A stretch of 46,909 bases of DNA from NCBI GenBank assembly GCA_044360385.1, contig JBIKKK010000002.1, forward strand, positions 1-46,909, written 5' to 3'. Every line of letters starts with the position of its first letter. Within the stretch, counting starts at the first letter, position 1. The position numbers were made by a program, and so were the translations under genes. This document shows, in pieces, positions 1-46,909 of this stretch. The notes beneath the pieces were generated by a model. The model was given only the letters and a program-made list of their open reading frames with translations, ran no database searches and was not told the origin of the DNA. This DNA is from Candidatus Nanopelagicales bacterium (lineage in GTDB: Bacteria > Actinomycetota > Actinomycetes > S36-B12).

Positions 1-1251
1 GTCCTGGAGGTCGACCACCACACCGTCTTCAGCAAGCACGATGCGGTCACGGGGAATGCCGGTCCGCTCGGCTAGCGCGGCATTGGCACGCAGGTGGCGC
101 CATTCGCCGTGCACGGGCATGACATTGCGCGGCTTGACGATGTTGTAGACGTAGAGCAGCTCGCCCGCTGAGCAGTGGCCGGACACGTGGACGAGGGCAT
201 TGCCCTTGTGGACCACGGCAGCGCCGCTGCGGGTGAGGCCGTTGATCACGCGATTGACGGCGTTCTCGTTGCCGGGGATAAGCGATGAGGCGAGCACGAT
301 GGTGTCGTCTGGCCCGGCCTTGATCTGGTGGTCGTTGTTGGCAATGCGCGACAGGACCGCCATGGGCTCGCCCTGGGAACCCGTGCACACCAGGACGACC
401 TGGTCATCGGGCAGTTCGGCGAGCTGGTCGACCGACACGAGTACTCCCCCGGGGACCGTGAGATAGCCCAGGTCGCGCGCGACCCCCATGTTGCGCACCA
501 TCGAGCGACCGACGAAGGCCACCTTGCGGCCGTGCTCGGCGGCGGCATCGATGATCTGCTGGATCCGGTGTACGTGGGAGGCGAAGGACGCGACGATCAC
601 GCGGCCGCGAGCACGGTCGAAGACCTTGTCCAGCACCGGTGAGATCTCGCGCTCGCTCGGGATGAAGCCAGGGACCTCGGCATTGGTGGAGTCCACGAGG
701 AAGAGGTCGACGCCCTCGTCGCCGAGTCGTGCGAAGCCGTTGAGGTCGGTGACACGACCGTCGAGCGGCAACTGGTCCATCTTGAAGTCGCCGGTGTGCA
801 GCACGAGTCCCGCCGGGGTGCGGATGGCGACCGCCAGCGCGTCAGGAATCGAGTGGTTGACGGCGAGGAACTCCAGGTCGAAGGGGCCCACCGTCAGGCG
901 CTCCCCCTCGGTGACGACATGCACGACTGGCTTGATGCGCGACTCGCGCAGCTTGGCCTCGGCAAAGGCCAGGGTGAGACGCGAGCCGTAGAGCGGGATG
1001 TCAGACCGCTGGCGCAGGAGGAAGGGCAGCGCCCCGATGTGGTCCTCGTGACCGTGCGTGAGGACGATGGCGTCGACATCGTCGAGCCGGTCCTCGATGT
1101 AGGAGAAGTCCGGGAGGATCAGGTCGATGCCGGGCTGGGACTCCTCGGGGAAGAGCACGCCGCAGTCGACGATGAGCAGGCGCCCGGCGCACTCGAAGAC
1201 GGTCATGTTGCGACCGATCTCGCCCAGGCCGCCGAGCGCGACGACGCGCAT
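1..1251 (-). CDS. rnj: Ribonuclease J (metallo-beta-lactamase/beta-CASP RNase), partial; C-terminus lies beyond position 1
   Basis: Absent from the ORF track because it runs off the window edge. The reverse complement of 1-1251 is an open frame: MRVVALGGLGEIGRNMTVFE...VLTHGHEDHIGALPFLL (HxHxDH motif)...DSTNAEVPGF...GNENAVNRVIN...HVSGHCSAGELL. ATG at 1251; GTG at 1260 is an alternative. Confidence 0.9.
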   Translation of the reverse strand, partial: MRVVALGGLGEIGRNMTVFECAGRLLIVDCGVLFPEESQPGIDLILPDFSYIEDRLDDVDAIVLTHGHEDHIGALPFLLRQRSDIPLYGSRLTLAFAEAKLRESRIKPVVHVVTEGERLTVGPFDLEFLAVNHSIPDALAVAIRTPAGLVLHTGDFKMDQLPLDGRVTDLNGFARLGDEGVDLFLVDSTNAEVPGFIPSEREISPVLDKVFDRARGRVIVASFASHVHRIQQIIDAAAEHGRKVAFVGRSMVRNMGVARDLGYLTVPGGVLVSVDQLAELPDDQVVLVCTGSQGEPMAVLSRIANNDHQIKAGPDDTIVLASSLIPGNENAVNRVINGLTRSGAAVVHKGNALVHVSGHCSAGELLYVYNIVKPRNVMPVHGEWRHLRANAALAERTGIPRDRIVLAEDGVVVDLQD

Positions 1252-1301
1252 CGCTCCCACGGGAAGGGGCGGCGGGGTGGGCAACTCAGGGTGAGCGTGA
1301 C

Positions 1302-2210
<909 letters not shown>

Positions 2211-2216
2211 CTACCG

Positions 2217-2942
2217 CTACGGCGCCACGCGGCCGCTGGCCACGAAGGCCTCGTGCGTGATCGGCATGAGCGCGGCCCACTCCGACTCCATGAGGTCGGC
2301 GACCATCTCGATCTCGCGCTGCGGGAACGACGGGAAGTGGCTATCGGGGTGCTTGGTGCGCAGCGAGAGGAAGTTCATCAGCGCCCGGGCATTCATAGTC
2401 ACGTACATCGAGGAGTAGGTGCCCACGGGCAGGACGATCCGAGCCACCTCGCGTGCCACCCCGGCCGCAAGCATCTCCTGATACGCCGCATAGGCGGCGC
2501 GGCATGAGGCCTCCGTCTGCTCGACGACCAGGGCGTGCTGCTCGGCCGTCCCCTCGACAAACTCATACGCTCCGGGTTTGCCCTGCTGCACCAGCCGACG
2601 CTCGGGACCGGGGACGTAGAAGACCGGGCGCAGCTCGCGGTAGCGACCGCTCTCTTCGTTGTACGACGCGATGCGGTGACGCATGAACTCGCGGAAGACG
2701 AAGATCGGAGCGGAGATGAAGTAGGTGAGCGAGGTGTGCTCGAAGGGCGTGCCGTGGCGATCACGCATGAGGTAGTTGATGAGACCCCGCGCCGCCGCGG
2801 CATCCCCATCGACGTCATCGAGCGACTGCTCGCCCTTGGTCGACACCCGAGCGGCCCAGATGACGTCCGAGTCGCGTGCGGTGGCCTTGACGAGCTCCAC
2901 GGTGACATCGCTGCGGAACTCGATCGCTTCTGACTCGGACAC
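2217..2942 (-). CDS. thyX: FAD-dependent thymidylate synthase ThyX
   Basis: ThyX signature RHRIASYNEESGRY (RHRxxSxxxxSxRY). Start placed at GTG 2942, preceded by GGGAGG with a 4-nt spacer. The longer ORF-track starts (3005, 3044) would overlap the divergent gene at 3004. Confidence 0.88.
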   Translation of the reverse strand: MSESEAIEFRSDVTVELVKATARDSDVIWAARVSTKGEQSLDDVDGDAAAARGLINYLMRDRHGTPFEHTSLTYFISAPIFVFREFMRHRIASYNEESGRYRELRPVFYVPGPERRLVQQGKPGAYEFVEGTAEQHALVVEQTEASCRAAYAAYQEMLAAGVAREVARIVLPVGTYSSMYVTMNARALMNFLSLRTKHPDSHFPSFPQREIEMVADLMESEWAALMPITHEAFVASGRVAP

Positions 2943-3003
2943 CTGACCTCCCGCATCGGACCCTACCCATGCTGAGTCCCCGCGTCGGTGGTAGGCAGGA
3001 GGC

Positions 3004-3546
3004 ATGTCGCAGACACCCCCTGACTCCGTGCGCCTCGCCCGCACCTCCGATGTCGACGACGTGGCGCGTGCACAGGTGGCCGCCTGGCGCTCGGCGTACG
3101 CCGGGGTGCTTCCCGAGGAGGTGCTGCAGGGCCTGGATGCAGACGAGATCGCATGGGAGTGGGGTCGAGCACTCCTGCAGCCAGGCCCTCACCGCCTGCT
3201 GGTCGCGCTCGACGCCGACTCCGGCGTCGTGGGTGCCGCCGCGGTCGGGCCCGCGGTCGACCCCGATGCCGCAGGAGCCGGCGAGGTCAGCCTCCTCGTC
3301 GTGGACCCCGCGCACTGGGGGCAGGGACATGGCTCGCGACTCCTCCAGGCGAGCGTCGATCACCTCATCGCGGGCGGCCACCGCGAGGCCGTCACTTGGG
3401 TGCCGCTGGCGGATGAGTCGCGACGTGGATTCCTGCAGTCCGCCGGATGGGGGCCAGACACGGCGTATCGCGATCGCGAGATCGGCGACAGCCTGCTCCG
3501 GGAGGTGCGCCTCGTCACGATCATCGCTGATGAGGGGGCGGGCTAG
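3004..3546 (+). CDS. GNAT family N-acetyltransferase (substrate unknown)
   Basis: 180 aa with an acetyl-CoA motif-A-like segment LLVVDPAHWGQGHGSRLL. Its stop TAG shares the tetranucleotide CTAG with the convergent gene. Confidence 0.8.
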   Translation: MSQTPPDSVRLARTSDVDDVARAQVAAWRSAYAGVLPEEVLQGLDADEIAWEWGRALLQPGPHRLLVALDADSGVVGAAAVGPAVDPDAAGAGEVSLLVVDPAHWGQGHGSRLLQASVDHLIAGGHREAVTWVPLADESRRGFLQSAGWGPDTAYRDREIGDSLLREVRLVTIIADEGAG

Positions 3547-5171
3547 AGACCAAGGACACCGGGGTTGAGAAGCCCCTCGGGATCGACGGAACGCTTCGCG
3601 GCACTCAGGATCGCCATCCCGACGGGGCCGACCTCCTGCGATAGCCAGGGGGCATGGTCGCGGCCCACGGCATGGTGGTGGGTGATGGTGGCGCCGGCCG
3701 CCATCAACGTGTCGGACGTCGCCGATTTCGCGCGCTGCCACTGCGCCACGGGATCCCGGCGGTCCGCCACAGCGATCACGGTGGTGTAGAGCGATGCACC
3801 CGTCTCGTAGGAGTGGGAGAGGTGCGACATGACGTAGGGACCGGGGCGCGGTCCCAGCGACTCGCGCAGCGCGGCGGTGACATCGGAGTGCAACGCGAGG
3901 TATCCCGACCAGTGCGTCGCCGTCTCGAGGGTCTCGACGAGATAGCCCGCGTCCATCAGCGCGTCACGCAGGTGGGGGCCGTCGAAACGATGGCGTCGCC
4001 ATGATTCACCGGGGCCATGGCCCAGCGACACGGCACCGTGTCGGCGAAGCGCCCTCAAGGTAGCTGCGCGCCGCGCACGCACGAGCTCGCGGTCGGTTCC
4101 CTCCCAGCCGAGGATCGCCAATGACGCACCGGAGAGGTCCACCCCGCGCGCGCGCAGGTAGCGCTCGAGAGCGGCACCCGCGAGCCCCTGGGGACCCGAC
4201 ATGAGCAGCGTCGTGGTCGTCTCGGCTTCATCGGACAGGCGCATCACATCGGCGGTCGCGCGCGACTGCACCGCGTCGCGGAAGGCCTCGACGCCGGCCG
4301 CGAACCCGGGGAGGACAAGCGCGTCGTAGACCCGGTGCTCAGGGAGGCGACGCACACGCAGTCCGACCCGCGTGATCACTCCGAAGGCGCCCTCGCTGCC
4401 CAAGAGGAGCCCGAGCAGGTCCGGCCCCGCCGCGGTGGAAGGTGCTCTGCCAAGCTCCAGCGTGCCCTCAGGGGTCGCGACGAGCAGGGACTCGACCATG
4501 TCGTCACTGCGGCCGTAGCCGGTCGATGCCTGGCCCGCCGACCGCGTCGCGGCGTACCCTCCGATCGTCGCGCGCTCGAACGACTGCGGCAGGTGCCCCA
4601 GCGTGAAACCCCGCGCCTGGAGAAGAGCCTCGAGGACGGGCCCGGTCACGCCCGGTCCCACGGTCGCCAGTCCGGAGACTTCGTCGAGATGCAGCAGGCG
4701 GCCAAGTCGACTCAACTCGATCGCGATGCGGGGCACCTCGCTGCGCAGGCCTCCGACGACCGACGTGCCGCCTCCCACAGGAACGACGGCCACCCCATGG
4801 TCACGTGCGACCGCGAGAACGCCCCTCACCTCGTCATGACTTGCCGGGCGGCACACGACGTCGGGGACGTCGTCGACGACCCCGGATCGGCGCCGCGCAT
4901 AGTCGATGAACGCCGCGCCGCCCATGGCCGCGAGCCGCTCGGCGCGCGCGTCGCTGACGTGGTCATCGCCGACCACTGCGCGCAGCGCCTGGACCGCAAC
5001 GGAGCTGATCCGCGACGGTCGCACCTGCCACGAGTCCGGGTCGGCCGCAGGCCATGGCCGCGCGACACCCACCTGGCGGGCGAGGTAGTCGCGGATCCGA
5101 GGCGAGAGCTCGGGGGCATCCGAGGGTCCGCCCCAGCGGGCGACCGATTCCTCTGCGGCAGGCACGGCCAC
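3543..5171 (-). CDS. FAD-linked oxidase (alkyl-DHAP synthase / GlcD-like flavoprotein)
   Basis: FAD_binding_4-type segment VCRPASHDEVRGVLAVARDHGVAVVPVGGGTSVVGG. C-terminal oxidase domain ends ...DPEGLLNPGVLGL. Start set at GTG 5171 (GTG 5165 alternative). The ORF-track extension to 5444 overlaps glpD. Confidence 0.8.
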   Translation of the reverse strand: MAVPAAEESVARWGGPSDAPELSPRIRDYLARQVGVARPWPAADPDSWQVRPSRISSVAVQALRAVVGDDHVSDARAERLAAMGGAAFIDYARRRSGVVDDVPDVVCRPASHDEVRGVLAVARDHGVAVVPVGGGTSVVGGLRSEVPRIAIELSRLGRLLHLDEVSGLATVGPGVTGPVLEALLQARGFTLGHLPQSFERATIGGYAATRSAGQASTGYGRSDDMVESLLVATPEGTLELGRAPSTAAGPDLLGLLLGSEGAFGVITRVGLRVRRLPEHRVYDALVLPGFAAGVEAFRDAVQSRATADVMRLSDEAETTTTLLMSGPQGLAGAALERYLRARGVDLSGASLAILGWEGTDRELVRARRAATLRALRRHGAVSLGHGPGESWRRHRFDGPHLRDALMDAGYLVETLETATHWSGYLALHSDVTAALRESLGPRPGPYVMSHLSHSYETGASLYTTVIAVADRRDPVAQWQRAKSATSDTLMAAGATITHHHAVGRDHAPWLSQEVGPVGMAILSAAKRSVDPEGLLNPGVLGL

Positions 5172-5207
5172 AGTCTGGCATCGACGACCGGGCAGACTGT
5201 GCCCGTG
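5163..5207. promoter_or_regulatory. Imperfect inverted repeat spanning the starts of the divergent oxidase and glpD genes (candidate operator or back-to-back promoters)
   Basis: CACGGCCACAGTCTGG (5163-5178) against the reverse complement of GCAGACTGTGCCCGTG (5192-5207): 14/16 match. The perfect 9-bp core CACAGTCTG / CAGACTGTG is separated by 15 bp. Confidence 0.4.
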
Positions 5208-6725
5208 CCCGTCCCCTCCGCTGATCTCGACGCCCAGCGGCGGCTCCAGGAGATCGATCTGCTGCTCGGCGGCCATGTCCCGGACGTCCTTGTCATCGGG
5301 GGTGGCATCACCGGGTGCGGCGTGGCCCTGGACGCAGCAAGTCGAGGCCTCGACGTCGTCCTCGTCGAGGCCAACGACCTGGCGTTCGGCACCTCGCGGT
5401 GGTCGAGCAAGCTCGTGCACGGCGGCCTGCGCTACCTCGCCCACGGTGATGTCGCGGTCGCCTGGGAGAGCGCCGTGGAGCGGTCACGGCTCATGACGAC
5501 CATCGCACCTCATCTCACGCGTGCGCTGCCGCATGTCATGCCCTTCGACAGCGATCCCAAGCAGCGGGCACTCGTGCGCGCAGGCCTGCGCGCTGCTGAC
5601 CTGCTGCGCTCCGCCGCGGGTACGCCGCGTCGCGTACTTCCGCGCCCGCGGACAATCACCGCCGATGAAGCACGACGGCTGGTGCCCGGACTCGGCGCCA
5701 GCGGATTCACGGGCGCCACGGTGCACTGGGACGGCCAGCTGGTCGACGATGCCCGCCTCACCGTCGCCGTCGCGCGCACCGCGGCGCGCTACGGTGCCCG
5801 CATCATCACTCGGGCATCCGCCTCACATGTGTCGGGCTCGGGCGCGCGCATCCGCACCCGTGAGGGCGCGGAGTGGGACCTGCGTGCGAAGCACGTGATC
5901 GTGGCCGCAGGCGTGTGGACGCAGGACCTCGATCCGCAGACACCGCTCACTGCCTCGCGCGGCTCTCACGTGCTCTTGAGGCCCGAGGCCCTCGGGTTTC
6001 CCCGCGCTGCGCTCACCATCCCCGTGAGCGGCGAACGTGGTCGCTACGTCTTCGCCCTGCCCACCCTCGACGGTCCGGTCATCGCCGGGATCACCGATGA
6101 GCCCGTGCCCGGGCCCATCGCCGACGTCCCCCTCGCGCCGCAGGGCGATGTCACCTGGATCCTCGACCGCCTCTCCACGGCACTGGAGCGACCCCTGGAC
6201 GCCAGCGATGTGCTGGGGACCTACGCCGGCCTCCGCCCGCTCGTCGGCACCCCCGACTCCCGCAGCACCGCCGACATCTCCCGGCGCCACCTTGTCGAGC
6301 ACCGCCCCGAGGGCCACGTTGTGATCACGGGCGGCAAGCTGACCACCTACCGGCGGATGGCGCAGGACGCCGTCGACGCACTCCCGATCCCGCAGGCCGC
6401 GTGCCGCACCACGACGCTGCCCCTTGTCGGAGCTCCCTCGTCGACATCGCGTGCGGCGTCACCGTCCGTGCCGCGGCGATTGGTCCAGCGATACGGATCG
6501 GAAGCGGGCCGGGTCGCGGCCTACGCGAAGCACGACCCGGACCTCCTGGACCCCCTCGCCCCGGGCGTGCCCGTCCTCGGCGTGGAAGTGGTGCACGCGG
6601 TCGCATGCGAGGGCGCTCTCGACACAGACGACGTGCTCGAACGGCGTACGCGCATCTCGCTCATCGCGGGCGAAGCCGATCGAGTGCGTGATCGCGTCAC
6701 GGAGATCATCGAGGCTGCCCGGTGA
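5199..6725 (+). CDS. glpD: FAD-dependent glycerol-3-phosphate dehydrogenase
   Basis: N-terminus DVLVIGGGITGCGVALDAASRGLDVVLVEANDLAFGTSRWSSKLVHGGLRYL (GxGxxG plus GlpD pattern). No ATG in this region; GTG 5199 or 5205. The ORF-track start at 4335 is antisense read-through of the oxidase gene. Confidence 0.85.
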   Translation: MPVPVPSADLDAQRRLQEIDLLLGGHVPDVLVIGGGITGCGVALDAASRGLDVVLVEANDLAFGTSRWSSKLVHGGLRYLAHGDVAVAWESAVERSRLMTTIAPHLTRALPHVMPFDSDPKQRALVRAGLRAADLLRSAAGTPRRVLPRPRTITADEARRLVPGLGASGFTGATVHWDGQLVDDARLTVAVARTAARYGARIITRASASHVSGSGARIRTREGAEWDLRAKHVIVAAGVWTQDLDPQTPLTASRGSHVLLRPEALGFPRAALTIPVSGERGRYVFALPTLDGPVIAGITDEPVPGPIADVPLAPQGDVTWILDRLSTALERPLDASDVLGTYAGLRPLVGTPDSRSTADISRRHLVEHRPEGHVVITGGKLTTYRRMAQDAVDALPIPQAACRTTTLPLVGAPSSTSRAASPSVPRRLVQRYGSEAGRVAAYAKHDPDLLDPLAPGVPVLGVEVVHAVACEGALDTDDVLERRTRISLIAGEADRVRDRVTEIIEAAR

Positions 6726-7411
6726 CAAAGGATCAACGCCGCGCGGTGGTCGGGGATGCTCTCGCGCTGGGGCTGGGCACCGGGGTCTATGCGATCTCCT
6801 TCGGCGCACTTGCCGTCGCGGCGGGGCTGAGCGCATGGCAGGCGCAGGCTCTCTCCCTGCTCATGTTCACTGGCGCCTCGCAGTTCGCGCTCATCGCCGT
6901 GGTCGCCTCCGGCGGGAGCGCCCTGGTTGCTATCGCGACGTCCACGCTCGTCGGCACGCGCAACGCCTTCTACGCCGTGGCGATGGCCCCGGTGCTCGAA
7001 GCGCGCGGGCTTCGCCGCCTCCTCGCAGCGCAGGCGACGATCGACGAGTCCACCGGCATGGCGGCGAGATACGAGAAGGACCGCGATTCTGCGCGACTGG
7101 CCTTCTGGTCGACCGCCGCCGCCATCTATGTCCTGTGGAATCTCGGCACGCTCATCGGGGCTCTCGGAGCCGGCATGCTCGAGGACCCCGATGTCCTCGG
7201 GCTCGACGCCGCAGCCCCCGCCGCCTTCCTGGCACTCGTCTGGCCGCGCCTCACGAGTTGGCCGATGCGGGCCGTGGCCATCGTCTCGCTGGTCTCCGCG
7301 GTCGCGCTGTCCCCCTTTATCGGCGCCGGCCTGCCCGTCCTCATGGGCGGCGCCGCGGGCATCGTGGTGGGACTTGCCCTCGGTGCGCGCGCCCGGGAGG
7401 TGGAGACCTGA
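6722..7411 (+). CDS. azlC: AzlC family branched-chain amino acid exporter subunit
   Basis: 229-aa polytopic membrane protein with an AzlC-like N-terminus (GLGTGVYAISFGALAV...LLMFTGASQF). Its GTG start overlaps the glpD stop (GTGA). Confidence 0.85.
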   Translation: MTKDQRRAVVGDALALGLGTGVYAISFGALAVAAGLSAWQAQALSLLMFTGASQFALIAVVASGGSALVAIATSTLVGTRNAFYAVAMAPVLEARGLRRLLAAQATIDESTGMAARYEKDRDSARLAFWSTAAAIYVLWNLGTLIGALGAGMLEDPDVLGLDAAAPAAFLALVWPRLTSWPMRAVAIVSLVSAVALSPFIGAGLPVLMGGAAGIVVGLALGARAREVET

Positions 7412-7719
7412 TGTGGCCCACCATCCTCATCGCCTCCGGGGCGGCCTATGCCCTCAAGCTGATCGGCTACGTCGTGCCCCAGCGATGGCTCGACACTCCC
7501 CTGTCGCGACGCGTCACGATCCTCATCCCCATCGCACTGCTCTCGGCCCTCATCGGCCTGTGGACCTTCGTCGACGGCACGACGATCACTATCGACGCGC
7601 GAGTTCCCGGGGTGATGGCCGCGTTCGTGGCACTGCTGCTGCGCGCACCCTTCCTCGTCGTCATCATCACCGCGGCGGCGGTCACGGCAGCCATCCGGGC
7701 GCTCGGCTGGCTGCCGTGA
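7411..7719 (+). CDS. azlD: AzlD family small membrane protein
   Basis: 102 aa, hydrophobic (MWPTILIASGAAYALKLIGYVVP...). Its ATG overlaps the azlC stop by 1 nt (TGATG). It is the C-terminal part of composite ORF 6424-7719. Confidence 0.8.
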   Translation: MWPTILIASGAAYALKLIGYVVPQRWLDTPLSRRVTILIPIALLSALIGLWTFVDGTTITIDARVPGVMAAFVALLLRAPFLVVIITAAAVTAAIRALGWLP

Positions 7720-8261
7720 GACGGCCCGTCTTCTGGTTCCTGTGGCCCGCAGCGGAGCCGGGTCCGCTCGACGGCGACGCCGTGCAGGCACGGTGGACGC
7801 GCGTGTGCGGTCGGGGGCCCTGGCGCTGGGGATTCCTCATCGCGCTCACAGCGACCGTCGTCACCCTCTGCTCCGCCGCCGTCGCGACTCTCATCGCCCA
7901 GCCGGGCTGGCTGAGTCTCCTGCTCTGCCTCCTCGTGGTCATCCCGCTCATCGCGCTCCTCGCGCGAGCCTGGGTCGTCGGCACCTACGTGAACGACAGG
8001 GGAGTCAAGGTGTCGTCGCTCTTCACCACGGAGGTGATCCTCTGGCCTACGGTGCAGGCCATCACCGTGGAGGAAGGCACGCACTGGCTAGGCACTCCGC
8101 TGCATGCGCGGGGACAGCGGGTCGTCCTGCACCTCATTAACGGCTCCACCGCGGGGATCCGCACGCACATCGAGACGGCATCACCGGACCTGTGGCTGCG
8201 GCCGCAAGCCTGGGAGGCCGCGCGGGATCGCCTGAGCACGTGGCTCCGCGAGATCGGCTAA
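7716..8261 (+). CDS. Hypothetical membrane protein (two TM helices plus a possible PH-like soluble domain)
   Basis: GTG 7716 overlaps the azlD stop (GTGA). Two hydrophobic helices (WGFLIALTATVVTLCSAAVATLI, LLLCLLVVIPLIALLA) are followed by a ~100-aa soluble part. I recognise no family motif. Confidence 0.55.
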   Translation: MRRPVFWFLWPAAEPGPLDGDAVQARWTRVCGRGPWRWGFLIALTATVVTLCSAAVATLIAQPGWLSLLLCLLVVIPLIALLARAWVVGTYVNDRGVKVSSLFTTEVILWPTVQAITVEEGTHWLGTPLHARGQRVVLHLINGSTAGIRTHIETASPDLWLRPQAWEAARDRLSTWLREIG

Positions 8262-8350
8262 CGACCCAATCCCCACCTTTTGCCAGAAATCAGGACTTCC
8301 TTACGCGTCGAAGTCGCCAGAACTGGCGGAAACGCCGATGACCCCCACAT

Positions 8351-8797
8351 TCAGGTCGGCGGCGCCTGCCAGAGACGGCGCGCCTCGCGCATCGCGGCGC
8401 GCGCTCGCCGACGATCGCGCGCCGCGTCGAGGGCGAGGCCGAATCGGTACCACGAGTGCCAGTCCTCGGGCCGCACCTCTACACGCTCGCGCTCGTCGGT
8501 GAGGAAGCGCTGCGCGTCCTCGGGCACGATGCGCCCGGAGGGCATCCGTGCGAAATCGTCGATGGGCAGGTCACCCTCGGCGGCGAGCTGGGCCCCCATC
8601 TCTTGCATGGCGTAGCCGAACTCGATCTCCCGCCACACCACCCAGGCACCGACGACGGGCAGGGCAAAGACGGCGATGCCCAGGAGGATGCCGGGGACCT
8701 GACCCGAGGTGAGCAGCGCCCAGCCGCGCACGCCGGCGAGCACGAGATAAGCCGCTACGGCCGCGGCGAGCAGCCAGGCCCAGCGACGCGGAGTCAT
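8351..8797 (-). CDS. Hypothetical membrane protein (2 TM) coupled to dapB
   Basis: 148-aa ORF. Its ATG overlaps the dapB stop (ATGA). Two TM helices precede a charged C-terminal domain. Confidence 0.6.
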   Translation of the reverse strand: MTPRRWAWLLAAAVAAYLVLAGVRGWALLTSGQVPGILLGIAVFALPVVGAWVVWREIEFGYAMQEMGAQLAAEGDLPIDDFARMPSGRIVPEDAQRFLTDERERVEVRPEDWHSWYRFGLALDAARDRRRARAAMREARRLWQAPPT

Positions 8798-9537
8798 CGA
8801 TCGAGCAGTGCCTCGAGGCCCAGCGTGAGGCCGGCCTGGTCCCCCGCCGCACGCACCGCGAGCAGGACGCCCGGCATGAAGGACATGCGATCGAGCGAAT
8901 CGTGGCGCAGGGTGAGCACCTCGCCCGGATTGCCGAGGAGCACCTCCTCGTGCGCGACGTGACCTCGCACCCGCACCGAGTGCACGCGCACGCCCGCGAC
9001 GTCAGCGCCCCGCGCACCCTCGACCGCTCGGTCCGTCGCATCAGGTGAGGGATCGGCACCCGATGCGCGTCGCGCCTCGGCAATCACTTCTGCGGTGTGC
9101 GTCGCCGTGCCTGAGGGGGCGTCGAGCTTGTCGGGATGATGCATCTCGATGATTTCGACCGATTCGAAGTAGGGCGCGGCCTCGCGCGCAAAACGCATGA
9201 GGAGGACCGCGCCGAGGGCGAAGTTGGGGGCAATGACGACGCCGACACCGGGGTGGGCAGTGAGCAGGCCACGCACTTCGTCAAGGCGCCCCTCATCAAG
9301 CCCCGTGGTGCCCACGACGACATGGATCCCCTGCTCGATGCAGTGCCGCAGCGTGCCCATGACTGCTTCGGGGGTGGTGAAGTCCACAGCCACCTGGACA
9401 CCCGCAGACTCAAGGCGAGACAGCGGATCCCCGATGTCCAATGCCGCAGCGAGGTGAAGGTCATCGGCCGCGTCGACGGCCCGGACCACCTCGGACCCCA
9501 TGCGCCCTGCGGCGCCGACGACCCCAACCTCGATCAC
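8794..9537 (-). CDS. dapB: 4-hydroxy-tetrahydrodipicolinate reductase
   Basis: N-terminal VGVVGAAGRMG Rossmann motif and EIIEMHHPDKLDAPSGTA, the DapB catalytic signature. Confidence 0.95.
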   Translation of the reverse strand: MIEVGVVGAAGRMGSEVVRAVDAADDLHLAAALDIGDPLSRLESAGVQVAVDFTTPEAVMGTLRHCIEQGIHVVVGTTGLDEGRLDEVRGLLTAHPGVGVVIAPNFALGAVLLMRFAREAAPYFESVEIIEMHHPDKLDAPSGTATHTAEVIAEARRASGADPSPDATDRAVEGARGADVAGVRVHSVRVRGHVAHEEVLLGNPGEVLTLRHDSLDRMSFMPGVLLAVRAAGDQAGLTLGLEALLDR

Positions 9538-9670
9538 GTGGGCAGCCTAGTCGGGTGCGGAGCTCCACCAGAAGGTGCAACCCGGTGCGCCCGATGCGGG
9601 CAGGCGAGGGACGGTCGCCGCCGCTTCCCCGCCCGCGGACGACGCCGAGATGACGCGGGTGTACCGACCC

Positions 9671-10975
9671 TCAGCAGGGCAGGTCGTCGAAGGGGCCGAT
9701 GGCCGCGTATGTCACCGGCTCGCGAAGCAAGTCACCGGCAAGCACGCCGATGTCCTCGGCCGTGACCGCATCGATGCGAGAGACGATGTCGTCCATCGAG
9801 GGGATTTCGGCGTAGAGGAGCTCGCCCTTCGCGATCCGACTCATGCGTGACCCGGCGTCCTCCTGCCCCAGCACCACGCTGCCGCGCAACTGACCGCGCC
9901 CGCGCCGCATCTCTTCGTCGCTCAGCCCGTGCTCCGCGACGTCGGCGACCACGGCGTGCGTGACCTCAAGGACCTCGCGGACCTTGTCAGGCAGGCAGCC
10001 GACGTAGATCCCCGTGTAGCCGGTGTCGGCAAAGCTCGAGATGAACGAGTACACCGAGTAGGCGAGTCCTCGCTCCTCGCGAATGCTCTGGAAGAGCCGA
10101 CTCGACATGCCGCCGCCGAGCGCAGCATTGAGTACGCCGAGGGCGTAGCGACGATCGTCGGTGCGCCGGATGCCCCCGAGGCCGAGGACCAGGTGCGCCT
10201 GCTCCGAGGTCCGGTGCGTGATGCCCCGCGCGCCCCTGCCCCGCGCCACGGGCGCGCGTCGCGTCGATCGGAGGGAACCGGGCGCGGCAGGGGTGTCCGC
10301 GTCCCGGAAGGCCGCCCGCACGTGCGCAACCACCTCATCGTGGTCCACGGCGCCCGCGGCCGCCACCACCATGCTCGGGGCGACATAGTGCCGGCGATAA
10401 AAGCTGCGGATGCCCTGGGGAGTGAGGGCCTCCAGCGACTCCTGCGTGCCGAGAATCGGACGGCCGAGGGGGGTGTCGCCGTAGTGGGTCCGCATGTAGA
10501 GATCGTGAACGACATCACCGGGATCGTCGTCATTCATTGCGATCTCTTCGAGGATCACCTCGCGCTCGCTCTCGATGTCCGCCGAGTCGAGCCTGCCGTT
10601 GAGGACGACGTCGCAGACAGTCTCGATGGCTAGGTCGGTGTCGTCGTCGAGCACACGTGCGTAGTAGCAGGTGTATTCCTTCGTCGTGAAGGCGTTCATC
10701 TCCCCGCCCACAGCCTCGACAGGCGCCGTGATCTCCCACGCACTGCGGGTGGTCGTGCCCTTGAAGAGCAGGTGCTCCAGGAAGTGCGCAGCGCCGGTCT
10801 GGCGTGGGGTCTCGTCACGAGACCCCACGCCAATCCAAGCTCCGAAGGAGACCGAGCGGACGCCGGGCACCGATTCAGTGACGACGCGCAGGCCGTTCGG
10901 GAGGGTGGTGCGGCGCACGACAGCCCCGTCGGCACCCTCAAGCAGAGTGCGGGTGCGGGCCCTGCGCGCCGTCAT
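9671..10975 (-). CDS. M16 family (pitrilysin/insulinase-like) zinc peptidase
   Basis: Inverted zinc motif HFLEHLLFKG (HxxEH). Start at ATG 10975, 7 nt after the pnp stop. The ORF-track extension to 11173 overlaps pnp. Confidence 0.85.
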   Translation of the reverse strand: MTARRARTRTLLEGADGAVVRRTTLPNGLRVVTESVPGVRSVSFGAWIGVGSRDETPRQTGAAHFLEHLLFKGTTTRSAWEITAPVEAVGGEMNAFTTKEYTCYYARVLDDDTDLAIETVCDVVLNGRLDSADIESEREVILEEIAMNDDDPGDVVHDLYMRTHYGDTPLGRPILGTQESLEALTPQGIRSFYRRHYVAPSMVVAAAGAVDHDEVVAHVRAAFRDADTPAAPGSLRSTRRAPVARGRGARGITHRTSEQAHLVLGLGGIRRTDDRRYALGVLNAALGGGMSSRLFQSIREERGLAYSVYSFISSFADTGYTGIYVGCLPDKVREVLEVTHAVVADVAEHGLSDEEMRRGRGQLRGSVVLGQEDAGSRMSRIAKGELLYAEIPSMDDIVSRIDAVTAEDIGVLAGDLLREPVTYAAIGPFDDLPC

Positions 10976-10982
10976 GCGAGGA

Positions 10983-13190
10983 CTACTCCCCCTCGTCCGA
11001 CCCGGTGTCGCCACCCTCGAGCACAGGGACGAGCGACAGCTTGCCGCGCGGGTCGACCTCCTTGATCTCGACCTGCACCTTGTCACCCACCTTGAGGACC
11101 TCCTCGACGTTCTCGAGGCGCTTCTTGCCCGGAGCGAGTTTCTTGACCTCGGAGATGTGCAGCAGTCCGTCACGACCGGGCATGAGCGACACGAATGCGC
11201 CGAAGTTGGTCGTCTTCACGACCGTGCCGAGGTACCGCTCGCCCACCTCGGGCATGGTCGGATTGGCGATCGCGTTGATCTTGGCGCGCGCGGCCTCCGC
11301 AGCGGCACCGTCGGATGCTCCGATGAAGATCGTGCCGTCATCCTCGATGGTGATGTCGGCGCCGGTGTCCTCCTGGATCTGGTTGATGATCTTGCCCTTC
11401 GGCCCGATCACCTCACCGATCTTGTCCACCGGGATGTTGACCGTGATGATCCGCGGTGCGTAGAGCGACATCTCACCCGGAGCTTCGATGGCCTCGCCCA
11501 TGACGTCGAGGATCGTCAGCCGAGCCTCGTGAGCCTGATCAAGAGCATCCGCGAGCACCGAGGCCGGGATCCCGTCCAGCTTGGTGTCCAGCTGCAGGGC
11601 GGTGATGAAGTCCTTCGTGCCGGCCACCTTGAAGTCCATGTCGCCGAAGGCATCCTCGGCGCCGAGGATGTCGGTGATGGCGACGTACTCCGTCTTGCCA
11701 TCGACGTCACCGCTGATGAGGCCCATGGCGATGCCGGCCACAGGTGCCTTGAGGGGCACGCCCGCGGCCATGAGCGACATCGTGCTCGCGCAGACCGAGC
11801 CCATCGACGTGGAGCCATTGGAGCCCAGTGCCTCCGACACCTGTCGGATCGCGTAGGGGAACTCTTCGCGCGAGGGGAGCACCGGAAGGAGTGCGCGCTC
11901 GGCGAGAGCACCGTGGCCGATCTCGCGACGCTTGGGCGAGCCAACTCGACCCGTCTCGCCAGTGGAGTACGGCGGGAAGTTGTAGTTGTGCATGTAGCGC
12001 TTGCGATTGTCAGGCGACAGCGTGTCGAGCCACTGCTCGAGCTTGAGCATGTTGAGCGTGGTGACACCCAGGATCTGCGTCTCGCCGCGCTCGAAGAGCG
12101 CTGAGCCGTGCACCCGCGGGATCACATCGACCTCGGCCGCAAGCACGCGGATATCGCGGGGACCGCGACCGTCGATGCGCACCTTGTCGCGCAGGACGCG
12201 CTCACGCACACTCTTCTTGGTCACGCTGCGCAGCGCCGCGCTGATCTCCTTGTCACGGCCGTCGAAACGACCCGAGAGGGAGGCGACGACATCGGCCTTG
12301 ATGGCGTCGAGCGCATCCTCGCGCTCCGCCTTGCCCACGATCGTCAGGGCCTTCGCCACCCGATCCGCAGCGATCTCCGAGACGGCGTCGTAGACGTCAT
12401 CCTGGTAGTCGAGGAAGACAGGGAAGGAGCCCACCGGCTTGGCGGCAGCATCGGCGAGCTGCTGCTGCGCCTCGCACAGGGCCTTGATGAACGGCTTGGC
12501 GGCCTCAAGCCCGGAGGCGACCACGGACTCGGTCGGCGCGGTCGCACCGCTCGCGACGAGATCGATCGTGCCGGTCGTGGCCTCGGCCTCGACCATCATG
12601 ATCGCCACGTCGTCGCCGACGATGCGGCCAGCGACCACCATGTCGAAGATCGCGCGCTCGAGGTCGGAGTGGCGCGGGAAGGCCACCCACTGGCCGTCGA
12701 TGAGTGCGACGCGCACACCACCGATGGGGCCAGAGAAAGGCAGACCGGCGATCTGCGTCGACGCAGACGCCGCGTTGATCGCGAGCACGTCGTAGAGATC
12801 ATCGGGATTGAGCGCCAGCACCGTCACGACGATCTGGATCTCATTGCGCAGGCCTTTGACGAAGGACGGGCGCAGCGGGCGGTCGATGAGGCGGCAGGTG
12901 AGGATCGCATCCTCGGTGGGCCGCCCCTCGCGACGAAAGAACGAGCCGGGGATGCGGCCGACTGAGTACATCCGCTCCTCGACGTCGACGGTGAGCGGGA
13001 AGAAGTCGAAGTGCTCCTTGGGCTGCTTCGACGCGGTGGTGGCACTGAGCACCATCGTCTCGTCATCCAGGAAGGCAGCGACGCTGCCAGCGGCCTGGCG
13101 CGCGAGGCGCCCGGTCTCGAAACGGACGGTACGGGTGCCGAAGGCGCCGTTATCGAGCACGGCCTCGGCGGTGGTGAGGGAACCCTCCAC
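10983..13190 (-). CDS. pnp: Polyribonucleotide nucleotidyltransferase (PNPase)
   Basis: Two RNase PH domains plus KH and S1 ([24 protein letters not shown], ...[20 protein letters not shown]). Start at GTG 13190, preceded by AAGGAG with a 6-nt spacer. Confidence 0.95.
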
Positions 13191-13415
13191 GGGTAACTCC
13201 TTAGGGCTACGGTCGCATGCGACCGGACGCGCGCCAATCGTCATCGCCGGAATGCGCGATCACATGATCGCGTGCGCATCGCGGCGACTGCCCTATCGGG
13301 AGCGGTCTTCGATCGAGGCCGCCGGGTCATCCGACCCGGGAGCCACTACCGAGGACCGACCGATCGTGGGCGGCGCGGCGTCGTGTGTGTGATGACTATT
13401 TAGTTGTTTGGATTC
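13191..13415 (-). promoter_or_regulatory. Structured pnp 5' leader (candidate Actino-pnp-type autoregulatory element)
   Basis: 225 nt of non-coding sequence upstream of pnp holds several perfect hairpins. These are GGTCGCATGCGACC (13211-13224), CGCGATCA-CA-TGATCGCG (13255-13272) and CCGGGTC-ATCC-GACCCGG (13322-13339). A conserved RNA motif upstream of actinobacterial pnp genes is known. Confidence 0.4.
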
Positions 13416-13501
13416 GGATCCGTCAGCGACGGATCCAGTTGCTGTCCCGGATCCATCAGCGACGGATCCCGGGCTCCCGCGGATCCGTCAGCGACGGATC
13501 C
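13416..13501. repeat. Three tandem copies of a 21-nt palindromic hairpin; the promoter-proximal copy spans the rpsO stop codon
   Basis: GGATCCGTCAGCGACGGATCC at 13416-13436 and 13481-13501. GGATCCATCAGCGACGGATCC at 13449-13469. Each has a 9-bp stem and 3-nt loop, and the spacers (12 and 11 nt) are unrelated. Confidence 0.9.
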
Positions 13502-13757
13502 CGAGACGCTCGATGATCGCGCGGTAGCGCGCGATATCCGTGCGCTGCAGGTACTGGAGGAGGCGGCGGCGCTGGCCCACCAGGATGAGCAGACCACGGC
13601 GCGAGTGGTGGTCGTGCTTGTGGCTCTTCAGATGCTCGGTGAGGTCGCTGATGCGACGCGTGAGCATGGCCACCTGGACCTCGGGGCTGCCGGTGTCCTC
13701 AGGGGATGAGCCGTACTCGGAGATGATCTGCTTCTTGGTGGCGCTATCCAGCGACAT
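13488..13757 (-). CDS. rpsO: 30S ribosomal protein S15
   Basis: 89 aa, [16 protein letters not shown]...[35 protein letters not shown]...; classic S15. Confidence 0.97.
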
Positions 13758-13870
13758 GATGTCCTCCCGGGCGCGTCGGTCGCCTCGGCCTCGAGCCAGC
13801 AGGCGGTGACCCCGGCGGGGTCGTCACGAGTCCCCGGGCGCCCGCCCTAGGACCGTCAGGCCTCAGGGTA

Positions 13871-14776
13871 TCAGCCGCTGAAGGCTGCCTGAGCCGCGGC
13901 GACGTCCCGGGCCATCTGCTCGACGAGATCAGCCACGGAGGCGAAGACCTGCTGGCCGCGCAGGCGCGCGACGAGGTCCACGCCCACGAAGGCGCCGTAG
14001 ATCTCCAGGTCATCGCGCCCGATCGCATAGGCCTCGACCCGGCGGTCCTGGCCGGCGAACTGGGGATTGGTCCCGATCGAGACAGCCGCGGGGAGCCGCT
14101 CGTCACCCACGATGAGCCAGCCGGCGTAGACACCGTCGGGAGGCAGCGCCATGTCGAGTGCCACATCGACATTGGCCGTCGGGTAGCCGAGCTCGCGGCC
14201 CCGCTGGTCGCCTCGCACGACAATGCCCTCCACGCGATGCGGCCTGCCGAGCATCGCAGACGCCAAGCGCAGGTCGCCCTCAGCGATGCTCGCGCGTATC
14301 CGAGTGGACGACCACGCGCCCTCGGAATCCCCGGGGACCGTCTCAGCGACCAACGGAATCGTCTGCACGTCGAAGCCGAGGGCGCGCCCGAGGTCGGTGA
14401 GCATCTGCGTATCACCCGCGGCGCGGGCGCCAAACCGAAAGTTGTCGCCGACGATCACCGCATCGGCGGCGATCGATGGGGCCTCGCGCAGCATCTGAGC
14501 GAATTCCTCGGGACTGCGTGAGGCCAGCTCCGACGTGAAGTGCAAGACCACGACCTCATCGGCACCGGCTTCGCGCAGCAATGCGACTCGACGCTCGACC
14601 GACGTGAGCCGCGCCGGGGCGCGATCGGGACGCAGCACCGCTGCAGGATGAGGATCGAAGGTCACGGCCACGACTCGAGCGTCGTCGCCCTCGCCAGCGC
14701 GCTCACGGGCCCTCTGGACCAGGGCCTGGTGGCCGCCATGGACGCCGTCGAAGTTGCCAATGATCGCGACGCGCAC
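13871..14776 (-). CDS. ribF: Bifunctional riboflavin kinase / FAD synthetase
   Basis: IIGNFDGVHGGHQ (FMN adenylyltransferase motif) and PTANV...EAY (riboflavin kinase). Start at GTG 14776; in-frame TTG 14845 is an alternative. The ORF-track start at 15214 overlaps the divergent gene. Confidence 0.9.
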   Translation of the reverse strand: MRVAIIGNFDGVHGGHQALVQRARERAGEGDDARVVAVTFDPHPAAVLRPDRAPARLTSVERRVALLREAGADEVVVLHFTSELASRSPEEFAQMLREAPSIAADAVIVGDNFRFGARAAGDTQMLTDLGRALGFDVQTIPLVAETVPGDSEGAWSSTRIRASIAEGDLRLASAMLGRPHRVEGIVVRGDQRGRELGYPTANVDVALDMALPPDGVYAGWLIVGDERLPAAVSIGTNPQFAGQDRRVEAYAIGRDDLEIYGAFVGVDLVARLRGQQVFASVADLVEQMARDVAAAQAAFSG

Positions 14777-14856
14777 GTGCGAAGCCTGCCACGCGACCCT
14801 CGCGTGCGAGGATGTGACCTCCGGGCGCCCGGGCGCCCCGGTCAACGGGAGACCAT

Positions 14857-15939
14857 GTGGCGGATCGCCTGCTACTGCACATCGGCACGCAGAAGTCGGG
14901 TACGACGTACCTCCAGCGCGTGCTCGCGCGCCTGTCTGGCGAGCTGAAGCGCGATGGCGTGCTCTACCCCACGCGCCTTCAAGGCCGTCGGGAGGTCTAC
15001 AACCACGAGGCTGCCGCCTACGGCCTCCTCGGCACAGCATCGTTCCCCTGGGTGGCGCAAGCTCAAGCCGAAGAGCAGGCCGGTGCATGGGAGCGGCTGA
15101 GGCGCATGGTGCAGGACTGGGATGGCACGGCCATCGTGTCCGGCGAGGCCTTCTGCGTGATCGATCCTGCAGCAGCACAGCGACTCGTCGAGTCTCTGGG
15201 TATCCCGAACACACATGTGATCATTACCGCACGCGACCTCGGCCGTGTGCTGCCGAGTTCGTGGCAGCAGCACGTCCGCAACGGCCGCTCGAAAGGTTTC
15301 GAGAGTTTCCTTCAGCACCAGGCGGACCGCCGCGGCGAAGGCTCCGCGCGCGACCTCAAGCGCCGCTGGGACGAGGATCCCGAGCAGACCTTTTGGCGTG
15401 CGTACGCCTTAGGCGGACTCGTTGAGAGGTGGTCACCCCTTGCACGCACGGTCAGCGTGGTCACCGTGCCGCGGAGCGGCGCCGCTCCCGACGAGCTCTG
15501 GCACCGATTCCGTCGCGCCCTGGACCTGGGTCCCGTGCTCCCGGAGACTCCCCCGGCCATCGACGACCTCGAGGCCAACATCGGACTCACCGAGCCCGAA
15601 GTGCTCGTGCTCGCGGCACTCAATCGCCAGGTCGACTCCACCAAGGCCGAACGTCCCGACACGCGAGCGCTCCGAGCACGGATCGTGCGCGACGCCTTCG
15701 CTCCCCGGGCCGATCGAGGCAACCGGGTGCGGATCCCCGATGCCTGGGTTCCGCGCGTCTCCGCGTGGGCCGACGACGACGTCGCAGTCCTGCGCTCGAC
15801 CCCCGCCATCCTCGTCGGCCAAGAGTCTGATCTCGTCGTGGAGCCCCCCTCGGGTTCCGGTGGCGACGGGCCTCGTCCCGACGAGGTCGCGCGCGCCGCA
15901 GGGGCGGCGATCGCCTACCTCGCCGGGCTTGGCGCCTAG
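14857..15939 (+). CDS. Sulfotransferase-family protein (P-loop-like 5'-PSB motif), cytoplasmic
   Basis: N-terminus LLLHIGTQKSGTTYLQ resembles the PAPS 5'-phosphosulfate-binding loop. ITARDLGRVLPSS resembles the 3'-phosphate-binding RDxxxxxxS. GTG start is preceded by GGGAG (5-nt spacer). Confidence 0.6.
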   Translation: MADRLLLHIGTQKSGTTYLQRVLARLSGELKRDGVLYPTRLQGRREVYNHEAAAYGLLGTASFPWVAQAQAEEQAGAWERLRRMVQDWDGTAIVSGEAFCVIDPAAAQRLVESLGIPNTHVIITARDLGRVLPSSWQQHVRNGRSKGFESFLQHQADRRGEGSARDLKRRWDEDPEQTFWRAYALGGLVERWSPLARTVSVVTVPRSGAAPDELWHRFRRALDLGPVLPETPPAIDDLEANIGLTEPEVLVLAALNRQVDSTKAERPDTRALRARIVRDAFAPRADRGNRVRIPDAWVPRVSAWADDDVAVLRSTPAILVGQESDLVVEPPSGSGGDGPRPDEVARAAGAAIAYLAGLGA

Positions 15940-15948
15940 ACTGCCCAC

Positions 15949-16923
15949 GTGCTCGTCCTCGTCTGCGGTATGCACCGCTCCGGATCCACACTGGTCTGGC
16001 AGATCACCCGGCAGTTACTCGACGGGGCAGCCGGATTGCGCAACCCGCGCGGGGTCTCGACCGAGGAGTACCCGGCGGCGGCGGCCAATCCCGACGACCT
16101 CCTCATGGCCAAGGTCCACTTCCGGCCTGCACTCGATCGCGAGGACTTCCCCAACGATGGGGCCCGCTACCTCTACACCTATCGAGATCCCCGGGATGTC
16201 GTCGCATCGCTTTACCGCAAGGGACGGTTCAAGCCCGACGATCCTGAGCGGGGGGCCCGGCCGAGTCGGCACATCGTGCGCCGCGAGCTCCGCGGGGACG
16301 AGTTCTGGACTGCCAAGTCGGATGTCTGGGTCGGCAGGTACGAGGACTTCCGCGATGACGTGCCGGGACTGGTGCGAGCGCTCGCCGGCTATCTCGGCAT
16401 CGAGGTCGATGAGACTCGCATCACGGACATCGTGCGTCAGGTCGACCTCGCCGCCCAAGAAGAGCGCGCCAAGGCTGCACGGCAGCACGGGGTCGACGAC
16501 AACCTGCGTGTCACCTCCAACCACATCACCGACGGCCGTGAGGGAGCCTGGCGTGACACACTCACGTCCGAGGAACTCGTCGCCATCGAGGCTGAGAGCG
16601 CGCGGTGGCTCGTCGAGCACGGGTACGACGTCGAGACAGAGGTAGGGCGGCGCAAGACCGCCGACCTGCGAGGCGGGGCAGTGCCCTCCAAGGAAGCATC
16701 TCCAGCAACCACCTCTCCGCACCGGCGCAAGCAGAGGGGCAGGGCTGTTCCCCTCCTCGCCCTGGCCGCGCTTCTCGGCATCGTTGGGGTTGTGGCAAGC
16801 CTCACACTTCCGGTGCTCTCACCCATCCCCTGGCTAGGCGCCTTGGGCGCTGGCATCGGCGGCGGGTACCTCTGGGGCCACGAAGGCCGTGGAGTCCCGG
16901 CGCGCCGGCGGCGCCTACGCTGA
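15949..16923 (+). CDS. Sulfotransferase with C-terminal membrane anchor
   Basis: VCGMHRSGSTLVWQ (5'-PSB), YTYRDPRDVVASLY (3'-PB) and EGAWRDTLT (GxW motif near the C-terminus of the catalytic domain). Two hydrophobic helices follow (AVPLLALAALLGIVGVVASLTL, WLGALGAGIGGGYLW). Confidence 0.7.
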   Translation: MLVLVCGMHRSGSTLVWQITRQLLDGAAGLRNPRGVSTEEYPAAAANPDDLLMAKVHFRPALDREDFPNDGARYLYTYRDPRDVVASLYRKGRFKPDDPERGARPSRHIVRRELRGDEFWTAKSDVWVGRYEDFRDDVPGLVRALAGYLGIEVDETRITDIVRQVDLAAQEERAKAARQHGVDDNLRVTSNHITDGREGAWRDTLTSEELVAIEAESARWLVEHGYDVETEVGRRKTADLRGGAVPSKEASPATTSPHRRKQRGRAVPLLALAALLGIVGVVASLTLPVLSPIPWLGALGAGIGGGYLWGHEGRGVPARRRRLR

Positions 16924-16932
16924 CCCCGCACT

Positions 16933-16982
16933 TTTCATCACGACGGCGTGGTGCGCCCTTCATCACGACGGCGTGGTGCGCC
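16933..16982. repeat. 25-bp tandem duplication spanning the stop codon of the GT4 gene
   Basis: TTCATCACGACGGCGTGGTGCGCC occurs at 16934-16957 and 16959-16982 (24/24 identical, 25-nt period). The second copy encodes the last codons ...WRTTPS plus TGA of the minus-strand gene. Confidence 0.9.
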
Positions 16983-18063
16983 ACAACTCCCGCGCCCAAG
17001 ACTCCAGGACGGCCACGAAGGCCGGGCCATCAGAAGCCCAATTGGCCTGCGTACGCACCCATGCGCGGCCTGCATCGGCCATCGCCTGGCGACGAACGTC
17101 ATCGGCGTTGAGGCCAAGAATCGCATCCACGGTCGCACTCACCTGACCGAAGGGCACAATCAGGCCCGCACCACTCGACTCGGCTAGGTCGACAGCGAGT
17201 GGCAGCGGCGTCGAGACAAAGGGCACGCCTCGAGCAAGGTACTCGAGCAGCTTCGTGGGCATCGAGTGGCGGTAGTTGGCCTCGTCATGGAGCAGCGACA
17301 GTCCTACGGTGGCGCCCTCGACTCGCCTCAGCGCTTCGGCATTGGGCAGGAATCCGCGCCAGTCGATCCAGCCGCGGCCATGTGCCAGGCCCAGCGCTTC
17401 GCTCACCTCGGGATCGGCATTGCCGATCACCTCGAGCACCACCCCGCGGACGTGGAGCTCACGGCCGACGTCGACGAGTGCGAGACCCCCACGTGCCCGG
17501 GTCAGGCGCCCGACGTAGACGGCGCGTCCCCGAAGTGAACTCGGCACATGCGCCGGCACCACCGGGGTGTTGGGCACGACGGGATGGGGCCTATCGAAAC
17601 GCTTCGCGTAGGAATGCTCAGCGAGCACGATGCGATGCGAGAGCTCCGCACGCGCCTCCGCCCGACGCACCGCGCCGGCCACCGGCGCGACAAGCGGCTG
17701 CGGCATCCAGGGGCGCATGGTGAGGGCCGCCGCCGTGTCCTCGTGGACATCCCACACGATCACCGGATGATCGACACCCCTCGCGGCGAGCAGGGCATCG
17801 GGACTGTGCAGGAGCACTACGTCGTGATGCGGAGCCTCTGACTTCAGGACGCGATGCGTCGCACGAACGGCGGCCAGGCGCTTCCGCCCGACGCTGCGGG
17901 GGATGTCGATCGCGCGCACCCCCTCCCGAGCGTCGGCTCCGTAGGCTGAGAAGGGTGCTGCCTGCGTGACCTGATGCCCCGCCTCGAGAAGGGCGCCGAT
18001 TTCGCGCTCGGCGATGCGTGCGTCACGGGGATCGTGCACCGGGCACACCACCAGTACGCGCAC
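16963..18063 (-). CDS. GT-B fold glycosyltransferase (GT4-like)
   Basis: The C-terminal half has the GT4 nucleotide-sugar domain (VYVGRLTRARG, SMPTKLLEYLARGVPFVST). GTG 18063 lies 1 nt after the ATPase stop and is preceded by GGAGAAGG. ATG 18111 would overlap the upstream gene by 47 nt. Confidence 0.75.
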   Translation of the reverse strand: MRVLVVCPVHDPRDARIAEREIGALLEAGHQVTQAAPFSAYGADAREGVRAIDIPRSVGRKRLAAVRATHRVLKSEAPHHDVVLLHSPDALLAARGVDHPVIVWDVHEDTAAALTMRPWMPQPLVAPVAGAVRRAEARAELSHRIVLAEHSYAKRFDRPHPVVPNTPVVPAHVPSSLRGRAVYVGRLTRARGGLALVDVGRELHVRGVVLEVIGNADPEVSEALGLAHGRGWIDWRGFLPNAEALRRVEGATVGLSLLHDEANYRHSMPTKLLEYLARGVPFVSTPLPLAVDLAESSGAGLIVPFGQVSATVDAILGLNADDVRRQAMADAGRAWVRTQANWASDGPAFVAVLESWARELWRTTPS

Positions 18064-18064
18064 G

Positions 18065-18991
18065 TCAGGCCTTCTCCTCGTCTGCTGCCAACTCCGAGAG
18101 AGCCTGCTCATTGGATTCCTTGCGCTTTCGGCGGCGTTCGCGCAGCGCCTTCTTGCTCTTCAAGCCGAAGCGGGCCTCGTACTCCGGGATGATGTCGTCG
18201 GGATGGCCGTCGGCGACGATCCTGCCCTCATCGAGCCAGAGCACGCGATTGCAGGCCGACCGGACGGCCCCCATCGAGTGGCTGACAAGGAAAATCGTGT
18301 CGGCCTCATCGCGCAGCTGCTGGATCCGCTGACTACTTCGCTTGACGAACTCACCGTCTCCCGTAGAGAGGGCCTCGTCGATGAGAAGGATCTCGTGGGT
18401 GACAGCGGAGGCGATGGCGAACTTGAGGCGCGCAGACATGCCCGAGGAGTATGTGTTCATGGGCATGTGGATGGCTGAGCCGATGCCACTGAACTCGATG
18501 ACCGACGGGATTCGTTCGCGAACTTCGACCGGAGTCAGTCCTAGCGCCAAGAGACCTAGCTCCACATTGCGCAGCCCGGACAGTGCCTGCATCAGCGCGG
18601 AACTCACTCCGAGCATCGTGGGCTGACCGTCGGCGTAGACCGCGCCCTGATTGGGGGGCAGGAGACCCGCGATGGCGCGCATGAGAGTCGACTTGCCGGC
18701 GCCGTTCTTGCCGATCACTCCGACGGCCTCGCCTTGCCGAGCAACGAAGCTCACACCCCGTAGGGCATGGACTTCGCGCTTGGAAGAGACAGGCCGCCGA
18801 GTGCGCATACGCCGCCATCGACTCGCATGTGGATCGAGCGGTGCATCCGGGGCCGTCCACACGCGATAGACGATGTGGAGGTCATCGATGACGACCTTGA
18901 TCGGCGCGTCCGGATCGTTGGCCTTGGGCGGCTCGACATCGGAAAAGTCGGCATCCTCGCTGAGATCGAATTCGTCGTCATCCTCGGCCAT
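18065..18991 (-). CDS. Polysaccharide/teichoic-acid-type ABC exporter ATP-binding protein (Wzt/TagH-like)
   Basis: Walker A GKNGAGKST, signature YSSGMSARL, Walker B ILLIDEAL. ATG 18991 is preceded by GGAGG (6-nt spacer) and overlaps the permease 3' end by 14 nt. Confidence 0.9.
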   Translation of the reverse strand: MAEDDDEFDLSEDADFSDVEPPKANDPDAPIKVVIDDLHIVYRVWTAPDAPLDPHASRWRRMRTRRPVSSKREVHALRGVSFVARQGEAVGVIGKNGAGKSTLMRAIAGLLPPNQGAVYADGQPTMLGVSSALMQALSGLRNVELGLLALGLTPVEVRERIPSVIEFSGIGSAIHMPMNTYSSGMSARLKFAIASAVTHEILLIDEALSTGDGEFVKRSSQRIQQLRDEADTIFLVSHSMGAVRSACNRVLWLDEGRIVADGHPDDIIPEYEARFGLKSKKALRERRRKRKESNEQALSELAADEEKA

Positions 18992-19865
18992 AGCGGTCCT
19001 CCGCACGCCAGAAGAACCACATGCCGAAGGGCAGAATCACCAGCGCCCACCCGGCCGCGAGGGCCCAGTTCCAGGCCCCCCACGGAGAGAAGTAGGAATC
19101 CATGAGCGCATCGCGCATGACGTTGAGGTAGACCGTGCCGGGGTTGATCTCGATGAGGAAGGTCGCCCACGCCGGCACCCCCAGCCGCTCGAGCCGGTCA
19201 GCGATCGGGATCATGACGCCCGACATGTATCCCCAGATCCGCAGGAAGTAGGGAAGCACCTCCGACACGTCCTGCACGGTGGCCACGACGCGGGCCATGA
19301 TGAGCGCCATCCCGAGGGAGAACATCAGGATGAGCAGCAACGCGACGGGAGCCAGCAGCCACTGCCACGTGATCGCCTCACCCGTGACCAGCAGAATGAC
19401 GATCATGATCGGCAGCGCATAGAGGAAGACACGCAACTGCTTGATGACCGTGGCGATGGGCAGCACGGCGCGAGGGAAGTGAATGGAGCGCACCAGCCCC
19501 TCATTGCCGGAGATGCTGCGCGATCCCACCGTGATCGACTGACGGATGATGGCGAAGGTGAAGACGCCCGCCGCGAGGAATCCGGTGTAGTTCTCGACAC
19601 TTCCTCGGCCGCCGAGCAGGAAGCCGAAGAGGAACCAGTAGATGGCCATGGTGAGGACCGGGTCCATCACCTGCCAGAACTGACCCAGGCGGCTCTTGGT
19701 GTTCTGCTTATCGACACTGGCCTTGGCGAAGGCGAAGATAAACGCCCTGCGCTGCCAGAGGCTGCGGAGATAGGCCCCAAAGGGGGGACGGCTATTGACC
19801 GGCGCGAGGCCGGATTCGCGGGCGAGGTCCGCGGCGTCGACCTCGCGACCGTCGACGAGGATCAG
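18978..19865 (-). CDS. ABC-2 type polysaccharide exporter permease (Wzm/TagG-like), probable non-canonical CTG start
   Basis: The ORF track starts at 19670 (MMDPVLTMAIYWFLFG...). The frame stays open upstream and encodes the family-typical N-terminus ...FGAYLRSLWQRRAFIFAFAKASVDKQNTKSRLGQFWQ, with no in-frame ATG/GTG/TTG back to the stop at 19944-19946. CTG 19865 overlaps the upstream stop (CTGA) and follows AAGGTGGTG. Confidence 0.7.
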   Translation of the reverse strand: MILVDGREVDAADLARESGLAPVNSRPPFGAYLRSLWQRRAFIFAFAKASVDKQNTKSRLGQFWQVMDPVLTMAIYWFLFGFLLGGRGSVENYTGFLAAGVFTFAIIRQSITVGSRSISGNEGLVRSIHFPRAVLPIATVIKQLRVFLYALPIMIVILLVTGEAITWQWLLAPVALLLILMFSLGMALIMARVVATVQDVSEVLPYFLRIWGYMSGVMIPIADRLERLGVPAWATFLIEINPGTVYLNVMRDALMDSYFSPWGAWNWALAAGWALVILPFGMWFFWRAEDRYGRG

Positions 19866-21121
19866 AGCCGCACCACCTTGGGTCCGCTCGTCGCTCCGCG
19901 AGTGTCGAAGAGGCGAGGTGCCCGCGCGACGATTCCGGCGAGGTCATATGCGCTGTGATTTTGCAGAAGTACGACGAGGTCGGCACGCGCCAAGGCGGCA
20001 TCGAGATCATCCACGCAGGTGAGGGTCTCGGCACCGAGGCGCCAGGCGTCGACGTGGGGATCGTGGAACTCCACATCAGCCCCCTTGCCGCGCAACTCGA
20101 TCGCGATCGGCTTGGCGGGAGACTCGCGCTGATCGGCGATGTCGGGCTTGTAGGTCACGCCGAGGAGCAGGATTCGCGCCCCTCGGAGTGCCTTGGCCTC
20201 GTCATTGAGGGCATCCTGGATGCGCCGCACGACGTAGGAAGGCATCCCGGCATTGATCTCCTGGGCCAGCTCCACGAAACGGAAGGGATAACCCAACTTC
20301 GCCTGGACCTGGTAGGAGAGGTAATTGGGGTCGATCGGGATGCAGTGACCCCCAACGCCAGGCCCGGGATAGAAGGCCTGGAAGCCGAACGGCTTGCTCT
20401 TGGCAGCCGCGATGACGTCCCAGAGATCGATATCGAGCTCGTAGCAGAAGCGCGCCATCTCATTGACGAGGGCGATGTTGATGTGGCGATAGGTGTTTTC
20501 GAGCAGCTTTGCCATCTCGGCCTCACGCGTGCCCCGCGCCCTCACGACGGTGTCAACGAAGGCACCGTAGAAATCGGCTGCGGCATCGGTGCAAGCCTCG
20601 GTGTGACCGCCGACCACCTTGGGGGTGTTCTTCATGCCGTACTGCTCATTGCCGGGATCGATGCGCTCCGGGCTGAAGGCCAGGTGGAAGTCACGACCGG
20701 CGACGAGCCCACCGGCCTCGAGCACGGGCCGCACCTCGTCGTCGGTCGTGCCGGGATACGTCGTCGACTCGAGGACCACCAGCTGCCCCGGCCTGAGATG
20801 CGCGGAGATGGAGCGAGTGGCGCCGAGCACGGCCCCCAGGTCAGGTCCGCCTTCGGGGGTGAGCGGCGTGGGCACGCAGATGACGACCGCGCGTGCGTCG
20901 GCGATCACCGATGCGTCGGTCGTGGCGGTGAAGCCTCGGTCCAGCATCTCGCGGATGTCGGCGTCGGACAGGTCGTCGACATGCGAGCGCGCCCCCATGA
21001 GCCCCTCGACGACGCCGGCGGAGACGTCGAGACCTGTCACCGAGAGCCCGGCGCGGGTGGCCTCCTGCGCGAGGGGAAGGCCGACGTAGCCCAGCCCGAT
21101 GACCACCAGATCGCGCGTCAT
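19862..21121 (-). CDS. Nucleotide-sugar 6-dehydrogenase (UDP-ManNAc / UDP-GlcNAc dehydrogenase type)
   Basis: VVIGLGYVGLPLA Rossmann motif and catalytic Cys in GVGGHCIPIDPNYLS. UDPG_MGDH family architecture. ATG 21121 is preceded by AAGGA. The ORF-track extension to 21355 overlaps the upstream GT. Confidence 0.88.
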   Translation of the reverse strand: MTRDLVVIGLGYVGLPLAQEATRAGLSVTGLDVSAGVVEGLMGARSHVDDLSDADIREMLDRGFTATTDASVIADARAVVICVPTPLTPEGGPDLGAVLGATRSISAHLRPGQLVVLESTTYPGTTDDEVRPVLEAGGLVAGRDFHLAFSPERIDPGNEQYGMKNTPKVVGGHTEACTDAAADFYGAFVDTVVRARGTREAEMAKLLENTYRHINIALVNEMARFCYELDIDLWDVIAAAKSKPFGFQAFYPGPGVGGHCIPIDPNYLSYQVQAKLGYPFRFVELAQEINAGMPSYVVRRIQDALNDEAKALRGARILLLGVTYKPDIADQRESPAKPIAIELRGKGADVEFHDPHVDAWRLGAETLTCVDDLDAALARADLVVLLQNHSAYDLAGIVARAPRLFDTRGATSGPKVVRL

Positions 21122-21191
21122 GTCCGTCCTTCGCCTTCCCCGCGGGGCTTGCGTGCCTCGAGCCCGCGAAGCCGTCCTGGCCGCAGGGCGG

Positions 21192-22832
21192 TCAGCCCCG
21201 GAGGGCGCCGAGGAAAGAGTACGCCGCCCGATAGGCCTCCATGACAGAAGGCCACGTGCGCGTGGCCTCCACCCAGGCACGGGCACGCTCACCCGCCTCC
21301 CCGCGCGTGGCGGGATCGGCAAGGGACCTGAGGGCCTCGGCGAGGGCGGCAGCATCGCCGGGCGCCACGAGCGGGGAGCCGGGGGCGAGGACCTCGGCGA
21401 CGGCGGGGAGGTCGCTCCCCACGACCGGGACGCCGCGCGCCTGTGCCTCGAGGGGCTTCAGCGCCGTCACGGCGCGATTGACGGCCGTGTCACGCCTCGG
21501 CAGGGCGAAGACATCGAGGACGTCGTACCACTGCCGCACCTCGGCGACAGGGACGCGCCCCGGGGCGAGCAGGGGTACGCCGCTGCGCTCGGCACGTCGG
21601 CGCAGGTCTGCGAGGCCGGGACCATCGCCCACGATGAGCACGCGGACATCCCGGCCCTCACCCCGAAGGAGCGCGACGGAGTCGATGAGCGTGTCGAGAC
21701 CTTCGTCGTCGTTGATGGTCGCGACACTGCCCACCCACAGTGCGTCGCCGATGCCCAAGGCGGTGCGCGCACCTGCCTGATCGCGAGGCTCGAGGAAGTT
21801 CATGGGCACCGCGTTGGGCGCGATGAAGACACGCTCGGGATCCACGCCGCGCGCGACGATGGCATCGCGCATGCCGGTGCCGAGGGTGGTCACCACATCT
21901 GCCGCGAGGAGCGCTTCGGTGTGCCGATCGCGCAGTAGCGCATAGGTGTCGCTGTCGGGAGCTTCCTCGCCGCCGTGGCGCGCCAGCCAGGTGTCCTCGA
22001 AGAACGTGCGCGCCTCGTAGGCGACGGGTATCCCGTGCGCTCGGCCCACGTCAAGGGCCACTGCCGCGTTGACATGATCCGACGCGGCATGCAGGACATC
22101 AGGGCGAAGATCCTCGACAAGCCGGCCCAGTTGGGCGGCATAGGCCGTGCGCAGACGTTCATCCGCAGGCATCACCAAGGGCAGCAGCCGGTGGTAGGAC
22201 ACTCCGTCGACCATCTGAGGATTCGGCGAGCGCAGATCGCCGTGCGTGACGGGATAGCCGAGTCGCGTGACGACGCGCGCATCCCACCCGAGGTCGCGCT
22301 GCGCACGTGCGACGCGCTGCGTGCGAATAGTGGAACCCGCCTGGGTGAGCGGGAGTGAGTTGGTCACCACGTGGAGCACGCCGATTCCGTCGCGGCCTGT
22401 TCGGCCCGGCGGACCGGCCAAGCCGGCCCTGTCGGGCTCGCCCGGCGCACGGGCAGGTGCTGCGGGGATGGGCTGCGCCAACACAGCGAGCTGCCGCCGC
22501 GCCGCACGCACCGCCCGACGACTGCGCGCATCGTGCGGATGGGACCGGGCCGCTTGGCTGAGTCGGCCCGCAAGCACATCAACGGCAAGTTCGCATGAGG
22601 CTCGCTCCGCGCTGCTGACGGGGACCATGGCCAGGGCATCGCATGCATCGGCGTAGCGATCACGCGCGATCGCGCGATCGACGAGCGCGGCGGGGGTTTC
22701 GGGCGCCGTGCCACCGAGCCCGGGGACTGCACGCTCCAGCGCGGCACGACCACGCGCCGGATCCTGCCCGAAGCGGCGCAACGCTCCGGATGCGGCAAGG
22801 GGAACGCGCCGCACGAAGCTGAGTCCCCTCAT
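21192..22832 (-). CDS. GT-B (GT4-like) glycosyltransferase with ~150-aa N-terminal Arg/Ala-rich extension
   Basis: From about residue 155 onward: GVLHVVTNSLPLTQAGSTIRT... The C-terminal domain is LWVGSVATINDDEGLDTLI...ALKPLEAQARGVPVVGSDLPAVAEV (EX7E-like). The N-terminal 150 aa have no motif I recognise. Confidence 0.75.
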   Translation of the reverse strand: MRGLSFVRRVPLAASGALRRFGQDPARGRAALERAVPGLGGTAPETPAALVDRAIARDRYADACDALAMVPVSSAERASCELAVDVLAGRLSQAARSHPHDARSRRAVRAARRQLAVLAQPIPAAPARAPGEPDRAGLAGPPGRTGRDGIGVLHVVTNSLPLTQAGSTIRTQRVARAQRDLGWDARVVTRLGYPVTHGDLRSPNPQMVDGVSYHRLLPLVMPADERLRTAYAAQLGRLVEDLRPDVLHAASDHVNAAVALDVGRAHGIPVAYEARTFFEDTWLARHGGEEAPDSDTYALLRDRHTEALLAADVVTTLGTGMRDAIVARGVDPERVFIAPNAVPMNFLEPRDQAGARTALGIGDALWVGSVATINDDEGLDTLIDSVALLRGEGRDVRVLIVGDGPGLADLRRRAERSGVPLLAPGRVPVAEVRQWYDVLDVFALPRRDTAVNRAVTALKPLEAQARGVPVVGSDLPAVAEVLAPGSPLVAPGDAAALAEALRSLADPATRGEAGERARAWVEATRTWPSVMEAYRAAYSFLGALRG

Positions 22833-22932
22833 TCAGTCCTCACGGTCTGGGATACTAGACGGCGGTGACCACAGCGTCACTGCACGCGATCCCCGGGAGA
22901 CGGCTCGCGGCGCCATGGACAGGAAGGCCGCG
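22833..22932. promoter_or_regulatory. Divergent promoter region of the two glycan operons (predicted)
   Basis: 100-bp gap. Its only AT-rich element, GATACTA (22851-22857), reads TGG-GATACT on the plus strand and TAGTAT on the minus strand. GAGGA lies 4 nt before ATG 22832 and AGGAAGG lies 5 nt before ATG 22933. Confidence 0.3.
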
Positions 22933-24018
22933 ATGACCCTGCTGCACGTCACCGGTGCGCGCCCCAACTTCCCCAAGGCGGCTCCCGTCATCGCCGCGCT
23001 CGCCTCTCTGGGAGTCCGCCAGCGCCTCGTGCACACCGGGCAGCATTACGACGATCGCATGTCGGAGGTGTTCTTCCGCGAGCTCGACCTCCCCCGCCCG
23101 GACATCAACCTCGGTGTCGGCTCCGGGGGCCATGCCCAGCAGACAGCCGCCATCCTCGTCGGCCTCGAAGAGGAGATGATCGCCACCAAGCCGGAGCTCG
23201 TCATCGTCTACGGCGATGTCAATTCCACCCTGGCGGCGGCCATCGCCGCAAGCAAGCTCGGCATCCCCGTGGCGCACGTCGAGGCCGGTCTGCGGTCCTT
23301 CGACATGTCCATGCCCGAGGAGATCAACCGGATTGTCACCGACCGCCTCTCCGATCTCCTGCTGTGCACCAGCCCTGACGCCATTGCTCACCTCGCCCAT
23401 GAGGGTGTCCCCGCCGACCGCATTCACCTCGTCGGCAATCCGATGATCGACACCCTGCTCGCCAATGTGGATCGGTTCGATGCCGCGCGAATGCGCGACC
23501 TCCTGTGCTTGCCCGAGGACTACCTGGTGGCGACACTCCACCGACCGGGCAATGTCGATGACCCCGAGTCGGCCGGGGAGCTCGTCGCACTCCTGCACTC
23601 CGCGGCTTCGCGAGCCGACATCGTGCTCCCGCTCCACCCTCGCGGGCGCGCCGTCCTCGAGGCGCTGGGGCTCGACGACCACCCACGCATGCACGTGGTT
23701 GAACCGCTCGGTTACCTCGACTTCATGGGCTTGGTCCGTGGCTCGCGTGCGGTCATCACCGACTCGGGTGGCGTGCAGGAGGAGACCACAGTCCTGGGTA
23801 TCCCCTGCCTGACCCTGCGCCCCAACACCGAGCGCCCGGTGACCATCACGCACGGATCGAATCGCCTCGCCACCGCGTCGACCCTGCTGCCGCTCCTCGA
23901 CGCTGCTCTCGCCGGCACCTTCGACACCACGCGCCGACCCCCTCTGTGGGATGGGCACGCGGGCACTCGGATCGCCGAGGTCATCGTCGACTGGCTCGGG
24001 GATCGCGAGCCCCGATGA
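22933..24018 (+). CDS. wecB: UDP-N-acetylglucosamine 2-epimerase (non-hydrolysing)
   Basis: HVTGARPNFPKAAPV, HTGQHYD, VYGDVNSTLAAA, AHVEAGLRSFDMSMPEEINR, DSGGVQEE: the canonical Epimerase_2 motif set. ATG 22933 has the better SD; ATG 22915 is an alternative. Confidence 0.9.
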   Translation: MTLLHVTGARPNFPKAAPVIAALASLGVRQRLVHTGQHYDDRMSEVFFRELDLPRPDINLGVGSGGHAQQTAAILVGLEEEMIATKPELVIVYGDVNSTLAAAIAASKLGIPVAHVEAGLRSFDMSMPEEINRIVTDRLSDLLLCTSPDAIAHLAHEGVPADRIHLVGNPMIDTLLANVDRFDAARMRDLLCLPEDYLVATLHRPGNVDDPESAGELVALLHSAASRADIVLPLHPRGRAVLEALGLDDHPRMHVVEPLGYLDFMGLVRGSRAVITDSGGVQEETTVLGIPCLTLRPNTERPVTITHGSNRLATASTLLPLLDAALAGTFDTTRRPPLWDGHAGTRIAEVIVDWLGDREPR

Positions 24019-25550
24019 CCGAAGAGATGGCACCAGACGGCCCGTCCGAGGGTGACGTCGAGCGCATGACAGGCGGTGCGCGCCTGATGTCGGAGTTGCG
24101 CCAGGCGCAGGCGCGCGCGGACCGCGCCGAACGCGAACTCGAGCGCACCCGCCGCAGCGCGTCGTATGTCGTGGGTGAACTTTTCGTGAGTGCGGCAAAG
24201 GATCCGCGTCGGCTCCTCACGCTGCCTCGCGACCTCTGGCGCACCTGGCGGTTGCGTCGAGCGCGTCGCCACGCACCGCGACCCACGGCACCCGCGCGCA
24301 CTCGAGAGGTCCTGGACCTCGACGCTACGCGACTGCTCGTCCCGCGCATCGCCGCTGTTCCTCCGGGCCGAGGGCTGTCCATCGCCGGGGCGATCGCCAC
24401 TGCCACGGCTCGGGGCTGGGCGCCCTACGCGGCCGTGAGCCCCGCGCTCCCCCACGAGGCAGCGGCACTCGTGGAGGCCATCGACCCCGATCTCGTCATC
24501 GTCGACTCCTCTGCAGCGTTGCCCGGGCAAGCCTGGTCTCACCTGGGCGATCCGGCGGCCGTCGACCGCCTCCTCGCCGCCGGCGCACTCGTCGACGCTG
24601 CGCACGCCCTGGGGCGCCCTGCCGTGCTTCTGCGCATGACACCACCCGGTCACACCGCTTTCCTCGATGGACTTGCGCGGCGCTGCGACCTCGTGGTGGA
24701 CGGTCCCGGCGCGTCACGCCGGTCGCCGTGGCATCCAGGGATCGATCCCCTCGCACCTGCCCCACTGCCCGATGACGCAGCCCTCCTGGTCACGGCGGCG
24801 CCGAGCGACGATGTGGAAACCATCTCCCAGGCTGCAGCGCGCAGCCTGCGGATCGAGTCCGCCCTCCCGGCTGACGTGGCCTGGACGCGCGCCCTCGACG
24901 CGTCGACGGGCCTCCTGGCTGACGTCGTCGCCTCCGGCATCCTCGGCGCTGGACTCGACAGCGTGTCGGCGCTCGCCGCCGGACGGCGCGTGCTGGGACC
25001 GGGCGACAACGACCTCGCGCGCATGCTCTCGCCGTGGCCCGCGGCCCGCTCCGCGCTCGTCAGCTCCGGGGACCTCACGCCCCTCGTTGATGCGGCTCGC
25101 CGAGGACCAACCCCACTCACTCCCGATGAGCACCGCGCTGTCTTTGCCGCCGTCCTCCTGGCCGCCTCGGCTCCGGTCCAACTCACGGTCCTGGCCGACA
25201 GACTCGGCATCGCGTCCCGACCGCGGGCCTGCTGGGATGTCGCGCTCGTCGCCGACGCCGACGTGGATCCCGACCGGGTGATCGCGCAGGCCTGGCGCCC
25301 GCGCGAGCTCGTCGTGTCCACTCCCCTTCCCGGCCGCGCACGCGACGCCCTGGCTGACGCGGGCATCACCGTCGTGACCGTCGCACCCGATCACGCCCTA
25401 GAGCCCGCGCTCCTCAGTCTCGCCTCGCCCTTCCTCGCCTTCCAGGTCGATCTGGGCAATCCGCACGATCTGCTGGACCTCCTCGCCGGCCACCTCCTCG
25501 GGCAGCCGGCGCGCTCCCATCCCACCGATGCACGCCTGGTGAGCGCATGA
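24015..25550 (+). CDS. Hypothetical 511-aa protein with N-terminal coiled coil (orphan component of the glycan locus)
   Basis: ATG 24015 overlaps the wecB stop (ATGA), and its own stop overlaps the next start (ATGA). N-terminus is LMSELRQAQARADRAERELERTRRSASYVVGELFVSAAKDPRRLLTLPRDLWRTWR. The rest is Ala/Leu/Asp-rich with Rossmann-like alternation (DPDLVIVDSS). I recognise no catalytic motif. Confidence 0.6.
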   Translation: MTEEMAPDGPSEGDVERMTGGARLMSELRQAQARADRAERELERTRRSASYVVGELFVSAAKDPRRLLTLPRDLWRTWRLRRARRHAPRPTAPARTREVLDLDATRLLVPRIAAVPPGRGLSIAGAIATATARGWAPYAAVSPALPHEAAALVEAIDPDLVIVDSSAALPGQAWSHLGDPAAVDRLLAAGALVDAAHALGRPAVLLRMTPPGHTAFLDGLARRCDLVVDGPGASRRSPWHPGIDPLAPAPLPDDAALLVTAAPSDDVETISQAAARSLRIESALPADVAWTRALDASTGLLADVVASGILGAGLDSVSALAAGRRVLGPGDNDLARMLSPWPAARSALVSSGDLTPLVDAARRGPTPLTPDEHRAVFAAVLLAASAPVQLTVLADRLGIASRPRACWDVALVADADVDPDRVIAQAWRPRELVVSTPLPGRARDALADAGITVVTVAPDHALEPALLSLASPFLAFQVDLGNPHDLLDLLAGHLLGQPARSHPTDARLVSA

Positions 25551-27775
25551 CCGCCCGGCGACTGAGCGCGATCGTCTACGGCGACGTCAACCTCAACATC
25601 CTCGACGGGTCGGCCATCTGGGTTCAGTCGATGAGCGAGGCACTGTCGCGTGCGGGGGTCGACGTGCGCGTCCTCCTCAAGGCTCCCGTGGAGACAGGGC
25701 GCCTCGTCGATCCCCTGCGCGCGCTGCCCTCGGTCACCGTCGTGGATCCCTTCGAGTCCGGGATGACCTCGGGGCGCACGTCGCTCTCAGCTCCCGAAGC
25801 CGTCTCGCTCATCGAGCGCCTCGACGGCGAAGCCCATGCCGACCTTGTCGTGGTGCGCGGTCTGCGGCTGGTGAGCGCGGCTGCGGCATCCCCTCGACTG
25901 CACGGCCGCCTCTGGGCCTATCTCACCGACATCCCGCAGAGTCCACTCGACATGGACGACGAGCAGCGCGATCGGCTCGCCACCATCGCGGCCGCCAGCC
26001 GCTGGATGCTGTGCCAGACCGAGGAGTTGCGCTCCCTGATCGAGGCGAGCATCCCCGGCACGGGCGGCCGGTGCGTGCTGTGGAGCCCGATCGTGCCCGC
26101 GCCCGAGATCGACGTGCCCGAGCGAGATGACGCCGGCGCACCCCTGCGACTCATCTATACGGGCAAGTTCGCACCCCTGTGGAACACGCTCGAGATGACA
26201 CGACTTCCCGCCTTGCTTGCGGAGCAGGGCATCTCTGCCGAGGTCCACATGGTGGGCGACAAGATCCACGAAGTCCCCGACGACCCTGACTGGTCCTCGC
26301 GGATGCGAGCGGCGCTCGAGTCGACTCCGGGCGTCATCTGGCACGGGGGCATGCCGCGCCAGGAGGCCATGGCCATCGCGGCCTCGGGTGACCTCGGCCT
26401 CTCGTGGCGCGCGCCAGAGATGGATGCGAGCTTGGAACTCAGCACCAAGGTGCTCGAGTTCGGCGTACTCGGGGTGCCCGTCCTCCTCAATCGCACGCCG
26501 ATGCACGCGGCGATCCTCGGCGATGACTACCCGCTCTTCGTCGCCGACGAATCCGACATCGCCGCGGCCTGCGCCGCCGTCACCCGCGAACCCGGGCTCC
26601 TGGCGCAACTGGGGCAGCGCATCACGGGCTCCGTGGCTCCCTTCCGCATGGAGGCGGCTACTCAGCGCCTGCGCGCCGTGCTCGAGCGCACCTTCCCTCC
26701 GGCGCCCGCGGCCCTCGAGGCGGCCACTCAGGCCGCAGGGCGCCCGCTGCGTGTCGTCGTGGCGAGCCATGACCTGAAGTTCTTCACGCGCATCCAGGAG
26801 CACCTCGCGGGGCTGCCGGGCGTTGAGCTCCGCCTTGATCACTGGGAGGCGCTCTCGGTGCACGACGTGTCCACCAGTGAGTCCATGGCCGCGTGGGCCG
26901 ATGTCGTCATCTGCGAGTGGGCAGGCCCCAACCTCGTCTGGTACTCACGACACAAGCGCGCGAGTCAGCGCCTCATCGTGCGCCTGCACCGATTCGAGCT
27001 TGAGGCCGGCTGGCTTGCTGACGTGCGCGCCGAGGCCATCGATCAGGTCGTCTGCGTGAGTCCCTTCTATGCGCAACTCACGGCAGAGAAGACCGGATGG
27101 CCGGCAGATCGCATTGTGGTGATTCCCAACTGGGTCGATGTCGAGCAGTTCGACCGGCCCAAGTTGGCGGGCGCAGAGTTCACGCTCGGCATGATCGGCA
27201 TCTCACCACACCGCAAGCGTCCCGATCTCGGCGTGGAGATCCTGGCGCGCTTGCGCCGACGCGATCGACGCTTCCGGCTGGCGATCAAGTCCAAGATGCC
27301 GTGGGACTACTGGTGGATCTGGCGCAAGCCGGAGGAGCGCGCCGAGGCCGAGCGCCTCTTCCACCGCCTGCACGACGATCCCGTGGTCGCCGGGGCGGTG
27401 ACCTTCGACGGCTTCGGCGGAGACGTGGCCTCGTGGCTTCGCCGCGTCGGCTGGGTCCTGTCGACCTCGGATGACGAGAGCTTCCACCTGGCGCCCGCGG
27501 AAGGGATGGCCTCGGGTGGCGTGCCCGCGCTCCTGCCCTGGCCGGGCGCGGACACCATCTACGACACCAGGTGGATCCACGCTGATCCCGCGGCAGCCGC
27601 CGACGCCATCTACGACGTCGTCGCGTCAGGTCAGTGGGATGCCACCCGCGCCATCGCGAGAGATCAGGTCAGCGCGTCCTTCTCGTTGGAGGCGGTGTGC
27701 GACACCTGGGCGAGCATCCTCGTGGAGGATCTCTCCCCGGACACCGCGCACGGCACTCTCGCGCGCGACGCCTAG
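25547..27775 (+). CDS. Two-module GT-B glycosyltransferase (candidate bifunctional polymerase)
   Basis: 742 aa. Module 1 ends with LELSTKVLEFGVLGVPVLL. Module 2 has DDESFHLAPAEGMASGGVPALL (EX7E). Each module has its own N-terminal Rossmann-like half (AIVYGDVNLNILDGSAIW...; LRVVVASHDLKFF...). Confidence 0.7.
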   Translation: MTARRLSAIVYGDVNLNILDGSAIWVQSMSEALSRAGVDVRVLLKAPVETGRLVDPLRALPSVTVVDPFESGMTSGRTSLSAPEAVSLIERLDGEAHADLVVVRGLRLVSAAAASPRLHGRLWAYLTDIPQSPLDMDDEQRDRLATIAAASRWMLCQTEELRSLIEASIPGTGGRCVLWSPIVPAPEIDVPERDDAGAPLRLIYTGKFAPLWNTLEMTRLPALLAEQGISAEVHMVGDKIHEVPDDPDWSSRMRAALESTPGVIWHGGMPRQEAMAIAASGDLGLSWRAPEMDASLELSTKVLEFGVLGVPVLLNRTPMHAAILGDDYPLFVADESDIAAACAAVTREPGLLAQLGQRITGSVAPFRMEAATQRLRAVLERTFPPAPAALEAATQAAGRPLRVVVASHDLKFFTRIQEHLAGLPGVELRLDHWEALSVHDVSTSESMAAWADVVICEWAGPNLVWYSRHKRASQRLIVRLHRFELEAGWLADVRAEAIDQVVCVSPFYAQLTAEKTGWPADRIVVIPNWVDVEQFDRPKLAGAEFTLGMIGISPHRKRPDLGVEILARLRRRDRRFRLAIKSKMPWDYWWIWRKPEERAEAERLFHRLHDDPVVAGAVTFDGFGGDVASWLRRVGWVLSTSDDESFHLAPAEGMASGGVPALLPWPGADTIYDTRWIHADPAAAADAIYDVVASGQWDATRAIARDQVSASFSLEAVCDTWASILVEDLSPDTAHGTLARDA

Positions 27776-28677
27776 ATCGCGGCGGACTCGGGCGGGAAGA
27801 CGGCGGAGTACGCCGCGGTGCCGTCACGGCACTCCGCGAGCGCCAGGAGCGCGTCCCCGTTTACGAAGGCGACAGTCCCCTCCTCTGCGGTGCCGCCCGG
27901 CCACGGGATCCGGACTCCATGGGTGACCGCACGGACCATGTCGTCGGGGATCTCCACCCAGGGCAGGGATCTGCGTGCGGCCGCCGCGGCCGATAGGAGT
28001 GGCCCGCGACCCAGGTCCTCCGGCCCGCATGCCTCCTCCAGCGTGAAGTCACCGGAGCGCGTGCGGCGCAGGGCCTCGACGTGACCACCGACTCCCATGG
28101 CATCACCGACATCGCGCGCGAGTGCGCGGACATAGGTCCCGGCCGAGCAGGACACTCGCACATCGATACGCGTGACCGGGATCCCGGCGACCTCTGCCTG
28201 ACGCAGGTCGAGCAGGTCGAAGGCCTCGATGCTCACCTCGCGCTCGGGGACCTCGACATCCTCACCCGCACGCACACGCTCGTGCGCCCGCCGACCATCG
28301 ATGCGCACGGCACTCACCGCACTCGGCCGCTGGCTCACCTGCCCGCGCCACGGGCTCATGGCCGCCTCGACCTCATGGGCGGACACCCGGGCGCCCTCGG
28401 CACGAAGCACGTCGCCCTGTGCGTCATCCGTCGAGGTGGCAATGCCAAGAGCGATGGTCGCGACGTATTCCTTGCCCTGCGCGGAGAGGTGACCGAGAAG
28501 CCGTGTCGCGCTGCCTAGTCCGAGGACCAGGACTCCCGTGGCAAGTGGGTCGAGCGTGCCCGCATGACCCACCCGACGTGTGCCCCATGCCTTGCGGGCG
28601 CGCGCGACCATGGCATGCGACGTCGGGCCCTCGGGCTTATCGAGGATGACGATGCCGTGCGGGCCCGCGGCCGTCAT
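27772..28677 (-). CDS. truB: tRNA pseudouridine(55) synthase
   Basis: GIVILDKPEGPTSH and GHAGTLDPLATGVLVLG (catalytic Asp motif). Confidence 0.95.
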   Translation of the reverse strand: MTAAGPHGIVILDKPEGPTSHAMVARARKAWGTRRVGHAGTLDPLATGVLVLGLGSATRLLGHLSAQGKEYVATIALGIATSTDDAQGDVLRAEGARVSAHEVEAAMSPWRGQVSQRPSAVSAVRIDGRRAHERVRAGEDVEVPEREVSIEAFDLLDLRQAEVAGIPVTRIDVRVSCSAGTYVRALARDVGDAMGVGGHVEALRRTRSGDFTLEEACGPEDLGRGPLLSAAAAARRSLPWVEIPDDMVRAVTHGVRIPWPGGTAEEGTVAFVNGDALLALAECRDGTAAYSAVFPPESAAI

Positions 28678-29114
28678 CCGGTCGCGTCCTCCTCCTCCGA
28701 GGGGTGGCGGTAGGGATCGGGGTCTCCGGCGTACAGCGCACCGGTGGCCTGAGCATGCACCTGGGCATCGGACTCGGCCGCAGCCCGCAGCAGGTCGTCG
28801 ATGTGCTTGGCGTTGTCGGGCAGCGCATCGAGCACGAAGGCCAAGGAGGGTGTGTGCTTGATACCGGTCTGGCGCCCTACCTCGGTGCGCAGGATGCCCT
28901 TGGCGGACTCGAGGGCCGCCGCCGTCGCGGCGCGCTCTTCGTCATCGCCGTAGACGGTGTAGAAGACGGTCGCCTCGCGCAAGTCAGGGGTGACGCGAGC
29001 ATCCGTGACCGTGATGAATCCCAACCGCGGATCCTTGACCTTCATCTCCAAGGTCTCAGCGACGATTTCGCGGACGCGGTCCGCAAGCTTGCGAGCTCGT
29101 GCCTCCGAGGCCAT
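28674..29114 (-). CDS. rbfA: Ribosome-binding factor A
   Basis: RKLADRVREIVAETLE..KDPRLGFITVTDARVTPDLREATVFY: RbfA KH-like signature. The truB start overlaps its stop. Confidence 0.95.
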   Translation of the reverse strand: MASEARARKLADRVREIVAETLEMKVKDPRLGFITVTDARVTPDLREATVFYTVYGDDEERAATAAALESAKGILRTEVGRQTGIKHTPSLAFVLDALPDNAKHIDDLLRAAAESDAQVHAQATGALYAGDPDPYRHPSEEEDATG

Positions 29115-29419
29115 CAGCGCACTCCTTCGTCATCGCCGCCGAACCATCGTCGGCGGGCTCCCACCAGCGTGATCTCCGGGTGGCCGGAGACCCACTCCTC
29201 ACATGCATCCACCACGCCCTGCGCGTGCGCAGCCTCCCCCGAGACAGCGGCGACCGTGATCAAGGCCCTCCTGTGGAGATCCTGGTAGTCGGTCTCGGCA
29301 ACCGCCACCTCGAACCTCCTGCGCAGTTCCTTGACGATCGGCTTCACCACGGCTCGCTTTCCCTTCAGCGAGTGGACATCGCCGAGGAGGATGTCCATCT
29401 CGCAGGTCGCCACGAACAC
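29114..29419 (-). CDS. DUF503 (YlxP-like) protein
   Basis: 101 aa, ...EMDILLGDVHSLKGKRAVVKPIVKELRRRF...; conserved position between infB and rbfA. Its stop overlaps the rbfA ATG by 1 nt. Confidence 0.85.
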   Translation of the reverse strand: MFVATCEMDILLGDVHSLKGKRAVVKPIVKELRRRFEVAVAETDYQDLHRRALITVAAVSGEAAHAQGVVDACEEWVSGHPEITLVGARRRWFGGDDEGVR

Positions 29420-29429
29420 GATCGGGACC

Positions 29430-32192
<2,763 letters not shown>

Positions 32193-32323
32193 GACTCTCC
32201 TGTCTTTGGTCCGGGAGCGCGCTACGGGCGCGCGGCCGGACCGTCAGTGCTGGACGACCCTGCTCATGGCTGGGTGCTCATCGGTGGCTCATCCTCGGAT
32301 GCCCCATCTCTGCGGCTACGCGA

Positions 32324-32599
32324 CTACGGTTCTTCGGACGACTGCATGCGCTCCACGAACTCCCTCAACACCGTGAGATCCGGTGTCGCGGTCGCCCGCA
32401 GCGCGCGAGTGAACGCCTTGCGGCGCTCGGCGGCCTCCAGGCAGCCGGGGTGCAACCACGCTCCCCGGCCTGGACGGATGGCCTCCGGGTCGGGGCTCAC
32501 CGCCCCGGCGTCGAGGACCACCCTGAGGAGGCCTTCCGGTGAGCTCCTCCCACGGCACCCGATGCAGGTGCGCACGCTTAAGGTGCGGGCTGCGCTCAC
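32324..32599 (-). CDS. YlxR family (DUF448) RNA-binding protein
   Basis: 91 aa with RTCIGCR and GRGAWLHP motifs; conserved position between nusA and infB. Confidence 0.85.
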
Positions 32600-32672
32600 A
32601 TCGGTCCCGGGTCAGATCCACTCGGACGCCCGAGTGTAACGCCGCTGGGGCCGCCACCGGGCACCGGTGCCA

Positions 32673-33755
32673 TCAGGACGGCGCGGCTCCCTCGCCAGCC
32701 TCGGGGGGAGGTGCTTGGGCAGGAGAGCCCGACAGGGGCGGCTCCGCCGACCCGCCGGGCACCGCCGGCTCCGTGTCGGGCCGAATGTCGATCCGCCAAC
32801 CCGTGAGCCTGGCGGCGAGTCGGGCATTTTGCCCCTCGCGCCCAATGGCCAGGGAGAGCTGGTAGTCCGGCACGGTCACTCGAGCCGCTCGGGCGGCCAG
32901 GTCGACGACCTCCACTTTGCTCACGCGAGCCGGTGAGAGGGCGTGGGCGATGAGCTCGGCGGGGTCTTCGCTGAAGTCGACGATGTCGATCTTCTCGCCT
33001 CCGAGCTCGCTCATGACCTGGCGCACACGCTGGCCCATCGGGCCGATGCAAGCTCCCTTGGCGTTGAGGCCCGGCACCGTGGATCGGACGGCGATCTTGG
33101 TGCGATGCCCGGCCTCGCGCGCCAGGCCCGCGATCTCCACGGACCCGTCGGCAATTTCGGGCACCTCAAGCGCGAAGAGTCCGCGGACAAGCCCGGGGTG
33201 CGATCGCGAGACGGTGACCTGCGGGCCACGCGGGCCCTTGCGCACGCTCGTGACGACGCACTTGATGCGCGTGCCGTGGGGATAGGTCTCCCCGGGGACC
33301 TGCTCCGATGGAGGCAGGACGGCCTCCACCTTGCCCAGGTCGACTCGGACGACGCGAGGATCGCTGCCCTGCTGGATGACGCCGGATACGAGATCGCCCT
33401 CGGTACCGGAGAACTCCCCGAACGTCCGGTCACTCTCCGCGTCCCGAAGCCGCTGCAGCAGCACCTGGCGCGCAGTGGCGGCAGCAACGCGCCCGAAGTC
33501 CGTGGGGGTGTCGTCGTACTCCTTGGACTCCGGCAGGGCCTCGCCCGCCACCTGCTCGCCGACGGGTGCGGCTTCACGCGCCCAGACGGTGACGTGCCCC
33601 GTCTTGCGGTCCAATTCGACGCGCGCGTCGGCGGACGCCCCCTCGGTGCGCTGATACGCCATGAGGAGGGCCTGCTCGATCGAGTCGGCGACGAGGTCCC
33701 AGGAGAGTTCCTTCTCGCGCACGAGTGCCTTGAGCGCATTGACATCAATGTCCAT
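32673..33755 (-). CDS. nusA: Transcription termination/antitermination factor NusA
   Basis: N-terminal domain, S1 ([10 protein letters not shown]...) and KH1/KH2 (GHRTKIAV...[26 protein letters not shown]). ATG 33755 overlaps the rimP stop (TGATG) and follows AGGAGGAGG. Confidence 0.95.
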
Positions 33756-34288
33756 CACGCCTCCTCCTGGTCCGCCGTGTGGTCACCGGAAGGCGACTGC
33801 TCCGGTCGCTTGAACTCCACCTGGACCTCGCCGCGGACGACGTCGGACCAGGGGGTACGCCGCTCCGCCGTCTCTGCGGTGCCGCGCTCATCCGCGGCGA
33901 CGACGAGCGCATCATCATCCGCTCCCCTGATGCGCCCATCCCAGGTCGAGCCGTCCGTGAGGACGACCCTGACACGACGACCGACGTTGCGCCGCCAGTG
34001 CCGCGGCAGCGTGAGAGGCCGATCGATCCCCGGGGAGGTGACCTCGAGGGTGTAGGCGTCAGCACCCATCGCATCACTGGCGTCCAGCGCCTCGGACACG
34101 GCACGACTCGCAGCGGCGATGCCGTCGAGGTCGACGCCACCGTCGCGATCGACGACGACGCTCACACGCCGACGACGTCCTGAGGACTGCACGTCGAGAT
34201 CCTCGAGATCGAGGCCGAGTGCGGTGACGACAGGCTCCACTGCGAGGCGAACCGCCACGTCTCCACCGTGACGCGAGGGACCTCCCAT
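33755..34288 (-). CDS. rimP: Ribosome maturation factor RimP
   Basis: ...[14 protein letters not shown]... RimP signature. ATG 34288 is preceded by GGGAGG. The ORF-track GTG 34315 is an alternative. Confidence 0.9.
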
Positions 34289-34428
34289 GGCACCTCCCTC
34301 GTCACGCCTGTTCACGTGTCAGTTATTCACGTGTCGCATCCTGTTGCATTTTGACTTCGCGGGCCGACGGGCACGTGCTCACCGCGGCGCGCCGAAGCCG
34401 ACAGCCTGAGGGTACCTCCTCCCGTGGC

Positions 34429-34956
34429 ATGCTGACCGGCGTGCATGGTCCCGAGACCCCCGAGGCGCCCCCGCCGCCGGGTGCGCGCCTCACCCGCCGA
34501 GCCCTCCTTGGCGGTTCGGCCCTCGTGGGCGCCTCACTCATCGCCGCGGCGTGCACTCCGGCCCCGGGACCGGAGCCTTCCGATAGCTCCGACGCACCGG
34601 CACCCGACGCTGACGCGCAGGTGCGTGCCGCGGTGGCCGCTGACGAGGCCTCTCTCATCGCGTTGTACGACGCGGTGATCGCTGCCCATCCCGCCCTGGC
34701 GTCGGACCTCGCTGCACTCCGCGACGAGCACCGCGAGCACGCAGATGCCATGGGAGTCACCCCGACCCCAGCCGCTCCTCCGGTCGTCGGCTCGCGCACC
34801 GAGGCTCTGGCCGCCCTGACGGATGCCGAGAAGCGTGCGGTGGGCCAGCGCACTGCGGCATGCGAGGCCGCTGCCGCAGAGGATCTCGCCAGGCTCACGG
34901 CCCTCATCGCCGCGTCCGAGGCCGGGCATGCGGAGTACCTGCGAGGACTGACGTGA
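34429..34956 (+). CDS. Tat-signal (possible lipoprotein) Ala-rich protein, ferritin-like/DUF4439-type
   Basis: Twin-arginine signal RLTRRALLGGSALVGASLIAAAC, then a helical Ala-rich domain (ASLIALYDAVIAAHPALASDLAALRDEHREH). Start is uncertain: ATG 34429, GTG 34441 or TTG 34351. Confidence 0.6.
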   Translation: MLTGVHGPETPEAPPPPGARLTRRALLGGSALVGASLIAAACTPAPGPEPSDSSDAPAPDADAQVRAAVAADEASLIALYDAVIAAHPALASDLAALRDEHREHADAMGVTPTPAAPPVVGSRTEALAALTDAEKRAVGQRTAACEAAAAEDLARLTALIAASEAGHAEYLRGLT

Positions 34957-35354
34957 GGCCCACTGCCGACACGGCACTGCAGTCCGCGATCCTCGGAGAG
35001 GAGGCAGCGGTGTACGCCTACGGCGTCGCGGGACCCTGGCTCGAGGGCAATGATCGCGACCTGGCCCTGGGCGGACTCGCGGCCCACCGGGCACGCGTCC
35101 TCGTGCTGCGCGGCTCGGCATCGGACGCCGACGAGTCAGGTGCACCCGGAGGATTCGTGAGCGGTCCGGTCGACTCCGCCGAGTCAGCACGCGCGCTGCT
35201 CGCCGGGGTCGAGGCGCGTCTCGCAGCGACGTACGCCGACCTCGCCGCTGCGGTGACAGGAGGCGAGCGTCGCAATGCCGTGCTCTCCGCTTGCGAATGC
35301 TCGGTCCGCTCCATCGCCTGGGGCGGCTCGACGGCGGCCTTCCCCGGCCGATAA
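34953..35354 (+). CDS. Ferritin-like DUF4439-type protein (no signal peptide)
   Basis: GTG 34953 overlaps the upstream stop (GTGA). TALQSAILGEEAAVYAYGVAG... is a helical-bundle-like sequence. Confidence 0.6.
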   Translation: MRPTADTALQSAILGEEAAVYAYGVAGPWLEGNDRDLALGGLAAHRARVLVLRGSASDADESGAPGGFVSGPVDSAESARALLAGVEARLAATYADLAAAVTGGERRNAVLSACECSVRSIAWGGSTAAFPGR

Positions 35355-35372
35355 TCGCCCCCGTCACTTCAC

Positions 35373-36146
35373 CTAGAGCGTGACGACCGTCTGCCAGGCA
35401 AGGACGGCGATCAAGGCTCCCGTGACCGCGAGCAAGACGATGCGCACGAAGCCGCTGCCGCGGGCGATCGCCGTGCGCGCACCGACGATGGCCCCCGCCA
35501 CATTGCACGCGGCCATGAGCAGACCGACGATCCACAGCACCGAACCGCTGAGCCCGAAGACGATGAGCGAAGCGGCGTTCGTGCCAACATTGACGATCTT
35601 GGCGGTGGCCGACGCCTGCAGGAAGGTGTAGCCGACCGCCGCAACCAGCAAGACGATGAGGAAGGATCCGGTCCCCGGGCCCACCGCTCCGTCGTAGAAG
35701 CCGATGACCAGGCCGCCAACGATCGCCGTGACGAGATGTCGCCGCCGGGAGACCTCCCGCGCGCTCATCCCGAAGTCGCGTCGGAAGGCAATGAAGAGCC
35801 AGACCAGGATCAGAGCCACGAGGATGATCGGCCGATATACGGCCGCGGGCAGATGGATCGCCACGAAGGACCCGAGTGCGGCCCCGGCAAAGGCTGCGCC
35901 GGCCATCGGCAGCGCCGTGCGTAGTCGCGGCATCTCGATGCGCCCGTAGGTGATCGCCGCGGCGGATGTCCCGAAGATCGACGAGAGCTTGTTGGTACCG
36001 AGAGCCAGGGCCGGCTTGTCAGCGGGTGTCGCCAGCAGCAGCGCCGGCAACTGGAGGAGCCCTCCCCCACCGCTCACGGCATCGACCCAGCCTGCGGCCG
36101 CCGCGACCACGCAGAGCAGCACGATGACGTACCACTCCGGTGTCAT
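35373..36146 (-). CDS. TSUP (TauE/SafE) family anion exporter
   Basis: 257-aa polytopic membrane protein with internal duplication and typical GGGGLLQLP / GPGTGSFL motifs. Confidence 0.85.
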   Translation of the reverse strand: MTPEWYVIVLLCVVAAAAGWVDAVSGGGGLLQLPALLLATPADKPALALGTNKLSSIFGTSAAAITYGRIEMPRLRTALPMAGAAFAGAALGSFVAIHLPAAVYRPIILVALILVWLFIAFRRDFGMSAREVSRRRHLVTAIVGGLVIGFYDGAVGPGTGSFLIVLLVAAVGYTFLQASATAKIVNVGTNAASLIVFGLSGSVLWIVGLLMAACNVAGAIVGARTAIARGSGFVRIVLLAVTGALIAVLAWQTVVTL

Positions 36147-36859
36147 CGAGACCCCTGCCAGGACAGCACGATGTCGAGAACGTCCAAGAGTCGTTCGACC
36201 ACGGCATCCGGCACCACGTCGATGTCGACGGCCTGATCGCCGAGGCGCGAATGCGGGATGAGGATGGCGCGCATCCCGGCCTGCTGCGCACCGTGCACGT
36301 CGTCCCAGGGTCGGTCGCCCACGAACACCGTCCGGGCAGGGACCGAGTCGACGGCCACGATCGCCGCGCGGAAGGCATCGGCATGGGGCTTCGCCACGGG
36401 TATCTCGCTGGAGTAGACCGCCGCGTCGATGAACGGGGTGAGACCGTCGCGAGAGAAGACCGCCTCATGGTGCCACCGCGGCCACAGGGTGTTGGAGAGC
36501 ACGCCCACGCGGATACCCGCCGACCTCAGGGCCTCGAGGAGAGGGCGCGCATCGGGATCGGCGAGCGTGTGTGGATCCCATGCCTCGAGGTAGGAAGCCA
36601 GCGCGAAGCCATGCCGCGCCTCGGAAATGTCGACTCCGCAGGAAGCGAAGACATGATCGAGCGTGCCCGTGCCATTGGCCCCGCGGGATGCCTGCTGCTT
36701 GCGCCAGAGGCTCACCTCGGCAGCGGCGAGACGCTCGGCCAGGCCGTGATCCGAGGGGGCGTAGACCACGGCGTACGCCGACCACTGCTCGACGAGATCG
36801 ATGTCGTGCCAGGGCGTGAGCGTCCCACCCCAGTCGAAGACGACGGCGTCGACCGTCAT
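36143..36859 (-). CDS. HAD-superfamily hydrolase (subfamily IA-like)
   Basis: Motif [10 protein letters not shown], motif II VLSNT, motif [12 protein letters not shown]. Overlaps the proS stop and the TSUP start (ATGA). Confidence 0.8.
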
Positions 36860-38619
36860 GCACTCACGAGGGCGACGAGGCGGTCGGCGATCTCACCGAC
36901 CGGCACATCCACGGAGTCGCCACTGGAGCGGTCGCGCAGCTCCACGAGGCCATCGGCAAGTCGTTTGCCCACGACGACGATGGTGGGCACGCCAATGAGC
37001 TCGGCGTCGTTGAACTTCACCCCGGGGGATACGCCGCGCCGGTCATCGAGGAGCACGCGCACACCGCGACCGGTGACCTCCTCGGCCAAGGCCTCAGCCG
37101 CCTCGAAGGGCGCGTCGTCCTTGCCCGTGGCCACCACGTGCACATCGGCCGGCGCCACGGCGCGCGGCCACACGAGCCCCTTGCCGTCATGGTGCTGCTC
37201 GGCAACGGCCGCCACCGCGCGTGACACACCCAGGCCGTAGGAACCCATCGTCACCGTGACCTGCTTGCCGTTCTCGTCGAGGACGGTGAGTCCGAGGGCA
37301 TCGGCGTACTTGCGGCCCAGCTGGAAGATGTGGCCGATCTCGATCCCGCGAGCGATCTCGATGTCGGCACCGCAACGAGGGCATGGATCGCCCTCGACGA
37401 TCTCCACCGCCTCGATCTCGCCATCGACATCGAAGTCGCGCCCGCGCACGAGCCCGTAGACGTGACGACCCTTGTCATTGGCACCGGTGATCCATGCCGT
37501 GCCCACCGCGACGCGGGGGTCGACGAGATAGCGCACATTGCCTTCGCCCCCGAGGGCTCCCGGGCCGATGTATCCCTTGACCAGCGCCGGGTACTTCGGG
37601 AAGTCAGCCTCCTCGAAGGGCCGCAGGGCGACCGGATGGAGTGCGGCCTCGAGTCGCTTGACGTCCACCTCGCGATCGCCGGGGACGCCGATGGCCAGGG
37701 GTGCGGAACTGCCATCGGGGTAGTCCGCCATGAAGACGACGTTCTTGAGGGTGTCTCCGGCCGTCCAGTCGCGATCCGGGTGGCGCAGGTCGGCACGCGC
37801 ATTGGACACGTCCACGAGGGTCGCGATCGTGGGGGTATCGGGCGTGTCGTGCACCTGCGCGGCCGGGAGCGCCGACGTGTCCGCAGCGGGAATGGGCGCG
37901 GTGACGAAGGCCTCGACATTGGCCGCATAGTCGCAGGCGGTGCAGCGGACATAGGTGTCCTCGCCCGAGTCAGTCGGCGCGAGGAACTCCTCACTCTGTG
38001 ACCCGCCCATGGCACCGGACTGGGCAGACACGATGACGAAGTCGAGACCGAGCCGTGCGAAGCACGAGATGTAGGCGTCGCGATGGCGAAGGTAGGAGCG
38101 CTCAAGTCCGGCGTCGTCGACGTCGAATGAGTAGGAATCCTTCATGACGAACTCGCGCCCGCGCAGGATGCCCGCACGCGGCCGCGCCTCGTCGCGGTAC
38201 TTCGTCTGGATTTGGTAGATCACGAGCGGCAGGTCCTTGTAGGACGAGTACTCGCCCTTGACCATGAGGGTGAACATCTCCTCATGCGTCGGCCCGAGGA
38301 GGTAGTCGCCACCCTTGCGGTCTTGAAGGCGGAAGAGATTGTCGCCGTACTCCTCCCACCGCTGGGTCCGCTCGTAGGGTTCGCGCGGTAGGAGCGCCGG
38401 GAAGTGCACCTCCTGGAAGCCCGCCAGATCCATCTCGTCGCGCACAATCGACTCGATATTGCGGTAGACGATGTAGCCGAGCGGCAGCCACGAGAAGACG
38501 CCCGGGGCAATCCGACGGACGTAGCCCGCGCGCACGAGGAGCCGATGGCTGGGCACCTCGGCGTCCGCGGGGTCATCGCGGAGCGTGCGCACGAAGAGCT
38601 GGGACATTCGCAGCAGCAC
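36856..38619 (-). CDS. proS: Proline--tRNA ligase (bacterial type with editing domain)
   Basis: [29 protein letters not shown], class II motifs (FRDE.RPR.G..RGREF). GTG 38619 lies 5 nt after AAGGGAG. The ORF-track GTG 38625 abuts the SD. Confidence 0.95.
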
Positions 38620-38668
38620 GGGCACTCCCTTAAACGACGGTGCCCGAGGATACCGGGCCGGTCTCCCG

Positions 38669-39556
38669 CTAGAGGAGGACCGTGGCGAACTCTCCCGCTC
38701 CCCGGAAGCCCACCGCGTCGTAGCAGCGCCGGGCGACGGTGTTGTAGTCGTTGACGTAGAGGCTCACGATAGGCGCGACGCGCTGCCGGGCAATCTCTAC
38801 TACCGCGGCCATGCCCGGTGCACTCAGCCCCTCGCCGCGTCTCTCGGGAGCCACCCAGACTCCCTGCACCTGACATGCCCGAGCGGAGGCGGCACCGATC
38901 TCGGCCTTGAAGACCACGCGGCCATCCTCGATGCGGGCCACGGCGCGTCCCGCGCGCACGAGTTCTGCGACGCGAGCACGGTACGCCGCGCCTGCCCCTC
39001 CGGACACCGGCGAGATGCCGACCTCCTCCGTGAACATCGCGATGCAGGCGGGCACGAGGATGTCGACTTCGTCGGAGCGCACCAGCCTGACGTCGGGATC
39101 GGCGGGGATGCGCGGTGGTCGATCGATGGCGAGCAGTGGCTGTCGGGCGCGCACCTCGCGGGCCGGTCCCCAGGCGCCGTCGAGTCGACGCCACAGGTCG
39201 AGCACTTCCTCCGCCGGACCGACCAGGGATGATCCACGGCGACCCGACCGACGCAGCTTCTCCGCGAGTGCCGTCCGAGCCGCGTCATCCGTCGCGATGG
39301 GGACGACATTGGCCCCGATGTGCAGTGCGGCGACACAGCGACCGCGTCGTTCCACGACCCAGAAGTCAGCGGCGAGACGGCCGCGGCCCCAGCGATCCCC
39401 CGCGCGGGACTCGTCGAGGCGCGAGGCGACGAAGCAGTGGGCGATGGGGTCGGCTTCGAGGAGACGGTCCAGGTCGGGCAGGTCGGCGAACTCCAGTGGC
39501 CGGACGAGGCCGTCGCGCTCAGCGGACGGTGACGACGGGATCGCCGGAGCTGTCAT
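38669..39556 (-). CDS. GNAT acetyltransferase with DUF4081-type N-terminal domain
   Basis: C-terminal GNAT fold ([24 protein letters not shown]). Conserved position downstream of ispG in actinobacteria. ATG 39556 or GTG 39559 overlaps the ispG 3' end by 38-41 nt. Confidence 0.7.
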
Positions 39557-40679
39557 CACCCATCTCCTCGGCCAGTTTCATTGCCTCCTCGATGAGCGTC
39601 TCGACGATCTGATGCTCGGGGACGGTCTTGATCACCTCGCCGCGCACGAAGATCTGGCCCTTGCCATTGCCGGAGGCGACACCGAGGTCGGCCTCCCGGG
39701 CCTCACCGGGTCCGTTGACCACGCAGCCCATGACCGCGACACGCAACGGCACCTCGAGGCCCTCAAGACCGGCGGTGACCTGCTCGGCCAGTGTGTAGAC
39801 GTCGACCTGCGCACGCCCGCAGGAGGGGCAGGACACGATCTCGAGACCGCGCTGCCGCAGGTTGAGCGACTCCAGGATCCCGATGCCGACCTTGACTTCC
39901 TCCACCGGTGGCGCCGAGAGGGAGACGCGGATGGTGTCGCCAATACCCTGCGAGAGCAGGGCGCCGAACGCGACGGCGGACTTGATCGTGCCCTGGAACG
40001 CAGGGCCAGCCTCGGTGACCCCGAGGTGCAAGGGATAGTCGCATTGGGCAGCGAGCAGACGGTAGGCCTGCACCATCACGACCGGGTCATGATGCTTCAC
40101 CGAGATCTTGATGTCGCCGAAGCCGTGCTCCTCGAAGAGCGACGCCTCCCACAGTGCCGACTCGACCAGTGCCTCGGGCGTCGCCTTGCCGTACTTCTCG
40201 AGCAGGCGCTTATCGAGCGACCCGGCGTTGACACCAATGCGGATCGGCGTGCCCGTGTCGTTGGCTGCCCGCGCGATCTCCTTGACCTTGTCGTCGAACT
40301 GCTTGATGTTGCCCGGGTTGACGCGCACGCCGGCGCAGCCCGCCTCGAGCGCCGCGAAGACGTACTTCGGCTGGAAGTGGATGTCGGCGACCACCGGGAT
40401 GCCCGACTTGCGTGCGATCTGGGGCAGAGCGTCGGCGTCGTCCTGACTGGGCACTGCCACGCGCACGATCTGGCACCCGGCGGCCGTCAGTTCGGCAATC
40501 TGCTGGAGGGTGGCATTGACATCCGACGTCAGCGTGGTCGTCATGGACTGGACGCTCACCGGCGCGTCGCCCCCGACCTTGACGGGGTGCGTGGGGTGAC
40601 GCAGCAGGAGCTGCCTGGTCACGCGGCGAGGCGCCAGGGTGGGCGGAGGCGCGGCAGGCAGTCCGAGGTCGATGCTCAC
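39519..40679 (-). CDS. ispG: 4-hydroxy-3-methylbut-2-en-1-yl diphosphate synthase (flavodoxin)
   Basis: [25 protein letters not shown]-like VNPGNI, SCPSCGR and GCVVNGPGE (Fe-S Cys ligands). Confidence 0.95.
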
Positions 40680-40721
40680 CCCGCCAGTATCCCCGACTCT
40701 GGCGCTGGCGACATCCCGGCG

Positions 40722-40790
40722 TCAGCCCAGGGTGATGCGTCAGCCCAGGGTGATGCGTCAGCCCAGGGTGATGCGTCAGCCCAGGGTGAT
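40722..40790. repeat. 18-bp tandem repeat (3.8 copies) duplicating the last five codons plus stop of the M50 protease gene
   Basis: TCAGCCCAGGGTGATGCG starts at 40722, 40740 and 40758. TCAGCCCAGGGTGAT starts at 40776. On the minus strand this reads ...ATCACCCTGGGCTGA (ITLG-stop) four times, in frame. Confidence 0.92.
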
Positions 40791-42095
40791 CGGCTTGACC
40801 AGGTCGGCGAAGATCACGATCGCGCCCACCACGACCAGCGCTACCGCGACCACGTAGGCGACCGGAAGCAGCCGAGCCACATCGACCGGCCCGGGGTCCG
40901 GCTTGCGGCGCACGCGGGCCCACTGGCGGCGGGAGCCCTCGTAGAGCGCTCCGGCGACGTGGCCGCCATCGAGGGGCAGGATCGGCAGCAGATTGAAGAG
41001 GAAGAGGAAGAGATTGAGTGATGCGGCGAGGCCGAGGAACATCGCGAGCTTGGCCTCGACCGGCTCTTCCGACGCGACGACTTCACCGCCGAGGCGGCTG
41101 ACACCTACAACGCTCACCGGGCTGTCGATCTGGCGCTCTCCTCCGCCGACGAGAGTCTCCGTGACGAGCTCGTAGACGCGCACCGGCAGAGACACGAGGG
41201 CCACGGCGGATCTCGCGGTGAGGTCCCACATCTGCGCGGGGACTGCCGACCACGGCTGGGCGACGTACTCGATCTCGGGACGCACTCCGAGGAAGCCGGT
41301 CGTCTGGGTGGCACCGGTGGGATTGCCGGCATCGTCGTAGACCGGGCGCGTGACCTCGACGGTGCTCACCGGGAGATCCACGGTGGTGCCATCGGCGCGC
41401 TGGACGGTGAGCACGCCGTCGGCGGCCCCCTCCTCCCGAATCTGCTGGGTGAGCTCATCCCAGGACGCCGGGGCGGTGCCGTTGTACGCCGTGATGAGGT
41501 CGCCCGTCTGCAGCCCGGCCAATGCCGCCGGGGACGCCCCGGTCGGGCACTCCCCCGCCGCGTCGGGCTGGCCCGAGGGGACCTCCACGGTGGGCAGGCA
41601 CGGCACGACAGCCGAGACAGCAAGGCTCGGTTGCGGCACGCCGATGCCCACGAGCACCGCGGCGAAGAGGAAGAAGGCGAGCAGGAGATTCATCACCGGT
41701 CCGCCAAGCATGATGATCACGCGCTTGTGCACCGGGAGTTTGTAGAAGACGCGATCCTCGTCGCCGGGCGCGATCTCCTCGAGGGACTGACGGCGCGCAT
41801 CCTCGACCATCAGCGCCAAGCGCCCGGTGGACATGGAGCGGGCCGTGCCCTCGGGCGCACCCTTGGGCGGCGGGAGCATGCCAACCATGCGGATGTAGCC
41901 CCCGACCGGGATCCCCTTGATGCCGTACGACGTCTCGCCCTTGCGCTTGGACCACACGGTCGGGCCGAAGCCGACCATGTACTCCGTGACCTTGACCCCG
42001 AACTTCTTGGCGGGGACGAGGTGGCCAAGCTCATGCAGGGCGATGGAGGCGAGGATGAGCAAGAAGAACGCGACGATGCCGACGATCTCCCACAT
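40776..42095 (-). CDS. M50 family site-2 zinc metalloprotease with PDZ domain (RseP/Rip1-like)
   Basis: HELGH zinc motif in TM1, a PDZ-like segment (AALAGLQTGDLITAYNG) and NLLPILPLDGGH (LDG motif). Confidence 0.9.
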   Translation of the reverse strand: MWEIVGIVAFFLLILASIALHELGHLVPAKKFGVKVTEYMVGFGPTVWSKRKGETSYGIKGIPVGGYIRMVGMLPPPKGAPEGTARSMSTGRLALMVEDARRQSLEEIAPGDEDRVFYKLPVHKRVIIMLGGPVMNLLLAFFLFAAVLVGIGVPQPSLAVSAVVPCLPTVEVPSGQPDAAGECPTGASPAALAGLQTGDLITAYNGTAPASWDELTQQIREEGAADGVLTVQRADGTTVDLPVSTVEVTRPVYDDAGNPTGATQTTGFLGVRPEIEYVAQPWSAVPAQMWDLTARSAVALVSLPVRVYELVTETLVGGGERQIDSPVSVVGVSRLGGEVVASEEPVEAKLAMFLGLAASLNLFLFLFNLLPILPLDGGHVAGALYEGSRRQWARVRRKPDPGPVDVARLLPVAYVVAVALVVVGAIVIFADLVKPITLG

Positions 42096-42126
42096 GTGCG
42101 TTCCTCCTCCCTGCTGATCTCCCGCC

Positions 42127-43266
42127 TCAGCGAGACGCGATCATGTCCTCGGCGCGACCGCGCGCCCAGGCATCAGCTCCGAGCACATCGTCGAGAGTGA
42201 GGACGCCTTCGACCCTGCCCGGGTTCCCATCGTCCTCCCTTCCCGTGCCCGATGCGCGCCCAAGGTGCTCGTCGAGCACGGCGGAGACGACCTCGACGAT
42301 CCCCGGGTAGGGCAGGATCCCCTCGAGGAAGGCCGCGACGCAGACCTCATCGGCCGCGTTGAATACGGCGGGAGCGGTGCCCCCGGCCGCGCCGGCGCGC
42401 CGGGCGACGCCCACGGCTGGGAAGGCCTCGTGATCGACGGGCAGGAACTCCCACGTGGCCGCTTCGGACCAATCACAGCCCGGTGCGGCATCGGCGACGC
42501 GCTGCGGCCAGCCCAGAGCCCACGCGATGGGCAGGCGCATGTCCGGGGGGCTGGCCTGGGCCATGGTGGACCCGTCGACGAACTCCACCATCGAGTGCAC
42601 CACCGACTGCGGATGGACCACTACGTCGATCCTCTCGAAGGGGATGTCAAAGAGCAGGTGCGCCTCGATGACCTCGAGTCCCTTGTTGACGAGGGTCGAA
42701 GAGTTGACGGTGACCAGCGGGCCCATGCTCCAGGTAGGATGCGCGAGCGCTTGCGCGGGAGTCACCGCGGCGAGCTGCTCCCGTGACCAGCCGCGGAAGG
42801 GCCCACCGCTCGCGGTGAGGATGAGTCGCGACACCTCGGCATGACTGCCGGACATCAGGCACTGCGCCAATGCGGAGTGCTCGGAGTCGACCGGACGAAT
42901 CTGTCCCGGTCGCGCACGATCGCGCACGAGCGGGCCGCCGATGATGAGCGATTCCTTATTGGCGAGCGCGAGCGCGCTGCCCGCCTCCAGGGCGCGCAGG
43001 GTGGGCAGGAGTCCGGCGGCGCCCGCCAGACCGTTGAGGACGACATCGCAGGGCTGACCGGCAAGGTCGGCCGACTCGACCTCGCCCACGGCCACCTCGG
43101 TCACCCCGTGACGGCGGGCCTGCTCCGCCAGGAGGTCCGGCTGGCCCCCTCCTGCCGAGAGGCCGGTCACGCGGAAGCGCTCGGGATTGCGCTCGATCAC
43201 GTCGAGGGCCTGGCGCCCGATCGAGCCCGTGCTGCCGAGGATGATCACATCTCGTCTCTCGGCCAC
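42127..43266 (-). CDS. dxr: 1-deoxy-D-xylulose 5-phosphate reductoisomerase
   Basis: [49 protein letters not shown]: the full DXR motif set. GTG start at 43266. Confidence 0.95.
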
Positions 43267-43292
43267 GACCTGATTGTCCTACGCTCATCCCT

Positions 43293-44636
43293 ATGACCGA
43301 CACCCTGCTTCCCCCCGTGACCGATATCCCCCAGGAGAGGCGGCTCGTGACCGAGCTCCCGGGCCCGCGCTCACGCGCCCTGATGGAGCGGCGTACCGCG
43401 GCCGTGTCGGCTGGCGTCGGCGGCACCATGCCCGTCTTCGTCGAGCGCGCCGGTGGCGGAGTGATCGTCGATGTCGACGGCAACTCCCTCATCGACCTCG
43501 GCTCGGGCATCGCCGTCACCACGGTCGGCAACTCCCATCCGCGGGTTGTCGAGCGCGTGCAGAGCCAGGTCGCCGACTTCACTCACACGTGTTTCATGGT
43601 CACGCCCTACTCCGGCTACGTCGAGGTGTGCGAGGCGCTCAACCGCCTCACCCCCGGCGATAACGCGAAGCGTTCGGCCCTCTTCAACTCAGGTGCTGAG
43701 GCCGTCGAGAACGCCGTCAAGATCGCGCGCGCGTACACCAAGCGCCAGGCCGTCGTCGTCTTCGATCACGGCTACCACGGCCGCACCAACCTCACGATGG
43801 CGCTGACCGCCAAGAACATGCCCTACAAGCAGTCCTTCGGTCCCTTTGCCTCCGAGGTCTACCGGATGCCGATGTCCTATCCCTTCCGCGACGGCCCGCA
43901 CACCGGTGCCGAGGTGGCCTCGTGGGCGACGACCAAAATGGAGAAGGAGATCGGCGGGGCCAATATCGCCGCCATCATCATCGAGCCCATCCAGGGCGAG
44001 GGTGGCTTCATCGTCCCCGCGCCCGGATTCCTTCCGGCCCTCAAGGCCTACGCCGAGCAGCACGGCATCGTCTTCGTCGCCGACGAGATCCAGTCGGGCT
44101 TCTGCCGCACCGGCCAGTGGTTCGCCAGTGAGCACGAGGGCGTCGTCCCCGACCTCATCACCACGGCCAAGGGCATTGCCGGCGGACTGCCCCTCGCGGG
44201 CGTCACCGGACGCGCCGAGATCATGGACGCCGTGCATGTGGGCGGACTCGGCGGCACCTACGGCGGCAACCCCATCGCCTGCGCCGCCGCCCTGGGCTCG
44301 ATCGAGGCCATGGAGGAGGAGGACCTCAACTCCCGCGCCCTCGTCGTCGAGGCGATCATGCGCGAGCGCCTCGAGGCCCTCCAGGCCGCGCACCCCGAGG
44401 TCGGTGACATCCGTGGCCGCGGCGCGATGATCGCGATCGAGTTGGTCAAGCCGGGCACCATGGATCCGGATCCCGAGCTCGCTGGCCGCGTGTCGAAGGC
44501 CGCGCACGCGCAGGGCGTGGTGACCCTCACCTGCGGCACCTACGGCAACGTGCTGCGCTTCCTTCCGCCGCTCACCATCCCCGATGACCTGCTGCGCGAG
44601 GGCCTCGACATCGTCGCCGCCGCCTTCGACAACTGA
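43293..44636 (+). CDS. gabT: 4-aminobutyrate--2-oxoglutarate transaminase (class III PLP aminotransferase)
   Basis: [61 protein letters not shown] (PLP Lys). Confidence 0.9.
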
Positions 44637-44645
44637 GTCTTCGCC

Positions 44646-46064
44646 GTGACCGCGTCGGCCAACGATGCCGGCTCGGCATCAAGGTCGATGATCACCGAGG
44701 AGGAACACGCCGCCCTAGGCGCGCGGGCGCGTGCCCAGGTGCCCCCTGAGGCACTTGGCGAGTACTCCCCGGCGCCCAACCGCCCCGACACCGTTGCGCT
44801 GCTCGAGAGCCAGTCGGCATCCCGCATCCCAGAGCTTGTGCCCGTGCGGTACGGCCGAATGCTGGTCTCTCCCTTCACCTTCTTCCGCGGCGCCGCGCTG
44901 CCCATGGCCAGCGACCTTTCTCAGCAGGTGCGCTCCCCCCTCCAGGTCCAACTGTGCGGCGACGCCCACCTGTCCAACTTCGGTGGCTTCGCGAGCCCAG
45001 AGCGCCACCTCGTCTTCGACATCAACGACTTCGATGAGACGCATCCGGGGCCCTTTGAGTGGGACGTCAAGAGACTCATCACGAGCATGGAGGTGGCCGC
45101 CCTCGACCGCGGCTTCACCAAGAAGCAGCGCACTGCCGTTCTGGACCAGACTCTCCTCGGTTACCGGGAGGCCATGCAGTCCTTCGCGAGCCGGGCCAAC
45201 CTCGACGTCTGGTACGCCATGTTCGACATTGACGCGATTGTCGAGGCGGTGCTCCCCCGTCTGGACAAGAAGCGCAGGAAATCCTCGACCAAGGGCCTCA
45301 GCAAGGCTCGCACCCGCACGTCGCTGCAGGCAGCAGACAAGCTCACCCGCGTGGTCAACGGCCGGCGGCAGTTCATCGACGACCCACCGGTTATCCAACG
45401 GGCCGAAACGCTCATGACGCATGCCAGCCCTTCCGCGCATGACGCCGCAGAGAGCGTCCCCGACGCTTGGAAGTCGTACGTCGCGAGCCTGCTTCCCGAT
45501 CGCCGTCACCTCCTTTCGCAGTACAACTACGTGGATCTCGCACGCAAGGTGGTGGGCGTCGGCAGCGTCGGCACGGGCGCCTGGGTCATACTCCTGCAGG
45601 GAAGGGACCCATCCGACCTCCTCATCCTGCAGGTCAAGCAGGCGACGGCATCGGTACTCGAGCCCTACACCCAACCGAGTCTCTACGACGAGCACAGCGA
45701 GCGCGTGGTCCAGGGCCAGCGCATCCTGCAGACCGCTAGCGACATCTTCCTCGGCTGGAGCAACCTCGCAGGCGAGAGCTACTACGTGCGGCAGTTGCGG
45801 GACTGGAAAGCGTCTGTGGACGTGGACTCCCTCGATGCCGTTGGCCTCGGGCTGTACGGGCGCCTCTGTGGCGCGACGCTCGCCAAGGGCCATGCCCGCT
45901 CCGGAGACCGAATTGCCATCGCGACCTATATCGGTGATGTCGGTGCCTTCGACGACGCGATGAGATCCTTCGCACGGGCCTACGCCGAGCAGAATGCCGC
46001 GGACTACGCCGACCTCAAGGCCGCCGCGGACGCCGGGACGATCCCGGTCACCTACGGCGCCTAA
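44646..46064 (+). CDS. DUF2252 domain-containing protein
   Basis: RIPELVPVRYGRMLVSPFTFFRGAA, CGDAHLSNFG, FDINDFDET, WDVKRL: characteristic DUF2252 blocks. Confidence 0.8.
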   Translation: MTASANDAGSASRSMITEEEHAALGARARAQVPPEALGEYSPAPNRPDTVALLESQSASRIPELVPVRYGRMLVSPFTFFRGAALPMASDLSQQVRSPLQVQLCGDAHLSNFGGFASPERHLVFDINDFDETHPGPFEWDVKRLITSMEVAALDRGFTKKQRTAVLDQTLLGYREAMQSFASRANLDVWYAMFDIDAIVEAVLPRLDKKRRKSSTKGLSKARTRTSLQAADKLTRVVNGRRQFIDDPPVIQRAETLMTHASPSAHDAAESVPDAWKSYVASLLPDRRHLLSQYNYVDLARKVVGVGSVGTGAWVILLQGRDPSDLLILQVKQATASVLEPYTQPSLYDEHSERVVQGQRILQTASDIFLGWSNLAGESYYVRQLRDWKASVDVDSLDAVGLGLYGRLCGATLAKGHARSGDRIAIATYIGDVGAFDDAMRSFARAYAEQNAADYADLKAAADAGTIPVTYGA

Positions 46065-46071
46065 TGAAGGG

Positions 46072-46909
46072 CTATCCCCCCTCGCGCAGACCCCATGACT
46101 GGCCGTAGCCCTCGCTCATGAGGTCGAGGTAGGGCACCGCGTCGAAGGCCTCCGGCCCGAGCACTCCCGCGCCTGCCCACGTGCCCGCCGACAGCAATTC
46201 CAGCGCGATGACAGGGTTCATCGCTGTCTGCCAGGTCACCGCCTGGGTGCCGTACTCGCGCATAGTCCACTCGTTGTCGGCGACGTGGTAGAGGTAGACC
46301 TCGCGAGGCTGGCCGTCCTTGCCCGTCCCCGTGACCCAGGTGCCCGCGCACGTCTTGCCCGACATTTTGTCCCCGAGGCCCGCCGGATCGGGCAGGCAGG
46401 CGGCGACCACATCGCGCGGGCTCACCCGACCGCCGCGGACATCGACGGGGTCGGTGCTGTCCAGGCCCAGCTTGTGCAGGGTCTTGAGCACCTCGATGAA
46501 CTCGTCGCCGATCCCATACTTGAAGGTCACGCGCTCGCAGTCGATCCAGCGCGGCACGAGGAGGACCTCCTCATGCTCGACATTGACGCATTCGACCGGG
46601 CCGATCCCCTCGGGGAAGTCGAAGATCTCCGGCTCAGAGAAGGGCGCCGTGGTGAACCAGCCGCGATCGCGCTCCCAGATCACCGGCGGGTTGAGGCACT
46701 CCTCGATGGTCGTCCAGATGGAGAAGCTCGGCGCGAAGTCATAGCCCGCGACGAGCAGGTTGGCGCCGTCGCGGATGCCTATTTCCTCGATCCGGTCGAA
46801 GAGGTGATCGGCCGCATAGCGCGCGAAGACATCAGCCAGGCCCGGCTCGACGCCGATGCCGCACAGGGCGAGGAGTCCGCGCTCGGCCCAGGCGTCCGAC
46901 TTGTCGAAC
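46072..46909 (-). CDS. Saccharopine dehydrogenase-like oxidoreductase, partial; N-terminus lies beyond the window end
   Basis: The frame is open to position 46909 upstream of ORF-track entry 46072-46683. It reads FDKSDAWAERGLLALCGIGVEPGLADVFARYAADHLFD...FSIWTTIEECLNPP...YGTQAVTWQTAMNPVIALELL (Sacchrp_dh C-terminal domain pattern). Confidence 0.8.
   Translation of the reverse strand, partial: FDKSDAWAERGLLALCGIGVEPGLADVFARYAADHLFDRIEEIGIRDGANLLVAGYDFAPSFSIWTTIEECLNPPVIWERDRGWFTTAPFSEPEIFDFPEGIGPVECVNVEHEEVLLVPRWIDCERVTFKYGIGDEFIEVLKTLHKLGLDSTDPVDVRGGRVSPRDVVAACLPDPAGLGDKMSGKTCAGTWVTGTGKDGQPREVYLYHVADNEWTMREYGTQAVTWQTAMNPVIALELLSAGTWAGAGVLGPEAFDAVPYLDLMSEGYGQSWGLREGG

What the first reader, a model, noticed from the sequence alone, without database searches (positions are those of the whole stretch)
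14857..27775. ~13 kb ABC-transporter-dependent glycopolymer locus with sulfotransferases between ribF and truB
truB and ribF, both on the minus strand here, are part of the conserved infB-rbfA-truB-ribF-rpsO-pnp neighbourhood and lie next to or close to each other in many actinobacteria. Here ten genes in three transcription units separate them. Unit 1 (+) has two sulfotransferase-like proteins. Unit 2 (-) has a GT4 with an N-terminal extension, an NDP-HexNAc 6-dehydrogenase, a Wzm-like permease, a Wzt-like ATPase and a GT4. Unit 3 (+) has a UDP-GlcNAc 2-epimerase, a 511-aa orphan and a two-module GT. The epimerase plus dehydrogenase predicts a UDP-ManNAcA-type acidic sugar, as in teichuronic acids. 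The two-module GT predicts a disaccharide-repeat polymer built in the cytoplasm and exported by the ABC-2 system. The sulfotransferases predict O-sulfation. Sulfated wall or capsular polymers are rare in bacteria, and I know of no characterised locus with this composition. No priming transferase (WecA/TagO type), LCP ligase, PAPS-synthesis gene, integrase or flanking tRNA lies in the window. The locus therefore looks like an old, domesticated insertion that depends on genes elsewhere.
Basis: partly seen in the sequence, partly recalled or inferred. Interest (0 to 1): 0.7.

Follow-up and report, generated by a model that had tools for sequence, protein, structure and literature searches.

The report
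Conserved sulfotransferase-bearing wall-glycopolymer locus, freshwater actinobacteria
An uncultured but abundant group of freshwater actinobacteria carries, wedged between two translation-related genes, a fixed 13-kb gene set predicted to build an acidic, probably sulfated surface sugar polymer and pump it out; the genes are real, but the chemistry is unproven and the general design is already known from other bacteria.

Summary
Ten genes at 14857-27775 sit between ribF and truB:
- two sulfotransferase-like genes;
- a TarGH/Wzm-Wzt-type ABC exporter;
- a WecB-type UDP-GlcNAc 2-epimerase and a Cap5O/WecC-like dehydrogenase;
- four glycosyltransferase proteins carrying five GT-B modules.

The "511-aa orphan" is a divergent GT-B-fold protein. 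Its family is restricted, and some members are fused to GT4 or GT2 modules.

The "accessory island" reading fails. All 15 clade loci I recovered carry the block or the part of it that the contig reaches, at this site wherever a flank is present. They span 60-71% GC, with orphan identity down to 48% and ST1 down to 50%. By contrast, 33 of 41 outgroup loci have truB and ribF adjacent, and the largest gap is 2.8 kb. So this is an old insertion, now fixed. Exporter and precursor genes are conserved about as well as housekeeping genes.

Best reading: a core envelope polymer built in the cytoplasm, containing ManNAcA, sulfated before export.

Caveats:
- ST1 is only a probable sulfotransferase: motifs fit, Pfam is below threshold, and the fold search cannot separate it from P-loop kinases.
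- No PAPS-synthesis, priming or LCP gene is in the window.
- ABC-dependent sulfated capsules are already described in Cobetia and Vibrio.

New variant of a known kind; moderate interest.

The parts
13871..14845 (-). ribF (bifunctional riboflavin kinase/FAD synthetase), the left boundary gene. The start is uncertain: TTG at 14845 or GTG near 14779.
   Evidence: NCBIfam NF004160 at 317 bits, above the cutoff of 295. N-terminus inspected.
14857..15939 (+). ST1, a probable PAPS-dependent sulfotransferase of a divergent family (360 aa). It diverges from ribF across 80 nt or less.
   Evidence: Invariant HIGxxK[ST][GA]TT and TxRxLxRxxPSSWQQH motifs in 25 family members. Sulfotransfer_3 is below threshold in 7 of 25 members, and no kinase family is hit. 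The AF2 model has pLDDT 91, but the fold search is not discriminating. A homologue in Haloactinopolyspora alba sits in another glycan cluster.
15949..16923 (+). ST2, a Sulfotransfer_1-family sulfotransferase with a conserved C-terminal hydrophobic membrane tail (324 aa from GTG 15949).
   Evidence: Pfam PF00685 at 49.5 bits, above the cutoff of 22. PDB hits to SULTs, retinol dehydratase, StaL and Teg12, with the catalytic His and the GxxGxWR motif aligned. The hydrophobic tail spans residues 256-292 of the 317-aa call and is conserved in 5 orthologues. Start site.
16963..18063 (-). GT4a, a single-module GT-B/GT4 glycosyltransferase (366 aa).
   Evidence: Glyco_trans_1_4 at 39 bits, Glyco_trans_1_2 at 36 bits, Glycos_transf_1 at 27 bits.
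18065..18991 (-). TagH/TarH/Wzt-like ABC exporter ATPase (308 aa). It has an N-terminal extension of about 75 aa and no C-terminal carbohydrate-binding module.
   Evidence: PDB hits: TarH 194 bits, TagH 175, A. aeolicus Wzt 147, M. tuberculosis RfbE 135. NCBIfam TagH models are the best match but below their cutoffs.
18978..19865 (-). ABC-2 (Wzm/TagG-type) permease, about 295 aa if it starts at CTG 19865 or ATC 19862. Gene callers give a truncated 229-aa form from 19667.
   Evidence: The frame is open and conserved up to the dehydrogenase stop in 9 loci, with no ATG/GTG/TTG in the window's lineage. The L017 orthologue has an ATG there and is 294 aa. The extended form scores 45.1 versus 38.0 bits against ABC2_membrane.
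19862..21121 (-). NDP-HexNAc 6-dehydrogenase, most like UDP-ManNAc dehydrogenase (419 aa).
   Evidence: TIGR03026 at 423 bits, above its cutoff. WecC 239 bits and archaeal UDP-ManNAc DH 227 bits are the best equivalogs but below cutoff. PDB best hits: Cap5O 219 bits, Pyrococcus UDP-ManNAcA DH 189 bits.
21192..22832 (-). GT4b, a GT4 glycosyltransferase with a 150-aa Ala/Arg-rich N-terminal extension (546 aa).
   Evidence: Glyco_trans_4_4 and Glyco_trans_1_4 at residues 166-505. TIGR04063-like at 250 bits, below cutoff.
22915..24018 (+). Non-hydrolysing UDP-GlcNAc 2-epimerase (WecB/MnaA type, 367 aa).
   Evidence: TIGR00236 at 284 bits, above the cutoff of 210; Epimerase_2 at 329 bits.
24015..25550 (+). 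The former 'orphan': a divergent GT-B-fold protein with a long N-terminal helix (511 aa). Whether it is catalytic is unknown.
   Evidence: No Pfam, NCBIfam or PDB sequence hit. Only 84 unnamed clusters from uncultured bacteria. AF2 pLDDT 84 and pTM 0.75. Foldseek top hits are GT4 enzymes SenB, PglA and PimA at probability ~1.0 and TM 0.26-0.41. The exhaustive HMM search finds 292 representatives, some fused to GT4+TPR or GT2 modules.
25547..27775 (+). Two-module GT-B/GT4 glycosyltransferase, the candidate polymerase (742 aa). Its stop overlaps the truB stop, with the two genes convergent.
   Evidence: C-terminal module: Glyco_transf_4 and Glyco_trans_1_4 at residues 403-692. N-terminal module: 9 of 10 orthologous N-halves hit Glyco_trans_1_2, best E 6.6e-9. 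It is 65-98% identical across more than 120 clusters.
27772..28677 (-). truB, the right boundary gene.
   Evidence: TIGR00431 at 213 bits, above the cutoff of 151.

Best explanation
The locus encodes the assembly line for a conserved envelope glycopolymer of one clade of uncultured, high-GC freshwater Actinomycetota. NCBI labels several of the MAGs Candidatus Nanopelagicales.

Proposed steps:
1. The WecB-type epimerase converts UDP-GlcNAc to UDP-ManNAc.
2. The Cap5O/WecC-like dehydrogenase oxidises it to UDP-ManNAcA.
3. GT4a, GT4b and the GT-B 'orphan' build an adaptor or add side residues on a polyprenyl-phosphate-linked primer. The primer is made by a WecA/TagO-type enzyme encoded elsewhere.
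4. The two-module 742-aa GT extends an alternating, probably disaccharide, repeat at the cytoplasmic face of the membrane.
5. ST2 (tail-anchored in the membrane) and ST1 (plus a third paralogue in many relatives) O-sulfate the nascent chain from PAPS. This must happen before export, because PAPS exists only in the cytoplasm.
6. The TarGH-like ABC-2 transporter exports the finished chain.
7. The chain is then probably ligated to peptidoglycan by an LCP enzyme encoded elsewhere.

The result would be a phosphorus-free, doubly anionic (carboxylate plus sulfate) teichuronic-acid-like wall polymer.

Shown: the gene identities, the order and fixation of the locus, and its strong conservation. Inferred: sugar identity, sulfation, acceptor, polymer topology and wall linkage.

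My separate estimates:
- ABC-exported glycopolymer: about 0.9.
- ManNAcA content: about 0.7.
- Sulfation of the polymer: about 0.6.
- Peptidoglycan-linked core wall polymer: about 0.45.
For: - Gene content.
- No Wzx/Wzy-like multi-TM protein in the locus; only the permease and the ST2 tail are hydrophobic.
- ST2 passes Pfam Sulfotransfer_1. It aligns with the SULT catalytic His, the 3'-PB motif and GxxGxWR. Its C-terminal hydrophobic tail is conserved in 5 orthologues.
- The ST1 family has invariant PAPS-loop-type motifs. Its only Pfam hits are to Sulfotransfer_3.
- Sulfotransferase genes are part of the block in every locus that reaches that end: L001, L012-L014, L017, L019, L020.
- The locus is fixed at truB|ribF in 15 clade loci, whereas 33 of 41 outgroup loci have the two genes adjacent.
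- Conservation is at housekeeping level. In L012: Wzt 90%, DH 85%, Epi 85% and Wzm 85%, against TruB 55% and RbfA 85%. That is unlike hypervariable capsule or O-antigen loci.
- The two-module GT4 plus single-module GT4s plus ABC exporter mirrors known ABC-dependent polymerase systems (my own knowledge of E. coli O9a WbdA/B/C).
- M. luteus teichuronic acid is an actinobacterial ManNAcA-Glc disaccharide-repeat wall polymer (PMC3005890).
Against: - No PAPS-synthesis gene (cysDN/cysC), cysQ or sulfate permease is in the window. Described sulfated-capsule loci carry them in the cluster (PMC11766843, PMC11641403).
- Cultured Nanopelagicaceae lack complete assimilatory sulfate reduction (PMC12817590). 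That paper covers the low-GC family, not this lineage.
- ST1 is below the Pfam threshold. It has no PDB sequence relative. Its model matches P-loop kinases at least as well as a sulfotransferase. Its profile aligns with ST2's only over the P-loop.
- The dehydrogenase is below every equivalog cutoff.
- No priming GT, LCP ligase or TagA is in the window, so lipid carrier and wall linkage are pure inference.
- There is no chemistry at all: the organisms are uncultured.
Confidence: 0.55

Rival explanations
1. The polymer exists, but the sulfotransferases act as chain terminators. They would cap the non-reducing end with sulfate to set chain length and license export, by analogy with the phosphate-methyl cap that WbdD adds in E. 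coli O9a. They would not decorate every repeat.
For: The overall architecture (bimodular GT4 polymerase, single GT4s, ABC exporter, separate modifying enzymes) resembles O9a-type systems (the comparison is from my own knowledge). The orphan and GT4b have long helical N-terminal regions that could act as spacers. Long family members give a faint tropomyosin-like hit.
Against: The ATPase has no C-terminal carbohydrate-binding module to read a cap. It is TagH-like, and those systems do not need a cap. Two to three different sulfotransferases per locus suggest several sulfation sites rather than one cap. No sulfate cap is known from any system (my own knowledge).
Confidence: 0.12
2. The product is not a peptidoglycan-linked wall polymer. 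It would be a lipid-anchored glycolipid or lipoglycan, or a released capsule or exopolysaccharide, exported by the same ABC transporter.
For: No LCP ligase, TagO or TagA is in the window. GT4 enzymes such as PimA, which build glycolipids, are among the orphan's structural matches. Known sulfated bacterial glycans are mostly capsules or exopolysaccharides (PMC11766843, PMC8205485).
Against: The ATPase is closest to wall-teichoic-acid exporters. Fixation and housekeeping-level conservation across a deep clade fit a core wall component better than a capsule. This rival changes only the last step of the mechanism.
Confidence: 0.3
3. ST1, and its paralogue in relatives, is a P-loop kinase-like enzyme, so the polymer would be phosphorylated rather than, or in addition to, sulfated. 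Alternatively, the ST genes act on a small molecule or lipid unrelated to the glycan and are merely neighbours.
For: Foldseek ranks PSTK, zeta/PezT toxins (which are UDP-GlcNAc kinases, from my own knowledge), polynucleotide kinase and thymidylate kinase above any sulfotransferase. ST1 is below the Pfam gathering score. The ST unit is a separate, divergently placed transcription unit.
Against: All fold hits are weak (E > 3e-3, TM 0.46 or less). Sulfotransferases share this core fold. ST1 has K-[ST]-[GA]-T-T, not the Walker A motif GxxxxGK[ST], and the second Gly is Ala in the paralogues. The only Pfam family hit by family members is Sulfotransfer_3. The ST genes co-occur with the GT/ABC genes in every locus that reaches them, and an ST1 homologue sits in a different glycan cluster in H. 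alba. ST2 is an unambiguous sulfotransferase regardless.
Confidence: 0.1

Closest known systems
Wall teichoic acid export and assembly (TarGH/TagGH pathway) of Firmicutes
   Same: A cytoplasmic, lipid-linked polymer is exported by a two-component ABC-2 transporter. The ATPase here is most similar to TarH/TagH (194 and 175 bits). The product would be an anionic wall polymer.
   Different: There are no TagB/TagF/TagD polyol-phosphate genes and no TagO/TagA in the locus. The predicted polymer is a phosphate-free glycan built by GT4 enzymes, with sulfotransferases attached.
Micrococcus luteus teichuronic acid, [-4-beta-D-ManNAcA-(1-6)-alpha-D-Glc-1-]n (PMC3005890)
   Same: An actinobacterial wall polymer with a ManNAcA-containing disaccharide repeat made by a membrane-associated synthetase. 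The epimerase-dehydrogenase pair and the bimodular GT here predict the same kind of backbone.
   Different: No sulfation is known in M. luteus TUA. I made no gene-level comparison, and the second sugar here is unknown.
ABC-transporter-dependent sulfated capsules of Cobetia marina KMM 1449 and Vibrio sp. KMM 8419 (PMC11766843, PMC11641403)
   Same: GTs, sulfotransferases and an ABC exporter in one cluster, with sulfation before export. For those organisms the sulfated polymer has been confirmed by NMR.
   Different: Those are Gram-negative KpsMT(ED) group 2/3 capsule systems with a Kdo-lipid primer. They carry cysDNC/cysQ in the cluster, are about 70-80 genes long, vary between strains and show HGT signatures. 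Here the exporter is TarGH-like, the locus has 10 genes and no PAPS genes, and it is fixed across a deep clade.
E. coli O9a-type ABC-dependent O-antigen synthesis (WbdA/B/C/D, Wzm/Wzt); comparison from my own knowledge
   Same: A multi-module GT4 polymerase plus single-module GT4 adaptor enzymes, a separate non-glycosyl modifying enzyme, and a Wzm/Wzt exporter.
   Different: The Wzt here has no CBM, there is no WbdD-like kinase/methyltransferase, and the organism is Gram-positive with no lipid A-core acceptor.
Actinoplanes missouriensis wps-1 cluster (PMC13390465) and Synechocystis synechan xss cluster (PMC8205485)
   Same: Polysaccharide clusters with two or more sulfotransferases. wps-1 is the only other predicted sulfated polysaccharide in an actinomycete that I found.
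   Different: Both use Wzx/Wzy-type assembly, not an ABC exporter. Sulfation by wps-1 is also unverified. Synechan is an exopolysaccharide of a cyanobacterium.

Membership tests
ABC-transporter-dependent glycopolymer pathway (Wzm/Wzt, TarGH type) | ABC-2 family integral-membrane permease | tested here: met
   PF01061 at 38 bits (229-aa call) or 45 bits (295-aa form), above the cutoff of 26.9.
ABC-transporter-dependent glycopolymer pathway (Wzm/Wzt, TarGH type) | Cognate nucleotide-binding subunit related to TagH/Wzt | tested here: met
   The best PDB relatives are TarH, TagH, Wzt and RfbE. The NCBIfam TagH and galactan-Wzt equivalogs are the best hits but below cutoff.
ABC-transporter-dependent glycopolymer pathway (Wzm/Wzt, TarGH type) | No Wzx flippase or Wzy polymerase; polymerisation by cytoplasmic GTs | tested here: met
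   Only the permease and the ST2 tail have hydrophobic segments. There are five GT-B modules.
ABC-transporter-dependent glycopolymer pathway (Wzm/Wzt, TarGH type) | Polyprenyl-phosphate priming transferase (WecA/TagO) | not testable with these tools
   None is in the 46.9-kb window. The rest of the genome is not available.
ABC-transporter-dependent glycopolymer pathway (Wzm/Wzt, TarGH type) | C-terminal carbohydrate-binding module on Wzt (cap-reading subtype only) | tested here: not met
   The ATPase ends about 30 aa after the NBD, and its extra residues are N-terminal. It therefore belongs to the TagH/O2a-like subtype without a CBM.
PAPS-dependent sulfotransferases | 5'-phosphosulfate-binding loop (K/R-x-G-[ST]-T type) after the first beta-strand | tested here: met
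   ST1 has HIGTQKSGTTYL, invariant in its family. ST2 has VCGMHRSGSTLV.
PAPS-dependent sulfotransferases | 3'-phosphate-binding motif (R-D/N-x...S) | tested here: met
   ST1 has TARDLGRVLPSSWQQH with R126 and S134 invariant. ST2 has YRDPRDVVAS, aligned to the SULT motif.
PAPS-dependent sulfotransferases | Curated family model passed | tested here: inconclusive
   ST2 passes Sulfotransfer_1 (49.5 bits, cutoff 22). ST1 fails Sulfotransfer_3 (21.4 bits, cutoff 27), and only 7 of 25 relatives reach E <= 0.01.
PAPS-dependent sulfotransferases | Sulfotransferase fold distinguished from P-loop kinases (ST1) | tested here: inconclusive
   For the pLDDT-91 model, the Foldseek top hits are P-loop kinases (E 3.7e-3 and weaker), with TPST2 at rank 35. 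The ST1-ST2 profile alignment covers only the P-loop.
PAPS-dependent sulfotransferases | PAPS supply (ATP sulfurylase and APS kinase) in the genome | not testable with these tools
   Absent from the window. No whole genome of the clade could be read.
UDP-ManNAcA pathway (WecB+WecC, or Cap5P+Cap5O) | Non-hydrolysing UDP-GlcNAc 2-epimerase | tested here: met
   TIGR00236 equivalog at 284 bits, above the cutoff of 210.
UDP-ManNAcA pathway (WecB+WecC, or Cap5P+Cap5O) | UDP-ManNAc 6-dehydrogenase | tested here: inconclusive
   The best equivalogs are WecC (239 bits, cutoff 459) and the archaeal UDP-ManNAc DH (227 bits, cutoff 750), with TviB at 193 bits. The best PDB relative is Cap5O. This is the right subfamily, but the specificity is not proven.
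Genomic island or accessory locus | Variable presence among close relatives | tested here: not met
   The block, or the part of it each contig reaches, is present in all 15 clade loci, in the same order in all but L019 (slightly rearranged).
Genomic island or accessory locus | Integrase, flanking tRNA or deviating composition | tested here: not met
   No tRNA and no integrase. GC is 0.64-0.73 inside the locus against 0.64-0.75 outside it.
GT4 (GT-B) glycosyltransferases, for the 511-aa protein | Two-Rossmann-domain GT-B fold | tested here: met
   The Foldseek top 10 are almost all GT4 enzymes at probability ~1.0, though TM is only 0.26-0.41. Relatives are fused to GT4 or GT2 modules.
GT4 (GT-B) glycosyltransferases, for the 511-aa protein | Sequence-model membership and catalytic motif (EX7E) | tested here: not met
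   There is no Pfam or NCBIfam hit and no PDB sequence hit even with a profile. Most invariant residues lie in the N-terminal Rossmann domain. I did not search for the EX7E motif specifically.

The most novel reading that the evidence does not exclude
This abundant freshwater actinobacterial clade may have replaced phosphate-based wall teichoic acid with a constitutive, phosphorus-free, sulfated teichuronic-type polymer as its main anionic wall polymer. That would be a fixed adaptation to phosphorus-poor lakes, encoded by a locus that inserted once between truB and ribF. The number of sulfotransferases (two or three) would tune the sulfation pattern between species. If so, it would be the first sulfated secondary cell-wall polymer of a Gram-positive bacterium. 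It would also link envelope chemistry to P and S economy in freshwater plankton.
Probability: 0.2. Interest if true: 0.75.

Novelty: new variant of a known kind. Interest (0 to 1): 0.42.

Why it matters
If the prediction is right, a widespread uncultured freshwater actinobacterial lineage coats itself with a sulfated uronic-acid polymer. The actinomycete literature still treats sulfated bacterial polysaccharides as confined to cyanobacteria (PMC13390465). Within the literature I could search, they are otherwise documented only in marine Gammaproteobacteria and Kiritimatiellae.

Possible consequences:
- The polymer would affect phage adsorption, grazing resistance, metal and cation binding, and the phosphorus budget of abundant lake bacteria.
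- ST1 would define a new family of glycan sulfotransferases, and the orphan a new GT-B family. Both are of biotechnological interest for making sulfated polysaccharides.

The finding also gives a clean example of a glycan locus becoming fixed inside a conserved block of translation-related genes.

All of this is genomic prediction only. Without PAPS genes, a primer transferase or any chemistry, it is a well-supported hypothesis and not a discovery.

Tried and rejected
- Sequence searches of ST1, the ST1 family profile, the orphan family profile, the 742-aa GT and its N-terminal-half profile against PDB sequences found nothing meaningful.
- The profile-profile comparison of the ST1 and ST2 families aligned only the P-loop, at probability 1%. 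I could not show the two are homologous beyond that motif.
- The fold search of the ST1 model did not separate sulfotransferase from P-loop kinase. I rejected the kinase reading on motif grounds only.
- The promoter and terminator consensus scan was uninformative for this high-GC organism.
- Rfam found no regulatory RNA inside the locus.
- Literature searches for sulfotransferases in Nanopelagicales, and for sulfated wall polymers in Gram-positives, returned nothing specific.
- I considered horizontal-transfer signatures (tRNA, integrase, GC deviation) and rejected them.
- I considered an S-layer or protein-glycosylation role and set it aside, because no oligosaccharyltransferase or O-antigen-ligase-like multi-TM protein is in the locus.
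- I could not test PAPS synthesis, TagO/WecA, LCP or WTA genes.

Full report

The window is about 69% GC. I called genes by third-position GC content and by Pfam and NCBIfam scans. An independent metagenome gene call of the same contig gives the same ten genes (JGI sample 3300042348).

- Left: pnp 10983-13244, rpsO 13488-13757, and ribF from 13871 to about 14845. All are on the minus strand.
- Right: truB 27772-28677, rbfA, a DUF503 gene, infB and nusA. All are on the minus strand.

The ten genes between them:
- ST1, 14857-15939 (+)
- ST2, 15949-16923 (+)
- GT4a, 16963-18063 (-)
- ABC ATPase, 18065-18991 (-)
- ABC-2 permease, 18978-19865 (-)
- NDP-sugar dehydrogenase, 19862-21121 (-)
- GT4b, 21192-22832 (-)
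- WecB epimerase, 22915-24018 (+)
- a 511-aa protein, 24015-25550 (+)
- a 742-aa GT, 25547-27775 (+)

Genes within each same-strand run abut or overlap by 4-14 nt. The three transcription units are inferred from orientation and spacing, because the consensus promoter and terminator scan was uninformative.

The rest of the window is housekeeping: RNase J, dapA, thyX, glpD, azlC, an M16 peptidase, rimP, a TauE-family gene, a HAD hydrolase, proS, ispG, rseP, dxr and others. It holds no tRNA and no integrase, WecA/TagO, LCP or cysDNC gene.

**2. What the individual proteins are**

*Epimerase and dehydrogenase.* The epimerase passes the wecB equivalog model (284 bits, cutoff 210). The dehydrogenase passes the general NDP-sugar dehydrogenase model. 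Its best specific matches are UDP-ManNAc dehydrogenases:
- WecC, 239 bits, and the archaeal enzyme, 227 bits, both below their cutoffs;
- among solved structures, S. aureus Cap5O at 219 bits and the Pyrococcus UDP-ManNAcA dehydrogenase at 189 bits.

UDP-ManNAcA is therefore the most likely product, but the specificity is not proven.

*Exporter.* The ATPase is closest to the wall-teichoic-acid exporters TarH (194 bits) and TagH (175 bits). A. aeolicus Wzt (147 bits) and the mycobacterial galactan exporter RfbE (135 bits) come next. It has no C-terminal carbohydrate-binding module.

*ST2.* This is a clear Sulfotransfer_1 member (49.5 bits, cutoff 22).
- It aligns with cytosolic sulfotransferases, retinol dehydratase and the glycopeptide sulfotransferases StaL and Teg12. 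The alignment includes the catalytic His, the RDPRD...S motif and the GxxGxWR motif.
- Its true start is GTG 15949. That start supplies the beta-strand before the PAPS loop, as in the orthologues of L017 and L019.
- It ends in a conserved hydrophobic segment. This would anchor it at the cytoplasmic face of the membrane.

*ST1.* This one is less certain.
- For: its family has invariant H-I-G-x-x-K-[ST]-[GA]-T-T and T-x-R-x-L-x-R-x-x-P-S-S-W-Q-Q-H motifs. From my own knowledge, these fit the 5'-phosphosulfate and 3'-phosphate binding motifs of sulfotransferases and do not fit a Walker A motif. The only Pfam family hit by the family is Sulfotransfer_3, in 7 of 25 members and all below threshold. 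UniRef names a Haloactinopolyspora homologue 'Sulfotransferase family protein'.
- Against: there is no PDB sequence relative even with a profile. The high-confidence model (pLDDT 91) matches P-loop kinases weakly (E 3.7e-3 and weaker). A sulfotransferase (TPST2) appears only at rank 35. The ST1 and ST2 profiles align only over the P-loop.

I treat ST1 as a probable sulfotransferase.

*The 511-aa 'orphan'.*
- It has no Pfam, NCBIfam or PDB sequence match.
- Its family has only 84 unnamed clusters from uncultured bacteria.
- Its AF2 model (pLDDT 84, pTM 0.75) shows a long N-terminal helix followed by two Rossmann-like domains.
- The best structural matches are GT4 enzymes (SenB, PglA, PimA, BshA, MshA) at probability about 1.0 but TM of only 0.26-0.41.
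- An exhaustive profile search widens the family to 292 representative clusters. Some are fused to a complete GT4 module with TPR repeats, or to a GT2/rhamnosyltransferase-like module.

It is a divergent GT-B-fold protein. Whether it is catalytically active is unknown.

*The 742-aa GT.* It is bimodular. The C-terminal half hits GT4 families directly. The N-terminal halves of 9 of 10 orthologues hit Glyco_trans_1_2 (best E 6.6e-9).

*Overall.* The locus holds five GT-B modules in four proteins and no Wzx/Wzy-like membrane protein.

**3. Distribution and synteny**

TruB-based retrieval from species-representative genomes gave eight uncultured Actinomycetota MAGs with TruB 72-96% identical. One of them is labelled Candidatus Nanopelagicales, and they come from lake and river samples. 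All eight have the 742-aa GT convergent with truB, followed by the same genes in the same order as far as each contig or flank reaches.

More distant relatives show the same picture:
- L012/L013 (orphan 48% identical) and L014 have the whole block next to truB.
- L017 (60% GC, ST1 61% identical by tblastn) has ribF diverging from ST1 and the block beyond it.
- L019 (ST1 50% identical) has a slightly rearranged version beside ribF.
- L020 again has ST1 diverging from ribF.

At about 39-44% identity, ST1-like genes occur in other contexts. One stands alone in a Lake Tanganyika contig. Another sits in a different glycan cluster in Haloactinopolyspora alba, with a GT2-GT4 fusion, a Sulfotransfer_2 protein and methyltransferases.

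A RibF-profile scan of metagenomes returned outgroups with RibF at most 55% identical. Of the 41 loci holding both genes on the same strand:
- 33 have truB and ribF essentially adjacent (under 300 nt);
- 4 are separated by 300-1000 nt;
- 4 are separated by 1.0-2.8 kb;
- none approaches 13 kb.

Two low-GC loci (41% and 51% GC) have the genes adjacent.

The block is therefore a single, clade-specific insertion into an ancestrally tight truB-ribF junction. It is now fixed.

Conservation is high. In L012, TruB is 55% and RbfA 85% identical to the window. The locus proteins there are:

| Protein | Identity to window |
|---|---|
| Wzt | 90% |
| DH | 85% |
| Epi | 85% |
| Wzm | 85% |
| ST2 | 78% |
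| ST1 | 73% |
| 742-aa GT | 70% |
| GT4a | 63% |
| GT4b | 58% |
| orphan | 48% |

This pattern fits a core envelope component and not a strain-variable capsule or O-antigen locus. The 742-aa GT family is also very abundant in freshwater metagenomes, with more than 120 clusters at 65% identity or above.

**4. Mechanism**

Best-supported reading:
1. The epimerase and dehydrogenase make UDP-ManNAcA.
2. Single-module GTs and the orphan build an adaptor or side branches on a lipid-linked primer made elsewhere.
3. The bimodular GT polymerises an alternating repeat.
4. ST2 (membrane-anchored), ST1 and, in many relatives, a third ST1 paralogue sulfate the chain in the cytoplasm.
5. The TarGH-like transporter exports the chain.
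6. Ligation to peptidoglycan is a plausible last step, but there is no evidence for it in the window.

Shown: gene identities, architecture, fixation and conservation. Inferred: sugars, sulfation, carrier and attachment.

The main weakness is PAPS supply. No cysDN/cysC is in the window, whereas described sulfated-capsule clusters carry them (PMC11766843, PMC11641403). Cultured low-GC Nanopelagicaceae lack complete assimilatory sulfate reduction (PMC12817590). PAPS formation needs only ATP sulfurylase and APS kinase, and that paper does not cover this high-GC lineage.

Rivals:
- sulfate as a terminal cap;
- a lipid-anchored or released product rather than a wall-linked one;
- ST1 as a kinase-like enzyme, or ST genes acting on a non-glycan substrate.

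**5. Comparison with what is known**

- The exporter and general logic match the TarGH and Wzm/Wzt pathways.
- The predicted backbone resembles M. luteus teichuronic acid, a ManNAcA-Glc disaccharide repeat (PMC3005890).
- GTs, sulfotransferases and an ABC exporter in one cluster are already documented, with chemistry, in Cobetia marina and Vibrio sp. (PMC11766843, PMC11641403). Those are KpsMT capsule systems, strain-variable, with PAPS genes in the cluster.
- In actinomycetes, the only comparable proposal I found is the Wzx/Wzy-type wps-1 cluster of Actinoplanes missouriensis. Its sulfation is also unverified, and its authors regard sulfated polysaccharides as essentially confined to cyanobacteria among bacteria (PMC13390465).
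- I found no description of a sulfated teichoic- or teichuronic-type wall polymer with dedicated sulfotransferases in a Gram-positive. That is absence from the library I could search, not proof of absence.

**6. Verdict**

The functional interpretation is plausible and partly supported. The 'accessory island' framing is wrong.

This is a new variant of a known kind: a compact locus with a TarGH-type exporter and sulfotransferases, fixed in a deep clade, in uncultured freshwater Actinomycetota. It contains two poorly characterised protein families, the ST1 family and the orphan GT-B family.

Interest is moderate. Such a locus is surprising in a Gram-positive lineage and ecologically suggestive, since the polymer would be anionic and phosphorus-free. 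But the case is entirely predictive, and it depends on genes that could not be examined here.

Noticed in passing
window 19670-19865 (- strand); also L004, L007, L014, L017: The ABC-2 permease is called as 229 aa, but its frame stays open and conserved through the 190-nt 'gap' up to the dehydrogenase stop codon. The window's lineage has no ATG/GTG/TTG there. It has only a conserved CTG overlapping the TGA stop (cTGA) and an adjacent ATC, with AAGGTGGTG 7 nt upstream. The L017 orthologue has an ATG at this spot and is 294 aa. This points to a non-canonical start codon with translational coupling.
   Followed up: partly
L012:1761-2840, L014:1880-2941, L017:12184-13269: Relatives carry a third gene in the sulfotransferase unit, an ST1 paralogue at 34-40% identity, between ST2 and GT4a. 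The window has only 39 nt there. The number of sulfotransferases (two or three) varies within the clade while the backbone genes are fixed.
   Followed up: partly
window 15949-15969: The metagenome gene call starts ST2 at MHRSGST (317 aa). The GTG at 15949 adds VLVLVCG, the beta-strand that precedes the PAPS-binding loop, and matches the L017 and L019 orthologues (MLLVVCGMHRSGST).
   Followed up: yes
window 13301-13360 (- strand): An Actino-pnp cis-regulatory RNA (Rfam RF01688, 63.7 bits) lies upstream of pnp. It is the only Rfam hit in the window, and it is consistent with an actinobacterial origin.
   Followed up: no
L015:6118-14246 (Haloactinopolyspora alba, GCA_004138525.1): A cultured actinomycete has an ST1-family gene (44% identical) in a different glycan-type cluster. 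That cluster has an 875-aa GT2-GT4 fusion, a Sulfotransfer_2 protein and three methyltransferases. It could serve as a tractable system for testing ST1-family activity.
   Followed up: no
window 35373-36146 (- strand): A TauE/SafE-family anion transporter ('sulfite exporter' family, 136 bits) lies about 7.5 kb beyond truB. It keeps this position in L001 and L012-L014. It may be unrelated housekeeping synteny, but it is the only sulfur-related gene in the window.
   Followed up: no
window 27772-27775: The stop codons of the 742-aa GT (+) and truB (-) overlap in a 4-nt convergent overlap, leaving no room for a terminator between the inserted block and truB. The ribF start and the ST1 start are also no more than about 80 nt apart.
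   Followed up: no
L018:10001-11179 (Lake Tanganyika contig): A 392-aa ST1-like protein (39% identical) stands alone beside glnA and glnE genes, with no glycan genes nearby. The ST1 family is therefore not restricted to glycan clusters.
   Followed up: no
window 29430-32192 (- strand): The infB ORF is 920 aa. The metagenome call for the same gene is 613 aa, and residues of roughly 50-300 align only patchily with relatives. This looks like a variable, low-complexity N-terminal region of IF-2.
   Followed up: no
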